The position numbers were made by a program, and so were the translations under genes. Below, in pieces: positions 1-64,000 of a DNA stretch of 64,000 nucleotides (positions within the stretch are counted from its first letter, which is position 1; the number at the start of each line of letters is the position of its first letter). The notes under the pieces are model-generated. The model had not been told where the DNA came from. It ran no database searches and saw only the letters and a list, made by a program, of their open reading frames with translations. Source of the stretch: Amoebophrya sp. A120 (taxonomy: Eukaryota > Protista > Dinoflagellata); the NCBI GenBank assembly GCA_905178155.1, contig CAJINV010000025.1, positions 164,453 to 228,452 on the forward strand, read 5' to 3'.

Positions 1-514
1 TTTCTTGACGGTATTATATCTACGATCTTAACGGATGCTCATGCATCACAGATTTTGCTCGTGTGTTGATACAACTAGAACTTAGTACAAGGTTAGCAAC
101 GTCACAACTTCGAGACCGAAATGAATTTGCATTGCGTACGGGACATCAAATGAATGACAACAACTGGTTTTAGACTCTGAGCAATAAAACAACAATGCTT
201 CAGGTTTGCTGAAAAAGTTGCTGAACGTACAAGAAACCGAGGACCACAATATGGCAAAAGCAAAAAACAGCTCTCCACGACCAGACTAGTAGAAGCAAGT
301 AGGTTCAAAAACCGTCGACGTCGTATCTTTCCGTTGCATGTAGTTGATCCACTATTTCCTCGTGCAGAAGTTGCACAGCGCTCCTGAATCTGCTTTGCAA
401 GCGGGCGATCATGGATCTATTAAGGACATGCGCTGTGTGTTTGTCGTGCGGAACAGATCATGCATTTTTCAGGATGACGTGTCACGAAGGAAAAGGTCGT
501 GGGAAGAGAGATGA

Positions 515-1061
515 AACTCGCCATTCACGTTCTACTCTGTTAAGCCGTCTGGTGGCTGGGCTCTTGAAATTTCCATACACGAAACCGTTTTTCTCACCGG
601 TGGCGCCTGTTTGAGCTGCCTGCAGATAGACGACCAAGGCCGCGTGGGTGTGGATTTTCTGAACTACCTATTAAAGTGAAAAATGCTCCCACCCCAGAAC
701 TTGGCAGCGTTTGCATTGCAAACTTTTCTAGTGGAAACATTCCCCGCCTTGCCTATATCAGCATCACAAATTTCCCATGCTGAATAGCTCAAAACTGTGT
801 TGCAAAGGAGCTCAACAGCAGGCGGATCTATTATGCAAAAGATACCTTGCGCGCGTAGATCTAGATTCTGCATCAGAAAGGCTCGCAGTCCTTTCTTGCA
901 AGACAAAAAGCTTTCATTTGGAAACTTTGCATGAGAAACTTTTGCAAGTTCTGGGGTAGGGGCATTTTTCATTGTAATACTACCAGCTTCTACCGCCAGA
1001 CCTCCGCACGGGCCACAAGGTCAGCGGTCTGCAGATGAGTCAGTGGGCGCCAACATGTTGA
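515..1061 (+). CDS. Probable 3' part of a hypothetical protein gene (two exons around introner 669-979)
   Basis: Removing 669-979 plus 5 nt joins ...DDQGRVGVDFLNY to QLLPPDLRTGHK...WAPTC*. 5' end unresolved, no recognised domain. Confidence 0.3.
669..979. mobile_element. Introner, family F
   Basis: TIR TATTA.A.TGAAAAATGC..C.ACCCCAGAACTTG; DR ctacc/ctacc. Confidence 0.9.
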
Positions 1062-1694
1062 GAGCCAACGGAAAGACGAACGGGTGTTGGTGATGTAGAT
1101 GCCGCATGTTGACGTCAAGAGTGGCGGTTCGGCGTGGTAGGCTCTCCACCTGAAATAAAATGTGAGAACGTAGAATAAAAATGTTGACATCGTTGTTTTT
1201 GACTACCAAACCTTACCCGAACAGGAACTGTGTTGCAAAATTTGCTTACTTCGGACGGTTCTCCAAAACGACGAAAGCACGGCACTGCGAAACGACTGTC
1301 GGGGGAGGATTCCTTGCTTTAAGAACTGGCACGACGCTATGTTGGCTGTTGCTCGTCGTGTTCGATCCCGCTGATACTTAAGTGTTCCGTCTCCGCCGTT
1401 GTAAAGTAGTTTAATCTGATGTAAGAGCAAGAAGAAGGAAGAAGGACGGCTAGCGTGCCAGGAGTCGTGCGAGTGAAACCTGGTTTGTTGTGTGGTATCA
1501 TCTTCAGCTTGATGCATCTCTTTGCCATGAGCGAGGGCGTAGTCTGCGTCAACGTGGGGTCGTCATCATCAAGCAGGCTGGACGCAGTTTCGTTTCCGTA
1601 GTGATGCTGAAACGAACACGAACTAGTTCTATACGTAGCGAAAAATCCGCAGCAAACTAGTACCTCTATTTTTGGTTGATTAATTCCTTCTAAT

Positions 1695-3944
1695 ATGGTC
1701 TCGTCTTGCGCTTGCCCCGCACCCGCGGCCGCCTTGCCAAGCGCAGAAGGTGCAAATCCTAATTCCGCTTCGGCATCATCCCGCTCGCCGCAACACGGCG
1801 GCAACAGCACGGCTTCCCTGTGCAACTCGACTCCGCAGCACGAGGACGCCTTTTCCCTCGAACTTGAAAACGAAAACCCGATCGAGAACTCGGCCCGCCC
1901 GCGGAAGCTTTCGGACAAGAAAAAAGCGTGCCTGGTCGAGGGAAACCAATTGCAGAAGTTTCTCGCGGACATTCTGACTGCGAAACAAGGCATATGACAG
2001 TGCACGACTCCCCCTCCTCCTCATTTGGCATGCAAAATGCCTGATTTATATTTACGCCTTGGCCCTTGGCACTCTTTGCATGGCAAGTTCTCGCAGCCCA
2101 AATAGCACTTCTACACTCGTGTTCAAATTTGTCATGCAAAACCTGTATTCTTGCTTACACTTGTATTGCTGTTCATGCAATACAAGTGAGGGGGAGGAGG
2201 AGTTGTGCGCTCTCATAAGGGAGGACCCCACCGCTGCACCGGCCCAACCAGACCGAGACGAAAAGCGCGATTGAGAAAATCCGGACAGCGTTTTTGGTTC
2301 CATCTGCCATGTTGAAGGCGGAAAAGGAAAACGAGATAAATAGCGTCATCTGCGCGGTGGACAATGCGAGCACGTCTTGTACGTCGACCAATCGCTCTAC
2401 AACAAGCGCGTCCTCTTCATCGGAAAACGAAGATGGTGGTCGTGCGAAGGATTCTTCTGCTTGCGGCTCTGCACCTCCTGCTAGATATACCGCCGCCCCG
2501 AGGACTCCCGCTGCAGCAGACTCAACATCTTCAGAGGAACTACAAGTGAAACATCAAAGGAGCGGCCTGCAGTCGCCGGAACAGCTGGCGCAGGTTTATG
2601 GAGAGCTTCCTTTCACGACCGGGGAGCAACTGTATGAGAGTGCACAACTACCCCCCTCCCCCTCATTCATTGTCATGCAGAACCGCAAATCCATTTGGTG
2701 CCCTTTGGCACTGTTTGCATGACAAATTTCGGAAGGCCAAACAGTACTACTTTCGGCCAGTGAACTTGTCATGCACAGGCCCCAGGAGTCCTGGCGTTTG
2801 TATTGCTGTTCATGCCATACAAGTGAGGGGGAGGGGGACTTGTGCACTGTCATAAACTGTTTGGCAGTTACTTCGCCTGTGAGGGTCTCCTCGGAAGCAT
2901 ATTCGCGGACGACGTTTTCTACGATGTCGGCTCTGGCTTTGGCAAAACGGTGCTGCAAGTCTACCTGACCACGCGCGTCCGCAAAGCGGTCGGGATTGAG
3001 CTCGGGGACACGCGACACGAGTTTTCAGTGCTGCTGAAGGACCGGCTGCTGCGTGAGTTGTTCTGTCCAACGAGCGACATCGAATTTAAACAGGGCAAGG
3101 TCGGAGATCACGTCTTGCCCACTGAATCCGGAAAGACCAATACAGCAACGATCCCTCCTGCTGCTTCTCTCCACCAGTTCGCATGCCGAGGCGTGTTTTT
3201 TCGCCACGAGAACATGTTCCACGCCCGGATGTCGGACGCCACCATTGTCTTCTTTTCCAGCTTGATGTTCAGCGATCCGGCCATCGAAAAAATGGCGGCA
3301 AAAATTTTGACCGAGTGTCCCAACTTGCGCTTTTTCGTGCTGCTGAGTGAGCTGCCATTGTCGCTGTGCGCGGCGGGCGTGGGACGGGATGATGCGGGTG
3401 AAAATAAAGCTGAGACCACGACGCGCTGCTTTCCGTATTGGGAAATGGTCAGCTCGCACAACCTATCAACTGCAAAAATGTCTGGGTCTGGAAGAACGCA
3501 AGATTTGTCATGCATACTTCTCATGACCCATGATGCCTGTAATGCATGGCCTAGCATCGCAGACTTTTAGAGGGCCTCCTGATGCACCTTCCGCATGAGA
3601 AATGCCCTGCCCGTGTGCCACAAATTGCACCCCTCTTGCTGGTCATGCAATACAATTTTTTTTAGAGTCCAAAAACAGCATGACAATCTTCCAGACCCAG
3701 ACATATTTGCAATTCATACGACCTAGCGATGGGCTGGTCGGACAAAACGCCAACGCATAGTAAACTAGGACTACAGCCAGTTTATGTGTACAGACCTGTG
3801 AACATAGCGAGGTACCCCGACAACTCGAAAGCTGCTGCTGAAGGCAGCGACAGGCAAAAATTCTTGCTACAACACCTCCAAGGCGACGAAAGCGACGCCA
3901 GCTATGATGCGGACGCTCCTGCTACGCCGAACCCGAATCTGTAG
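1695..3944 (+). CDS. DOT1-like class I SAM-dependent methyltransferase, about 510 aa. Exons 1695-1990, 2221-2632, 2860-3463, 3724-3944
   Basis: Joined frame reads VYGEL...DDVFYDVGSGFGKTVLQVYLTTRVRKAVGIEL...DATIVFFSSLMF...MGWS...PVYVY, the motif order of DOT1-like methyltransferases. Exon lengths sum to 1533 nt (511 codons). Confidence 0.8.
1993..2217. mobile_element. Introner, family B
   Basis: TIR TATGA.AGTGCACAACTCCCCCTCCCCCTCA; DR aggca/aggga. Confidence 0.9.
2633..2854. mobile_element. Introner, family B
   Basis: Family TIRs; DR aactg/aactg. Confidence 0.92.
3464..3718. mobile_element. Introner, family A
   Basis: TIR TATCAA.TGCAAAAATGTCTGGGTCTGGAA; DR caacc/cgacc. Confidence 0.9.
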
Positions 3945-4647
3945 ATGTTGTGCTGCGCGATCGCGAAGCTCTAGTGCCACCGTCGTGCTACTCGTCTATT
4001 CTACTATGAGTACTATCATTTTCGTCGTTTTTTCTATCATTTTCGCCGTTCTTGCAGGAGGCGTTGTGTCATTGAAAGTAGGGGAAAATATTTTCGGTTC
4101 GCTACAGTCATTGTCTGTACAGCTGGAAGAAATCCATCGGTACCGCTGCGACTGCGGAAGTCGGTCCATGGGATTCTGATAGGACTTTTGGGAAGACTAA
4201 AGAAAGAAGAACCGTACAAAACAAGCGTCAACCTGACAAACTGCTCGCAAAGAATTTCGTTAAGCTAGTCCAACCTCCGCAAATCGAATGAAAAAGGCGT
4301 CCAAACAACATCTACACTCAATCATCGTATGGGCTGCTTTTTCGTTTACCAAAATATTAAATCGCAAATCTCCAACAAGATGGATCTTCGTAATTCCATC
4401 CCCGTACGTCGTGGTTCTTGCGCAGTGAGGACCTTACATCCACACGACAATTTGCAAGAAGTTTTTCACTTCAGCATGCTTCTGTAGTGCGTTTTTTGTT
4501 GCTGCGTGCTTCTATGTTAGAATTGGGATACTTGATTGGGTTTTTGTTAACCTTAACTACTCGAGGACAGACGCTGAGTCTGATTAGCATAATTGCGATA
4601 GCGTACAATCCATCACCAAGAACATTGTTTTCCACCTAGCAACAAGC

Positions 4648-7600
4648 ATGTCACTGATAGTTTTCTACGTGCTCAGCACTGCTACAACGACGCTGGTCGT
4701 TCTGGCAGCGGCGCAGGAGGGCCGGGAGCACCGTCCCAGGGACGAAGGAACGAAATCGAATGTGGTCCTCCACAGCGTCGGAGATGCTAGTGCGCGTCGC
4801 GGCCTACGCGGAACAAGGAACGACTACACGATGAAGCGGGCCGCGGCGCATCAAAAGCAGCTGACCTCGAAAGGAAACAAGAACCGCAGAAGCAAAAGTG
4901 GTAGCTCATTCTCCTTATCCACCTTTCTAGCGAAAGAGCGTCAGCGGAGAAATAAAAAGGAAAAGTGCAACTTCGACGAACAGGCGCAGGAGGTTCCTCG
5001 GAGGTTGCCGAAAAGAACAACGGGCGCAGGAGGTTCCTCGGAGGGCCGCGGTAAGAGTAGTGGTGGTGGGGCAACAGCAGACCTGCTTTCATCTTCCTCT
5101 AGTAAAAATAACCGTGGGGATGCTCTTGCTCTTGAAGGTGCAGCTGTTGTGCGGAGTGGGCTCGAGCAAGACCGCGCACTGAAACCCGGGCCTGTTCCGC
5201 TGCCCCCGGGCGGTGGGGAGGAGACGAAAGTTTTTACTGATAGCCGTCAACCAGAACCAACGAGCGCGAAAAAACGAGCCTTCACTGTCGACCACGTTTT
5301 CGAACATCCCTACGGACTCCACAACTGGGGCATCATCTTTCCCGAGGACACGGAGAGTAGAGAAAACTCGTTCGCTGCTACTAGTAGAAGTGCCAGCACC
5401 TCTTCGGACACTAAGCTTGACGTGATGATTCGCGCTCCCCGACGGGACTTTTACAAGTGCGGAAAATCGAACGACGCCGTGCCGAACTACCGTGCGTTTT
5501 TCTGGGACAACAGGAACATCATGAATACAGCGCCAAGAAGTCCAAGTAGTGTTGAAGAAGAAGAGATGAAAAGAAAGCCGCCAAACAAGATCACCATCAA
5601 TACCTGTGCGCAGAAGTGCTTGGAGCTGGGCCCGGGTTGCGAGGCAGTCACGCTGATCGCGCAGGACAGAGGATTCTACTTTGACAACGGCGAAGCTGCA
5701 ACTACACCGAAAACAATGCCCGCAGGGAATATCAACGACTACGAATTCGATAACGCGTTTTGCATGGGCTGCACGAAATTTGTGGACAACAGCCCCTTCG
5801 CAGACGGCATCGCCGACAATCTGAACGGCATTTGGCTCCCCTTTGCCGTCAGGGAGAACGGGTTCGCGAAAACCTTTCAGAAGGTGCAGCTGGAGCTTGG
5901 TCCTGGAGTGATGGAGGAGTACCGCAACGCAGTGACGGGGCGTATACATTGCAAAATTATCGTACTCTCGTGCGGAATTATCGCAGTCATGCATTACAAA
6001 TTTCTTATGCTTATCCTTTCTTGAGGTAAATCCGGATTACAAATTTCACTTCTCATGCTGAGGAACTTTGTGATGCGATTTATATTACGATAGTACGATA
6101 CTTTTGCCATGCATAAAGCGACAATTATCGCAATTGTACAACGCACTCGCGGGAAACGTGTCCCTTCCTTACAGTGCGGACAATTTTCGAATCACCACAC
6201 CCCGTGCGGTGGTGGATAGAAATGCAAGATACCAATCGTCCAGCGCTTCAACACCAACCTCGTCGACGCAGAAGCGGGATTGCGGGAACAAGCGCGTGGA
6301 CCAGGAGTGGGTCGTGCACTACATGCCCTACGGGTCCTGTGTAACTCTGCGGTGGTATATGAGAGTGCACAACTACTCCCACTCCCCCTCATTTGTATGG
6401 CATCAGCAGCATTACAAACACCAGTACAGGTAGCCCCTGTGCGTGACAAGTTCTTCATGCGCCGAGTGTAGTACCGTTTGGATTTCCGGAATTTGTCATG
6501 CACGCGGTGCCACAAGGTAGCTTGCCAACTGGATTCGGGTTTTTGCATGACAAATGAGGGGGAGCAGGGGGGGTTGTGCACTGTCATATGGTACGACCTA
6601 AAGGTCTTGGCCATCTGCGGGGACGAGGAGGAAAAACGAACTGCGGAGCTGGTGTCTGATGGTAACAACATTAACCAGGTTGTTCTGCAAACCTACGCCT
6701 GCAACCGCGCCGCCGCGTTTGCCACGTCCGAGAAGGATTACGGCTGCTATGACCTGCAGCGGGCGAACGTGACGCGGCACTATATGGAATTGCAGCTGGC
6801 GGCGATGTACGACACGTGCCTGGATGGAATTTGGATTGACTACAACCGCCGCCGTGCCGACGACGTAGTGGACATGGTGGTGTCCATTCTGGAGACCATG
6901 TGGCACCGCGACGGGAAAATGCTCAAGTTCGCGGTCCTGCCCGACGGCAACACGCACGACGCGGCAAAGGACATCCGAGAAATCACCAAGTGGGACTCGT
7001 CCCTAAACCTGCGCTGGGTCAACCACGAGCTGTACCACACCTGGACCACGGGCGGGAATAAGAGAAACCCTCTAATCCCCACCTTCCGCGAGAACCTCCC
7101 GATTGCCAGTGCGGTTTCGAATGGTTTGTACTATAAGGTAGCTTGGAACCACTTCAACCCGAGGGTGCAACGGGAATCCTGGGGCGCGGTGGCGAACCTC
7201 GCCGGGGCGTTTCCCTGGCCCTGCGGCGCTTATGGAAACGATTTGACGTGGCTGCAGAAGTTTTACCAGGCTTGCCAAAACACGAATGGGCAAGAAATTG
7301 ACAGCAAAACCGGCCGGAAGAAAATTCCCTGCGTTGGATTGGTGTATCCCCAGTTCTGCGACTGCTACCAAACCCTGCACTTCTGCTGCCACGCGGAGTG
7401 TATGCATTGCAAAAGCATCGTACTCGTGGTACAAATGCATTACAAATTTCCTCAGCATAAGAAATAAAATTTGTACTGCGGATTTAGCCTGAGAACAAGA
7501 TTTGCAATGCATGTTTGCCGATTAATACTAAGAGTACGATACTTTTGCACAGGATATAGTGTAAGCTCGCGGGCGTCGCCGGCGAGTACCCCTGTCTGTC

Positions 7601-7958
7601 TTTCACGAACCAGCTGGCCCAGCACGACAGCCGGTGGCACGCCGACATCGTGCAAGTGGTCACGTGGAACGACTACGGCGAGGGAACGCAAATCGAGCCG
7701 GCAACCCTGCGGTCGAAGGACGCGGACACGCGAAAAGTTTACTACGACAGGGCGGCGAAGAAGTGGAAGTGGAAGCGGGTGTTTCCCTGGATGAGTGTCA
7801 CGTATAAGAACTACAAAAACACGAAGTACCAGAAGTGGCGGCCGTTCGCGGAGAAAAGGGAGAAGACCGGCGGCAGCGTCGGGTTTCTCGTGCAGCTGCG
7901 CGACATGATTAGCCGGAAATTTCCGAAGGATGACGAAGCGAAAAAAACGTACAGGTGA
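4648..7958 (+). CDS. Secreted GH71/GH99-like glycoside hydrolase with long N-terminal extension, about 911 aa. Exons 4648-5942, 6121-6357, 6594-7400, 7562-7958
   Basis: Hydrophobic N-terminus. Motifs VVHYMPY, LDGIWIDY, VYPQFCDCY and QVVTWNDYGEGTQIEP resemble GH71/99-like proteins. Three introner removals keep the frame (2736 nt). Confidence 0.75.
5943..6115. mobile_element. Introner, family C
   Basis: TIR TAT....TGCAAAAGTATCGTACT; DR gggcg/aagcg. Confidence 0.88.
6358..6588. mobile_element. Introner, family B (opposite orientation to 2633)
   Basis: Family TIRs; DR tggta/tggta. Confidence 0.92.
7401..7556. mobile_element. Introner, family C
   Basis: Family TIRs; DR gagtg/tagtg. Confidence 0.9.
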
Positions 7959-8585
7959 AAATAGAAAAAAACGAGCATCTTGTTCTGTGCGCAAAGCTCT
8001 ATCCGCGTGCGTCATTATTCGATGTACGATTCGATGAAGATTTGGATTTCATGTTTGTTTTTAAACAACAACATTTGGCTCTACTACGTTTCATCTTGGG
8101 GAGGCATTCGCATCTCTACTCGAATTGGAATTACTGATTCGCGAAACAATATCAGTACAAAGTAGATAGAACATGCAGCAACTCGCACAGGTGTTTGTGT
8201 TATTCCTCTGGTACTCGCCCTGACGCTTTTCCTCGGAACCAAATGACAACTCGGTGTTTGTCTCACTTGGAGGTCGTGTTCGGGATATGGTGAAGTTTGA
8301 CCACCACCTGTTGGCAAAAATTCTACCTCATACATTCTACTCCAAGTAGGCTTCTTTGTGTGCAGCTGCTAGCAAGCAAGAATCCTAATAGGACAATTTG
8401 AGAGACGCCGACACGTGAGAAATTTCACAGTGAGACGCTGAGCTGCATTTCTTTTTCTTTTCTCATAGGAAACGAAGCAGACACTGCTTTTGCTTAACAT
8501 TGCTGCAACATGAGCGTCAGTTCGTTGTCTTCGTGCGCGCACGCCCATGCGAGCCTTGCCATGGGCCGCTAGCACTAGCTCCTGA

Positions 8586-11500
8586 ATGAGTGCCACGACG
8601 CAGAAGATGCCTTCGCTCCTCCGCTATTTCGTCCACCTCGCCGTGCGCAGCCTGCTGTACCACATGTTACGGCTTGTGCGAAAGGTCGCCGCCGCTACTG
8701 CTGCCACGATTTGTTTGCACCACGACTGGAGGACGGCACGACGAGGCTTCAGTTTGTTCAACTGGCCACTCGGCCCCGCGCTGCTCTTCGTGGGACGGTA
8801 CCGGCTGGCCGTGGCTTCACCAAATACGGGACAGGATCATGATGTTGAATCAGGAGCGGAAGCCACTCTGCTGGACGAGGATGTTCTTGGGGCCACTACC
8901 ACTGATGACGGCGACAACTTGCAGGAGCTGGATATCGTGACAAGGAGCCTTGCAGATGCGAGCGAAACGGATGATCAGTCATCCCCTGGTACTACTGCGG
9001 GGATAATAGCCCAACGACCATCTCTCCAAGCTACCAAGTGGTTTCTCGCGGAGTTTCCGGAGCACATGCAGTCGATTCGCAACATCCCGCTCCCGTGCGA
9101 GTACTTTGGGCACATGTACAGTTTCGAGGTCAGTTTCGCCCAGTTTCTCCGCGACAACAGCGAGCAATTTGTGGTTTCCGACCCGCTCCAAGCGGACTTC
9201 ATCCTCCTCCCCCACTGCATCACGATGGTGTACCACGCGCTGCGCTACCAGCTGGGGTTCAATACGAGGCGGAAAACCTGGGAGGCCCTGGACCTGTCGC
9301 AGCGGGTATCAAGATGAAAAATCCCCCCTCCCCATACTAAAACGGAGATTTGTGTAGCATGAGTTGCTACCGCAAATCATGTCGTCATGCTAGAAGGCCG
9401 AAGATGCGGACTGTAGTGCTGGAAGGCTTGGGAAAGCCTTGCATCTTCAGCATGACAGGAGGCAACTGGAAGTGGGGAACAGCATGACAAATGTGTGCCT
9501 GCAATTCAGCCCAAGACTGCGTCGCGTGGCCTTCTAGCAATACCAGCCGACTTGTGTACTCAAATACAGCATCACGCATTCCGTTTTCGATATGGGGAGG
9601 GGGGATTTTTCTTCACAATAGCGGGAGTACTTGATTCCCATCATCAACTGGGCGAAAGAGCAGGAGTGGTACAACACCTTCGATGCGGTGAGGAACACGA
9701 CGAACGGTTTGAAGTTCGTTATCCCTTTTGCCATGGACAAGGGCCGGGTCGACTACCCCATCGCGTCCAAAGCGAGCGCCGAGTGGCACGCCGTAACGAC
9801 GGTGGGGGATAAAAACTGGCTGCGGAGCGAAGCCGGGCAGAAACTGCTGTTTCTCAAGGCAGCTGCAGCTTCCACGACTTCTTCACGACGGCGCGTAGAC
9901 GAAGATTCCTTTCCCGGTGTTGAGCTCGCGTCACTGTCCGCCGATGAACAAGTGGATACCGTTGCATCTTCCCAAACCATTGAACACCCAGAGTTGCGGA
10001 AGGTAGTGGAGACCGAAACGACCGAAGTAGAACGTGGCAACATCAACGTCGACGATTCTGATCCGCTCGAAGAGGCGATTAAAACCAGCACCCAAACGGT
10101 CGAGAAGCTGCAGCAGAAACACGATGAAAAGTCGGAGGACTATTGGAACACAAACGAGTGGATCGACCCGGTTTTCCACTATCACGAAGAGAAAAAAATT
10201 TTGCGATTTCTGTTGCAAGAACGGAAGAGGAGAAGAGAGACTAAAGGAGTTGCCGTTCACCAGGACCACGTCGAGCCGCAGCAACTCCCCTTCGACCCTT
10301 GTTTTAACCAGACCTCGGTGTCGAAGCGGCCTTTCCTCTACTACGAGCAGGACGTTGTTGTCCCGGTGCCAACCGCGTTCTACTTCACGGAAGAAGCAAA
10401 GGCGACAGAAAATAGTATGCAGTGCAAAAGTCTCGTACTCGTACTAGTTGCGTTTTTATTCATTACAAATCTTTTGCTTAAGGCAAATCCGCATTACAAA
10501 TTTAATCTGTATTAATGCTAAGTCAATTTGTGATGCAATTTATACTAGTACGATGCTTTTGCAATGCATAAATAGAAGCCGGCTTCTCTTCCTCGCCGCC
10601 AGCGTGAACAGCTGCACACGACTATGAAAAGGAAAAATCCCCCCTCCCCATATCAAAAAGGAAATCTGTGATGCTGGATTTGCGTACACAAATCAGATTT
10701 GTATTGCAGGAAGGCACTGCGACCAGATCCCCAGGCTAGCTAGGGGCGTATGGGTCTAGTTGTTCAGCATTGCAAACGGCTGACCTTTAGGCCCAACAGC
10801 ATGCCAAATCGCTTTTCTATAATGCGGCGGAAGCGTCTGCGTTTGTCCTCTATGCAAGACAAATGCGATTTGTGACCTCAAATCAGCAACGCAAATTTTC
10901 GGAAAGATGCCTTTTCGATATAATGGGAGGGGGGATTTTTCCTCTCAATAACGACGGCTGGTGAAGGACGTTGCGAAGGTACTGTTTGAACAGGATTCCG
11001 ACGTCCTCGTCTTGGATAAAACGGTGGAGCGGCATGTTTGGCAGAACTACATGTACGAGACTAAGTACTGTCTGGTTCCTGACGGCTTCAGCTCGGTGTC
11101 CGCGCGATTGTACGAGGTGATTCTCCACGGCTGCGTCCCGGTTCTCGTCACCGACGCGTTCCACGGCGCGTTCGAAAATTCCCTCCCCTGGTATGAGAGT
11201 GCACAACTCCCCCTCCTCCTCATTTGTCATGCAAAATACCAAATCCAAGCGGTACTGCGTGGTACTGTTTGCATGACAGATTCCGGAAGCTGCCCAAGAA
11301 ACAGTACTACACGAACCGCATGAACTTGTCATGCTTAGGCTCCACAGGTGGGGGCGTCTGTACTCCTGTTCATGCAATACAAATGAGAACGAGGGGGACG
11401 AGTTGTGCACTGTTATACGTGGAAAGACTTCGCGGTCTTCATCAATCGGGTGGATCTGCCGTTTATCCTGTGCAAAAGTATCGCACTCGTATTGCAGTCA

Positions 11501-12194
11501 TGCATTACAAATTTTTTTCTCAAGGTAAATACGCATTACAAATTTTATCTCTCATGCTGAGGGAATTTGTCATGCATTTATACGAGTACGACAGGACACT
11601 TTTGCAGTTCATACCGTTTTTGCCGAAACTGCTGAGGGAGGAGATCTCAGTATCCTGAGTAAAAATGTCCCCACACCAGAGTTGTCATGCAAATCTGCAT
11701 GCCAAAAAAGTTTCTCATGCGAAGCCCCATAAGAACCATTTTCTTATCCTGGTGTAATGCTAGAATCAGCATGATATGCTAGATCTGTGATGCTTCGGAA
11801 CTAGCTAAACAGGATTACACTAGAAGGATAAATTTGTCATGCGAAACCACCAGAGGTGGCGGATTTGTCTAGCGGATTCCCCATCTTGACTCTGGGGTGG
11901 GGACGTTTTTGCTCAGGATACTCAGAGGAAGAGTACTTGGAAAAGCACAGAATCATCACGAAGATTCACCCGTATCTGCATGAAGAGACCGGGTTTTTCT
12001 GGCAGGCGTTGTTCAAAGAGTTGCAACTGAAGAAAAGGACTGTTGTGAAAAAAAGAACTATGTCTACGCGAATCTTCACGTCGAGAAATAAATATTCTGC
12101 TCTTGAAACAGTCGTAGATCAGGACGAAGATCATGTAGTTGAGACTGCTCATGGTCCTCCTCTCGAGGAAAAGCAAACCGAATTTTTCAATTAG
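8586..12194 (+). CDS. Exostosin-family glycosyltransferase (GT47), about 711 aa. Exons 8586-9306, 9626-10415, 10576-10622, 10956-11191, 11423-11463, 11619-11650, 11926-12194
   Basis: Motifs YSFEV..FL...SDPLQADFILLP and TKYCLVPDGFSSVSARLYEVILHGCVPVLVTD...LPWKDFAVFI. Six introner removals keep the frame (2136 nt). Confidence 0.85.
9307..9620. mobile_element. Introner, family E
   Basis: TIR TAT......GAAAAATCCCCCCTCCCCATA; DR gcggg/gcggg. Confidence 0.92.
10416..10570. mobile_element. Introner, family C
   Basis: Family TIRs; DR aatag/aatag. Confidence 0.92.
10623..10950. mobile_element. Introner, family E
   Basis: Family TIRs; DR acgac/acgac. Confidence 0.92.
11192..11417. mobile_element. Introner, family B
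   Basis: Family TIRs; DR cctgg/cgtgg. Confidence 0.9.
11464..11613. mobile_element. Introner, family C
   Basis: Family TIRs; DR ccgtt/ccgtt. Confidence 0.92.
11651..11920. mobile_element. Introner, family D
   Basis: TIR TATCCTGAGTAAAAACGTCCCCAC.CCAGAGT; DR ctcag/ctcag. Confidence 0.92.
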
Positions 12195-12801
12195 CAGGTA
12201 GTACAACAGGCGGCACTGCGTTCGGTCTACTGCGCCGGGTGCTGCACAGCAGCCTGCGGCAGTCCTGCATCTTCAAAGTGCCGCTGTTGTATTGAAGCAG
12301 GAGAAGGCAAAGGCTGCTTTCCTGCTTTAGAGGATGTTGTCGTGTTCATGATTTGGCCGGGGAAGATGTTGTCCGCTGATCCAAGGGCGGGAACTGGGAC
12401 GTCAAGCTGCATGGCAGCCGAGAGATCAAAAGTTAATGAGAGACTGCGGGGGGGACGGGGAGCCGCCAAAAGAGTTTGTTCCGTAGTAGTTCTGATGCGG
12501 CTCCTGAGTCTGTGATGTACTAGAGAGCATGCTGTGCGGAAGAAGAGGGTGAGGGGTCCTCCTGGACAAGAACAGCACCAACAGATGAACTGATAGAGAT
12601 CAAAACTTTAAAGTACTTGTTTCAAGCAATGAATATGCTTTTGTAGTCTGAGTCTTACACGCCGTCAGCGGGACAGCCATACTAGACAAGAGCCACGGAA
12701 GTCGTTGTCGTTCCGGATGTGATCGCAGCGCTATTTTGAAGACGGGGGAGAAAAAGCACGGCGTTTCGCAGTAAGTTTCTTCGACGACCACCGATTACAA
12801 A

Positions 12802-15800
12802 ATGAAGCAACCCGTAGACGCGGATTTCTACGACCCCGAGCAAATGGGAACCAGCAAGCGCCTATGCTTTGCAAACATGTCTGGGTCTCGAAGATTGATG
12901 CAAGATTTCTTCTTCTTGTCACGCTTGCCTCGCATGATTAAGTAAGATTATTCATTGCATAAAATTATAAAACACACGCTTCCACGACGCTACAGCCGTT
13001 CACCTATAGGCCCCCGATGCCCTATCGATAGGGCAACTTCGTATCGGAGGCATCAGCATGCAGGTCGGGCAAAGATGAAATTGAAAAAGTTGCGAGGGCT
13101 TCAGCAAAAAACTTGCGCGGAAGGAAATTTCTCTTCGCCGCGTGCTACGCTGAATAAATTTTGCCTATAGATAGGCCTCTGAGAGCCTATAGTGTATAGG
13201 TTGGCTGGGTTCGTTCACCATGCCATGCAGGATTCGATATTTTTCTCAAAGCTTGACTTTGAAAAAAAAAAATGCAATGAGTTCATGCAAAACGCAATCA
13301 CAGTGGTATAGCCGTTCACCTATAGGCCTCCGAGGGCCTATAGATAGGGCAATCTTGTATCGAAGGCATCAGCATGCAGGTCGGGCAAAGATGAAATTGA
13401 AAAAGTTTCGAGGGCCTCAGCAAAAAACTTGCGCGGAAGGCAAATTTTCTTCGCCGCGTGCTACGCTGAATAAATTTTGCCTATAGATAGGCCTCTGAGA
13501 GCCTATAGGTTGGCTGGGTTCGTTCACCATGCCATGCAGGATTCGATATTTTTCCCAAAGCTTGAGTTGGAAAGAAAAAAGTGCAATGAGTTCATACAAA
13601 ACGCAATCACGGTGGTATAGCCGTTCACCTATAGGCCTCCGAGGGCCTATAGATAGGGCAACTTCGTATCGGAGGCATCAGCCTGCAGGTCGGGCAAAGA
13701 AGAAATTGAAAAAGTTGCGGGGGCTTCAGCAAAAAACTTGCGCGGAAGGCAATTTTTCTTCCCCGCGTGCTACGCTGAATAAATTTTGCCTATAGATAGG
13801 CCTCTGAGAGCCTATAGGTTGGCTGGGTTTGTTCTCCATGCCATGCAGGATTCGATATTTTTCTCAAAGCTTGACTTGGAAAGAAAAAAACGCAGTGAGT
13901 TCATGCAAAACGCAATCACGGTGGTATAGCCGTTCACCTATAGGCCTCCGAGGACCTATAGATAGGGTCACGCGGAGTCGGGCGCGTCAAGATTTAGGTC
14001 GGGCGTAGACAAATGTGAAAAAGTGACGCACTCCACAAAAAAAAGCGCGCATGTAGGGCATTCTTTTTTCGGCGCATGTTGTGCTGGATATTTTTTGCCT
14101 ATAGAGATACCCTTGAGACCCTATAGGCTGGCTCGGTATGGTCTCCTGACCGTGCAGAAAGTGAAAGCAGTAGGAAAATAAAAAATTTTTGGAAGCAAAA
14201 ACCGTATATGCGTGTGCACGATGAAAAGGTCCTTTTTATGTTTGTCATGCAGTAACGCAGTCTGTCATGCAAAATGCGCAAGCAGAAGTAGCTACGCAAA
14301 TGCTTCTCATGCTTGGGTGTGCGTTACACAGGTTCCATCTCGCTTATTCACCACGACCAATCTTCGACCACGGCTAGTACTCCGGATCGCAATCGATGGA
14401 GGGCGGGACCTGCACCGGCGACAGGCGCTACCCAACCAACCAACCAATCAAATATACAAACTTCTAGACCCAGATGGAGATTTGAAATGCATAGCGGCAA
14501 GCGGAGCCCCCACCCGACCTGGGGTTCGTCAAGTACGTGCTGAATTTATGAACTGCAAAAGTATCGTACTCGTATAAATGCATTACAAATTTGCTAAATA
14601 AAATTTGTAATGCGGGTTTGCCTCAAGAAAAAGATTTGTAATGCAAGACTTGCATTCATACGAATACGATACTTTTGCACAGGATAGAATTTTTTCGTTC
14701 CGCCATTGCTTGTCTTCCTCATCATCGCGCTGCTGTGTAACGTATCAACTGCAAATATGATGTCTGGCGTTGGAAAGATCTAAGGTCTGCCATGCTTGGC
14801 TAACATGACACGCAAGTCTGTCATGCGTGTTACCCAAAAAGAAAAACTACCCCACTTTCCTGTCATGCAGAAGCTCGCTTTGTCATGCAAAATAAACAAC
14901 ACTGTAAGCACCGCCAAAACTTGTCATGTTGGGCATTCAATTGAAGAGTCCGCGTCTTTCTCAAGCAGCATCATAAGTTTCCAGACCCAGACACTTCTGC
15001 TTTTGATATAAGGAGTCCAGGTACATCAAGCCTGCGGGCACAATTACGGTGGTGTCGGTGATTGTGGGCGTCTTCGGCGCTGTCGTGTTGTACCTCTTCT
15101 TCGTCGCCAGAAAGCACTATATCCAACGAAAAAAGTGTTACAGTTACACATTTGTAGTGAATTCAGCAACACAAATTTCTCTGCATGAGAGAGAGAGAAC
15201 TTGTAATGCGGAAATCCTACGGCTACCGGAAAACATTTATGAAACGAGGCTCCTATGCATACTTATCCGGCATGACAGAGCTTGTCTGTCCTGCTTGGCC
15301 TGCAAGACAGTGTGTAACTGTATACACTTTTTTCTTGCGATACACTACGCCACGGTCATCGTCCTGTTCGCCGCACTGTTTTACGGCTGCTTTGTCGGGG
15401 AGGGCATGTAATATTATTGGAAGAAATTATGGATCGAGTTGATGTTTCTGTTTGTGGTTCTCCATGTCACTTTGATTTTTCATGCTTGTACTAAGAAGAA
15501 GAAAACTGGTTCCGAGGATAGAATACTGAATTGCTTGAAAAAAAAATCCAACCACCAGATTCAAACACGAGTTGCGGCCACTGTATGCGTATCCGATACA
15601 AAATGATTTAGGGTAATCTGGACCATCAACATCTGGGGATCGAATGTGACTTGTTTTATCAACTCGAACACTGTGATGTAGTTTCTCTTTCTGTTCTCGA
15701 GCACCAGCTGCAGACCGCATGCTCTGAGGTCAGTAGACCCTGGTACATTTTACTTCCCGTAGTTGCATACTCCGATGCGGGCGATGCGCGAGCGCACGGG

Positions 15801-18086
15801 GATCGACGTCAGCAATACGGATGCGAAGTCCCTGCAGGACGCGGGGATTGTTTATTTCAAGGAGGACACTTTCGTGGATGTGAACCGTGGAATGAGCTAC
15901 CGTATGAAACGGAACATGTTGCAAAAGCTTGTCATGTGGAGGTACTTATACCAGCATGGCATGACAGAAGTAACAGCAGAGCAGCCTGCATTCATAAGCA
16001 TTTGATTTCTACTCCAGGATCGCAGGATAGATCTTGTCATGTTTTCTATCCCTATGTATTTGTAACTCGTACAAGATGATTTTTGTGACATCGTGTATAC
16101 ACTAGTCCGATGACGTCTACTGTGTGGCGCCAATCTCCCTGAAGAACGCGAACATCGGAGTCTACCAGTACTTATGAGAGAAGTGCACAACCCCCCTCGT
16201 CCCCCTCATTTGTATAGCATGAACAGCAATACAAACACGACCACAAGTGGAGCCTCTGCATGACAAGTTTGTGTGCCTCATGTAGAAGTACTGTTTGGGC
16301 TCCTTCCGGAATCTGTCAGGCATAATAGTGATACAAGGATGCAACTGGATTTGGGATTTTGCATGAGAAATAAGAACGAGGGGGGGTTGTGCATTGTCAT
16401 AGTACTTCGCGGTGGGCGTGAATTGTTGCCGCACCGGCGACCCCAGTTTCGAGGGATGCGGTAATAATTATGACTCTGTTGGGCATTTTGCATGACCAAT
16501 GCTGTTGCGCTTGTGGAACGTGCATGACAAAGAACTACAACACAACTAACTACAACTCTGCAGTCGACGCCCCGACGAAGATATCAAATGCAAAAGTGTC
16601 TGGGTCTGGAAGGTCACAACTTGTGATGCTGTCTGTGGATTCTAAACAAAATTTGTATTGCATGACCCGCAAGAGGGGTCGGGTTTGTCCTAGGTGGAGA
16701 GGGCATTTCTCATGCGGTAGAGGTATCACAAACCCCTCTAAAAATCTGTGATGCTACGGCATGCATCACAGACATCATGGCTCATGGAAAATATGCATGA
16801 CAAATCTAGAAATCTTCCAGACCCAGACATTTTTGCATTTGATAGAAGACAGCCGGCAACGCGAGGCCAGTGAAAGCGGGCATGCGGGTGGTCTTTATCC
16901 AGGAAAAAAACTTTTTTTAGTGTACTAACGGTCTTCCAGTAGCAGCTTGACAAATTTCAATTTGCTCTGCATGTCAGAGAAACTCTCTCATGCATGGCTA
17001 GTACGTGAAAACCAAAAGCAAAACGCGTGTGAGAATGAGACTTCATTGCTGTCTGGCATGACAAGTGTAAGTTGTAAATGCGTCTTCTGCATGACAGATT
17101 TACACTATCACAGTTTTTTTCATGGGATAGCGTTCCCCGAGCAACTGCCGTACTACCGGCTCGCAGTGGAGCAAGCCGAGGCAGAGTACAACTTTCAAGC
17201 GAGTTATGCAAGAAAAAAACACCATCACAATCACGTTTAGCTGATTTTGCCTCACAAATTTGTGTCGCATGACAAACTTTTCTTGTATTGCAAAAACATG
17301 AAGGAAAGTCCCCCTCCCCTGTGTATATTAAACACAGGGGACTTTCCTTCATGTTTTTCTATAACTACAGTCAAGACTTATACTATAAGTCTTGACTGTG
17401 ATGCATTTTTGCGCATGACGTATTGCAAAAATGTGCAAAAGTGATTGCGATGGTGTTTTTTTCTTGCATACGAGTTCCGAGCAGCTGCTGTTTTTTCACT
17501 TCGTCAAGGACCCCGTCGCGGAAGTGCTCAACTTCGAGCAGTATTAACTGCAAAAGCATCGTACTAACTAGTAGTGATTGCAATTATAGTACAAATTAGG
17601 TTAGCATGACATATCGAATTTGTCATGCTGATCGCGCTTGGGAAGGAGATTTGTCGTGCATAATTGCGATTACACCGAGTGCGATATTACTTTTGCACTG
17701 CATAAGCAGCGCGGCCTGGTCGACCGGGTGCGGGCAAACACGATGTTCTCCCTAGCGAACTTTCTGCTCGCGCTATCCTGTGTAAAAAGGTTCCCACCCC
17801 AGAGTTGTCATGCAGATTTGCGATCACAGGAACATTTGTCATGCGCATCCCCAAGGGAGGCACGTCCAATCGTGTTTTCGCATTTGTAATGCTGCAAACA
17901 GGATAAGCGGATGGATTTAAGATGCGCTTGTCCTTGCCAACATGCACTACACTACGGACTGCAACTTGTCATGCGTAGCTCCCAAAACTTCTGGACTTGT
18001 GTTGCTAAGTTCCCAACTTGACTATGGGGTGGGGACGTTTTTACATATGATGCGCGCCGTTCCTGACCTGGGCGATAACGTCGTAA
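12802..18086 (+). CDS. Conserved alveolate-type multi-pass membrane protein with a Cys-rich luminal domain, about 14 exons
   Basis: Joined exons read MKQPVDADFYDPEQMGTSKR/QAEPPPDLGFVKYVLN/FFVPPLLVF...DAGIVYF...DDVYCVAPI...QY/FAVGVNCC...AGMRVVF/PEQLPYYRLAVEQAEAEY...LLFFHFVKDP...TWAITS*. Junctions near 15405-15763 and 15903-16105 are not fully resolved. One GT-AG intron at 16461-16563. Confidence 0.7.
12863..14493. mobile_element. Giant introner, family A, carrying a satellite array
   Basis: Degenerate family-A TIRs 1631 bp apart; DR gcgcc/gcggc; removal joins exons in frame. Confidence 0.8.
12975..14130. repeat. Tandem satellite, about 309-bp unit, about 3.7 copies, inside introner 12863-14493
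   Basis: AGCCGTTCACCTATAGG recurs at about 12995, 13310, 13619 and 13928. Near-identical ORFs at 13220 and 13529 are offset by 309. Confidence 0.92.
14547..14686. mobile_element. Introner, family C
   Basis: Family TIRs; DR gaatt/gaatt. Confidence 0.92.
14743..15008. mobile_element. Introner, family A
   Basis: Family TIRs; DR taacg/taagg. Confidence 0.88.
15120..15342. mobile_element. Introner, family G
   Basis: TIR TATC....GAAAAAAGTGTTACAGTTACACA; DR cacta/cacta. Confidence 0.92.
16173..16401. mobile_element. Introner, family B
   Basis: Family TIRs; DR gtact/gtact. Confidence 0.92.
16582..16844. mobile_element. Introner, family A
   Basis: Near-perfect 30-bp TIR; DR gaaga/gaaga. Confidence 0.94.
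16896..17129. mobile_element. Introner, family G-like
   Basis: TATCCAGGAAAAAAAC...GTTTTTTTCATGGGATA; DR gtctt/gcgtt. Confidence 0.8.
17205..17470. mobile_element. Introner, family H
   Basis: TIR TATGCAAGAAAAAAACACCATC.CAATCAC; DR cgagt/cgagt. Confidence 0.92.
17542..17704. mobile_element. Introner, family C variant
   Basis: Family TIRs; DR agcag/agcag. Confidence 0.9.
17774..18052. mobile_element. Introner, family D
   Basis: Family TIRs (3' end ATG); DR cgcgc/cgcgc. Confidence 0.9.
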
Positions 18087-18991
18087 GACTGAAGAACACT
18101 GCTGGTTTCGAACATGATTTCAATCGTACGAAACAAACCTCCCACTACCTCAACCATGATTTTCCGTTTCAAAAAATTTAATGAAAAGAAGGCCTAGCGG
18201 TGTAATACTAATAAGTAGATTAGTACTCGCTCCGCCCGGGGCTGCGTACTGTGGAGACGATGAAAGCGATCCCAAAAACAAATGCGAAGCAAAAAGTCTC
18301 ACTTTCAGCGACCTCCGTGTTCCGCCAACATCTAGCTGTGTAGTTTAGTCAATGACAATCTGAAAAGCTTGGTGGAATTCGAATTAGGAATCCACACGCA
18401 CTTTTTGAGTGCAAGTTCCTGTTTTGTTTTTTTCGGAAGCAGCTGCAACGAAAACGAATCTCTTGGCCACCATCTTAGTTGTAAGTACTTGTTGTGTCCA
18501 GTTTGGAATCATCTCGGCTCTCAGTTCACGAGCAATCTCTCCAACCAGTCCGAATTTGAAATCGATGAAGAACATAGTCCAGTAACTAGTCACATAGACA
18601 TAAATAGAGATGAAAGGAAAACAAGCAACTACACGGGTGGTAAGTACTTGAAGATGTCAGCACACGAATCAGTAGAAATAGTAGGAGTCGTGCTCGTGTG
18701 AACATGTGTGGAAAAGTTTAGTTGTCCCGGAAGATCTTTGGGCCTGCTTTTGTTGAAAAGATGATCTTCAACATCTCCTCGCGCTGCGCTTCTCTACTTT
18801 AAGCAAGCAGTCGCGTCACGCTTACTTGATCGAGAAGTCCGCCCTACAAGTGTCAACCCGTTCATCGCCTGTGCGAGTAAGCCTCCCTCCGCGAGGTCGC
18901 AAAACACACGCGGCGAAGAGAACTTACCTATCTACTATCTTCAGCAACATCTACATCTTGATCTTCCAGCAGGAGCAGTGGCAGCGCCAGC

Positions 18992-21900
18992 ATGGATCGA
19001 TACAGCAACAACGGTAGTGCTACTAGTAGAGCTGGTCGGGCGTACGCGCCCCGAGACATTCATCTCCGAGAAGATTACCAGCAGAACATGATGAACACCA
19101 GTGATGCAACAACATCTTCAAATCCCGCGCGAACCGGTGGGGGACCACAACATCGTGATGATTTTGGTTCATCTGACCAAAACTACAACACGGCAAGACG
19201 TGGCAATGGTGGAGCTGGCCCTCCTGCAAGTTCGTCCAGCAGCCGCGGCGGCAGAAACACTAATGGGAACAATATGAACCCACAGACACGGTCTAGTACT
19301 TCCTTTTTCAGTCGCGAACAACCCCGGGCCTTCGACCCGCCATTGCGGTTAGGTCCGGAATATGACCCACCGGTCTTGCCCGGTCCGGATAATTACACTT
19401 CTTCATCGCATCGCCGAGCCTTATTGACTGGGCAGCACCGCGACCCCGATTTGTCGCACGGCTTTGCGGGGGTCGAGACCTTTTCCCACCGCCGAAGCCC
19501 CCGCCGCGATCTGGATCTCTACGAAGAGCTGGCGCACCGGCAGTTTCGGGGGGGCACCATGGACAACGCGGGGGGGAAGGGACGCCGGGGCGGGGGAGCG
19601 GCCGGGGGTAGTGGATGGAACGGCGGTCGTGGGGCATATGAGAGTGCACAACTCCCCCTCCCCCTCATTTGTGTTCTTGCATGAGCAGCAACACAAGCGC
19701 TGGCAAAGATGCAGCTTTTGCATGTCAAATTCCTAGAGGATTGTCGTGCTGCTTAGGATCTCGGAATCTGTCATGCAAGCAGTGCTAACAGGCAAAGTGT
19801 GGATTTGGAAATTTGCATCACAAATGAGGGCGAGGGGGGGTTGTGCACTTTCATACGGCAACTGGTACTTCTATTAGTAGGCCTACCGCGGAGGCGGTCG
19901 AAATAAAGCATCGTAGATCTCCTCGTCCTCCTGCTGTCCCGCCGTCTGCGCAGGATGAACAAATGAGTAGTGCCAAAAGTCGCGGTCTTCTCCCCGAAGA
20001 ACATGTTCTTGACGAGGAGCCACTTCCCGCTGCCGTGACGGACGCAGCTCTGGTCTTAACGGAGTACCTGGCGAGCAGGGCCAGGTCGTCCCCACGCGAG
20101 GATATTGCCGGCCGCAAGAGTGAACGAAGTCTACGATCCTCGCCAAGAAATGATGGACAAGCAGACGATAGTACTACCAGGGGCGTTCGTGAAGATTTTT
20201 ACCACGGTCCTCGCCACAGGGATAATGAAGATGAACAAGTAGCTGATCGCAACAACTTCTACAGTCGGTCTCCGCACGACAATCCTGATGGCAGTCGACC
20301 TGCCTCGCAGCGCGAGGTTGTGCGTGACGCTTGTCTTGAGCTCATCGCCCGGAAAATTGCACTAGATTTGGAACTATGGATTGCAAAAGCATCGCACTCT
20401 AGTAGTAATTCTTGCAATACAAACTTCTAGCGCAGCATCTTCATGATGATTGAACAAGAGCGGTGGAATCATCTGTGATGCCGATCTAGCTTGGAAAAAA
20501 CATTTGTCATGCATCATATCATTGCGACTACTACGAGTGCGATACGGTACTTTTGCACTGCATAAGCCCGGGAGGACTTCGTTCCAGCCTCTTCCGCAAA
20601 TAACAGAAGCCTGCGACCGTCCCCACGCGATCATGTTAGTGATCACGACGTTCTTGGACCACCACGGGCTTCGCGGTCAGGAAGAAATGAAGACGGGTAC
20701 TATTATAAAAAGCGTACACGAGGAGGACGTGGCGGGGGTGGGCGACGTAGCAAGTCTCCTACTTCCACCGCACTGGTCGAGGATCAGAATATTAACAATT
20801 CTTCCCGTGGAGGTCCAAATGCAGGTCGCCCTTCCCCCCGTGCTGGGGCCGATAAGGAACTGCACCCGCTTCGTCCTGGAGCTGGAGCTGGGAGTAGTAG
20901 CTCATCCTCTTCTTCTTCGTCTTTCCAGCGTCAGCAGTTGCGACACGAGTTTTTACAACAGCCAAGATCTTCGCCCCGTGATGATGAACTAGAAAGGCGT
21001 CGCGCTGCCTATGACCTGCTCAGAGGCTGTTCCAATCTCAAAAAATTTGTATTGCAGAAAGCGGAGCGGTTTGTGTGTCTCGTCTCATGCAGATCATGCA
21101 AGAAGTAGAAGACAAAAACAAAATGCAGACTTTATTGCAACGTTTGAGATTGTTCTAACACCTGAGAAACTTATACTGTCGAGCTTGATGACTTCTTGAA
21201 CGCACACGATGAATACAGCCTCTATCCCACGAAAAAACTGTTTCACTGTGATGCTTTTGCAAGATCTGCATCACAAGTTTGTTACACATGAGGACACAGA
21301 AAATCTGCCATGCGCGCTTCCCAAAGGAGAGTGCTTCTAAAAGTCCAATGTCTTGCGGGTGTAGCAAGACAAATACTCCTGCGTTCCATTCTATGCATCA
21401 CAAGTTCACAGTGAAACAGTTTTTTCTTGTGACAGCCTCCAACCGGTCTCCAATCCTCCGCCGTTCCCAGAAATAAACCGGAAAAACCGGCTATCCTGTG
21501 CAAAAGTATCGTACTCGTATTGCAATCATGCATTACAAATCTTTCTCTTGAGGTAAATCCGCATTACAAATTTCCTCTCTCATGCTGAGGAAATTTGTAA
21601 TGCATTTATACGAGTACGATACTTTTGCAGTTCATACCGGCTATCAAAATGAAGAATCCCTGCACCCCATACTCAAACTGGAAATTTGTGATGCTGATTT
21701 GTGACCGCGAGTCGTGTTGTCATGCTAATAGATGTAGACGCTGTAGGTCTGGCTGGCGTGGGAAAGCCTTGCATGTTCAGCATGACAGGAGGCAGCTGGA
21801 AGTGGGAAACAGCATGACAAATTGCTTACAAACAACGCCGCAACTGCGTCTCTTGCTCTTGTAGCAATACAAACGGCACGCGTTTCTTTGTGTACGGCGC

Positions 21901-24900
21901 AGATCCAGCATTACAAATTAGATAGCGAATGATGAAAAATTTGCGAGCCAATAAAAAAAATCCAGCATTACAAATTTCCTGTCCGATAATCCGGGGAGGT
22001 GGGATTCATTTTTCCTTTCAATACCGGCCCCCACCGCCCCCACCACCGGGAACAGGGATGAAAGGCTACAAAAGTCGCCCGAGCTACATCGGTTCTCTCG
22101 CTCTGGAAAACGATAAAGCTCCTGTGGGTAGCACAACCACGACGGCGAAAGGTGGATACAAAGGCAGCGCTACTTCATCTACTTCCCGGGCTGCACCAGC
22201 TGGTACCCACCTCAGCCCCTTGGCGGAAGACGTTTCTACCAGCGGACCTCCACGCGGTAAAGGCTACAAATCCCGACCGTCCTACATCGGATCTGCGGCC
22301 CTTCTTGCTAGCGTCGAGGGTAGTGGTAGCAGCTGGAATATCAAATGTAAAAGTGTCTGGGTCTGGAAACTTGTGATGCTGGGTGGCGTCTCATGATGAC
22401 GCCACAAGTGCTGGCTCAGCATGACAAGTTTCTGAGCTTCTAGGTGTTGCCTATTCTGCATGACAAACTGCGCTTCTGCATCACCGAAAAATAGGGCTCT
22501 TGGGTAACATGCATGACAGACTAAGGGGTCATGCTGGCAGAGCATGACAGACCGTCCATTCTTCCAGACCCAGGCATTTTTACATTTGATATGGAACACC
22601 CCAGCCAGAGGCTCGCCGCGGGATGATAACTTAGTGAATGACCCGCCCTCGTCGTCGTCGTACACGACTGGCCGCTATTCCCCGACGAACAATAATATTA
22701 AAGGGGCGAACAACAGAAGCACGAAAGGTTCATCTGCTCGCACGAGTGCCACGACCTACAACACCGCTGCCAGATCTCCGGGAGGAGCAGCCTATAAAGA
22801 TTTCGATGCAGTAGATAAAAACTCTTCTTCTTCGAGAACTATGCAGTCCTCGTCCAAGGACAGCCACTACTCGTCGGCGCCTTCGTCCTCCCCAGGCGGG
22901 CATCAAACAAGCCACGATAATTTGTACAGCCATTTCAATAGGGAAAAAACCAGCAAAATGACGAGTTCATTGGAAGACGTACACCACGAAAGAAGCAGCT
23001 TCAACACCACGTCGACACCTTCAGCGCAAAACAGTCGGAGCAACACAAAGGAGAGTGGGCTCTTTCATGTGCCGGTATGGATTGCAAAAATGTCTGGGTC
23101 TGGAAGAGTGTAAGCTTGTCATGGAGGTTTTCGATGACCCATGAGGTCTGGAATGCGGGACCTAGCATGACAGAGTCTGTGAGGTCTCTGCCATGCTATC
23201 CTGCATGAGAAACTGCCCTCCAACTTGGTCGAAAGTCGACAGCTTTTGGCATTCATGCAGCACAGATTTTTGCATTATTCGGATTTAGCATGACGAGTTG
23301 TAATCTTCCAGACCCAGACTCAGACATTTTTGCACTCCATAGCCGGCCGGGCGGAACGACTACGACAGCAAGAGGAGCGGCCGCGGCAACGACGAGCAGG
23401 AAAAATACAACCGCAACTCCGCCTACCAGCATGAGGATTCAAGAATTTATTTATCCGCATCCCCCGCCTCCAAGAACGTGTACCAAAAAACCAGCAGCAA
23501 GGAGAGCAATTCGTCGAGCAGTGCTTTTGGTAAAAAATCTCTCGTCCATCCGCACAGCGCCAGCGGAGGTTTAATTCCACGTGCAGCACGAGGGCCTAGT
23601 GAGATGAAGAACTCAAGGCATGATGTTCATCGCGCGACCACGTCGTCGAGTAGTAAAAACAAAAATAACCGGGCAACTTCCAGGGACAGTGTATTGCAGG
23701 CACTGAACCTGCAGCCGGCCTCCAAAGGGTTCGATGCGGATAATATCGTGAGGAAAAATCCCCCCTTTCCATACCGCAAAGGGATACTTCTGAAAATTTG
23801 CGATGCTGATTTGTGGCCACAAATCGTCTCGGTATTGCAAGAAGGCCAAGCCAGAGACTCCGCCGCATTATGCAGGCGGTTTCTGATGCTATGGGGCCTA
23901 CAGAGTTGTACACATTTTCCATGCTACGCGCCTACGTCAAAACCCTTCTACTTAGGCCCAGGCATGGACCTGCAGTCCTCTACTGCAATACAGACCTGAT
24001 TCGTGTAAGTACCCGAATCCAGCATCAGCAACTTCCTTTTGATATGGGGAAGGGGGGTTTTTCCTTGTGATAGGTAATTTCTGGAGTCCGACGCTGGACG
24101 GGATGACGTTACAAAATCATCCACGACCTCTATCCTGTGCAAAAGTATCGTATTCGTAGTAATCGCAAACATGCATTACAAATCTTGCTCTTAAGGTAAA
24201 CCTGCATTACAAATTTTATTTCTCATGCTGAGGAAATTTGTGATGCAATAGCAATTCATACTAGTACGATGCTTTTGCAGTTCATAACCTCCACCTCTAG
24301 CTGATATCAACAGAGACATGAATAAAGCTCCAAAGACCTCCTCCTCCTCTGACTTTGTGGACGAGCAGCTGCAGATAGATCATGCACAGCCGACGGACAC
24401 AAAAATGAAAATCGTCCACGGGGACCACCACGAGGAGCAGGCTCCGGGTCAACAAGAAGAGGGAGATGCCTACACCTCCGACGGGGACCACACGGGTTCC
24501 TCGTCAGAAGAAAGCGAAGAAATTTTCGACGCGAAAGAGGCACGATATCCTGTTTAAAAACGCCCTACCCCGCCGTCAAGATGGAAATTCTGCAACACAA
24601 ATCCAGACGTTTTGGGAGTCACGCATGACAGGTTGCACTGTGTAGGGCAGTGCAGGTTAGTAGGGACAGCCGCATTACAAATCCATCTAATCATCCTACT
24701 CACAGCATCACAAATTCCAAAACACGACTGAAAATGCTTGTCATGAAGATGCGCATCAAAAATATTCCTGCCATTGCAAATCTGCATGACGACTCTGGAC
24801 TGGGGACGTTTTTCCACAGGATACACGGAGGAAACACGAGGCCTGGTTTGACGAGTGCATGAAAAGGTTTGCGGTGAAAACCGTGCTCCCGCATATCAGC

Positions 24901-25483
24901 CAGACGAATGCTTCCTCGACTGGGGCCACTCCATATCCACCGAGTGCACAATTCCCCCTCCCCCTCATTTGTAAATGCAAAATAACAAATCGAATCCACA
25001 CCATACGTTGAAGCACTGTCTGCATGACAAATTTTCGAACCTGAAACAGTACTACAACTGATGTGCAGAGTTGACATGCGGAAGGCCCATTGCTGTATCT
25101 GTCGAACGTTGCTTATGTTGCCGCCTATGCATAATACAAATGAGGGGAACTACGAGGGGGAGCTATGTGCATTGTCATACCCCAGTCGCGTCGTCCTCGA
25201 GTGGTGCAGCGTCTTCGGGAAATACGAAATGGAACAAACCGAAGCTGCCGAAGAAGGAAGACTATGCAATGCAAAAGCATCTTACTAAGTAGTATAATTA
25301 AATTGCATCACAAATTAGCCCAGCACTACAAACTTATATTTGTATTGCGGATTTACCTTGAAAAAGGTAAAGGGATTTGTATTGCATGAATGCAATTACT
25401 ACGAGTACGATACTTTTGCACAGGATAAAGACGTCCTCTCGACGATACAGGAATCGCTTACGCATCTGTCAAGGAACCGGTGA
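18992..25483 (+). CDS. Large low-complexity Ser/Arg/Gly/Pro-rich hypothetical protein interrupted by 13 introners
   Basis: ORF-track fragments 18992, 19843, 21929, 22544, 23478 and 24318 join into one frame when each element plus 5 nt is removed. Stop TGA at 25481-25483. Confidence 0.7.
19637..19855. mobile_element. Introner, family B
   Basis: Family TIRs; DR gggca/cggca. Confidence 0.9.
20375..20564. mobile_element. Introner, family C variant
   Basis: Family TIRs; DR decayed (ggaac/agccc) but element+5 removal keeps the frame. Confidence 0.82.
21010..21175. mobile_element. Introner, family I (degenerate TIR)
   Basis: TAT...ATA ends; DR ctgcc/ctgtc; frame kept. Confidence 0.75.
21223..21434. 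mobile_element. Introner, family G-like
   Basis: TIR GAAAAAACTGTTTCACTGTGA; DR gcctc/gcctc. Confidence 0.9.
21492..21636. mobile_element. Introner, family C (first of a back-to-back pair)
   Basis: Family TIRs; DR ccggc/ccggc. Confidence 0.92.
21642..22023. mobile_element. Introner, family E (second of a back-to-back pair)
   Basis: Family TIRs; DR ccggc/ccggc. Confidence 0.9.
22339..22591. mobile_element. Introner, family A
   Basis: Family TIRs; DR tggaa/tggaa. Confidence 0.93.
23076..23341. mobile_element. Introner, family A
   Basis: Family TIRs; DR gccgg/gccgg. Confidence 0.92.
23744..24072. mobile_element. Introner, family E
   Basis: Family TIRs; DR gataa/ggtaa. Confidence 0.9.
24131..24286. 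mobile_element. Introner, family C
   Basis: Family TIRs; DR acctc/acctc. Confidence 0.92.
24546..24823. mobile_element. Introner, family D
   Basis: Family TIRs; DR cacga/cacgg. Confidence 0.9.
24934..25179. mobile_element. Introner, family B
   Basis: Degenerate family TIRs; DR ctcca/cccca. Confidence 0.85.
25263..25427. mobile_element. Introner, family C
   Basis: Family TIRs; DR aagac/aagac. Confidence 0.92.
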
Positions 25484-26259
25484 AACAAGCAGTGGTTGTA
25501 TGTTGCAGATCTTTTTCAAGTGGAATTCGAGAGAATTTCAATTTTTCCGAAATGATACACACGCTGGTATTTTTCGACTATCACAATTCGAACACTTCTG
25601 CATGCATTCTCGTCCTGCGCCGAAAAGAACGACCACACTCCTAGTTGAGAAAAGAGGGGCGACGGTTTGAAACACTTGCTACTGCACGCACCCAAAATAC
25701 AACGAAAAATATTTGACTTTATTTTTGTGAAGAACTACTAGGTTTCGGTTTGTGCGAAGCAGAATTTTGTACTTACTTATTTGTTCGTACGTACACGACG
25801 GTCGTGCCAGGAGGTGTAAAAGTCTTGAGCTTCATACGTTCGTCGTTGGGCGATGCAATCGTTTTCGTTCGAGCTCGTTCTACTCCTTGTCGTCACCGTA
25901 CAGAATGCGTAGTACCAGTATTGAGCAACGTTCTGCGGATTCATGGTCCCAATTGTCGTCTAAGACCAAAGGCTTTCCTGCTTGTACTTGATTCCTTACT
26001 TGATGTTTTTTGTCAAAAACCGCAGGAAAATTTATATCAAGTACAGCTACTTGTGCTGGTGCACACGGTTACTGTTTTTTTTTGCGTTTGGCTTTGGAGG
26101 AACTCACTACAAAAATAGCTTCTGAGGTTGACCCTCACTCTTCCGAATTTACTCACATTAACTCCCTCAGCCACTACCTGTGGTTCGAAAAGAACTTCTC
26201 AGCCTCGAATTTTTAAAATCACCCCGACTCGTCGGAAGTAGAAGATCAGAGTCCAAATC

Positions 26260-27747
26260 ATGTATGGATTGCAAAAATGTCTGGGTCTGGAAACTTGTAA
26301 TGCTAAAAGTGAATGGTAGACGCACTGCAATACGCACCTTTGCATGACAAATTTTTTGGCTGCCATGTCTTACGTATTCCGCATGGCAAACTGCGTTTTT
26401 GCATGACAGGCAAGAGGGCCTTTTCGCGCCTATGCAACACAGATTCTCGAGCCATGCCAGACAAGCATGACAAACTTGCATTCTTTCAGACCCAGACATT
26501 TTCACAATCCATATCATGCCGAAAAAGACTACCACCTTGTTCGCCGGCGCACAGGTTGCGGTCGCGGCGAAGCAGGGTGGTGAAAATGTCGAGGACCAGA
26601 AGATGGCGGAGAAGTCGATCGCGAAGGGGGGGGGGTGCGGTTGGCATCGTCCATTCCCCGCGCACTTCCAAGATGATGGAGGACCGGGCAGGTACAGAAT
26701 ATCTTTGGATTTTTATAGAGGATGCTGCTGCTACTTGCGCATATTTTTTACGCGGGAGGAAGCGCAAGGTCATTTGAAGATAGGCGGATCAGAGTCGTTT
26801 GTCGCTTTATTTTCTTGGCATGCAGTCGTATTCAAATAGAAATGGTACTTATTTCGATTCTTATCGCTCGCAAGACAATAGATATAGAAGAAGCGCACTC
26901 GTGCACTTGCGCCCGCCGTAGGCGACGTTTCGCACATTGACTTTCACTTCTATTTTCTTGGCACGCAGTTGTATTCCAGTACAAATAGTATAATATACTA
27001 CTTTCAACGCGTACATCCAGTCAAAAAAATAGTACACCGATAGTCTGAACGCGTACATCCAGTACAAATAGTAAAATCGAATAATTCGATTCTTATCGTA
27101 ATCGCCCGATTTACTGTTACACTCGTGCACTTGCGCCCACCACCGTAGGCGACGTTTCGCACATTGACTTTCACTCATCAAAAACCCAAGGTAAAAGTAA
27201 AATTCCGCGGGGCTCGAGGACGCTGACGCAGTCCTTCAATGGCCTACGGGAACCGGTATTGAGTACTTCGAGTGGGTTCCTCTCACTCAGTATTGACCAA
27301 CATCGCTTGGCGGAACAAGCGACGTCGGCGAAATGTAAGCCCTACGACGGCGGGTGGGGAATGGATGATGAAGCGGAGTGTCCTTGCAAACAAGACGAGG
27401 TCGCGTACTACTACAAAGACAAATGGTTTGACAAAGCCTTGAATCATGTTCCCCTCATCCATGCTGGCAGGACAATGTACAAGTGCTTCAGCAGCTGCTC
27501 CGACCTCGGCGCCGCGATGAAAGATTACGAAGCCCCCCAGTGGCTCAAGCACGACAGTCGCGATCAGGATTGGAAACCAGTATGTGGCCAGTCACTGGAT
27601 TTCTTGAACGAGGCGTTGACAGATCAGGCGCAGTCACACGGCATCACTGGAAACTCCGGGACGCAATGCAAGTGGCAGCAAAGCGCGAGCAATTCGGGTG
27701 ATTACGAATGCGTGGAGACTAATCCCTTGACCTATGTTGTAAAATAG
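26260..27747 (+). CDS. Putative small Cys-rich (possibly secreted) protein; exon structure between about 26650 and 27190 uncertain
   Basis: The ATG lies inside the DR (tcatg) of introner 26263-26513, followed by PKKTTTLFAGAQVAV. Downstream ORF 27259-27747 has 8 Cys. Linkage of the two parts is inferred. Confidence 0.4.
26263..26513. mobile_element. Introner, family A
   Basis: Family TIRs; DR tcatg/tcatg. Confidence 0.92.
26896..27176. repeat. About 55-bp direct repeat pair
   Basis: CACTCGTGCACTTGCGCCC..CCGTAGGCGACGTTTCGCACATTGACTTTCACT at 26896 and 27120. Confidence 0.85.
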
Positions 27748-29114
27748 TTTAAGGGGCGAGTAAATTGCGGACGGATGGTGTGTATGAATATAAACCAAGG
27801 GGACTAGTACGTCCCTCGAAAGTCAACCGGGGCAGTTTCGGAAGACTGAGACAATAGGTGTCATTTTTTAGCTACTTGCAATACACAATTTACCACAACA
27901 TCAACCAAATCCGTTTCTCGTCGTCTCGATTTGCCTCATCTGATGCAAAGGTCTGACTCCTTCTCTTTTCCGTGACTTCCGACCGTGGTTGATTCTCAAC
28001 AAAAATGTAAAATGGAAATATGTACGATGTACGCATATTGCTTCCCGAAACCGGCCCCCATACTGGCGATTTGACTTTTTCCAGTAAAGCTTTCCCCTAT
28101 CAAGTTTCAAAACCTTTCTTCTTTTTTTCAGCCCTAAACCCAATCAAGTTTTTTGAGCTTTACCCTTGTTATAGTTTCAGACCTGCCCCAACAAACAGAT
28201 CAACACCTTTCAAGCCCTCTTTTTCGCAGCCTTTTCGATTTTTACTTTTCGCTCTGTCTCACAGAGGTCTACCTCCAAACTCTTACAGGAACATTTCATT
28301 CTAGCTGCCTCCCAACCTTTCCCTACTTTGGTCTAAATCCGGCCTCGATTCAAATCAATTTCACGCACAGGTGTTTGAGATTGAGCTGACAACTGCCCAG
28401 ACTGGACAGAGACGACACAAAGTCGCGCGCGGCCTGCCTCCGCGGTTTCGGAAATGAATCCTTTTTAAGCGCCGCTCTCGGAAGATCATCCCGATCTGGA
28501 TCTGCGGCTAGGCCTAGGTTAGTAGATGATTGACACGATGAAAATATATGCGAAGGGTTTTTGTTCATCCACATTTTCTGCTCCTGGTTCTTGATGTAGT
28601 TGTAAATGGAAATTGCAAGAGTTATACTTCTATGACATGCAAAAGCTCATCGGTATCCGTCTATGACATGCAAAAGCATCGCGCTAGGATAAATTGCATT
28701 ACAAATTGACTCGGCATTTTTACAAATTGAATTTGTGATGCGGATTTCACCTAAGAAAAAGATTTGTAATGCATAAAAGCAATCTTAATGTGGCCGCACC
28801 TCGGTCATCCTCCCTCGTCCATCGGTAGAAGTGGCAAGAAGTAGTACTACTCCGAATCGTCATCGGTATGATTCTCACCTGCTGTCCCCCGTCCTCGTGT
28901 GGGACTACTACAAACAGCACCACTAGTTAATTATATCGGTAATATGCCAACACAACAAGTGTAATCGTCGGTCGTACTAGCTCTAGCGCCGTCGCCGTCG
29001 GTCGTACCAGTATGGTGTCATCGTTGGGAAGAATGCAAGGCCGTCGGTCTACTTTTGAACGGTCAAGTAGGACGAGCTCGCGTGGGCCAGCACAGTTGTT
29101 CCATATTCAAATCG

Positions 29115-29923
29115 TATGTAGTGAGGTCACGAACGTTCTAATCTAGCGGTTTTTTTGACAGGCAGTGCGCAAAATGACCGGCAGTTTTCAATCGGCCGGA
29201 GGCGTTTTTTGACATAAAAAGTTTCTAATTATCAATCGGCCGGGGCTTTGCCAACAAACAAGCCCGGGCGGATTCTATCGGTTCCCGATTGATAAAACGA
29301 CGCAAGGGGGCCGGCAAAAGGGGCGCCCTTCTGAGGCGCCCGGCGCATCTGTTGCCGCCGATTTGGGGCGCCCAAAAAGGGGCGCCAAGAAAATGCAAAG
29401 ACGACAAAAACCCTGAATCCGCATGGTATGGGCCGTATTTTGGCCCACTTTTGGAGGTCGGAAAGCCGGCCACCAAAAGCGGGCGTTTGTAATGCGGAGA
29501 GCAGGGCAAAAAGTGCGACTTTCAACAAAAAAAATACGAAAATGCAAAGGCCGCCAAAATCTGTGAGCTGACCCGCATGCTACGGGCCCGATTTGGGGCG
29601 CCCAAGGGGCCGGCCCCGGCGGAGGCCCTTGGGGGGCCATAGCATGCGGGAAAGCGTTTCGATTCAGGAGGCGGCAGGGGCGCGGCTTTTCAACAAAAAA
29701 AGCCAAAGGACGCAAATCCCGCCAAAAGCAGCATGCCAACCCGCATGCTATGGGCCCGATTTGGGGGGCCCACAGGGCCGACCCTGGCGGAGGCCCTTGT
29801 GGGGCCATAGCATGCGGGAGAGCGTCTCTCCTCTGAAAAGAGCGAAAAGACCCGGCTTCGTCCAGTCAAAAAGACCCCGCGTGACCTCACTACCCCCGCC
29901 TCCCTCGGCGGCTATATTTGGTA
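29115..29923 (+). mobile_element. Non-autonomous Helentron/Helitron2-like element, copy 1
   Basis: 5' TATGTAGTGAGGTCAC, subterminal inverted GTGACCTCACTAC, then CCGCC..GGCGG hairpin and CTATATTTGGTA. Homologous to 41091-41822. Confidence 0.7.
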
Positions 29924-30196
29924 TTGAGCGGTCAAGTAGGACGCGCTCGCGGAGGCCAGCACAGTTGTTCCATCTTCAAATCGTCGTTCCTGAAAGAACA
30001 GCAACCTCGTCGTGCGACAGCAACACCTCTGTGAGTTACTTACTATAAACTTTAACTTTTTTGGAAGATACTACCGACACACCAAACTCCAACCCACCTT
30101 CTGTTCAACAGAATAGCTGCTGAACATCAAGAGAATTTGAATTGCTTCAAGAAGTACAACTAAGACTAACTAGCGTGCCCTTCTTTATTCTTGTGT

Positions 30197-30475
30197 TATC
30201 CTGAGTAAAAACGTACCCACACCAGAGTCAGGATGGGGATTTTGCAACACAAACCTAGGAGTTTTGTGAGTCACGCACGACAAGTTGCGCTCTGCAGTGT
30301 AGTGCAGGTTAGCAAGTGCAGCCGCGTCACAGATTCATCTGCTCATCCTTTTCACAGCATCACAAATTCCAAAACACGATTGAAAATGGCTCTCATGCGG
30401 ATGCGCATTACAAGTCTTCCTGTCTTTGCAAATCTGCATTACAACTCTGGTATGGGTACGTTTTTCCTCAGGATA
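30197..30475. mobile_element. Introner-family element D in apparent UTR or intergenic DNA
   Basis: Family TIRs; DR tgtgt/tgtgt; very similar to 57780-58058. Confidence 0.92.
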
Positions 30476-30640
30476 TGTGTGCGCTCATACTTACGTGAAG
30501 ATCAGTAGACTTTCACCAGGAAAAATACAGAAGAAGAATTTCCACCTCCAGGAATAATAATTATTAAAGTAGGACTGGAAAACTGCACGGAGTCTAGTAC
30601 AACTTGGGCTCCTTACAACTTAGTTTACTTCACTACGGTC

Positions 30641-31966
30641 ATGCCCATTATGTTGCGGAGCAAGACTAGCGCCGCTGCGCTGATGGCAGCCGCAGCGAGT
30701 TTATCAAATGCAAAAATGTCTGGGTCTGGAACTACACAGCAACTTGTCATGCTCAATCTGAATCATGTAAAAATCTGTGTTGCATGATTACCAAAAGCTG
30801 TTCACTTTTGAGCTAATCGAGAGGCAGTTTCTCGTGCAGGATAGGCATGATAGAACACTCACAGAATCTGTCATGCTATGTCGTACATACCAGATACGAC
30901 CTCGTGGGTCATGGAAAACCTGCATGACAAGTCTGGCACTCATCTTCCAGACCCAGACACTTTGGCAGTTGATAGAGTTTTCCCACCTGCGCGGTTGTGC
31001 CAGTGGAGGCCGTCATGATGCCGATTCCTTCTCGTACTTCTACACCACAACCCGACACTATGGAGAGAAAAAAAGTTGTCACAGTCACTAACTTCTTGCA
31101 GGTTTTGCATTACAATTTTTTTTAGCATGATCACAACTTTTCCTTGTATTGCAGAAGCACTAGGGATGAAACAAATCCCTTACGGAGCGTGGTTGTGATG
31201 CATTTTCACGCATGACAGAGGATTTTGCATTGCAAAAATGCGCATGGGTGATCGTGGCGAAGAACTTTTTTTGTTTGATAGACAAGGCGGGGCCGCCGTA
31301 CAAGGACGAAGCCGCGGTCACGACCGACGTTCCTGATATCAAGTGTAAAAATCCCTGGATGTCTGGAAGAATGCAACTTGTCATGCTAAATCTGAAGCAT
31401 GCAAAAATCTGTGTTGCATGATTACCAAAAGTCGTCCAGTTTTGACCAAGTCGGGAGGGAGTTTCTCATGCAGGATAGGCATGAGAGAGATCGGACAGAA
31501 TCTGTCACGCTAGGTCCTGCATTCCAGACCCCGTGGCTCATGGAAAAGCTGCATGACAAATCGCGCATTCTTCCAGACCCAGACATTTTCACACTTGATA
31601 CCTGATGCCGTATTACAAATTGCTGATGCTGCGGTCACGACCTCCGACGTTATTACCGAAGCCAAGGAAGCCATGGAGCGAGCCAACACGACCAAGGGCC
31701 TCGCAATGGACAGCGCAGCCAAAGCCAAAGGACACGCAGAGGAAGCCATTAAATTTGCCAACAAGGACGATCCGGAGCGCTACGACTTGACGAAAGCACA
31801 AGACAAACTACAAACCGCCATCGGTGAGGCCAAGGCCGCCGCGGCTCACATCGAAGGGCTTCGCGCTGAAGTTGAAGCAGCCCAGACCCAGGCCGCCGCG
31901 GCTCACATCGAAGGGCTTCACGCTGAAGTTGAAGCAGCCCAGACCCAGATCCAGACCCAGACGTAG
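30641..31966 (+). CDS. Putative secreted Ala-rich coiled-coil protein, about 183 aa. Exons 30641-30701, 30980-31058, 31286-31336, 31606-31966
   Basis: Signal-like MPIMLRSKTSAAALMAAAASFPTCAVVPVEA. Frame kept across 3 introners (552 nt). C-terminal duplicated AAAAHIEGL.AEVEAAQTQ. Confidence 0.65.
30702..30974. mobile_element. Introner, family A
   Basis: Family TIRs; DR gagtt/gagtt. Confidence 0.92.
31059..31280. mobile_element. Introner, family H-like
   Basis: TAT...ATA with AAAAAAAGTT/AACTTTTTTT; DR gacac/gacaa. Confidence 0.82.
31337..31600. mobile_element. Introner, family A
   Basis: Family TIRs; DR cctga/cctga. Confidence 0.92.
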
Positions 31967-32229
31967 TTCTCTTTTATTTTCTTCTTTCAAAAGTTGAACT
32001 TTTGAACGACTTGAACTTTTAAAGTTCAAGTCGTTCTCTTCCCTGTGCTGTACTATGGTCTTGTTTCCAGACAAAACACCAGACACTTTTACATTTGATA
32101 AGGTTTGTCATCCGACAGGCAGAGGACGGACCCAAAGTGGTTCGCTTTGGTTTCGTTCTCCGTTCATATGCAAAAATAAAAAGAGGCACAAGGAGCCGCA
32201 GCCGCCGCGAGCGAATCATCCGAAATGAA

Positions 32230-33951
32230 AAAACGTCAGGTTGTACCTCATATCAAATGCAAAAGTGTCTGGGTCTGGAAGATTGCGAGACTTGTCATGC
32301 TTGTCTGGCAAGACCAAAAAGTTTGTGATGCGTGTCCAAGAAGAGACCCTTTTGCCTGTCATGCAAAAACGCAGTTTGTCATGCGAAAAACGCAACACAA
32401 AAAAGCGCGGACATTTCTCATGCTTGCCTGTGCATTACAAAGCATTCACTATTCCCAACGCAGCATTACAAGTTTCCAGACCCAGACATTTTTGCAGTTG
32501 ATACCTCCGCGACGCCGAAGACGCGGTCCGCACGGCGGACGCGCTCATCCTCTCTATGAATTGCAAGAGTAACGTACTAGTATAAATTGCAATACAAATT
32601 GCCTCAGCATTACAAATTGAATTTGTAATGCGGATTTGCCTTGGGAACTAGATTTGTAATGCATAAATGCAATTAGTACGAGTACGATACTTTTGCACAG
32701 GATACTCTCCGCGAAGGAACAAGGGGTTCCGCTTCCGCAGGAACCGAAATCGCCAGAGGTAGTATGCACTTGGAAAGAGAAAGGCCCCGCACTACCCGCG
32801 CTAGTCGTCTCTCATAGCGCAGCCCGCATGTTAGTGATAGTCAGACGATGGATGCGCATCAAGGGCTCCCGGAAATTTATGCTATGGCGCTTCAGGAGAG
32901 GCATGCCCGAGGTGCCGGTGGCCGGAAACGGAGGCAGTTTTTTTGCATAAATGCAGGTCTGGAGACAATAAAGTTCCTCGTAGTTGTATAGGAACACTTT
33001 AGAGGGCCGTGGCGCGGGTAGTTCTCAGGCGACCTATTTGTGCATTGGGATATCTGTCTGGGTGGAGCAAAGTTGAGTCTGCGGGGAAGTTGGGGGCGCA
33101 TGCTGGCGCCGCAGTTGCACGCAAAACGGGTCAGTTTGTTCAAAACTATGCTTGGCCCGCGACGAAGTGGACGGCGCATGCTGGCGCCGCAGTTGCACGC
33201 AAAACGGATCAGTTTGTTCAAAACTATGCTTGGCCCGCGGCGAAGTGGACGGCGCATGCTGGCGCCGTATCATATGTAAAAACGTCCCCACCCCATAGTC
33301 AAGTTGGAAAATTAGCAACACAAATCCAGAAGTTTTGGGAGACACGCATGACAAGCTACAGTCCGTAGCGTAGTGCACATTAGCAAGGACAACCACATCA
33401 CAAATCCATCTGTTTATCCTGTTTACAGCATTACAAATTCCAAAACACGATTGGAAATGCCTGTAATGGAGATGCGCATTGCAAATCTTCCTGTGATTGC
33501 AAATCTGCATGACAACTCTGGGGTGGGGATGTTTTTACATAGGATACGCCGCAGTTGTTCGCAACACGCATCGGGCTGCCAAGGCAGGTTACGATGGATT
33601 GAAACCGCGGGAGGCTGTATGCAAATATATCTTATCTCAGGAAAAAAGTGTTACAGTTACACACATAGTCTATGCAGGCCAAGCAAGACAGACAAGCTCT
33701 GTCATGCCGGATATGCATAGGAGCCTTGTTTCATAGGTGTTTTCATCCCGTAGGATTTCTGCATTACAAGTTTTCTCTCTCATGCAGAGAAATTTGTGTT
33801 GCTGAATTGACTACAAATGTGTAACTGTAACACTTTTTTCGTGGGATATATCTGGGCCTGGAATCAGTATCAGACCTGTGATGAGCTGAAGCATAATCAT
33901 CTCAAGGGCATCAAGAAGATGAAGAGTTGCGATGCATGGGGAGGAGTGTAG
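32230..33951 (+). CDS. Hypothetical protein with a 26-aa tandem repeat; 5' end uncertain
   Basis: Exon pieces join across introners 32251, 32555, 33268 and 33633. Repeat AHAGAAVARKT.QFVQNYAWPA.KWT. Possible GT-AG intron 32759-33002. Stop TAG at 33949-33951. Confidence 0.45.
32251..32503. mobile_element. Introner, family A
   Basis: Family TIRs; DR cctca/cctcc. Confidence 0.9.
32555..32704. mobile_element. Introner, family C
   Basis: Family TIRs; DR ctctc/ctctc. Confidence 0.92.
33268..33546. mobile_element. Introner, family D (opposite orientation to 17774)
   Basis: Family TIRs; DR cgccg/cgccg. Confidence 0.92.
33633..33848. mobile_element. Introner, family G (opposite orientation to 15120)
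   Basis: Family TIRs; DR tatct/tatct. Confidence 0.92.
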
Positions 33952-34113
33952 TGTTTTTTTGTCCTCGTGCATAGGAAAAAGAGGGAGCCACTTTGTTTAT
34001 TTCCCTGCAATAAATTACGAAGAAGCCCAGATCATGCGTATAAAAATTCGCAACAAGCAGAGTCGGAGCAAAACTTCTTTATGCGCCAGCTCTCATAGTT
34101 GTACTATAGCAAG

Positions 34114-35069
34114 TACTTAACCTTGTCGTGCTTGTAGTACACGACGAAACGAGAGACGAGCCGCTGTGAAAGGCAAAATAAAACAAGAAGCAAGCGTGTG
34201 GGCGATATGCCCACACGCAGTGCCTGCCACTGGGAAGCAAGACCTGTGGCGAAGCCCTGCTACTAGAGCCGCGCGCGCGATTTACAATTAGCGCCAGCAG
34301 GTGCGCAGCGGTTCACAGGAGGGTTGCGGCTGTGTTTATTTCTTTCGCTTTTTGTATAATGTGCCTACGCCAAGCGACCACCGGCGACCCATACCTCCAC
34401 AAATCGCAGCTACAGCTAGCCGAAACGCATGCACCCAGGGGGGCGGCGCCCTGGCGCTGGCACTAGTCGCGCCTGGGTGGCTGCATTGAAAACAGAGAGG
34501 GCGGCCACGCCTGCGGCGGATTTCTAGTCCCTTGCCAATAGGGGGCGCGTCTGTCCTCGCCGAATGTAACGAGAATAAAAGCCTTATTCTTTGGCCCGAT
34601 TGCTGGGCCCTGCTTCTCGTTCTGGCACTACAGGCGCCGGGCGGGCCAACCGTTCTAATTTTTGGGCTGCCCTTGGCGGTTTGCGCCTGCCAGTCTTCTA
34701 TTTATTTTTCTTCTCCCGGTTTTTTGTGCGTTCGCGAGCACCGGGCACCTGAAGTAGAAGTATTTACCTACCTATTTTGCTGCCTTGCCTTTTGTTGCTT
34801 GGCAGGGCAACTGAAGTTTTTTTCGTGCGTCGGCTGCCCCTCCTGCCAAAACCCCACCTCGCCCAGAAGGCGCCTCCCCTTCGGCCAAGCTTCTGTATTA
34901 TTTAGCCGCTTCCAGGAGAGCTAGTTGCTGCAGTGCGATTTTTCTATTGTTATGCGCAGATCTTTCCCGCGCCGTTGTGCCAACACGGCGGCGCGAGTGC
35001 AACATACTTAACCTTGTCGTGCTTGTAGTACACGACGAAACGAGAGACGAACCGCTGTGAAACGCAAAA
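34114..35069. mobile_element. About 826-bp GC-rich insert between 65-bp direct repeats
   Basis: 34114-34178 matches 35005-35069 (2 mismatches). Hairpin GCGTGTGGGC-gatat-GCCCACACGC near the left end. Confidence 0.6.
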
Positions 35070-35251
35070 AAAAGCGGCACAAATCAGCGGCATCCACCCT
35101 CAGCGTCCAGAGATATTTGCATTGGATATTAGGCTGGTACTAGCACCGCGACGGATACGGATACGGACACGGACGTCCACGCGTCCGCTGTGGATCATCC
35201 GTGGTAGAACCGGACGGACACGGACGAGAACAAGTAGACGGACACGGACGA

Positions 35252-35573
35252 TATCAAAATGAAAAATCCCCCCTCCCCATATCAAAACGGAAATTTGTGA
35301 TGCTGATTTGTGACCACAAATAAGCTTTGTAGTGCAGAGAGGCACTGCGGCCAGATCCCCAGGCTAGGTAGGGGCGTGTGGGTCTAGTAGTTCAGCATGG
35401 CAAACGGCTTGCCTTTGAGCCCACCAGCATGACAAATCGCTTCCCTAATGGGGCGAAAGCTTCTGCCCTTGTCCTCTTGCAAGACAGATGTGATTTGTGA
35501 CCTCAAATCCGCAACGCAAATCTTTGGAAACATACCTTTTCAATATGGGGAGGGGGGATTTTTCCTCTCAATA
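35252..35573. mobile_element. Introner, family E
   Basis: Family TIRs; DR gacga/gacga. Confidence 0.92.
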
Positions 35574-37145
35574 GACGAGAGCAAGTACTTAGACGGACAC
35601 GGTTGGAGACAACGCAGAAGGAGCGCAAAAAAAATTGTCGCGCTGAACAGCCAACAGCTACGGCGCATTCGTCTTCCAATGCTATATATGGGATATTTAT
35701 AGTATTTGGGGCAGTTGTGTCGCTGCATTTTCATTTTGTGAAAGCCTTTCCAGTGAAATTTCCAAAAAATGAGAACTCCATGCGCGCCACGGCGCGTCTT
35801 CTTTCCACTTAAAAAATGATCTTAATATAATTTTACAGACGAGGAAAAAAAAGAACAAAGTTTTCTTACACCCGTGCAAGGGGACGACCTCTAGCTCTAC
35901 TTGTACGCTGACCGAGCAGCAGGACACTTTTTTTGAGACTGCCTCGGATGTTACTTGCACAAATACACCAGGATGGAAGCTCACGCACACACAATTTTGT
36001 ATAGTGACCATTTCATGTGTGCCGGCGCTTTGTTGCGGCGTCGCACAATGGATGTCAACAACAAGTCTCATCTCTTCAGTTTTGCGAGTCGACTATCTTC
36101 ACAGAGCCACAAGCGCAGATCGAGATCGGGGACCTCACTTCTCGAAAACAATAAAATAGATCCCGAACTACAAGTTCTTTCGGACAGTGGACTCTGAGTT
36201 GTATATATAATTTGGCAAGAAGAAGTCAGAATCCCATGCGGTTTGGGAAATGAATCATTTCTAAGCGCCGCTCCCGGAAGATCCCGACCTGGATCTGCGG
36301 CTAGCTTGTTGGATGGTTGACACGAAACATGTGAAAGGGGTTGTTCCGCATTTTCTGCTCCTGGTTCTTGATGTGGTTGGCTGTTAAAGAACGTGTAACC
36401 ACGGACATTTTGTGCTTCGGTCCTCTTCTTCAGATTGACTGAGACAAAACCAAAAGACGAAATAAGGCACCGTAGGTACTAATACTAAAACTAAAACTGA
36501 ACCGCAATCGTCCTCGAACTGCCTGTATGTAGTAACGCAAGCGGAGTGAAAAACTCCCAGTAGCTCTTCTCGCCTGTGGTTTCGACCGAAGAAGTACTAC
36601 TGATCTAGCAGCTGTTCCTTCGAAGAAGATCATCCTCTCGTCGTCCCTGCTGCACCAAAGGACTAATGTGATTTTTTCCTTCTGTTTGCTTGTGGTGGTT
36701 CTGTTATATTGCCCGGTCTTCTTGCTTCTTGGTCGTGATGATGTCTGAGAACCTAAAGATTTTTTCTCAAGCAATGCACAAGGTTCCTCCTGCGACCGCT
36801 TATCAATAACGTTGCCAACGTTCTTGTAGTAAAATTGTACTAATCATTATATACCAGCAGAAGTAGACCAGCTTCTGTTCGCCTTCGCACGCATAAGTAG
36901 CCATAGAGTTGTACGACTGAGGTAGTGGTTGTCAGAAACAAAGCGACTTGTCTGTCGTGTGCACTGCACACGCCCCGCTCACCACGCCCCTGCCACAGCA
37001 GTAGGCCCAACCACGCCCGAGAAACGAAGGACGTCAGTCGGACCAGGAACGGTACATAGTAACTCCGTAGTTGCACCAGCAGAAGAGCCGCCCACGACGA
37101 GGTCCCGGACACTAATATACGGTGCCACCAGTGTACAGCTAAAGC

Positions 37146-40100
37146 ATGGGAGGCTGTCAGGGAAAGCAAGCTGGAACTTCTACCGGCTTCGCCTCTACCA
37201 GTGGAGTATCAAATGCAAATATGTCTGGGTCTGGAAGAATGCAAGTTTGTCATGCTTGTCTGGCATGGCTCTGAAATCTGTAATGCACGTTACCCAAGAG
37301 CCCCATTTTTCTGTCATGGAGAAACGCAGTTTGTCATGCAGAATAGGCAAAACCTAGAAGCTCAGAAACTTCAACTTGTCATGCTGGGCCGGCACTTGCG
37401 GCCTTCTCATGATGCGCTACCCAGCATCACAAATTTCCAGACCTAGACATATTTGCAGTTGATATGGAGCTGCTGCATCAGGTTCTTTGCCGAGCGGAGG
37501 GGGGCCGTTGGAAACGATCGTCGAAACGACAGCGGAGTTTGCCATGCAGAGCGCGCAAGAACAACCCCCAGGAGCACCAGACCGGGCGTCTCCATTTTCG
37601 TCGGATCTCCATCAGGACCGGAGCAGCGGAGCAGGTGGTATAAGGTTTTGAAGTTGATGTAGTTGCCATGCGAATATTAAATAAAACTCGAATATAGATC
37701 TGAGCTTGTCATGGGTGGTCATATGGAAGATGCGAAGGGGGAAAATGAAAAAAGTATATAAATCAAATTATATTTCAGATCTCCAGAGGTTGACCTCCGA
37801 GGCCAGTAAAAACGGTTCGCCTGCACCAGATCATGGAATGATGAACATGCGGCAAGAACCCTGCGATTATCATCAGGCAGATCCCAAGTTTCTCGACGAG
37901 TATGACGAGTACCAGTTCCGCCGCGAGCAGTATTACAATGAAAAATGCCCCCACCCCCGAACTTGAAAGCATTTGTATTGCAAATCTTTCCAAATGAAAC
38001 ATTAGCCCTCTTGCGTGTATCAGCATCATAGATTTCCGATCGTGAATAGCAAAAAATTGTATTGCAAAAGATCCCAGCAAGAGCGGTGCTTGTCATGCAA
38101 GCGATGCGAAACACGACTAGAATCTGCATCAGAAAGATTTTTACTCCTTTCATGCATGACAAAAAGCTTTCATTTGGAAACTTCGCATCACAAATTGTTG
38201 CAATTTCAGGGGTGGGGGGCATTTTTCACTGTGATAAGCAGGCTATGATGGCCGTGAAGCACAACTTGACGGACCGCTTTCTGCAAGACGAAGAGCAGCA
38301 AACTGTTTTCAACAATAGCATCAGCACGGATGACGTTGTGCTCCGCGGTGGAGCTGCCAATGTTTACTCTAGTACAGCTGGCTCAATACAACCGTCGTGC
38401 AGCTACCTGCAGCAGGGGGAATACAACCCGAAGAACCAAAATGATCAAGGTCTTACACAAGAACTACATCAGGGATCGGCAAAGACACTGTATGGGGAGC
38501 TTTTGCACAGCAGCTACAGCTACCCGAGTCCGACGGAAACTAGTGCGACAAGCGGAATCATGGTGGGTGCTGGAGGCGTATGAGAGTGCACAACCCCCCC
38601 TCCCCCTCCTTTGTGTTGCATGAACAGCAACACAAGCGCTAGCAAAGATGCAGCTTTTGCATGACAAATTCCTAGCCGGTTGTAGTGCTGTTTTGGCTTT
38701 TGGCATCTGTCATGCAAAGAGTGCTAACAGGCAGATTCTGCCTGTTAGAATGCAAATCTACCTTCTGCCGCAGAAGGTAGATTTGGGATTTTGCATGACA
38801 AATGAGGGGGAGGGGGAGTTGTGCACTGTCATAAGGCGGAAATAATAATTATAACGAGTACTACACGACGAACAGCAACAGCGCTGCAATCTACACGGGG
38901 ACGACAACTAGTCCGTATGACGGCCCAGAGGACAACTACACCGATGAACAACACGAGAATTACTTATCAAATGTAAAAGTGTCTGGGTCTGGAAGAATGC
39001 GCGATTTGTCATGCAGCTTTTCCATGACCCATGAGATCTGGAATGCAGGACCTAGCATGACAGATTCTGTGCGATCTCTCTCATGCCTATCCTGCATTAG
39101 AAACTCCCTCCCGACTTGGTCAAAACTGGACGACGTTGGCAATCTGCCTAGTCGCCCCTAGGTAGGTGCAGGAAAAGGAATTTTCTGTGTGGGCTTTTTG
39201 TGCTTAATTATTCCAACAGGGGCTGCGTCTTTTTTTTCTGCCTTGCCAGCAGAGGTGTATAGAAGATGGGGGGGCATTGACGGAAGTGGTGCGAGACCTT
39301 GGAGACGGAGCAGGCGACAAGAGCGGAAATGCTACAAATCAAAAAAAAAGCTCGCATACACGCGCACTGTTTAACTGTGTGAAAGGTGTCGGCCCTGATT
39401 GACCTGCTGCGGCAGGCAGGTGAATTCGTAGAAGTGCTTCACATGTTAAGTAACGCCCACCGGCCTCCTAGATTAGTGATGAATTTATATGCGAAAAACA
39501 GAAGAGAGGGGCCCAATCAAAAAAAAAAAATCATGCAACACAGATTTTTGCATGTTTCAGATTTAGCATGAGAAGTTGCATCGTTCCAGACCCAGACATT
39601 TTTACATTTGATATTACTTAAACCACAGCAAAAATAAACCCTACACCAGCAAAACGAGTAGCTACTTCTACAACAACGACCCCCGAGATGAAAGCAACAC
39701 CTGCAAGATGAACTACAGTGTAGCTACCAACAACGCGGATCGACATGGTGAAGCCCCCGCGGCGGGGGCAAAAATCGCATTAGCAGAAGACAATTCTTAT
39801 GCATTGCAAAAGCATCGTACTCGTATTGCAATCATGCATTACAAATCCCTTTGCTAAGGAAAATCCGCATTACAAATTTTTTTTTCTGAGGCTGAGGAAA
39901 TTTGTAATGCATTTATACGAGTACGATACTTTTGCAGTTCATGATTCTCGCTCAGCGGTGGAGGCCGAGAAGAAATGCTCTGTGACCAACGCTATGCAGT
40001 GCAGATACGTCTGGGTCTGGAAGGATGCAACTTGTCATGCTAATTCTGGATACTGCAAAAATCTGTGTTGCATGATTGCCAAAAGCTGCTCACTTTTGAC

Positions 40101-42042
40101 CAAGCTGAGAGGGGGTTTCTCATGCAGCCGAGGCATGATAGAGGTCGGACAGAATCTGTCATGCTGGGTCATGTATGACAGACCTCACGCGTCATGGAAA
40201 ACCCGCATGACAAGTCTGCCAACTTTCCAGACCCAGATGACATGTTTGCATTTGATAAACGCTTTGCTCGCATTGCTTGAAGAGGAAGATGAGCAATACC
40301 AGGTGCAGCATGCCCAGACGGAACGCGAACGGCGGAAAATAAGCGAGTCCTCGGGCATGAAAAGCCAGTATGTGCAAGCGCGACCATTTGAGAACGGCGG
40401 GGTCGTGCGGAGAGGTACAATGAAATTACTAAATGAAAATTTTGAAAAATTGATAAATGCTGGCGAGTGATGAAGATATTCACATGCGCGATAACCCGGC
40501 TCATCGAATGAACACATGCACGCTTATAGCATCACACTCCTGACTGTTCTTCACATGCGTTGTATAATGTCGAAACCAGCAGGTCCCTACATCGATAATA
40601 TCAATATGGACGACACAGTGGACAGCTACCTGGACAATTCTCCAGCAGTATGAGAGTGCACAACTTCCCCTCCCCCACATCTGTCATGCAAAATGCATTG
40701 CGTCAGCACAGCACTTCCGTTGCTGCAGAAGATGCCATTTCAATGAGGGGGAGGGGGAGTTGTGCACTCTGATAAGCAGATGCCACCATCGATGAAAGCT
40801 TCGTTGCCCCGGACAACAGCGCTGCGTATCCTATGTAAAAACGTCCCCACCCCCTAGTTCGTAGCCACATAGCATATGCTTTCTCTTCCCGTCGTAGTTC
40901 GTTCTCCTCTTGTTTCCTTTTGTGAAAATTTGAAAATTCTCTGTGCTTTAAGTTGGTCTTTTCCAGTACATAAACACCCCCTAGTTGTATATGCAAATCT
41001 GCATGCTCAGAATGTGTGTCATGCGGAGCAGCCCCATGAGAAGCATTTTCTTGTTGTGTTTTGGAATTTGTCATGCTCCAATCAGCATAATATGTAGTGA
41101 GGTCACCGAACGGTTCTAACCGGGGAGTTTTTTTGACATATACCCTGAAAAACGACCGGCAGTTTTCAAGCGGCCGGAAGCGTTTTTTGACATAAAAGAT
41201 TTTCAATTATCAAGCGGACGGGGCTTTGCCGTCAAACAAGCCCGGTCGAAAACTATCGACTCGCACTTGATAAAACGACGCAGGGGAGCTGGCAAAAGGG
41301 GCGCCCTTCTGAGGCGCCCACCGCCTTAGTTTCTGGCGATTTGGGGCGTCCAAAAAGGGGCGCGCAAAAAACGCGCCCAAAATCAGAACAGCGAAACAGC
41401 ATGGCACGGCCGCGATTTCGGAGCATTTTGGGCGGCCGCGAAAGCGGCCGCCTTTTCGCCGGTTTCAGAGCCTGGGAAGCTTTGCAAAAAGCGCCGGCGT
41501 GAAAAATAAAAACGCGAAAAAGAAAAAGCGGCCCGCACGCGCAAAGCCAATCCGCATGCTACGGGCCCGATTTTTCTTCGCTTTTTGGGCGCCCCCCGCG
41601 GCACCTGGATCGGCCCCTTAGCATGGGGGCTGGCTTTCGGAAAGGGATTTCAGGAATTTGCCAAAATTTGCGACGTTTCCCAAGTGGCCGCCATACCGTG
41701 CGGCATAACGTTCCTCACGGTGGTATGGCGAGCCCATAAAAAGCAAAGCCGCAGCCAAGGCGGCGGTCGGCAAAAAAACGCCCACGACCTCACTACCCCC
41801 GCCCCGGCGGCTATATTTGGTAGGCTTGGCCTGTAATGCTTATGCACGAGCTAAAGAGTAGAGGATTACACTACGAGGCCAAACTTTTCATTCGCATTAC
41901 AACCAAAGCTTGTGGATTTGTCTAGCAAAATTTCCATTTTCTTAGCGCTATAGGGCTATGGGCTGGGGACGTTTTTTCTCAGGACACTGCGAGAGGGTTA
42001 TTCAACTGTGGCGCGTGCCTGTTGAAGCGCATAGGGGAGTGA
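37146..42042 (+). CDS. Low-complexity hypothetical protein with an N-terminal MGGCQGK (myristoylation/palmitoylation-like) motif
   Basis: Frame kept across 8 introners and a GT-AG intron at about 37634-37779. Junction 40466-40583 less certain. Stop TGA at 42040-42042. Confidence 0.6.
37207..37464. mobile_element. Introner, family A
   Basis: Family TIRs; DR tggag/tggag. Confidence 0.92.
37931..38236. mobile_element. Introner, family F
   Basis: Family TIRs; DR agcag/agcag; homologous to 669-979. Confidence 0.92.
38579..38833. mobile_element. Introner, family B
   Basis: Family TIRs; DR aggcg/aggcg. Confidence 0.92.
38965..39613. mobile_element. Introner, family A, with nested poly(A) element
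   Basis: Family TIRs 649 bp apart; DR ttact/ttact. Confidence 0.92.
39145..39530 (+). mobile_element. Poly(A)-tailed SINE/LINE-3'-end-like element nested in introner 38965-39613
   Basis: Interrupts family-A internal sequence and ends GGGCCCAATC-A12. Its 3' ~230 bp are homologous to 47639-47869. Confidence 0.75.
39798..39943. mobile_element. Introner, family C
   Basis: Family TIRs (3' end ATG); DR attct/attct. Confidence 0.9.
39993..40257. mobile_element. Introner, family A
   Basis: Family TIRs; DR aacgc/aacgc. Confidence 0.92.
40649..40774. mobile_element. Introner, family B, internally deleted (126 bp)
   Basis: Family TIRs; DR agcag/agcag. Confidence 0.9.
40827..41986. mobile_element. 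Giant introner, family D, with nested Helentron-like element
   Basis: Family TIRs 1160 bp apart; DR ctgcg/ctgcg. Confidence 0.88.
41091..41822 (+). mobile_element. Non-autonomous Helentron/Helitron2-like element, copy 2, nested in introner 40827-41986
   Basis: Same termini and a similar first ~270 bp as 29115-29923. Splits family-D internal sequence. Confidence 0.7.
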
Positions 42043-42861
42043 GTTGTAAAGATTTGAAGACGTGGCAAGAACGATGAATCTGAATGTAAATCCAAGTTGT
42101 AGAGGATAAATCCAACTCCAAGTAGAGGACGTCGTCTCTTTCGTACGAGAATACAGAAGATACCAAGAACGCCATGAAATGCGCACACCATCCTCGCTGA
42201 GTACTTTGATACACAATTCACGACGACAAACAAATTCTTCCCGCGGTGGCATTTCCTCCTGTCATCAACAACTGGATGGTGATAACGATATTGCAGCTGC
42301 TCCGACTCCTTTACTCTGAATCTGAACACGCGTTTGAAATTTCGTCGTTGCGTTCGCCGCAATGAGTAATACTCATGCACTTCCCGTGAGTTGATGTGAG
42401 GTGGCGGTGCACGACGTGCAAAAAAAAGAACAACAGTGGGAGATGATTGAAGATGATGTTTCATCAGAAGCAAAGAAAGCAAAGCGGAAGTTGTTGTACT
42501 TCATATGAAGGAAGAGTGGACGACGCGACGAGAGATTCAAATAATTGAGAAACAAGATCCGCATTTGTATAAAGTTGTACCGATGAACTAGAGGTAGCGA
42601 CAAACGTGTTGGCGTTGCGATGTGATATACTACCTTTTTGTGTCGTGTACTAAAAATGACCCGTTCATTCTAGTCGTAGTTCTAGCTGCATTCGCCTTGA
42701 AAATGAAGACCGATTGAATTGCTACTTACACTCCTCTCTACTTGCCGGCGAGATTTCGTCCGAAGCAGAGGCATATCATAAACTTGTGTATACATAGGTA
42801 GAAGTACAATTTCAGACTCTACAGAAGTAAATACGATTAAGCTACAAAAATCTTTGAAAAA

Positions 42862-45800
42862 ATGGTGATTCTGCACGTGAAGAAGGGTGAGGCAAAAAAC
42901 GAGTTTCTGCAGGATGTTCTCACCTTACGAGAGAGCACAACTCCCCCTTCCCCTCATTTTTATGTTGGTATGAACAGCAATACAACCACCAGCACACGTA
43001 GGGCCTTCGCACAACAAGTTCGCGTGCCTACTAGCGTAGTACTGTTCGGGCTTCCAGAATCTGTCATGCAAATAGTGCCACAAGGTGGCTGCACATGGAT
43101 TTGGGATTTTGCATTACACATGACGGCGAGGGGGAGTTGTGGACTCTCATACACCTCCGAAACCGTTGACCAAGTCCTGAAAAAAACCGTGGAGCTGCAC
43201 AACATTCGGCTGTATCAAATGCAAATATGTCTGGGTCTGGAACAAGGATGTAGCTTGTAATGCCGCATTTGGATTCTAAAAATATCTGTATTGCAGGAGC
43301 AGCAGAAGAGGTGCATTTTTTGCTACACGGAGGGGGTATTTGTCGTGCAGTATGGCGGGCATCACAAAGCCGTCACAATAGCTGTGATGCTAGTACATGC
43401 ATCACAGACATCGCCGGTGATGCAAAATGTGCATGACAAACTCCCAGACCCAGACATATTTGCAGTTTATAGGCTGAAAGTCTTGCGACTCGCTGTCTCT
43501 TATTCATTGCAAAATTTCTGTCGTACTAATTTCTGTAGAAGTGAGTCATGGCAAATCATATGACATGGTCTGGTTTCAAGTTCACGCAGTTTGTCATGCT
43601 GATCTCGCTTTGGGATTTGCATTTGTCATTTCATTACTGAAATTAGTACGGTAGAAGTTTTGCACCGGATGCGTCTCTGCGCGAATTGGGGAAGCACGGA
43701 CCCCTCCGGCCCGAAGAAACCAGGGGACTGATATCAAATGCAAATATGTCTGGGTCTGGGAGATTGCGAGATTTGTCATGCTAATCTGGCATGACTCTGA
43801 ACTCTGTATTGTGTGCCGCGAAGAGCTCCTCTTCCCTGTCATGCAAGAAAACAGTTTCTCATGCGGAATACGCAGCTCAGAACCACGAAAAAAACTTGTC
43901 ATGCTTGGCAGCGCATTACAGTGAGCTCACTATAATTTTTTCCTTCCTTGCATCACAAGTTTCCAGACCCAGACACAAGTATTTGCATTCGATAACTGAG
44001 CGAAGACACCAACTTTCCGCTCGACGTGAATGCGTATGGCACACCAACCAATCCAGATGAGCACGGGTACAACTTCATACGAATTTAAGTAGATTTATTT
44101 GTCATGCAAGCAGCAAAGGTTTTTTCTTTCTTTTGCCGCTGCTGTGATCAGTATTTTCGATCTATTTTTCCACTTGGTGTTTCAGTTTCTGATCTGTATC
44201 TGATCCCACCTACAGGTTCCGCACCGGTTGCCCGCCACCTGGCGAGGTAGGCGAAGTGCTGATTCGCACCGCGAATGAGTCCGAGCAGGCCGTTGCCCAC
44301 ACCCTGGTACAGCAACGAAAGAATCTTACAAAAGAGATTTGCGAGGAGTGTCTGGCCCAGATGCGATATCGTACGTAGAAGTAGCGATATCATGTACGAC
44401 TACTACTCAAGATCAAGTACAAGTGGCTGGTGTACTAGAAAATCCGAAATGTGGCAAGTGAATTAATTTCCTTGCGCTGTCAACATACTCATGCCGTGTA
44501 GTGTCTATGACGTCGCTTTATTTCATGATGTCGCTTTTTCCTACTATATCCCCGGCGCGGTCATGATCGCTTACCCGGCGTTCCACAAGCTACCGTTCTT
44601 CGATTATGGAAGTGAGCTGGAGTGAAGTTTGTCATCAGGCGGTATTTCGCATGAGAAACCTGGTTTCTGATAATTCAAAACTCGCATGACAAAGTTCTTA
44701 TTCGATTTCAGCTCCATATCATCCCCGTGCGGTTGGAACTGGAAGACAAGGAAGAATTGGATGGACAGTACTTCTAATATTACAAGGTTTGATCATTTGA
44801 TTTGTCATGTGTCTTGTGCATGATGAGGAGGTCTTGTCATGCGGCCGTGCTATGTAAGGATACGTGAACGTGAGTGGTATATTTTTCTTTCTTCCTAATG
44901 CTAAATCCGCATCACAGGTCCGAGCTTCAAGACGTCCTGGACATTCCGCAGGCAACGATGTGGTTCGCTGGGAAGGAACTATCCTTTGCAAAGCTATCGT
45001 ACTCCTGGTACAAATTCATCTTGCAGCCGCGCATTACAAATCTCAATCTCAACATAAATCCGCATCACAAATTTACATTTCTGATGCTGAAGAAATTTGT
45101 CATGCGGTTCTTGCACTAGAGGTACGATATTGCTTTTGCAATGCATAGGAACTCGTGGTCGGCAAGCTCCTCTCCGACTACGTGGGCAAGTATCCTCAGC
45201 AAAAGCATCGTAGCGGTGGTAGTTGCAAGACTGCATGACAGATCTCGTATCTATAGATGAATCAGCAACAGAAATTTCCTTTCTGCTTTCGAACGAGATT
45301 GTCATGCAATTTATCAATCCCACGGTCGTGCTTTTGCAATGCATAGCCGGAACGAAAAAACCAAGATCGTGATCAAACTGCAGACCAAGGCTGCGTACCA
45401 AATGCAAAAATGTTTGGGTCTGGAATAAAAGGTGGAGCCTGTATTGCGTTGCTTGCATGGTTGCAAAATCTGTATTGCGCCAGCGCCACGACTAAAAACG
45501 AAAAGCGCGGTGACCTTTTTTTGTCATGAGAAAATGTAGCGCATCACCTTCACAATCACAAGCCTTCAAGTTGTATTCAGCGGACCCAGATCGATATTTG
45601 CGATGCATACTTCGGGCGCCCCGGTGCGCGAGCCGAGGGTGGACGAAAACACGCACAAGGCCATGCTGAGCTACTACTACAAGAAGCAAGAGTATGGGGG
45701 TGTCAGAATCGAAATCGACAAAGTTGAATATTTATAATCAGTCATGCATAAAATGCGACGCAAAAAGTGACTCTATTGCAGAGGACGCTAGGGAGGCAGA

Positions 45801-47997
45801 TTGTAGTCCTGCTAAGGTTCAAGAATTGGGGTGGTGACTAGCATGACAGATGCGAGCTTTTTTGCCCTGAACAGCACGACAAACTGGCTTCCGATACCGG
45901 CAAAATTTGTCATGCGCCGCCTAGAAACTGTGGGTCCAACTGGTATGGATTTTCTACATTACAAGTTGAAGTTTTTCAGCTTTGTCGATTTCGATCCTGA
46001 CGCTCCCATAGAGAGGAGGCGAAAAGACTAGCGGAAGACGAGGACGACAGTTACCTGGAAAGCAACTGGGCGGTATTGTTCGGAAAAATCTCCCCTCCCC
46101 GTATCGAAAAGGAAATTTGTGATGCTGGATTTGCGTACACAGATCGCCTTGCATTGCTAAAAGGCCAAGAACAAACGCAGTCGTGACCTGAATTGCAGGC
46201 GATTTGTCATGCTGTTTCCCACTTCGAGTCGCCTCGTGTCATGCGGAAGATGAAAGGCTTTCCCACGCCTGCCAGAACTACAGTCCGCATCATCTCCTGC
46301 CTTCCAGCATGACAACATGAGTTGCGGTAGCAAATCATGCTACACAAATCTTTTTTCCGTAGCCATTTTGGCTCAAGTTTTTTTTTCCGCGAAGGGAAGA
46401 AGTACTTGCAGTACAGATTCGCTGCACTCGTCCGGGGAGCGACGTGTGCTGCGGTTTCGATCTCTATCCTTGCCCTCGGTCGCCTCCCTTCGCCCCCCGA
46501 AGGAGAGGTTCACTTGGTAGAAATCTAACCCTGATGCCTTACACCTCCCGCCGCTAGGATGGACGATTTAGTCCTCGTCTACGATAAAGACACCCCCGAG
46601 GCGGGGCAGTTCGCGCTGAACCTGTACGACCACGCGAAAAAATGGATCGGGTTTTCGGTGCAGGAGCCGAAGCCGACCGAGCGCACCTCGTTCACGGTGA
46701 ACGGCGCCAGCATGGGGATCATCATCACCAAAGACGTGTTCAAGTCGGAGTTCGTCACGGACGCGCTGGAGCTGATGGTGGCGGCCAAGAAGCCCTGCCT
46801 GCTGATCCACCACATCGCGGGCAAGACCAACGTGGAGGACGAGATCATGCAGTGCGAGAACGACGACTACCTGCGGTACATCCGCAAGGCGCAGACCTGC
46901 ATCTACACCTTTGACCTGGCGGACCAGTGCCAGGACCACATGATCACGCTGCTGGAGTTCAAGTCCGCGGACAGCAAGAAGGAGCTCCAGAAGCAGGCCG
47001 TCCTCCGGCTCGAGGAGACCCGGGCGGACGTGCTCTTGTTTTCCTCGCGCGTCGCCAAGGGCCGGCTGAACGCCGCGGTGCACAGGAGGTACGACTTCTG
47101 CCTCACCTGCGCGGTGGAGGACCCCCCGGTGGCCGAGGACGTGCTGAATAAGGTCTACGACATCATGAGCCGGTACGCGCCGGCGCTGCAGGTCGCGCGC
47201 AACCAGGGCGACAAGGCGGTCACCAACGTGCAGCAGCGCACCGCGAACATCCGCGACTCCTTCAACCTGGTCGTCTTCGCCACGAGGAATTGCTTCGCCA
47301 CCGACGAGAACGGGAAGGGCAGCGCGGTGGTCGAGGAGGTGAAGGCCGCGCTGGAATCCGAGCTGCAGGTGTGCATCATCCAGCACCTGTCCCAGTGTCC
47401 GGACATCGACGCGGAGATCGAGATATCGAATGCAAAAATGTGTGGGTCTGGAAGAGCCAAACTTGTGATGCTGCATTTGGATGCTAAAAAGACCTGTATT
47501 GCATGACAAGCAAGAGGATTCAAATTTGGCTACGCGGAGAGGGCATTTGTCATGCTGGAAGCGCATAGATAAGCGCTCAGAAAATCTGTGATGCTGTGGC
47601 ATACATCACAGACAGCATGGATCATGGAGAATTTGCATGGTGACGAAGCAGACGACAAGCGCGGGAATGGTACAAATCAAAAAAAAAAATGGCATAAACG
47701 TGCTCTGCTTAACTGTGTGAAAGGTGTCGGCCCTGTGTAACCTGCTGCGGCAGGCAGGTGAATTCGTAGAACTGCATCACATGTTAGGCAACATCCACCG
47801 GCCTCCTAGCTCAGTGATGAATTTATATGCGTAAACAGAGCGGGGCCCAATGAAAAAAAAAAAAAAAAACATGCTACACAAATCTCCGTTTCAGTATGGG
47901 GAGGGGGGAGTTTTCATTTTGATTGGCGGACAGCAAGGCTTTGAAGAAGCACCTGGTTGGCGGCGGGCGGCCGATCGGGTTCCGGGGGCTGAACTAG
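42862..47997 (+). CDS. CFAP298: Cilia- and flagella-associated protein 298 (C21orf59/Kurly/FBB18), 286 aa, 14 exons
   Basis: Exons 42862-42925, 43157-43212, 43477-43500, 43677-43731, 44000-44066, 44216-44366, 44554-44604, 44724-44767, 44918-44979, 45153-45190, 45351-45395, 45615-45692, 46016-46073, 47930-47997 total 861 nt. They read MVILHVKKG...RLKVLRL...KHGPLRPE...RGAVMIAYP...WFAGKEL...LSDYVGKNEKTKI...GAPVREP...DDSYLESNWADSKALKKH, matching CFAP298 family motifs. Confidence 0.93.
42926..43151. mobile_element. Introner, family B
   Basis: Family TIRs; DR cacct/cacct. Confidence 0.92.
43213..43471. mobile_element. Introner, family A
   Basis: Family TIRs; DR ggctg/ggctg. Confidence 0.92.
43501..43671. 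mobile_element. Introner, family C variant
   Basis: TIR TGCAAAA.TTCT..CGTACTAATTTC; DR tctct/cgtct. Confidence 0.85.
43732..43994. mobile_element. Introner, family A
   Basis: Family TIRs; DR actga/actga. Confidence 0.92.
44367..44548. mobile_element. Introner, family J (degenerate)
   Basis: AGCGATATCATG/CATGATGTCGCT inverted pair; DR decayed; element+5 removal gives conserved MRGAVMI. Confidence 0.78.
44605..44718. mobile_element. Short introner (114 bp)
   Basis: TATGGA...TCCATA ends; DR tcgat/tcatc; removal gives FDPVRLE. Confidence 0.78.
44980..45147. mobile_element. Introner, family C
   Basis: Family TIRs; DR ggaac/ggaac. Confidence 0.92.
45191..45345. mobile_element. Introner, family C variant
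   Basis: DR gcaag/gccgg; removal gives YVGKNEKTK. Confidence 0.85.
45396..45609. mobile_element. Introner, family A (degenerate)
   Basis: Family TIRs; DR ctgcg/cttcg. Confidence 0.87.
45693..46010. mobile_element. Introner, family K
   Basis: TIR TATGGG.G.GTCAG.ATCGAAATCGACAAAG; DR aagag/gagag. Confidence 0.9.
46356..46377 (+). other. Dinoflagellate spliced leader (DinoSL) relic
   Basis: TCCGTAGCCATTTTGGCTCAAG is an exact 22-nt match to DCCGTAGCCATTTTGGCTCAAG. It is followed by a UTR and CDS rather than the GT-starting SL-RNA intron. Confidence 0.95.
46559..47423 (+). pseudogene. 3'-truncated retrocopy CDS encoding two tandem TIR-like (Toll/IL-1R) domains, nested in the last CFAP298 intron
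   Basis: Intron-free 865-nt GC3-rich ORF downstream of a spliced leader. Second repeat YDFCLTC...IRDSFNLVVFATRNCF...VVEEVKAALESELQVCIIQH resembles TIR_2. Runs into a half introner at 47424. Confidence 0.65.
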
Positions 47998-49511
47998 TTT
48001 GTAGGACAGGGAAGATGCATCTTCTGAAAATCTATGTTTTCAACACTTTTGTTTGTGAAAGAGATGAAGGTTTGTACTTAAACCTTATCTGCACCAACCT
48101 TGTTTTGCAAACAACAAGGCTTAGCTACTTACAAGGATCGGGATAACAATGAGTCAGAAATCAGAACCCTTTAACGCTCATACCAAAAAGTTTTTCAACA
48201 GTGAATACCAATACGGCCACAGCCAGTACCCGAAGTATTTTTTAGAATTGAAGCAAGAAGAACAACTGTAGTGGGGAACAAATGGAAAACGCAAACAAAG
48301 GCAGTCGCAGTTGTAGAAGAAAGATGCGTAGACTAATTCTTCTTCATCGCGTTCTTTTCCTAATTGCGATACTCTCCACGACCGGCAAAGAAACTTGAGT
48401 CTGAGAAGCGAAAAGTGAATAAACAGGTTTGATGGAAGTGTTTTTTTCAACAAGAATCTTTAAACAACAACTCAGTGTGAGTTCCGGTGAAGATCGGATG
48501 TGGACTAGGAACCAGAAGTGCTTTTGGCGGGTGACGAGCTGCTGTTCTGTAGTGACGAGATTGAGTTTCACCCGTTCTTCCGGCGTCGTAGATAATTCTT
48601 TTTCCAAGTGCAACCCCCAGATCGGAGGAAAATTTTTACCACTTTTTCACGGATCTTCGCGGATTCTCGCGGAGTAGCCGTATGGTCTAGTCAGGTTGCG
48701 CCTTATTTTGGGTGAATTTGCTTGCCAGTTTTGCGATGTCAAATAATTTGAACTTGTGCTCACTTGCATTGCACAAGCCAGTGAAGAGGAGTTCACCTCC
48801 GAGACCTCGTTTCATTCGGTCCGTATTGTCGTTCTTTCGGTTTTTCCTTCCTTTTTAGGTTTACACCGTCCCACCTCCTCCTTCTATCGTCGCTCGGTTG
48901 CGCTGCACATAAGATCCTTCGGGGCTAACCAGGAACATGCTCGGTGTAGTTGACCTGCAAGAACTCGCGTAAGAAGCAAGAAGTACAACTAGGTACTTAT
49001 ACTTTGTTTCCGTTCACAGCTTCAAGCCCGGCGGGCAAAACCAGCACAAGCGTCTTCGTTAAAAAATGTCGGTGACAAGAACAGAGGTATGTTCGGTTTT
49101 CTTCTGGCATTTTCATCGTACAACAGCGTCTTTGTCGTACAACATGGTTTCGTGATTCGTTGCGCTGCTAAAAACCGTTCGCTGGAGGAGAACTGCTATG
49201 GCACTCTCGTACTTGCCAGTTTGCATTCTTCTACGAATTATTTCCGCTGTTTCAGTCACTACCTCAAGTCTAGTCATGATCTTCGTTTCATCTTCCTGCA
49301 GGCAGCAAACGAACCCAACCCGTTTTCACAATTTTCATATCCAAATCATACTAGTACAACACCTAGCGCAATCTAGTCACCCTGGACCACTGCGCCAGTT
49401 CTTTTTACATACGTACGTCTAATTTAAACTTTGTTTTCCACCAGACCACCCGTTGTAAGTACCACCCTTCGATATCGATTCAATAAACTTCCAAGTAAAC
49501 CTCCGCCCACA

Positions 49512-51501
49512 ATGTACGGTCTCCACAAAGTGAACCACATGTACACCGCCTCGGGTACGGGCAAGGACTTTGTCGTGCAGGACCCTTACTTATGAATTGC
49601 AAAAATGTCTGGGTCTGGAAGATTGCAACTTGTGCTGCTGTCTTTCGATTCCAAAAAAGTCTGTATTGCATGACCAGCAAAAGGAGTCCAGTTTGTGCTA
49701 CGCGGAGAGGGCATTTCTCATCCGGAACACGCACCAGAGAGCCCTCTCAAAATCTGTGATGCTAGGCCATGCATTACAGGCATCATGTGTCATGCAAAAT
49801 CTGCATGACAAACACAAACCTGGCACTCTTCCAGACCCAGACATATTTGCGTTTGATATTACTTCAAAGGCGGGAAGATCGGTTTCGAGAAGATGGCGCA
49901 GCACCAGGGCGCATATGCACTGCAAAAGTATCGTACTCGTACTAAAAATCGCAGTCATGCATTACAAATTTCTTTCTCAAGTCAAACCCCCATTACACAT
50001 TTCATTTCTCATGCTGAGGAAATTTGTCATGCGCTTTCTATTAGTACGATCTGCTTTTGCATTTCATAGCGCCAAGGGCACCGCGATGATCCCCGAACCC
50101 ATTAACCGGCACAAGTACCAGGCCTTCCCGATGGGCTTCGGGTCCGTATGCAAGAAAAAAACTGTATAAGTGTAAGGCTGTGATGCAGAAAATGCCAAAC
50201 AGTTACACTTGTCAAGCTGGACATGCGTCAGAGGCTCTTTTCGTACGTGTTTTCACATACTGGCCGCGCATGACAGGCTCTCCCTGTCATGCAGAGCAAA
50301 CTTGTGATGCTATTCCCCCAAGAAAGTTACACTAACACAGTTTTTTTCTTGGATAGTTCGTCGGCGTGCCCGAATACAAACTGAACCTGAGCCTCGCCCG
50401 CAGCAAAGCGCGCTTGGAACTCTCGAAGAAGGACAACGACCGGATTAAGGAGGCCGGACAGCGGGCTCTGAACGGCGCGACGTCGCACTTGTCCCGATCC
50501 GTATGCATTGCAGAAGTACTATCGCAGTTGTAGTAGCGGTTGCAGCAATACAAATAGCTCAGCATGACAAATGGGATATATTGTCGTGCTGGTTTACAAC
50601 TTTGTTGGGAAGGAGATTTGTCATGCATAGTTGCGATTACCGACTTGAGCTTGACTACGATTGCGATAGTACTTTTGCAATGCATAATCCGTGTCCGCGG
50701 ACAACTTGCGGGTGCCGTTCTCGAAGACGACGGGATTGGTGGAGCAAGGGTATGATGCGTAGCTGCATGAGAAATTGTGACTATGACGCGTAGCTGCATG
50801 GCAAATTATGATTTTGACGCGTAGCTGCATGACAAATTACTTGTACTGGTTCAGCATCGCAAGAATTTTTTGGGCAACAGGCTCTGCGAAGATTACGAGC
50901 TGCTGGAGCTGCGCATGATCCACGTTCATTCTGAAAAAATACACAAAATTTAGTAAAACGAGAAAAACATAACAGCCTGAGAGCTGCAAATACAATGCAT
51001 GCCCAGCATGAGAGCTGCAAATACTTTGCATAATGCGCATCACAAATTTAGATTTAAGTACACTAAAAAAACATAACAGCCCCTGCCATCCGAGGCCGAT
51101 CGTGAAGGAGGCGCCGAGCATTTTCGACAGCGTCACGAAGTCGGGCATGGTATGCACTGCAAACACGTCTGGGTCTGGAAGGATGCGAGCTTTGTCATGC
51201 ACATTTTGCATGACCGATGGTGTCTGTGATGCATGCCCAAGCATCACAGATTTGTTGAGGGCGTCGTCATGCACATATCGCATGAGAAACGCCCTCGCCA
51301 CGCAGCAAAAACTGGACTCCCCTTGCTGCTCATGCAATACAGATTTTTTTAAGATCCAAAGGTAGCATTACATACAAGCTGCATTCTTTCAGACCCAGAC
51401 AGATTTGCATTTGATACATGGTCTGGGAAATCGGTGACGCCAAGAAGTACGGGTTCAACGGGTACTCGCGGACCGGCTACGGGGGCTTGTGGAAGCGTTA
51501 A
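49512..51501 (+). CDS. Hypothetical basic protein, 183 aa, 7 exons (possibly axonemal)
   Basis: Exons 49512-49590, 49864-49913, 50074-50146, 50361-50501, 50692-50749, 51080-51150, 51422-51501 total 552 nt, reading MYGLHKVNHMYTASGTGKDF...YSRTGYGGLWKR*. The function is a guess. Confidence 0.7.
49591..49858. mobile_element. Introner, family A
   Basis: Family TIRs; DR ttact/ttact. Confidence 0.92.
49914..50068. mobile_element. Introner, family C
   Basis: Family TIRs; DR gcgca/gcgcc. Confidence 0.9.
50147..50355. mobile_element. Introner, family G-like
   Basis: TIR TAT.CAAGAAAAAAACTGT; DR gtccg/gttcg. Confidence 0.88.
50502..50686. mobile_element. Introner, family C variant
   Basis: TIR TATGCATTGCA.AAGTACTATCGCA; DR atccg/atccg. 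Confidence 0.92.
51151..51416. mobile_element. Introner, family A
   Basis: Family TIRs; DR catgg/catgg. Confidence 0.92.
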
Positions 51502-52651
51502 GTTGAAATATTCAAACGCTTGTTGAGTACTATCCAGCTATCAGCGGGTGGGGGGTGTTCGTCTTCTTTGTTCCCCTGATGTTCGTTTGATGTTTTTTTT
51601 CCCATTTCCATCCTCTATCTAAGAAACCTTCGCTATTAAGTGTGAACCCCCACTTGTTTCACGAACTCTGAATCATCTTCTAGTACAATAAACCAACTGG
51701 TGCATAACTCACCCAGTCTGAGTCATCGTGTCTTTGATCACGTAATGCCAATAGAAGAAGCCGGCGCAAGCAACTTGAAAATAAACCCAAAGCTGCATGA
51801 AAAGCTGTACCCCAAGCTCAGCAAGCGGCTGGTACTGCTATCCCGAGACTTTCTTTTGCAAAAATCTCTTGATGTTAGAAAGCCAAAGTTGTTCCCCCTG
51901 TCCTTTTCGAGGTTCCGGTTTTTTAGGCCGATGAGCCAGCAGCTTCAGTTTCTTACACGTAAAAAATTTGACAGCTTTTCTTTTTACCCTGACAGTGGGA
52001 AGGTAAAGCAGTAAAGGGACGACAGGAAGGCCGGATTCCGGCCGCAAGTTGTTTCCGGCCGCCGGAAACAACTTGGGGCGCTTGTTGTTCGAAAAATTTA
52101 TCGGTCAAAAAACGTAGCTCCTCATGAGTTCAGGAAAAACATGATCTCTACACGACCCGGTATGTTGCGGCTCCGTGCTGTGGAAGTCAAGAACATCTTC
52201 GGTTTAATCCGCAGCAAGGCGCAGCTCGGTATGTTTATATACAACATGTCGTCGGTCTGTCGAGTTGATTGCGGAGTTTCGGGGAGAGGTAACATCAGCC
52301 TGGCCACAATGCTAGCTGTGATTAGATTTGTAGTCCCTACTTACATTGTACTAGTACAAGTTGTATAAGTTGTGCCACACACTTCCGCAACAAACGACAA
52401 CGTGCTGTAGTGCTTTTGTGCGGCACCGGCACGCGAAGCTGAACTATTGATACAACCATTGTTCATGGTAATTTTTTTTTTCGGACGCCATTCTTCTGAA
52501 TATTTCCAGTTGAGGAGGATTTTTATTTGTTATCCTGAATCAAAATCAATCCAACCCGTACCCGAGGTGATAAGTAGTTGTTTTTCGCTCAAGTGTGGTA
52601 TTTCGATCCCAGCTAAAGCAAACCGATCTAATAGAAGGAATTTCTTTCCGT

Positions 52652-52912
52652 TATCGATTGCAAATATATCTGGATCTGGAAATTTGTGTTGTTGAAGCTT
52701 TCGCTGCAGAGTTGTAGACACTTCCTACATAATTGTCAGCATCAGAACTTTTGCGAGATTCATCGCAAAGAAGGTACTTACTGCAGATTCAGGCGTAAAA
52801 CGCACGAAAAAGAAGGTGAAGGTGCTCAATCGCATTCATGCATGACAGATCTTGTTGCCCTTCCAAATTCGCATGACAAACCCAGCCCCAGACTACATAT
52901 TTGCCATGCATA
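52652..52912. mobile_element. Degenerate family-A element
   Basis: Decayed TIRs; DR not clear. Confidence 0.65.
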
Positions 52913-52971
52913 CCTGGTTGCTTTCCGCTGGACTGTCGTGGTACTTCGATTCCATCTATCCGAACAGAATC

Positions 52972-53234
52972 TATCAAATGTAAAAATGTCTGGGTCTGGA
53001 ACATTCAAAACTTGTGATGCTGTCTCTGGATTCTGAAAAAATTTGTATTGCATGACCAGCAAGACGACTCCAGTTTGTGCTACGCGGAGAGGTCATTTCT
53101 CATGCTGTATAGGCATCACAAAGCGCTCTAAAAATCTGTGATGCTACGGCATGCATCATAGACATCATGGGTCATGGAAAATATGCATGACAAATCGAGA
53201 AATCTTCCAGACCCAGACATTTTTGCATTTGATA
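52972..53234. mobile_element. Introner-family element A
   Basis: Near-perfect TIR; DR gaatc/gaatc; very similar to 16582-16844. Confidence 0.93.
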
Positions 53235-53415
53235 GAATCTAAACCGATCCAATAGGAATTTCTACCTGTGGAGGCGGTCGGTCGTTCTTCCTGTTGGTGT
53301 TGTATACTGTAAAAGTTAAATTTCTACTACCTGTGGAGGTGGTCGGTCGCTACACCAGTAACTAGAACTACCAGTCGTGCAACTACTGAAACTGATAGTG
53401 ATAGCTGCCAAGAAC

Positions 53416-56400
53416 ATGGCAACGCCCTCGAAGTCTGTCGCAGTGAAGAGAATGTCTGTCCCTTCGTTCACTACAGCTTCGTATGAACTGCAACTGCAAA
53501 TATGATGCCTGAGTCTGGAAACTTCTGATGCTGTTTGGTGAATCTTCATGTGGACGCCTTCATTGACAGCCAAGCATGACAAGTTTTGGAGTTGCTATAG
53601 TGTAGCTGCCTATCTGCATGACAAACTGCGTTTCTGCATGTTGACAGAGAAATCTGGCTTTTGGGTGGCGTGCATGACAGACTTGAGAGCCTGAGCCATG
53701 CTAGCCGTGCATGGCAAGCCTTGCATTCTATCAGACCCAGACCACATATTTGCATGTGATACTTCGTGGTCGGTTTTCCTGGCAAGAACTACATTTTTGT
53801 GGTTTTTCTTGGCGGGAGGTGCTGTCGTGACCGACGTGCGCGCAGTCCTAATGCAACCAGCGGGACAAGGACAAGAGGTAGGAGAACCAAGTCTAGGAGC
53901 ACAAGAAGCAACACGCCCACGATGGCGTTATGGGAATCTCAAACGTTACATTCTCAACTGTTACATGGAATTTGTAAATGCAAGAATGGCAAAAGTGAAA
54001 GTTGCGCCTTTTGAATTACAGGTTTGGAGCAGATTATATATAATGCTATCCAGCGCGGCGTCGAGATCGAGAACTTGTGATGCAAGGAACGCTTGATCGT
54101 GTGCAGAGCGATGGCGTTTTTGCATGACAAATCATGTAACAGTTGCGAATGTAACGTTTGAGAATCCCATAGGCGTTGCTGTAGGCGGCGAAATCTGCCC
54201 GCCGCCGCCGCTTCCGCCACGACGGACAAAGCGGCTGGGGCGGCGCCTCTCCTCGGCGGCGTTGCAGACGGACTGGGAACGGACACGCGCTCCGACGAAG
54301 ACCCCCCCGCGGCGAGCTCTTCCTCCCCCCGCGGCCGCGCCGCGGCGAGAAGTTCCTCCCGGCGCGCACGCGCCGGCTCCGCTTCCGCCTCGACGGGCGA
54401 AGCGGCTGGGGACGCGCCGCAGGCGCCGCCGCGCAGCCGCTCCCGTGGTATATTCAAAACTGGTTTTGAACGCTGTTTCTCATAGATCAAAATACAGAAA
54501 ATGAACAGGACGAGAAGAAAAAGCTACGAAAGCGATCAAGCAAGAAAAGGACCGGAATACCAAGGAAAAGCAAGCAGATTCTTGCTACGATCGAGAAGAA
54601 AAGAAACGGAGAAGAGGAAAAAGAGAAAAGGAAAGAGCTTGAATCCGATTTACGCTGAATCCGAATGAAAAACTGCCTTGTTTCTATATTCAAAGAGCTG
54701 AGCCACGGCTGCGGGCAAGTTAGGAATAGGAAAAGACGCGAAATAGCATAAGAATCTGGGGAAAGCTCGATGATGTTAGGGAATTTGTAATTCGAACCTT
54801 TTGAATTTGATGTAGTTTTAGCGGGTGTTCGAATTGGAACTCGGTAGGCTTGCATTTGAAAAAAAAAATCTTTCCATTTCGAAACTAGGTCCCACACGCT
54901 CCCCCTCCCCGGCGAAAACTTTCTCCCTGCCCGCGCTCGGCGACGCTACTGGTTCACTTCAGCCGCACGGGCTCCATGAATGTGTTGCGGCTTGGGACGG
55001 AAGGACACCAGGGCGAGCTCCCTGCCTGCGGCAGCGGGGCCGACTGCGCGGCGGGCCCCCGCTGCGTTTCCCCTGTTGCAGGCGCCGAGCGATGTACGCG
55101 ACAAGAGCCCTTGCATGCGAGTGGGAAAGGAAGGCGGGGGGCCCCGAACAACACGGGGGCCCCCCGCGAGCAGGTGAAAAAGGTGGAGGGGGCCCCTTGG
55201 GCACCGGTGGTACAGGCCGGGGGCCCCCCGCGCCCGCGCGGGAGAGAAAGGCGGGGGGCCCCCTTGGGCGCCCCCGGCCTCCAAAGGTGGAGGCCGGGGG
55301 CCCCCTGCGGGCGGGGGAGATTTACCGCGGAGAAGGACGGGGCCCCCCCCCGGCCTCCCTCCGGCGGGCGGCCCGGCCGGAAGAAGGGCGGGGGCCCCCT
55401 GCGGAGGCGGAAGCGCGGGGCCCCCTGCGGACGCGGGATACGCAGCGGGCGGTAAGGCGGGAGGCGGGGGCCCCCTGTTTCACCAGGCAGGCGGCCCGGG
55501 AGAAGGTCGGGGGCCCCCTGTGGAGGCGGAAGGGTGGGGGCCCCCTGCGGACGCGGGATACGCAGCGGGTGAGGTGGAGGCGGAAGCGTGGGGGCCCCCT
55601 GCGGAGGCGGGATGCCCCGCGGGCGGGAGGGCGGGAGGCGGGGGCCCCCTGTTTTCCCCGACGGTATGCTGGACGCAAAAATAGTAACCCTCATCGTAGC
55701 GTCGTCCTTACAAGTCTAGGCCTCAGCGCGTACCGGTCTCAAAAAAAATCTTTCCATTTCGAAACTAGGTCCCACACGCTCCCCCTCCCCGGCGAAAACT
55801 TTCTCCCTGCCGCCCGCGTTAAAGAAGGCCTCTTTACGTAGCTAGTTACTTCTTTACAAAAGGACCCAAAAAAGGAGACCTAAGGTTCGGGTGTGAATTT
55901 CTTCACCCAGCTTCTGTTCCCTTCCTTGAGTTGCTGAGGTGTTGAAGTTTACACCTATGCTCGACTGTGCAAGAGGGTTTTTGCCTTACCCCTCTAAGGT
56001 CTCAGGAATCACGCTGCCACACTGTTTCCAAACCCACGCCGACACTACCAAAAAGACTTTTTGATATAGAATGAAAAAGCCACAAAGAAGCATGCTGTAG
56101 GGGGAAGGGAAAAGGCTTGCAGCTACTCAAAAAGCGCGGCCAAGAATATCAGAGGGCTTGCCTGGGGGTAGTTTCTGCATAGATGCCGCGCTCGTGTATT
56201 TTTTATATCGTAGTAAAGACGTAGAAGAGCAAGGGCGCGATTTGGTCGGCAACTGCCCCCTTCTCTGCCTTCCTCCAGCAGCAATACTTCCAAAAAGAGC
56301 CTATGCACAGCCAACATTCCGCCGCGCCCAGCCATGCATGTCGTGGCACTTCGACGTCCCAAAGGTTGCATCTTCAAAACTCACAAGAGTGAAATGAGAT

Positions 56401-59400
56401 TTCCCGACCTTTAGGCTTAGCATTTTAGGCGTGAGGGGCGGGGCAGTGGGCCACTAGGAGGAACAGGTACAGAATCACCACCGAAAATGGGAGTGTGCTG
56501 CAGCCTTCGCGTTACATTACCACGGTTGTCGACTCCCACGCTCAGCTGGGGTGGAGGCAACCCGGTGGTGTGACTAGCTGCGTACTGACCAATGTGAGCA
56601 ACCGTAGCATTGTCGCGAGGAGGAGGGAACAGCAGTCCGGAGACCGGTGGATTCGCAATGCGAGAAGCCGGAGAAGGGGTCAGACCGCAACCTACAGAAC
56701 ACGAATTGGAACCGCGATGAGATGATGATGACGAGCCTGGATCAACACCATTTCCGATCTGAGGTTGTCATTAGATGCATTGCAGTTTTATGTTTGTGCC
56801 TATGTATTTAAAAAAAAAAAAATCTTTCCATTTCGAAACTAGGTCCCACACGCTCCCCCTCCCCGGCGAAAACTTCCTCCCTGCCGCCCGCGCTCGGCGA
56901 CGCCGCTTCCGCCTCGAACGCAGCGGCTGGGTACGCTCTCGGCGGCGCTGGAACTGCGCGAGTTAAGGTGCTGAAGAGTAATGGGCATCAAATGCGAACA
57001 ATATGTCTGGGTCTGGAAGCCTGCAGGATTTGTCATGCATTTCGCGGACGATCATCACGAAAATCGAAATCCATGGCTTGGAATGCAATTGCAAACAGAA
57101 GCATCTTCACAGATTTTGCGAGACCTTCCTCATGCCCATCCCACATGATCAACGTCCTCACAGTGAAGCGGCGGCTTTCTGCTCATCAGATCATGAGAAG
57201 TAGTAGCCTACCGTTTGACTCACTAGCAAGGAAGAAGTATTGAGCTGCTTTTGGCTTTCATGACACGCAGACGGACCTCTACCCTTTTGGTCCCGAGACT
57301 GCGCATGACAACAAGCTGCATCCTTCCAGTTCCAGACAAGTTTGTTGACATGCATAATGCTCCGTTGGGAATTATCCAGTCTCATCTGATGAATGAAGAT
57401 CCGGGTCACTACTTGATGAATCTATTCAAGCTGACGTTTTCCGGCTTGCAGAGTCAGCTGCCCTATCACATGTAAAAATGTCTGGGTCTGTAACAATGCA
57501 ACTTGTGATGCTGCGTCTGCATTATCTAAGAATCTGTATTGCATGAACAGCAAAAGAGGTCTGGTTTCGGCCACGGCGAGAGGGCATTTCTCATGCGTTA
57601 TAGGCATCAGAAAGCCCTCACAAGATCTGTGATGCTAGGGCATGCATCGCAGACATCAGGAGTCATGCAAAATGTGCATGACAAACCTTGCATCCTTCCA
57701 GACCCAGACACTTTTGCATTTTATATGCCCCGGGACGAAACGATGTGGTTTGACAACCGGATGTGCTCGCTTACCGAGATATCCTGAGTAAAAACGTCCC
57801 CACACCAGAGTCAGGATGGGGATTTTGCAACACAAACCTAGGAGTTTTAGGAGTCACGCATGACAAGTTGCACTCCGCAGTGTAGTGCAGGTTAGCAACT
57901 GCAGCCGCATCACAGATTCATCTGCGGATCCTGTTCACAGCATCACAAATTCCAATACACGACTGGAAATGCCTTTCATGGGGATGCGCATTACAAGTCT
58001 TCCTGTCTTTGCAAATCTGCATTACAACTCTGGCGTGGGGACGTTTTTACTCAGGATACGAGATCCGTGACGAGGTATTCGAGTCGTGGAAAACCGCCGA
58101 CTCGAATCGTCCTGGAGTCTGGAAGGTTCCGCGGGTCACGTTGTATCCAGCGGAATTAAGTATGCCTGGGTCTGGAAGGGTGGAACCTGTAATGCTGGTC
58201 TTACATTCCTGTGAATTGAAAGTGAAATCTGTACTGCAGGACCAACAAAAGTAGCCGCGGCCGCCTCTTGTGTCATACAAAGTCGCAGTTTCTCATGTGC
58301 CGGGCTGCGCATGTTGAGAAAGTCTTCTGGAAAGTTGTCATGCTTGGCTGCGTTTTTCGGAAGTGTTTCTATCACCCACACTCTAGCCTCACAAGTTTCC
58401 AGACATCGAGGGATATTTGCAATGCATACGGTGGGCCAGGAGGCCGGGGTCTGGTGGGACCTCTTTTTCCACGACCCGTGGAGCGACGCCCGGGTTTTCA
58501 AGGCAGTGAGCAGAGGGTTTCCCGATTTAACAGCGGGAACCAAAAGCCCGAATGTGATCTCCTCCGCCTTTGCGTCGTTCTTTAAGGAGAAGGTCTTTCC
58601 CCTCTCGAGGAAGTTCATGAGCTTAGCTGATGATGATGAACAGAAAGCCCTAAGTCTCGCCTTTGTAGACGCTTTCGCCGGCGCGCTAGAGCTATCAAGT
58701 TCAAATATGTCTGGGTCAGAAGTTTACGGTTGCAAGGCTTATCTATCGCGCAGCTTTCGCATGACGACCCAGTGCTCCCAGATGGGCTGCGGGCTCTCGT
58801 ATCTTCACATCAAGTTTTGAGAAGGCTCATCCTCGATCATGATGCCTATGTTCAGCATGAGACAACACGTTGTCTCTCTTTGGGTAACCGAACAAAGTGG
58901 GCATGTGTTTTGCTGGCTATGCAACAGTACAGACTTACGTGTCGAGCAGACGAGGCAGACCTAGCATAATGAATAAGTACATTCGGGCTCTACAACTTCC
59001 AGACCCAGATACTATAGTTGCACTGCATAAAGTCGGCCCGGGGCGACGACCAAGCACGCGGTCAGCTTTTGGTCGTCTCAGGTTGATACTGAGTACGGCG
59101 GGAAAGTTGAGAACAAGTTTGAGGTTTCCTACGGTGGAAGATCCGGCCTCCCACGAGAGCAGCTCACGACTTTCAAGCCTCACTATGGTGGCGCAGAGCA
59201 TCTAGATGGCGTCGCTATGATTAAACCAGAAATCCCCCTGAAGAAATACATGCTTCTCGGAAAACGAGTCAAGGAGGGGGCCAGGGCCACTAGATTGAAT
59301 AACTCACAGGGTGCTGGGGCTTCAACTGTGCTAGTGTTTCACTACACGACATGTCCGCGCCTCTCTCCAGGCCGTAGGCTAAGCATGACGAGCTCCATTC

Positions 59401-60047
59401 GCCGCAACTGCAAGCGCCGCCCTGCGTGCATTTGTATGTAGTGAGGTGAGGAGCGTGCATCTTCGTGGGAAGAGGAGCGAGCGGCGTTTGTGCTTCTGGT
59501 CTCGTTTACAACAGTTATTTGAAACCGGAGCACGCCCAAGACGGCGGCTGGTCAAAATATGCAATGGAAAATAAGTAGTTACAGGCCCCACCCTAGCAAA
59601 CTTTTTGCCCCGCCCATCGTTGTGGGCTCCGAGGAGCATGCACCCCTTCCGGATTTCTGGTCTAATATAAAGGCCGGCAATGTCGACCTCGACGAGAAAC
59701 AAGCAGAATCGTTTGGGGCCAGGGGCTGGGGATACTCCTCTAGTCTCGACGACGAGAACGAGCTGCTGCTGCGAAGGCCAGGGGATACTACTCTGGTCTC
59801 ACAGGGCTGTTTGTGCGTTGGTGTTGACGAAGAAACCCGAAAGCTTCCGTTGTGCGCGCTGTTAGCTCGGAGGAGCTCTTACGCTTTGATGGAGCTAACC
59901 ATTACGAGGGCTGAACATTACGGGGACACGCATGCTACAAAGTACGAACTGAAAATTAACATTCGTGTGTTTTTCCGGCCTACAAAAGAGTTTGGAGGCC
60001 TTGACAGAACCGACTTGGAGGAAGAATGCGGACGCCTTCCCTGGTAA
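53416..60047 (+). CDS. Hypothetical protein with a hydrophobic signal-like N-terminal segment; may be two genes; junctions across 54450-56895 and after 59435 unresolved
   Basis: Exon pieces join in frame across introners 53482, 53929, 56986, 57464, 57780, 58144 and 58693. Confidence 0.45.
53482..53761. mobile_element. Introner, family A
   Basis: Degenerate TIRs; DR cttcg/cttcg. Confidence 0.88.
53929..54171. mobile_element. Introner, family L
   Basis: 39-bp TIR TATGGGA.TCTCAAACGTTACATTC.CAACTGTTACATG; DR ggcgt/ggcgt. Confidence 0.93.
54861..56903. repeat. Three copies of a 71-85-bp direct repeat enclosing a GGGGCCCCC-rich minisatellite and a ~1-kb unique insert
   Basis: A(n)TCTTTCCATTTCGAAACTAGGTCCCACACGCTCCCCCTCCCCGGCGAAAAC at about 54861, 55741 and 56815. 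Confidence 0.85.
56986..57356. mobile_element. Introner, family A (degenerate)
   Basis: Decayed TIRs; DR atggg/atgct. Confidence 0.75.
57464..57725. mobile_element. Introner, family A
   Basis: Family TIRs; DR tgccc/tgccc. Confidence 0.92.
57780..58058. mobile_element. Introner, family D
   Basis: Near-perfect TIR; DR cgaga/cgaga. Confidence 0.93.
58144..58428. mobile_element. Introner, family A (degenerate)
   Basis: DR cgttg/cggtg; frame kept. Confidence 0.8.
58693..59029. mobile_element. Introner, family A (degenerate)
   Basis: Family TIR cores; DR agagc/aagtc; frame kept. Confidence 0.8.
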
Positions 60048-60539
60048 GATTTTCTTGACAAGCTTCCCTGCTCTAAAAAGTGCATCGCTTCCTTTTCTTT
60101 ATCCTTTTCAGAAATCGAGCTTTCCAACGCGAAAACGCTACATGACCCCACAGCTCGACCAAAGAAGCGATAGAACAAGAGCGCTAACAAGAAGACGACT
60201 TAGACTAGTGAAAGAACAGGAAGTTGCGCAGGAAAGTAAGACAACGATTAACAGCAGGGATAGGGAAGACGGTCCATGAATTGATTGAGTTCGTTGAGCA
60301 TTTTACTTTTGACAAAAAAGATCCATCAAAAATGAAAATGGTCACCCCTTTCAGTTGATATGCCGACAGTGCGTCGAGAATCTGATGAAGAAATAAAAGA
60401 ATGGCGCGCCAGGCTACAAAGTACTTATTGTTATTTACAAAAGAACGAAATAAAAGTAAAACCAAACAGGGTAGAATTTTCTTTCGTCATCTCTCCGGCC
60501 AAAGCGACGCCGGTATTTTCTTTCGTCAGTATCTTTTTC

Positions 60540-61370
60540 ACCGCTTCGGCCCGAGCAACGCCGGGGGCGCGGGTATTAAAAAGAGCCGGCCCCCTTACGC
60601 GTGTAGCCTTTGGGCCGTGGCACTTCGGCGGCGCGAAAATCCCGGGAAAAAAAAAGAAAGGCGCCGCCCCCGCCGTAGGTTGCAGGTACGCGAAAGCGCT
60701 GCGGAGCTGCCGCCGCAGCGCCGAAGCGCCATGGCTGCCCGTAGAAATTTTTCTTTTTTCTCTATTCACTTCGGCCCGAGCTTCGCCGGGGGCGCGAGCA
60801 TTAAAAATAAAGCGCTGGCCCGCCCCCTATGCGTGTAACACTCTGGTCGCGAAACTCCGAAGGCGCGAAAATGTTGAAAAAAAAAAGGCGCCGCCGGCAT
60901 AGCCACTAGGCAGGCGCAAGCGCCGGGGGGCATGCAAGTACGTAGCCGCCGCGGCCCCCCCCAAACTAACACCACCCAACGAATCCCGACGAAATTTATC
61001 TTCTCCACCTTCGGCCCGAGCTTCGCCGGGGGCGCGGGTATTAAAAAAAAGCCCCGGCCCCCGTACGTGTGTAACCCTTGGGCCCCCACGGGGCGCGAAA
61101 ACCTAAAAAAAAAAAAGGCGCCGCCGGCATAGCCACTAGGCAAGCGCAAGCGCTGCGGGGCATGTAAGTAGCCGCCGCAGCCCCCAAACTGACACCATCC
61201 AAGCAAACCCAGTGAAATTTATCTTCTTCACCACTTCGGCCCGAGCTTCGCCGGGGGCGCGGGTATTAATTAAAAAAAAGCGCCGGCCCCCGCACGCGTG
61301 TAACCCTTGGGCCGCGACACTCCGGAGGCGCGGAAATCTCCAAGAAAAAAAGAAAGGCGTCGCCCCGGGA
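60540..61370. repeat. GC-rich tandem repeat, 225-240-bp unit, about 4 copies
   Basis: CTTCGGCCCGAGC(TT/AA)CGCCGGGGGCGCG recurs at about 60544, 60769, 61009 and 61234. Confidence 0.85.
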
Positions 61371-61459
61371 GAAAAACTTTTGCGCAGTAAATAAGTACAC
61401 ACTTCTGCGAAGAGAAATAAGCGAAGGCGCCCGGACTTTTTCTCCTGCGGAAGATGATA

Positions 61460-62066
61460 AAGTGCAAGACTACAACGACGCCCGCTTCTCACAGTGACAA
61501 TCACAAATTTTTGCACAGCCCGACGCTGGTGGCGCGGTCCACTACGTATGGGCGAACTCCTGCAAACCTCTGTATGCGTGACGTATGAATCTAGTTCGAG
61601 TGACTTTCTGTTTCTAGCCCGAAGACAAATGGTCGGAAACGCAGCCCAGTTGTGTCTTTGTGTGCCGCTGGAGATAGGGATGCTGACTGATGTAAGTTTA
61701 CGCCAGTTTTCTCCTTTTTTTTTCGACATATAAAAAACGCGACGTGGTTACTACTCCAGTCGCACTCGTAAAATTCTTTTTTGAGAATGCAAGCCGTAGC
61801 TGGTTTGCTCTTTCTGATACCACGTCGAGTTTCGTCGCGAAGCACCGTAAAGCATCCTGATGAGATTCTTCTTATGTGCAGTAAAAAAGATATTAAGCTA
61901 CACTGCGAAGCGAATGCGAAACACTAAGCCCTGACTTCTTATTCTGTGGAAAGTAAAATGCAAGACTGCAACGACATAGACGTGCGCTCGCAGTGACTAT
62001 CACAAATTTTTGCACAACTCGACGCTGGTTGCGCGGTCTACTACTCATGGGCGAACTCCTGCAACC
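61460..62066. repeat. Diverged ~105-bp direct repeat pair
   Basis: TGCAAGACT.CAACGAC...ATCACAAATTTTTGCACA..CGACGCTGGT...ATGGGCGAACTCCTGCAA at about 61462 and 61959. Confidence 0.8.
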
Positions 62067-62837
62067 GCTATGAGTGGTTATGAGTTAAGTATCGAGTTCC
62101 CGCCGTGGGCCTTGGCCTTCTTCGCATCAAGGTTGTGTGTTCCGTAAGAATGAAAAAAGTCAGTTGTTCTTTCATCTCAAGAAATTCCCAGATAGTGTTG
62201 TTGAAGCTGTTGACTGAGCCTGCGAACTTATCAACACTCTTATTGCAAGGAAAAATTTTCCCTCCTCAACCTCATGTTGAAAACGTAAACGTATGCGTCT
62301 GAAAATTTGTGATGGAGATTTCGACGAATCAAACGTCTTCTTTTGAATAAAGTCTAGGTGTGATTGAAGAAGAGCAGCTTCTTCACGGAGAGAGAAGATC
62401 AAGATGAAAATTTTCACGATTTGGTTTTGTCCTCCATGTGTCGGGAGCACCACAGCGGTGGGCGATAGAACGTTATTGTCGTCCTGTGTTCCTGTTCCGG
62501 CCTGAATCTGAGTTACTCTTCTGTTACGCATTGTATGTTATGCAAATTCACTGCAACGCAGTTACAACCAGAGAAGCACGACAACGAACCAGGAAAAATT
62601 GACACGAGAAGGAATTTTGGTTGGTCAGCGATGCACATCAAGAACATTTCCGGTGTCGTGTTTTTTGTCAATGCTACCAAAAGTGGAAAAGCTGCGTTTT
62701 CGGTGGCAGAAAGCCTAATATTTCGCTCAGCTTCCGCCAGCACAAGAACCGTATACAGATAAATGGATGCTTGAAAATCAAAATCAGTGGACTGTAGGTG
62801 ATCACGACCATGATATCGAGGAACGCATAGATAAAAG

Positions 62838-64000
62838 ATGGATCTCAATGCGGAAGCGGTTCGCTGGTTGGCTGCCACCACCTCCGGCAGTGATGGTGGA
62901 ACGAGAAACAGTAATTATGGTGCGCCAACGACAGCTGCAAATAAAAGAGCATCTGCTGAAATGAATTCCACGCGTCGCGACAGCACGACAACGCTGTTAA
63001 ACAACAACCCCCTTCCCGCTTTTCAGCTGCTGCACCGCGCGTTGAAGCAAGGCATTGTGTACGCATTGCAAATTAATAAGTATGCCGAAGTCTGGAGTAG
63101 ACAAAAATCTGTGTTGCATGGACGGAAAAAGTTGCCTAGCACTTCTAGTAACGCAGAGGGCGAATTTCTCATGCGGAATAGGCACTAAGGCGCTCTTGCG
63201 CAATCTGTGATGCTTGTGGTCGCATTACAAACCAACTTTGTTTTCCACGAGATGCATTGCATTCTTCCAGACCGAGACATTATTTGTTTTTGATATCGTG
63301 GAGAAAGACCTGTTTTTGTTAGCGGAGACCTGGGCGAACCTCGGGCTGGCGTATCGCAAGTTGCAGCAGCACGAGATATACCCAGTGCAAAAGTCTCGTA
63401 CTCCGACGTAGTCGTACTCGTACAAATTACAGTGATGGAGGAGCACGACAAATTTCTCTTCCTGACGAGCTAAATCAAGAACGTGACAATTTTTGAACTT
63501 CCATTGATTTGTAAATGCAATTCCATTTGATGTAATGCTAATGTTGAGAAAATTTGTAGTGTACTATGCAGTTGGTACTCGCTGCACGATAGTACTTTTG
63601 CATTGCATAGTGTGTTGCAGAATGTTTCCGAGTTCGGCACCTCCTCTCCCGTCCACGACCAGCAACAGCTGCAGGATTTATCCACTGCAAAAGTGTGTGG
63701 GTCTGGAAACTTGTGATGCAAGTCAGGGAAAAATGCGTATACTGGAATGCACTGCCAAGCATGACAAGTTTTTCCGTGGTTCAGAGTTGCGTACTCCGCA
63801 TGAGAAACTGCGTTTTTGCATGACAGGGAAGAGAAGCCCTTTGCGGTCACGCAATACTGAGCTCACAGTCATGCCGGACTAGCATGACAAATCCCGGAAT
63901 CTTGGAGACCCAGACATTTTTGCATTTGATAGGATTTGGCCATTTACAATCTGCAGCTTTCCGCCAGCCTGCTCAGACGGGTTTTGGACCACGACAACGA
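62838..64000 (+). CDS. 5' part of a protein with a TPR-like helix pair; runs off the window
   Basis: MDLNAEAV...KQGIV/EKDLFLLAETWANLGLAYRKLQQHEI joined across introners 63060, ~63378 and 63679. Confidence 0.5.
63060..63295. mobile_element. Introner, family A (degenerate)
   Basis: DR ttgtg/tcgtg; frame kept. Confidence 0.8.
63379..63609. mobile_element. Introner, family C variant (left end 63377 or 63379)
   Basis: TGCAAAAGT.TCGT inverted pair; DR decayed. Confidence 0.75.
63679..63931. mobile_element. Introner, family A
   Basis: Family TIRs; DR ggatt/ggatt. Confidence 0.92.

Follow-up and report, generated by a model that had tools for sequence, protein, structure and literature searches.

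TIR elements and their host genes

The window, that is, the whole 64,000-nt stretch of DNA analyzed here, has exons 100% identical to named proteins of Amoebophrya sp. A120, and the host genes modelled in it lie on the + strand. Its main features are:

669..63931, + strand: catalogued set of 82 elements with TAT…ATA terminal inverted repeats (TIRs) and 5-nt flanking repeats
1695..3944, + strand: DOT1-like gene, 3 elements, 510 aa (frame continuity only)
4648..7958, + strand: GH71/99-like gene, 3 elements, 911 aa (frame continuity only)
8586..12194, + strand: GT47-domain gene, 6 elements, 711 aa once these are removed (frame continuity only)
18992..25483, + strand: low-complexity ORF of 1139 aa, spanning 13 elements
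21492..22023, + strand: two tandem elements, the middle copy of the 5-nt repeat being common to both
42862..47997, + strand: CFAP298 gene with 2 GT-AG introns and 11 elements, the latter starting at 42926, 43213, 43501, 43732, 44367, 44605, 44980, 45191, 45396, 45693, and 46074
44067..44215, + strand: canonical intron, starts GTAC and finishes ACAG
44768..44917, + strand: canonical intron, starts GTAC and finishes ACAG
49512..51502, + strand: P0003 gene, 183 aa, 5 elements and an old decayed one

The catalogued elements occupy 37% of the window. Adding a decayed copy (50751-51075), a relic around 28662-28785, and three orphan ends (32100, 35128, 47424) brings the total to about 85, the number given in the first-pass annotation, whose description of the elements also holds in most respects. 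Their lengths, said to be mostly 114-380 bp, are 114-382 bp in 78 of 82 cases. In a catalogue biased by its seeds (TAT/ATA and partly the flanking repeat), 77/82 elements begin with TAT, 76/82 finish with ATA, and the 5-nt flanking repeat is exact in 52/82 and matches at no fewer than four of five positions in 71/82. An exact flanking repeat of 4 or of 6-10 nt was found in none of the 82.

TAT..ATA pairs with arm complementarity of at least 16/24 number 64 in the real window and 0-4 in 20 local shuffles; 38 of these 64 have an exact 5-nt repeat, versus 0 in the shuffles. A second assembly was scanned without anchors: of 325 arm pairs, 229 had the exact 5-nt repeat, compared with 11 for 6 nt. 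A search of the same assembly omitting the terminal 3 nt, with a pairing score that took in the flanking repeat, yielded TAT..ATA in 313 and the exact 5-nt repeat in 274 of 342 loci. The arms of 74/78 elements folded the terminal stem in silico; stem z-scores ranged from -0.4 to -19 (16/19 below -2). The proposed division into about 12 families with unrelated TIRs needs revision, as the elements, compared over their whole length, cluster into 20-27 groups, of which 6-8 are multi-copy, and TAT-S-N4-G-N-AAAA is common to the TIRs, along with an internal motif.

Removal of the element plus 5 nt

The intron is almost certainly the element plus 5 nt, that is, one duplication's worth of bases is removed. 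One spliced contig from run X1 (presumed to be RNA, which is a guess) skips five elements at 23342..25703 on the + strand. The gaps in this contig exceed the elements by exactly 2×5 and 3×5 nt, and the gap arithmetic (51 and 183 nt) is fitted by offset 5 alone among 0-9; the sums give 5 nt per element, the predicted difference between intron and element length. For the tandem pair at 21492..22023 the +5 rule leaves a zero-length exon between the two elements, and an X1 piece begins at the edge of this pair (22023) with 0 other letters.

In CFAP298, offset 5 is uniquely best at 10/10 junctions covered by P0001 and at 9/9 covered by the transcriptome-derived ortholog P0002, which supports the claim that deleting element+5 rebuilds this protein; P0001, P0003, and P0004 are gene models rather than reads. 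The 11th junction (46074-47924) is putative. The 23-aa piece downstream of it has no Pfam match; for the nested-insert ORF, Pfam gave nothing below E 0.07 and PDB no match. The same claim for the GT47, DOT1, and GH71 genes stands as far as the frame is continuous, but there offset 5 is indistinguishable from 2 or 8, each of the three offsets leaving 66 elements in ORFs. Similarly, the rule was said to survive decay of the repeat at 20375, 44367, and 45191; the last two belong to CFAP298, whose covered junctions favour offset 5, whereas at 20375 the frame fits 2, 5, and 8 alike. Removal of element+2 (or +8), prompted by the published N-T donors and A-N acceptors, is ruled out by the arithmetic of the contig gaps and by the ortholog. 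The raw-read runs X8 and X9 gave partial matches to repeats only, with exon coverage nil, and element ends from X5 predominated in the table of joints.

Cut register and splice-site letters

The position of the cut can be inferred from decayed repeats, where the left and right copies differ. The following elements bear on it:

14743..15008, + strand: element whose flanks read GT-AG exactly at the 1+4 register
44367..44548, + strand: element with decayed repeat TGCGA/TCCCC; a conserved Arg needs at least 4 left-copy nt in the mRNA
44605..44718, + strand: 114-bp element with decayed repeat TCGAT/TCATC; a conserved Asp is kept only with 4 or more left nt
45191..45345, + strand: element with decayed repeat GCAAG/GCCGG; Lys of P0001 and P0002 needs at least 4 left nt
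50751..51075, + strand: old decayed TAT…ATA element with repeat AAGGG/ACAGC; GT-AG intron at 1+4 (P0003)
63379..63609, + strand: element with decayed repeat AGATA/GTGTG; P0004 Met100 requires position 5 from the right copy

The residues concerned in CFAP298 (R139, D156, K204) occur also in P0002, and Met100 of P0004 permits at most 4 left nt. Altogether, 4 or 5 left nt are permitted by P0001, 3-5 by P0003, and 3 or 4 by P0004, so that only 4 suits all three without any difference; the upper bound (not 5) comes from one residue in one gene model, P0004. These observations suggest that one pair of cut sites, 1 nt upstream of TAT and 4 nt downstream of ATA, likely serves all elements. Unlike the elements themselves, this 1+4 register was not found in print. 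A contig-edge hint at 24540 is ambiguous, because the alignment tolerates mismatches, and a search for a homolog of the 30641 gene, wanted for position 5 at 31059, found none. Tests of AT-drift, AG-gain, and stop codons at decayed repeats were uninformative: right-copy AG was gained in 5 cases and lost in 3, and the sole stop-codon case, L007, was left out since its boundaries had slipped.

The earlier statement that most repeats cannot supply GT-AG is borne out, as U2-type ends are present at any register in 6/82 elements, of which one is GT-AG and five are GC-AG. At the 1+4 register the donor would read N-U-A-Y, resembling the local canonical G-U-A-Y (3/3 protein-verified canonical introns begin GTAY), and the first T would be intron position +2. 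Among 297 oriented elements this T deviates in 1 (an uncertain call, element 56986) and the last A at the 3′ end in 9 (p=0.02, uncorrected, for one of three terminal positions tested), a modest asymmetry that is also compatible with a cut directly before TAT. The count left out window elements with a repeat below 3/5, plus 24934, and loci with a repeat below 4/5 or without confident orientation; 233/342 loci were oriented, and 4/71 confident window elements were assigned to the - strand. Since this T is conserved but its 3′ partner is not, excision probably depends on the stem as well as the +2 U, and the proposal of a measurement from the stem in place of sequence reading is not supported as stated. 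G at +1 shows no enrichment over composition, and AG at the acceptor occurs in 23/233, equal to the chance expectation. An invariant A at -7 and a U run at -15 to -19 are candidate signals.

On balance, we regard the elements as A120 introner MITEs with a 5-bp target duplication, probably cut at 1+4 by a modified spliceosome; spliceosomal chemistry is predicted for their removal with similar, fairly good confidence. It is unlikely, though worth weighing, that the same elements are removed with the same +5 by a separate, non-spliceosomal machine measuring spacers from the stem, as proposed for euglenids; this is the reading of the first-pass annotation. Such a machine would explain the absent acceptor signal, the free base at +1, and the failure to detect U1 in A120 (Farhat 2021, PMC7789003); in the sections cited here, Euglena is described with fixed stem spacers N3 and N5-6 (PMC12501133) and with circles rather than lariats as products (review, PMC11282704). 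It is at odds with T1 being conserved 5′ only, the outer base pair being broken 3′ 9 times, with the agreement between the donor and the local canonical GTAY, and with GT-AG at the same 1+4 register in two old copies.

Splice positions in A120 introners were described as variable or unknown and drawn as variable relative to the hairpin (Farhat 2021, PMC7789003). Accordingly, the total removed could always be element+5 with a cut that slides inside the repeat, a reading that the masking of the register by perfect repeats (52/82) and its bounding from above by just one junction would allow, but which is improbable given that all decayed junctions in three proteins fit one register. Moreover, aligner tie-breaking alone yields the published variability: simulated tie-breaking among +5 registers matches the A120 fam1 dinucleotide table (n=1322), with N-T donors at 0.70 versus 0.67 (r=0.96) and A-N acceptors at 0.66 versus 0.65 (r=0.92), and so reproduces the "variable" splice sites as an alignment artefact. 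We thus reject the annotated dinucleotides as register evidence; the simulation shows them to be uninformative and does not itself pick the register. Removal from DNA (programmed excision or empty alleles) is extremely unlikely: TIRs and a target duplication are DNA-transposon anatomy and the RNA nature of X1 is a guess, but the long X5 pieces listed run on across the border of exon and element with 0 other letters, X1 skips the elements, and introns were validated by RNA-seq against the assembly (Farhat 2021, PMC7789003).

Known systems and a possible mover

It is practically beyond doubt that the elements are the published A120-type introners, a class correctly noted in the first-pass annotation as known in Amoebophrya (Farhat 2021, Gozashti 2025); the elements, TAT starts, and 5-bp repeats are already published for A120. 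Farhat 2021 (PMC7789003) described A120 introners as non-canonical introns of about 240 nt with inverted and direct repeats, the former, in the part cited here, being TAT + 7 nt + A-run and the latter given as 3-5 nt, with 5-bp repeats in the Fig. S19 legend. The window elements likewise start with TAT, 7 looser nt, and at least 3 A, form families, and are spliced without GT-AG; their boundary repeat falls within the published range, and they differ by its uniform 5 nt (71/82 at no fewer than four matches of five) and by one fitting register. In the material of Gozashti 2025 (PMC12130899) cited here, TIR DNA elements of 150-320 bp make up most A120 families, a few others being classed as non-LTR or unknown; for families other than fam38 the automated target site duplications (TSDs) span 2 to 11 or are NA, and neither a shared rule nor a splice register is given; fam38 is labelled "Ginger; 5-bp TSD, TA/TA Termini". 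At ~810 bp, fam38 has Copia/Gypsy-like ORF homology according to the same material, whereas none was found in the window elements.

Three other systems are comparable. Euglenid nonconventional introns, as characterized in the cited sections of PMC12501133 and PMC11282704, also have a terminal stem, TSD-like repeats, and fixed spacers without GT-AG, but in an unrelated lineage and with a CAG/CTG core, spacers of 3 and 5-6, and an exon-start purine; the window elements have TAT/ATA, probable spacers of 1 and 4, and no preference as to the exon, and lack the N3-CDG…CH′G-N5-6 signature. Introns of Fritillaria, in the part of PMC11282704 concerned, are likewise genome-scale, MITE-derived, and non-GT-AG, and are handled by an altered spliceosome, but a small number of site classes (AG-AC, AG-AT) predominate among them, whereas the window acceptor is unconstrained. 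Ginger2/TDD transposons (PMC2836005) are similar in their TIRs and integrase-type stagger; they have TGTNR termini, mostly 4-bp TSDs, and a target preference, whereas the window elements have TAT (77/82) instead of the TGTNR of Ginger1/Ginger2, a free target, and no transposase seen. Within Ginger1/Ginger2 (mostly 4 bp), a 5-bp TSD fits TDD only, TDD-4 and TDD-5 making such duplications. A further mark of Ginger1/Ginger2 is a Gypsy-like integrase ORF.

A120 has spliceosome proteins and U2, U4, U5, and U6, with U1 not detected (Farhat 2021, PMC7789003). For the modified spliceosome we predict that the stem would join the intron ends, replacing site selection by U1/U2AF, with TIR +2 U and +3 A as a remnant donor; the acceptor would have no sequence signal, the 3′ cut being fixed by distance from the stem. 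Tentatively, one code, N|UAY…stem…AUA-N4|, could serve all tens of thousands of A120 introners, read by a U1-less spliceosome that takes the donor from TIR +2/+3 and the acceptor from a 4-nt stem distance, and matched to an undescribed integrase-type transposase (5-bp stagger, TA termini). Insertions would then be scarless introns at birth, and old copies would become GT-AG introns with the junction unmoved. In Amoebophrya, more than 60% of introns are non-canonical, U1 is undetected, and the discovery paper gives no definition of the borders. With one register, 1+4, in place of "no clear splicing signature", the code would become exact and checkable, the bases to mutate would be named, a route from transposon to ordinary intron would be suggested, and A120 gene models could be repaired mechanically.

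We still infer a single transposase superfamily, favoured because the TIR consensus and the internal motif are shared, while our confidence in an integrase-type mover is evenly balanced; Farhat 2021 (PMC7789003) opposes general mobilisation by transposase. One such enzyme, acting in trans with a 5-bp stagger, would mobilise the elements by recognising the common TIR consensus and internal TTGTNWTGC repeats. As reported earlier, the window encodes no transposase (180/180 ORFs of at least 100 aa lack a transposase domain), and the second assembly's long elements yielded none either. No autonomous element with the same termini was found within the window or 611 kb of related loci, the longest candidate (L025, 1104 bp) having low-complexity ORFs only, and the commonest TIR pattern had no match in viral contigs. 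The window elements are themselves short, with TIRs, a fixed TSD, and no coding capacity, as is characteristic of MITEs.

Introner elements and their flanking repeats

Two exons, one of them from CFAP298, are 100% identical to proteins that carry the name Amoebophrya sp. A120, and the elements fit the A120 introner elements of Farhat 2021 (PMC7789003). In the parts of that paper considered here, the inverted-repeat motifs consist of TAT, seven looser bases and a run of A, the direct repeats measure 3-5 nt (5 bp in the legend of Fig. S19), the splice sites are described as 'variable', and U1 was not detected. In the portion of Gozashti 2025 (PMC12130899) covered, which for supplementary file 8 comprised 56 of the 58 rows for A120 and 30 of the 60 for A25, fam38 is classed as Ginger with '5-bp TSD, TA/TA Termini'. 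Thus the class, as the first-pass annotation had stated, and also the TAT start and the 5-bp repeat are already in print.

TAT and ATA stood at most arm ends already in a motif-free inverted-repeat scan of the window. The catalogue of 82 elements comes from TAT/ATA-anchored scans with manual pairing, a seeding that introduces bias. An exact 5-nt repeat flanks 52 of the 82 elements, and none has an exact repeat of 4 or 6-10 nt; mean identity of the flanks is 0.88 at 5 nt versus 0.22-0.32 at other lengths. Pairs with such a repeat were absent from shuffled sequence of the window. Because of the seeding, a second data set was checked: a pattern scan of metagenome contigs gave 181 stretches (prefix JACKZZ01 in all of the 80 stretches listed), and 172 loci, 611 kb, were analyzed. 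Elements there are 68-97% identical to those of the window. With the terminal three bases omitted from the query, TAT..ATA termini were found in 313/342 unique elements, and an exact 5-nt repeat in 274/342, so that the proposed pattern of TAT…ATA elements with 5-nt direct repeats holds in both sets.

Length and register of the excised sequence

A contig of 1349 nt from sequencing run X1, guessed to be RNA, crosses five elements. Its two unlisted gaps, 51 and 183 nt, equal the sum of element plus 5 nt for two elements and for three, respectively; they match no other uniform offset of 0-9. In CFAP298, for which reconstruction over 11 elements had been claimed, offset 5 is uniquely best at 10/10 junctions covered by the gene-model protein P0001 and at 9/9 covered by P0002, a transcriptome-derived ortholog with 84% identity. 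The 11th junction is only putative, since its element holds a nested insert into which P0001 runs, and the P0001 Pfam match ends at profile position 82 of 97. The reconstruction of GT47, DOT1 and GH71 stands as far as the frame is continuous, but frame continuity fixes the offset only as 2 mod 3; the same applies to the 1139-aa gene outside the X1 contig.

At repeats whose two copies are no longer the same, the encoded residue tells which copy stays. At least 4 left bases are needed for P0001 (R139, D156 and K204, all three also in P0002) and at least 3 for P0003, the gene model at 49512..51502. One residue sets the upper bound: Met100 of P0004 at element 63379..63609, which requires 3 or 4. 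P0004 is unnamed and agrees with the window without a difference along 142 residues; it belongs, we infer, to the gene-model set of Farhat, made from transcript alignments (PMC7789003). Four left bases are the only value compatible with all three proteins; the intron would then comprise a single base, the element, and four further bases.

In the parts of the literature covered, including PMC12787238 and PMC13326754, neither this 1+4 register nor the alignment artefact discussed below was found; files 13 and 14 of Gozashti 2025 lie outside the comparison and could bear on novelty. The system itself is known; the sharper rule given here is probably new and is checkable with existing RNA-seq. The nearest functional analogue, in the sections considered, is the nonconventional intron code of euglenids (PMC12501133; PMC11282704). 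Amoebophrya sp. ex Karlodinium is described as having mostly GT-AG introns and U1 (PMC12005148, in part). At 21492-22023, two elements of different families have a single middle repeat copy in common; their removal would need either recursive splicing via a zero-length exon or a single composite cut.

Splice signals and annotated splice-site diversity

At the 1+4 register, the donor reads N-U-A-Y in 81/82 elements, and the acceptor is without sequence preference. The three protein-verified canonical introns begin GTAC, GTAC and GTAT, and in the same register the decayed elements 14743 and 50751 have GT-AG ends. In the set of 297 oriented elements, the 5′ end has one deviation at its first T, the 3′ end nine at the matching A (p=0.02); deviations at position 2 are 3 versus 5 and at position 3, 8 versus 2. 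We read the T/A asymmetry as a splicing constraint, because a transposase is expected to treat both ends alike. Against this reading, neither an excess of G at +1 nor an excess of AG at the acceptor was found, and AG gain follows no clear trend. Intron phase is biased under the 1+4 register: phase 0 accounts for 23/49 window elements in coding sequence and 113/233 oriented locus elements.

Given six equivalent registers per perfect repeat, a tie-break model that picks the most GT-AG-like recovers the whole A120 fam1 dinucleotide table (r=0.96 for donors, 0.92 for acceptors), outperforming every fixed register tried, also element+2. Hence the diversity of annotated splice sites is likely an alignment artefact of the fixed 5-bp repeat.

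Mobilization and nested insertions

The terminal repeats had been described as unrelated between families, which is not the case: all ends have TAT-S-N4-G-N-AAAA in common. An internal motif, TTGTNWTGC, occurs 186 times in the 23.7 kb of elements, where 75/82 elements carry it and both orientations are seen. The remaining 40.3 kb has 13 copies, at least 7 of them within canonical introns or a relic. The terminal arms are paired in the predicted fold of 74/78 elements. Shared across families, these features favor one mobilizer. The window itself is, as noted in the first pass, devoid of a transposase, with no such domain among its 180/180 ORFs of at least 100 aa. An integrase-type enzyme such as TDD-4/5 would suit the 5-bp stagger; filing the elements as Ginger was rejected, since Ginger termini are TGTNR (PMC2836005, as far as covered). 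The internal motif was not found in the portion of the literature covered, where its letters themselves were not queried and Roy et al. (Polarella) fell outside the scope. Its occurrence in canonical introns (44099, 44834, 50827, 51037, 16522) hints that some of these are old introners.

Inserts and other repeats of the window are as follows.

46336-47885: 1.5-kb insert inside the last CFAP298 element, with a poly-A tail, a 15-bp target duplication, a GC-rich ORF of 288 codons (46559-47422) that fits no known family, the left portion of a TAT element, and a tail that recurs at 39300-39545
39145-39530 (and metagenome locus L074:84-275): related insert with a poly-A tail; its site within element 38965-39613 is at an internal motif like that of the first insert
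29055-29985 and 41091-41860: second kind of repeat, copies 74% identical, with GC-rich internal repeats; the former is bordered by 61-bp direct repeats, the latter nested in element 40827-41986
12983-14157: tandem satellite of ~310-bp units, nested in element 12863-14493
54450-56950 and 60480-61370: element-poor intergenic DNA with GC-rich tandem repeats and with a ~80-bp block present three times; 54452-54896 is an 80% match to metagenome locus L033

The first insert resembles a chimera that was retroposed from an unspliced transcript. As the related insert also sits in an introner at a similar internal motif, a retroelement targeting introners as a safe haven is suggested.

Follow-up and report, generated by a model that had tools for sequence, protein, structure and literature searches.

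Introners of Amoebophrya A120 and comparable systems

The introners of Amoebophrya A120 are described, in the relevant part of the genome report, as carrying inverted repeats of TAT, seven variable bases and AAA, together with direct repeats of 3-5 nt (PMC7789003, Farhat 2021). That part reports no transposase for A120, states that U1 snRNA was not detected in A25 and A120, and leaves the movement and the splicing of the introners both unexplained (PMC7789003). Supplement 8 of PMC12130899 (Gozashti 2025) assigns one family of A120 to Ginger and gives it a 5-bp TSD and TA/TA termini. The elements analyzed here resemble Ginger and TDD elements in having terminal inverted repeats, and TDD-4/5 also make 5-bp duplications (PMC2836005); Ginger elements end in TGTNR with mostly 4-bp duplications (PMC2836005), whereas the ends here are TAT.

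A precedent for transposase binding at subterminal repeats is Lemi1, which binds those of Emigrant MITEs; the passage on this binding also refers to Sleeping Beauty, pogo, CACTA and hAT (PMC1636448). The likeness to our elements lies in short motifs that recur, in either orientation, within the two ends of non-autonomous elements. Judged by the same passage, our case differs in that one motif is shared by at least eight terminal-repeat classes and fills the whole interior, in that the spacing is fixed at three turns and the terminal repeat is echoed only weakly, and in that the binder is putative. Euglenid non-conventional introns, in the section of PMC11282704 that describes them, are likewise transposon-like, and their paired ends align non-canonical junctions in a set register; their end sequences differ, and a shared internal motif does not appear in that section.

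We analyzed a window of 64,000 nucleotides of an A120 contig (CAJINV010000025.1), in which 78 curated TAT...ATA terminal-inverted-repeat introners, most of them 110-340 bp long and most with a 5-bp target duplication, carry the motif considered below (669..63931; the features located individually all lie on the + strand). These elements are one superfamily of TAT...ATA inverted-repeat introners and match the published ones in their ends, short direct repeats, non-canonical RNA-supported splicing and similar lengths, as far as the introner sections of PMC7789003 and PMC12130899 detail them. The text of those sections covers the ends; an internal motif, a 31-32 bp pair and a fixed splice register do not appear in it. 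The inverted repeats start with TAT and, after seven variable bases, continue with at least AAA, and 366 of the 465 elements with strong repeats have an exact 5-nt duplication, whereas lengths of 3, 4 and 6-9 each occur at most 12 times. The preliminary description had held the families to be otherwise unalignable; since the TAT-N7-AAA end and the 5-bp duplication are common to them, they are not unrelated.

An internal motif and its paired geometry

The motif has the consensus (T/C)TGTV(A/T)TGC, and its strict form, [TC]TGTNATGC, matches the window 105 times on the + strand and 114 times on the - strand, with C, G or A at the N position and T almost absent. Inside the elements there were 203 of these 219 matches in 22,570 bases, compared with 16 in the remaining 41,430 window bases, resulting in densities of 9.0/kb and 0.39/kb. 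An equal frequency outside introns, which had been named as grounds for abandoning the proposal, was thus not found. The first 400 nt per element held 195 strict copies, whereas 30 dinucleotide shuffles gave a mean of 3.3 and a maximum of 6. The motif had been judged by eye to be rare in exons, and the 3,314 exon bases with RNA support contained no strict match. Of the 78 elements, 74 carried one or more strict copies; decayed yet spliced introns can be without the motif. The enrichment was replicated in 523 elements of another assembly (11.4/kb inside and 0.74/kb outside); the wider counts come from 127 loci of this one assembly, which were retrieved by a class A pattern and therefore over-represent class A. 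Eight non-TAT repeats or nested inserts, taken together with a nested ORF and a satellite, gave 2 strong matches in 8,039 bases. For the comparison of genic with intergenic copies, the non-coding class was defined too strictly, comprising 6 of 3,000 random positions and 1 element. Viral contigs carrying the motif were also considered and set aside: four patterns returned 2, 0, 4 and 0 stretches, and the six loci, with 1-2 strict motifs each, were treated as chance. The motif may resemble Sox-Oct, ApiAP2 TGCATGCA and Rbfox UGCAUG sites.

Every one of the seven intervals cited in the preliminary description holds copies, and its observation of the motif is confirmed. The class A introner at 16582..16844 has five, TTGTATTGC included, arranged as inward pairs of 32 bp each (cores at 16621/16653 on + and 16763/16795 on -), and is spliced according to RNA contigs. 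The class B introner at 9307..9620 has two copies that form a pair 32 bp apart (cores 9450/9482, - strand reading). Three copies occur in the spliced class F introner at 14547..14686, as an outward pair (14605/14636, 31 bp) and an opposed copy at 14580, and two in a spliced introner with a rare terminal repeat (45693..46010), as a PWM pair 33 bp apart. The GT-AG introns at 16461..16563, 44067..44215 and 44768..44917 hold one, one and two copies, respectively, and the joints of all three are in RNA contigs: the first, which is followed by a micro-exon, shows, when read antisense, a pair 32 bp apart (about 16490 and 16522), the second a single consensus copy at 44099, and the third, whose terminal repeat is gone, a pair 32 bp apart when read in the sense direction (about 44802 and 44834).

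Copies in both orientations, reported earlier as a property of each element, occur in 48 of the 78; the main unit, which the preliminary description had missed, is a polar same-direction pair. In each of the nine terminal-repeat groups, the modal same-direction spacing was either 31 or 32 bp, and a pair at 31-33 bp was present in 472 of 606 elements compared with about 94 expected. Three turns of B-DNA (3 x 10.5 bp) come to about this spacing. The pair is polar, A occupying the A/T position 695 to 58 times in the upstream copy and 484 to 270 times in the downstream copy. Insertion in either orientation is seen in class C, in which the introner at 17774..18052 is spliced and has five copies, all in one direction with pairs 31 bp apart: the six consensus sites of this family all point the same way, and its insertions are found in genes in both orientations, 17 of the 32 oriented copies lying forward. 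Furthermore, the conserved motif recurs at set distances inside both ends, as in a transposase-bound subterminal repeat.

The enrichment, spacing, polarity and conservation of the motif, its indifference to the direction of transcription, the 5-bp duplications and the splicing were observed directly. On balance, the polar same-direction pairs of the TAT...ATA superfamily are probably a subterminal double-stranded DNA site, predicted to be bound by a mobilising protein. Two protein units might sit on the same helical face at a distance of three turns and help to draw the element ends together; the putative binder would be a shared integrase-type transposase or a cofactor thereof. Selection would fall mainly on those copies that later transpose; resident copies would therefore decay, and GT-AG introns would retain relics of the motif. 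A spaced site common to all classes could serve as bait for the mobilising protein and as a signature for the autonomous element. Counting against mobilisation, no transposase was found in 87 long ORFs from about 0.64 Mb, a Ginger-like integrase transposase included, nor in three long elements of the other-assembly loci. A Pfam search returned nothing for six long ORFs of the window.

The terminal sequences also differ between classes. They diverge at positions 14-30, and differing terminal sequence usually indicates different transposases; the motif echoes the terminal repeat weakly, its highest score, still a low one, falling at terminal position 8 and only in classes A and F and the unclassed group. 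Both the class differences and the weak echo were counted against mobilisation. When the helical phase of 34 inward sites was reckoned from the element end, a period of 10.5 fitted best (R 0.51), a value that has the pair spacing built in, and no period was singled out for the first sites alone; the phase is thus suggestive only.

Conservation and decay of the motif

The preliminary description had called the motif a family-independent cis code. It is a shared and conserved cis element, but family-independent is too strong, as it is common to one superfamily. It had also stated that decay at the rate of neighbouring bases would tell against the proposal; compared with the family consensus, the invariant columns differed at 4.4% and the flanks at 23.6%, and the variable base of the motif was free, with a difference of 26%. 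This conservation largely refutes the possibility that the pairs are a functionless inheritance from a single ancestral element, which we regard as very improbable. Such inheritance is consistent with the single superfamily, with a between-class spacer identity (0.28-0.39; within class 0.44-0.77) slightly above that of shuffled spacers (0.27), and with length changes per copy that also affect the 31-33 spacers (9.5%); the spacing, however, stays constant while spacers, positions and orientations vary between classes.

Among nearest neighbours, the invariant columns differed at 3.5-8.5%, a rate similar to that of the terminal AAA core (3-6%) and close to the target-duplication clock (4.5%), compared with 1-4% in the TAT ends. 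In the closest element pairs, the invariant-column rate was 0.44 of the flank rate, which was counted against mobilisation. When neutral decay was simulated to a divergence of 0.25-0.35, a strong copy persisted in 33-58% of the relics passing the no-repeat filter, and 30 of 86 real repeat-less GT-AG introns have one. Neutral decay of old introners thus reproduces the motif level of GT-AG introns, and we dropped the pairs in these introns as proof of host selection.

It is unlikely that a putative host DNA-binding or chromatin protein on the paired site marks introns during transcription, and that introners carry the site because marked copies are spliced or tolerated. The geometry and the strand indifference fit such a protein equally well, the paired site is common to differing terminal repeats, a strong 31-33 pair is kept in 7 of the 86 repeat-less GT-AG introns, and the lack of a transposase among the 87 ORFs points the same way. 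However, 56 of the 86 GT-AG introns that were predicted have no strong copy, nor do 3 of the 31 introns with RNA support, resident copies decay close to the neutral clock, and the GT-AG counts fit a mix of neutral relics. We also consider it unlikely that the paired site is a host double-stranded DNA code by which one putative host protein, perhaps a domesticated transposase, replaces U1 recognition and licenses both movement and splicing; binding would be predicted three turns apart, the intron being marked during transcription.

Internal pairing of opposed copies, proposed earlier, is unsupported because their variable base agreed at chance level without covariation (observed/expected 0.93-1.13). 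Retention of opposed copies for base-pairing that lengthens an intron hairpin would agree with the predicted pairing of motif bases (0.62-0.76, compared with 0.54-0.66 in flanks, for the eight groups with a value) and with the 15-17 nt between opposed copies. Besides the lack of covariation, class C gave a motif-motif pairing of just 0.14 and the dominant same-direction pair is incapable of pairing, making such retention scarcely credible.

Splicing register and the place of the motif

The RNA contigs fit a fixed splice register running from 1 nt upstream of TAT to 4 nt downstream of ATA, in which position +2 is always U and position -7 always A. The contigs, drawn from runs guessed to be RNA and excluding run X11 (partial match, 90-95% likeness) and run X5 (14 records), contain 31 joints, 25 of which are not readable as GT-AG. 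The joint is unambiguous and in this register in the motif-free non-canonical intron at 44366..44552, in a decayed introner with just two weak copies (15902..16103) and in a short introner (44604..44722); the spliced TAT...ATA intron at 15589..15773 has zero motif matches. Splicing likely relies on the paired ends and the fixed register, and the motif is at most a weak enhancer. The register provides a testable rule for junctions previously described without clear signature. A branch-point role was ruled out, as the orientation of the motif and its distance to the 3' splice site vary by class and insertion direction; CTRAY occurs near the 3' end of only 10 of 86 GT-AG introns.

The preliminary description had offered either a binding site or an RNA intron-defining signal, an interpretation that is partly supported. 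Both the fixed spacing of 31-32 bp and the indifference to transcription direction speak for the DNA-binding branch. The RNA branch is weakly supported at best, since its strand bias was not replicated in a second intron set, 2 of the 31 RNA-supported introns lack any match, and relics explain the GT-AG copies. In its specific form, the sense RNA word UUUGUCAUGC would be an intronic splicing enhancer whose putative RNA-binding protein replaces U1 snRNA, reported as absent from A25 and A120 (not detected, according to the relevant part of PMC7789003), and both orientations within elements would allow either insertion direction to be spliced. This we find decidedly doubtful. The first set of 41 GT-AG introns had 22 sense and 2 antisense copies, the terminal inward copy has fewer mismatches if it is 5'-proximal (0.146 compared with 0.281, p about 0.004), and interior substitutions in elements are strand-symmetric, all of which suit an enhancer; however, the second set of 59 noisier introns gave 26 and 23, the terminal test was picked post hoc, the all-site strand test gave p 0.08, 23 of 403 oriented elements have no sense copy, and a single-stranded reader fails to explain a fixed 31-32 spacing across unrelated spacers. 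The weak sense-strand bias would fit a secondary role in splicing. One-orientation elements lean to sense (34 compared with 19), and all five RNA-supported GT-AG introns without terminal repeats have a strong copy; these five introns and the sense-leaning tests were counted against mobilisation.

Motif enrichment in introner elements

The strict motif, a fixed-letter form within the consensus (T/C)TGTV(A/T)TGC, occurred 219 times in the window (105 copies on the plus strand and 114 on the minus strand). Of these, 203 were located inside 78 curated elements (22,570 bases) that start with TAT, finish with ATA, have their ends paired and, for the most part, carry a 5-bp target duplication; the other 16 were in the remaining 41,430 bases. 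By sequence reading, nine of these 16 are in decayed elements, four in the three GT-AG introns at 16461-16563, 44067-44215 and 44768-44917, one in another repeat and two elsewhere. Shuffled sequence gave 3.3 strict copies compared with 195 observed in elements, and none was present in 3,314 RNA-supported exon bases. Thus, the motif is real and, as the preliminary description had proposed, abundant in elements, rare in exons and also present within GT-AG introns. An iterated matrix had the consensus (T/C)(T/C)T(G/c)TV(A/t)TGC and matched 602 of 606 elements; because it was trained on the curated elements, its counts there are partly circular, whereas the strict counts are unaffected. In a wider set from one other assembly, obtained by a pattern scan (127 loci; 640,761 bases and 523 elements after overlaps were trimmed), strict copies numbered 11.4 per kb inside the elements and 0.74 per kb outside. 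The automated finder recovered 65 of the 78 curated elements. Ten other repeats or inserts (8,039 bases) held only two strong matches. An exception to the rule is a TAT...ATA element of 873 bp at L051:13016-13888, a locus of the other assembly; this element has a 5-bp duplication but no strong match. A class A-like element at 12863-14493 owes its swollen length of 1.6 kb to a motif-free satellite of approximately 310 bp.

The motif had been described as spread over families that otherwise cannot be aligned, but these are one superfamily, as indicated by their common ends, common splice register and 5-nt duplication, which was exact in 366 of 465 strong-repeat elements of the other assembly. 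The ends are those given for Amoebophrya A120 introners in the available text of PMC7789003, namely TAT, seven variable bases and AAA. In all families, private insertions were mostly of 3 nt (117) or 6 nt (38), compared with three and two deletions, respectively, and were usually imperfect duplications. They are possibly excision footprints, in which case single residues would be added in exons. A repeat of a different kind, which carries inverted repeats in subterminal position and a hairpin at its 3' end and which we take to be Helentron/DINE-like by its anatomy, was observed at 29115-29930 and 41098-41820, with a relative at L035:6173-6714 in the other assembly; one copy is nested within the introner at 40827-41986.

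Spacing and conservation of motif copies

Two same-direction matrix copies 31-33 bp apart were present in 472 of 606 elements compared with approximately 94 by random placement. All eight terminal-repeat classes, as well as the elements assigned to no class, had a modal spacing of 31 or 32. Three turns of B-DNA correspond to 31.5 bp. Opposed copies showed a peak at 15-17 bp. Spacer identity between classes was near random (0.28-0.39; shuffled, 0.27). The pair was polar at the A/T position, A prevailing by 695 to 58 in the upstream copy and by 484 to 270 in the downstream copy; this polarity was absent in classes D, F and G. Classes differed in whether the pair faced inward or outward. Three tandem 31-nt units with one motif copy apiece were observed at 50751-50860, a possible route of origin for the pair.

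The comparison with flanking bases, which had been proposed earlier, was made in 12 family alignments, where the difference from consensus was 4.4% at invariant motif columns, a value that flatters the motif because sites were picked by motif matches, 10% in terminal repeats, 23.6% in flanks and 26% at the variable base (V). Between nearest neighbors, invariant columns differed by 3.5-8.5% while flanks rose from 7.9% to 24.8%, and the differences were 1-4% at TAT ends, 3-6% in the AAA core and 4.5% per site in target duplications. Therefore, the motif persists along lineages, yet resident copies decay at about the post-insertion rate and faster than the splice-critical ends. Internal pairing of opposed copies, as once suggested, was not borne out: the variable base showed no covariation between them (0.93-1.13 of chance), and in class C the predicted pairing of motif with motif was only 0.14.

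Candidate binding sites and alternative readings

Within the family-independent cis code postulated earlier, the DNA-binding branch is the most likely, and it is somewhat probable that the pairs are putative subterminal sites at which a mobilizer common to the elements would bind double-stranded DNA. A precedent is Lemi1, which footprints on the subterminal repeats of Emigrant according to the part of PMC1636448 available. No transposase was found among 87 scanned of 90 long ORFs. A supplement row of PMC12130899 gives A120 family 38 as Ginger, with a 5-bp TSD and TA/TA termini; because Ginger ends are TGTNR in the accessible portion of PMC2836005 and those of the elements are TAT, the elements do not fit Ginger in their termini.

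That a host DNA-binding factor reads the pair is rather unlikely. A strong copy was present in 30 of 86 GT-AG introns and a strong pair in 7 of 86. Among relics that passed the filter after simulated neutral decay to 0.25-0.35 divergence, 33-58% retained a strong copy and 0-2% a strong pair, and decay to 0.15 left strong pairs in 14-15%. Mixed relic ages can yield both observed counts, with the pair count toward the high side, and GT-AG introns are therefore no proof of host selection.

It is quite improbable that the motif is an RNA enhancer, the other branch of the postulated code. Families were inserted about equally in both directions relative to genes, including the class C family, whose six consensus sites share one direction. 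Two RNA-supported introns had no motif match and a third had weak matches only. Some results count against a reading confined to DNA: the terminal inward copy was better retained when 5'-proximal (p ~0.004, in a subgroup chosen post hoc), the test over all sites gave p 0.08, and a first set of 41 repeat-less GT-AG introns (4 RNA-supported, others predicted; 7 element-like introns removed beforehand) had 22 copies in sense and 2 in antisense. In a second set, which was noisier (59 introns; 13 element-like removed beforehand), the counts were 26 and 23, and the motif was enriched over shuffles in both sets. The 403 elements were oriented by a self-trained codon model with probable errors in places, such as near 1-2,600; these would weaken any asymmetry. 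Apparent minus-strand GT-AG introns at 1136-1216 and 1607-1663 lack the motif by eye, and the majority of other window genes, unlike these, read on the plus strand.

Introner elements have been described before, and subterminal repeats are likewise an established kind of feature; a single pair, three turns apart and shared by every class, appears to be new, as does the fixed splice register. No report of the internal motif or its spacing was found in the openly accessible text searched, including the available text of PMC9860276, PMC11282704, PMC13326754 and PMC12005148, and among the 25 of 1,007 string matches listed, none concerned introners by title.

Splice register of the elements

Contigs of presumed RNA runs, from two samples of a single study, precisely omitted elements. 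Among the best-supported joints, 28 of 31 shared one register, in which the intron begins 1 nt before TAT and ends 4 nt past the terminal triplet ATA, and the other three are GT-AG introns; three non-canonical joints were unambiguously placed, all in this register. The evidence comprises RNA joints within 14541-46068 and the 403 oriented elements, in which the 5' end retained terminal T1 402 times and the third base 390 times, compared with 393 and 402 times, respectively, at the 3' end. This asymmetry fits a U at intron position +2 and an A at -7, both invariant; the A, which lies very close to the 3' junction, is inferred to be a candidate branch point. Splicing likely uses the paired element ends.

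In the RNA contigs, a micro-exon of approximately 18 nt at 16564-16581 separates a GT-AG intron from an introner. By an RNA joint, a 1.85-kb composite element at 46074-47924 is removed as a single intron of a CFAP298 gene, which has a Pfam PF11069 match at 45615-45692. The element contains a 288-aa ORF (46559-47422) without a match in a Pfam search. Its look-alikes in the Atlas are TIR-domain proteins (0.93), which serves only as a lead, and the ORF is possibly a captured gene.

Follow-up and report, generated by a model that had tools for sequence, protein, structure and literature searches.

How are two introns removed when no exon lies between them? The question is raised by a locus of Amoebophrya sp. 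A120 in the window, the whole stretch of 64,000 nucleotides of contig CAJINV010000025.1 that was analysed and from whose first letter all positions are counted. The order read from the window is CCGGC, a 145 nt TIR element of family C, CCGGC, a 382 nt TIR element of family E, and CCGGC. An earlier note on this DNA had given the same layout, and its coordinates are right, the three copies of CCGGC lying at 21487-21491, 21637-21641 and 22024-22028. Both elements were recovered by a scan for repeat-flanked inverted ends, and both carry TAT at the 5' end and ATA at the 3' end. The ends of C are complementary at 21 of 25 positions and include a perfect 22 nt arm pair, while those of E, aligned without gaps, are complementary at 15 of 25. 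The features of the locus are as follows.

21435..21486, + strand: upstream exon, from a D-type element to element C; the piece 21435-21485 is found in one long contig from each of runs X1-X4.
21487..21491, + strand: CCGGC copy 1, likely the retained copy or at least its first 4 bases, judged from the sequence and from the register at neighbours with mismatched repeats.
21492..21636, no strand assigned: element C, 145 nt, TAT...ATA, with intact TIRs and 92-93% identity to the nearest copies in the window; likely the later insertion.
21637..21641, + strand: CCGGC copy 2, the middle copy, common to C and E, contributing 0 net bases to the product.
21642..22023, no strand assigned: element E, 382 nt, TAT...ATA, with decayed TIRs and 81% identity to its nearest copy; likely the older insertion.
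22024..22028, + strand: CCGGC copy 3.
22029..22338, + strand: downstream exon, ending at the next (B-type) element and encoding low-complexity protein, from contigs, frame test and Pfam.

The Pfam search of five host exons and one nested ORF returned no families.

Four RNA-like runs (X1-X4), all from one sample and presumed to be RNA, hold 0.34-0.50 of the region's words, and their contigs were placed on 21435-22200 at 98% likeness. In each run one long contig carries the joint 21485->22023, which omits 537 nt, is ambiguous by 6 letters and leaves one CCGGC (contig depths 12.9, 13.1, 9.5 and 6), and this is the only joint listed at the locus in these runs. The claim that a single CCGGC stays in the frame was borne out: the one listed joint is the product predicted for the cDNA in 4/4 runs, and in a frame test of six models stops were absent solely when both elements were removed and one CCGGC was left. 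Retention of C keeps the frame but brings one stop, retention of E brings five, and models that keep two or three repeats are likewise ruled out by stops. Neighbouring elements are missing from this X1 contig as well: the joints 22333/22592 and 23070/23342 show it directly, and elsewhere it follows from length arithmetic.

Removal at the DNA level, as for ciliate IESs, with X1-X4 being DNA of a processed stage, is extremely improbable. Ciliate IESs are resembled by inserts that end in TA and bear TIRs, as these do, and the RNA status of X1-X4 is itself a presumption. However, contigs of the DNA-like run X5 read through the elements at a depth of about 41, with 19900-21248 at single-copy depth, and X1-X4 hold only the fraction of the stretch's words given above. 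Furthermore, junctions in RNA-seq data were the basis on which introners were defined as a class (PMC7789003).

At the locus itself, X5 has pieces through the body of E and through its right junction; the junction between C and E is assembly-based, with no bridging piece among the X5 contig pieces listed. This would be in keeping with an assembly or population artefact, in which two alleles, carrying either C or E at one and the same CCGGC, were collapsed into one sequence; the RNA product would not differ between them. Such a merge would nevertheless need words across the C end, CCGGC and the E start that neither allele should have, and X5 holds no other letters among those listed for 21575-21785. 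X5 also contains, from another locus, one more join of a C end, 5 nt and a B start (among 12 listed of 107 rows, with the outer repeats not visible), and the form therefore seems to exist in reads. Merged alleles are thus regarded as very unlikely.

According to the text of PMC7789003, the introners of Amoebophrya A120 have TAT, 7 nt and an A run at both ends, TIRs, direct repeats of 3-5 nt (5 bp in a supplement legend) and many families; their ends are non-GT-AG, and they are removed at the RNA level. The locus has the same end motif, TIRs that are predicted to be capable of forming hairpins (weakly in the case of E), a border repeat in the form of three CCGGC copies, genomic repetition, and non-GT-AG removal as far as runs of presumed RNA from one sample can tell. 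All the sequence and RNA features tested place C and E among the Amoebophrya A120-type introners. The elements described in that paper are single, whereas here two stand on one repeat without an exon between them, and the word 'nested' has no occurrence in its main or supplement text, figures aside. The array, supported at the level of its end product, is genuine: an uncommon variant within a known introner class that arises as an infrequent side effect of dense insertion.

Neighbouring elements with mismatched repeats bear on the position of the cut. Bases of the upstream repeat are kept in contig pieces at three such neighbours; base 4 at 21010 and base 2 at 23744 derive from the upstream copy, and at element 20375 (repeats GGAAC/AGCCC) pieces from two different runs show upstream-copy sequence up to base 4 and downstream-copy sequence from base 5 onwards. 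These neighbours place the likely cut behind repeat base 4 or 5. Three elements mismatched at repeat position 5 (24546, 32251 and 49914) leave the exact cut unfixed, the change being silent in the open frame. When a cut after base 4 or 5 is applied to both units, C and E abut exactly, with a zero-base exon between them.

The earlier note had the second element inserting into the target duplication of the first, which is indeed the simplest origin of the array. Among the C copies of the window this one ranks with the youngest, being 92-93% identical to its nearest neighbours and having two ends that recur unchanged in other copies. Decay is evident in E: it is 81% identical to its nearest copy, and of 28 positions compared with the nearest family end, 4 differ at its inner and 9 at its outer end, against 1-6 for other E ends. 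With a young C copy and a decayed E copy, C likely inserted into the upstream duplication of E; judged from this divergence, the simplest history is probably that E came first, creating CCGGC-E-CCGGC, and that a younger C copy then took the upstream CCGGC as its 5 nt target. The reverse order, C first and E second, makes a less simple history.

On how the RNA product arises, we lean slightly towards separate removal, in which C and E are each excised on their own as hairpin-defined introns and a zero-base exon lies between them. Each element would fold into its own long stem, and each unit (element plus 5 nt) would be removed by a cut after repeat base 4 or 5, as the neighbours indicate; the C and E units abut without overlap, and either order of removal would restore an ordinary single introner. 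In the predicted fold (z-score -8.1) the ends of C pair with P 1.00 and those of E with P 0.998, as against P 1e-5 for the outer pair of C-left with E-right. Predicted end-duplex energies are -38.2 kcal/mol for C, -21.2 kcal/mol for E and -8.5 kcal/mol for the outer pair, a value that does not surpass the mean of -12.0 kcal/mol for random cross-family pairs (n=4406). Two separate predicted hairpins with unpaired outer ends thus favour two cuts. Closely spaced neighbours are also removed separately: a 51 nt piece between a D element and C stays in the contigs, and the neighbouring exon at 21180-21217 is probably kept, 38 further contig letters fitting by length. Among related metagenome loci, net exons of 23 and 25 nt are required for an open frame in 2 of the 13 tested, the other 11 being uninformative. 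The inner end of E is no more decayed than its outer end, which was counted for two cuts, while the intact inner ends of C say little because C is young.

Alternatively, the pair could be removed in one step as a 537 nt composite intron, the adjacent hairpins bringing the outer TAT-N7-AAAA ends near each other and the middle repeat being ignored; a zero-length exon would then be tolerated, since its skipping costs nothing. We consider this a serious, though less probable, alternative. The full skip is the only form seen in the four RNA-like runs, and composite ('zombie') splicing is known for tandem organellar introns (PMC8393795). Several features that were counted against two cuts also fit here: the stem of E is predicted to be the fourth weakest of 74, with its first 12 nt unpaired in the minimum-energy fold; the boundary letters of the composite are identical to those of single elements, and its outer ends share TAT-N7-AAA, a motif common to the families; and gaps of 6-28 nt are missing from the window (0/75, versus 30/75 at 29-90 nt) and from 18 unselected related-locus gaps, as would fit skipping of very short exons. 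Against the composite, its outer ends are predicted not to pair, and related loci do have arrays with gaps of 12-25 nt. In addition, element 21010-21175 is without the AAAA motif and yet is missing from the X1 contig by length arithmetic, a single case (n=1) that argues for pairing over motif.

That removal needs sequential or recursive excision, as had been proposed, is unproven, one-step removal giving the same product. A joint that lacks only C or only E was found in 0/4 RNA-like runs; contigs of depth 6-13 drop rare forms and are too shallow to show the absence of one-element intermediates. Of the 15 reads placed from the raw-read RNA run X8, none fell on the locus. The companion argument, that such removal would be hard for normal exon definition, is weak: none of the seven equivalent registers of the 537 nt skip is GT-AG, and PMC7789003 reports no detection of U1 in either Amoebophrya A25 or A120. 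An extension of the two-cut reading, in which introns would be defined solely by a TIR hairpin and a 5 nt ruler, without exon or GT-AG recognition, so that transposition has built a ratchet across a zero-base exon, is put forward tentatively and at somewhat less than an even chance.

How Amoebophrya removes tens of thousands of non-GT-AG introns is an open question (PMC7789003), and the locus offers a ready natural test of this unexplained splicing of introns without normal splice signals. It separates the two simplest models: if introns are hairpin-defined, one-element intermediates must exist, whereas with recognition by end motif or proximity only the 537 nt piece would be released. Were the reading of hairpin plus 5 nt ruler true, that machinery could be assayed directly on shared-repeat arrays, in a lineage for which U1 is reported to be lacking. 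The locus also indicates that insertion into another element's duplication is survivable within an expressed reading frame, and in an annotation built on RNA junctions each such array would appear as a single chimeric intron whose ends do not match.

Compound introns are known elsewhere. Side-by-side (tandem) group I twintrons, such as Ophiostoma cob I4 with its 6 nt pseudoexon and Hypomyces cox3 (PMC7902536, PMC8393795), likewise consist of two complete modules that meet at a short repeat of exon-border sequence with no net exon, and the question of ratchet or one-piece removal is common to both. Group I twintrons, however, are self-splicing organellar ribozymes, whereas the present elements are nuclear and MITE-like, and their middle copy is a target duplication. 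As in recursive splicing in Drosophila, rat alpha-tropomyosin and human (PMC5126111), the internal point gives the mRNA no base, but recursive splicing depends on an acceptor and a donor standing directly together (AG|GT) within long introns. C and E form short units that could be removed in either order, and the absence of AG|GT at the locus rules out canonical recursive splicing. Fungal stwintrons (PMC8469720) and the nested or merged introner elements reported in Micromonas (PMC3879977) are similarly compound, one mobile intron having landed in or at another. In a stwintron a splice signal of the outer intron is split by the inner one, which fixes the order of removal (PMC8469720), whereas neither element is interrupted here; C and E are whole and side by side, which rules out a stwintron or nested twintron. 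The supplementary figures on Micromonas (PMC3879977) may include abutting cases. Introners abutting on a shared duplication were not found in the titles and abstract starts of the literature searched, a scope in which subscription papers mostly do not fall.

Whether such arrays exceed chance was addressed with 76 window elements curated by hand, five unpaired ends (12863, 28662, 32100, 35128 and 47424) and a doubtful candidate at 250-577 being omitted. Under uniform insertion of 76 elements on 42,723 host bases, 0.13 shared-repeat arrays are expected per window, and the one seen is unremarkable under this null. Real element spacing is non-uniform: of 75 gaps, one is of 5 nt, none is of 6-28 nt where 3.0 are expected (P 0.045), and the 30 at 29-90 nt compare with 7.5 expected and a simulation maximum of 17 in 20,000. 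Unselected gaps at related loci agree, 12/18 lying at 39-83 nt and none being shorter. When metagenomes were scanned for a B-type end with another end no more than 30 nt behind it, 28 loci emerged, 21 of them with these families (20 distinct junctions) and 7 dropped as chance matches. After inspection the gaps were 12, 13, 16, 18, 21, 22, 25, 28, 28, 28, 29, 29 and 30 nt; further arrays are probable at gaps of 6 and 17 nt, an overlap is probable at 3, and the cases at 6 and 24 are doubtful. The 28 loci include no confirmed gap-5 array: of two such hits L009 is ambiguous and L028 is false, its TAT sitting in an exon-like stretch 75 nt ahead of the real element. The metagenome set is partial or from another strain and gives no absolute rate, since the window's own gap-29 array fits the scan pattern and yet is not among the hits. 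Like other short gaps, one of 5 nt is rare, and nothing points to its enrichment; the count against chance called for in the earlier note, run here on the window rather than the genome, thus leaves an excess of shared-repeat arrays unsupported.

The 5 nt stagger is general in the window. A perfect 5 nt repeat flanks 51 of the 76 elements, and each of the five repeat positions matches in 65-71 of the 74 elements with clear ends, compared with 10-24 for 4 or 6 nt registers. A target-sequence hot spot is unsupported, the five duplicated positions holding <=0.05 bits among window elements. On sequence grounds the families designated by letters seem to be offshoots of a single superfamily, so that a common stagger is to be expected; that different families make the same 5-bp stagger is real, but the whole window shows it without this locus, which is not special in this respect. 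The statement that the outer ends share little beyond TAT/ATA was overstated. TAT-N7-AAA fits 103/146 element ends, including both C ends and the right end of E, with the left end of E one change off (AAG at 11-13). The comparison covered 17 C-type and 7 E-type window copies, and the same families occur at about 70-95% identity in related metagenome loci. Both C and E also contain the subterminal motif GCAT[TGC]ACA[AG], which is about 14-fold denser within elements (186 hits in 18,553 nt) than outside them (32 in 45,447 nt).

Elements whose two flanking 5-nt direct repeats differ at up to three of the five positions are nevertheless skipped in RNA-like contigs (20375-20564 and 23744-24072, among others), and identity of the repeats therefore seems not to be required for element removal. 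At three elements (24546, 32251 and 49914) the two repeat copies differ at position 5 only, the upstream copy carrying A in all three. The element at 21010-21175 lacks the AAAA end motif and has a weak stem (-20.1) and yet, by length arithmetic, is missing from the long contig of X1, one of the four runs guessed to be RNA.

Elements in the window are clustered, with 30 of the 75 gaps between neighbours falling at 29-90 nt against 7.5 expected, while spacings of 6-28 nt are avoided. The same pattern is found in 12 of 18 unselected gaps from the related metagenomic loci. Such spacing could be a consequence of nucleosome linkers or of a lower limit on exon size.

Several other pairs lie close together or seem to overlap. 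Among the matches listed for X5, a DNA-like run, one row (21630 to 22339) joins a C-type right end to a B-type left end through five letters and comes from a different locus; it is probably a second shared-repeat array of the same genome. In L019 (361-626), a young B element stands beside an older B-like element with a gap of 3, and the initial TA of the older element seems to fall within the 5-nt target of the young one; if this locus is coding, it would make a difference which of the two is removed first. In L011, where the gap is 17, the 5-nt repeat of the first element is found again after the second element, and the gap of 6 in L016 would leave an exon of 1 nt.

Three elements in the window are oversized and carry internal cargo:
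38965-39613, oversized element with internal cargo
40827-41986, oversized element with internal cargo
47600-47870, oversized element with internal cargo

The interior of 38965-39613 is similar to 47600-47870, as judged by eye, and to part of the related locus L001 (90%). A stretch of 1,851 nt (46074-47924) is bounded by a pair of E-type ends whose GGCGG repeat is perfect and contains a GC-rich ORF of 315 codons (46559-47506), for which Pfam gave no match, as well as a B-type left end at 47424 without a right end of its own, making a captured or nested gene possible. Another unpartnered B-type left end precedes a tandem array whose period is approximately 309-316 nt (12863-13960). In the host protein, a 12-residue motif is present twice in the downstream exon (22061-22096 and 22259-22294).
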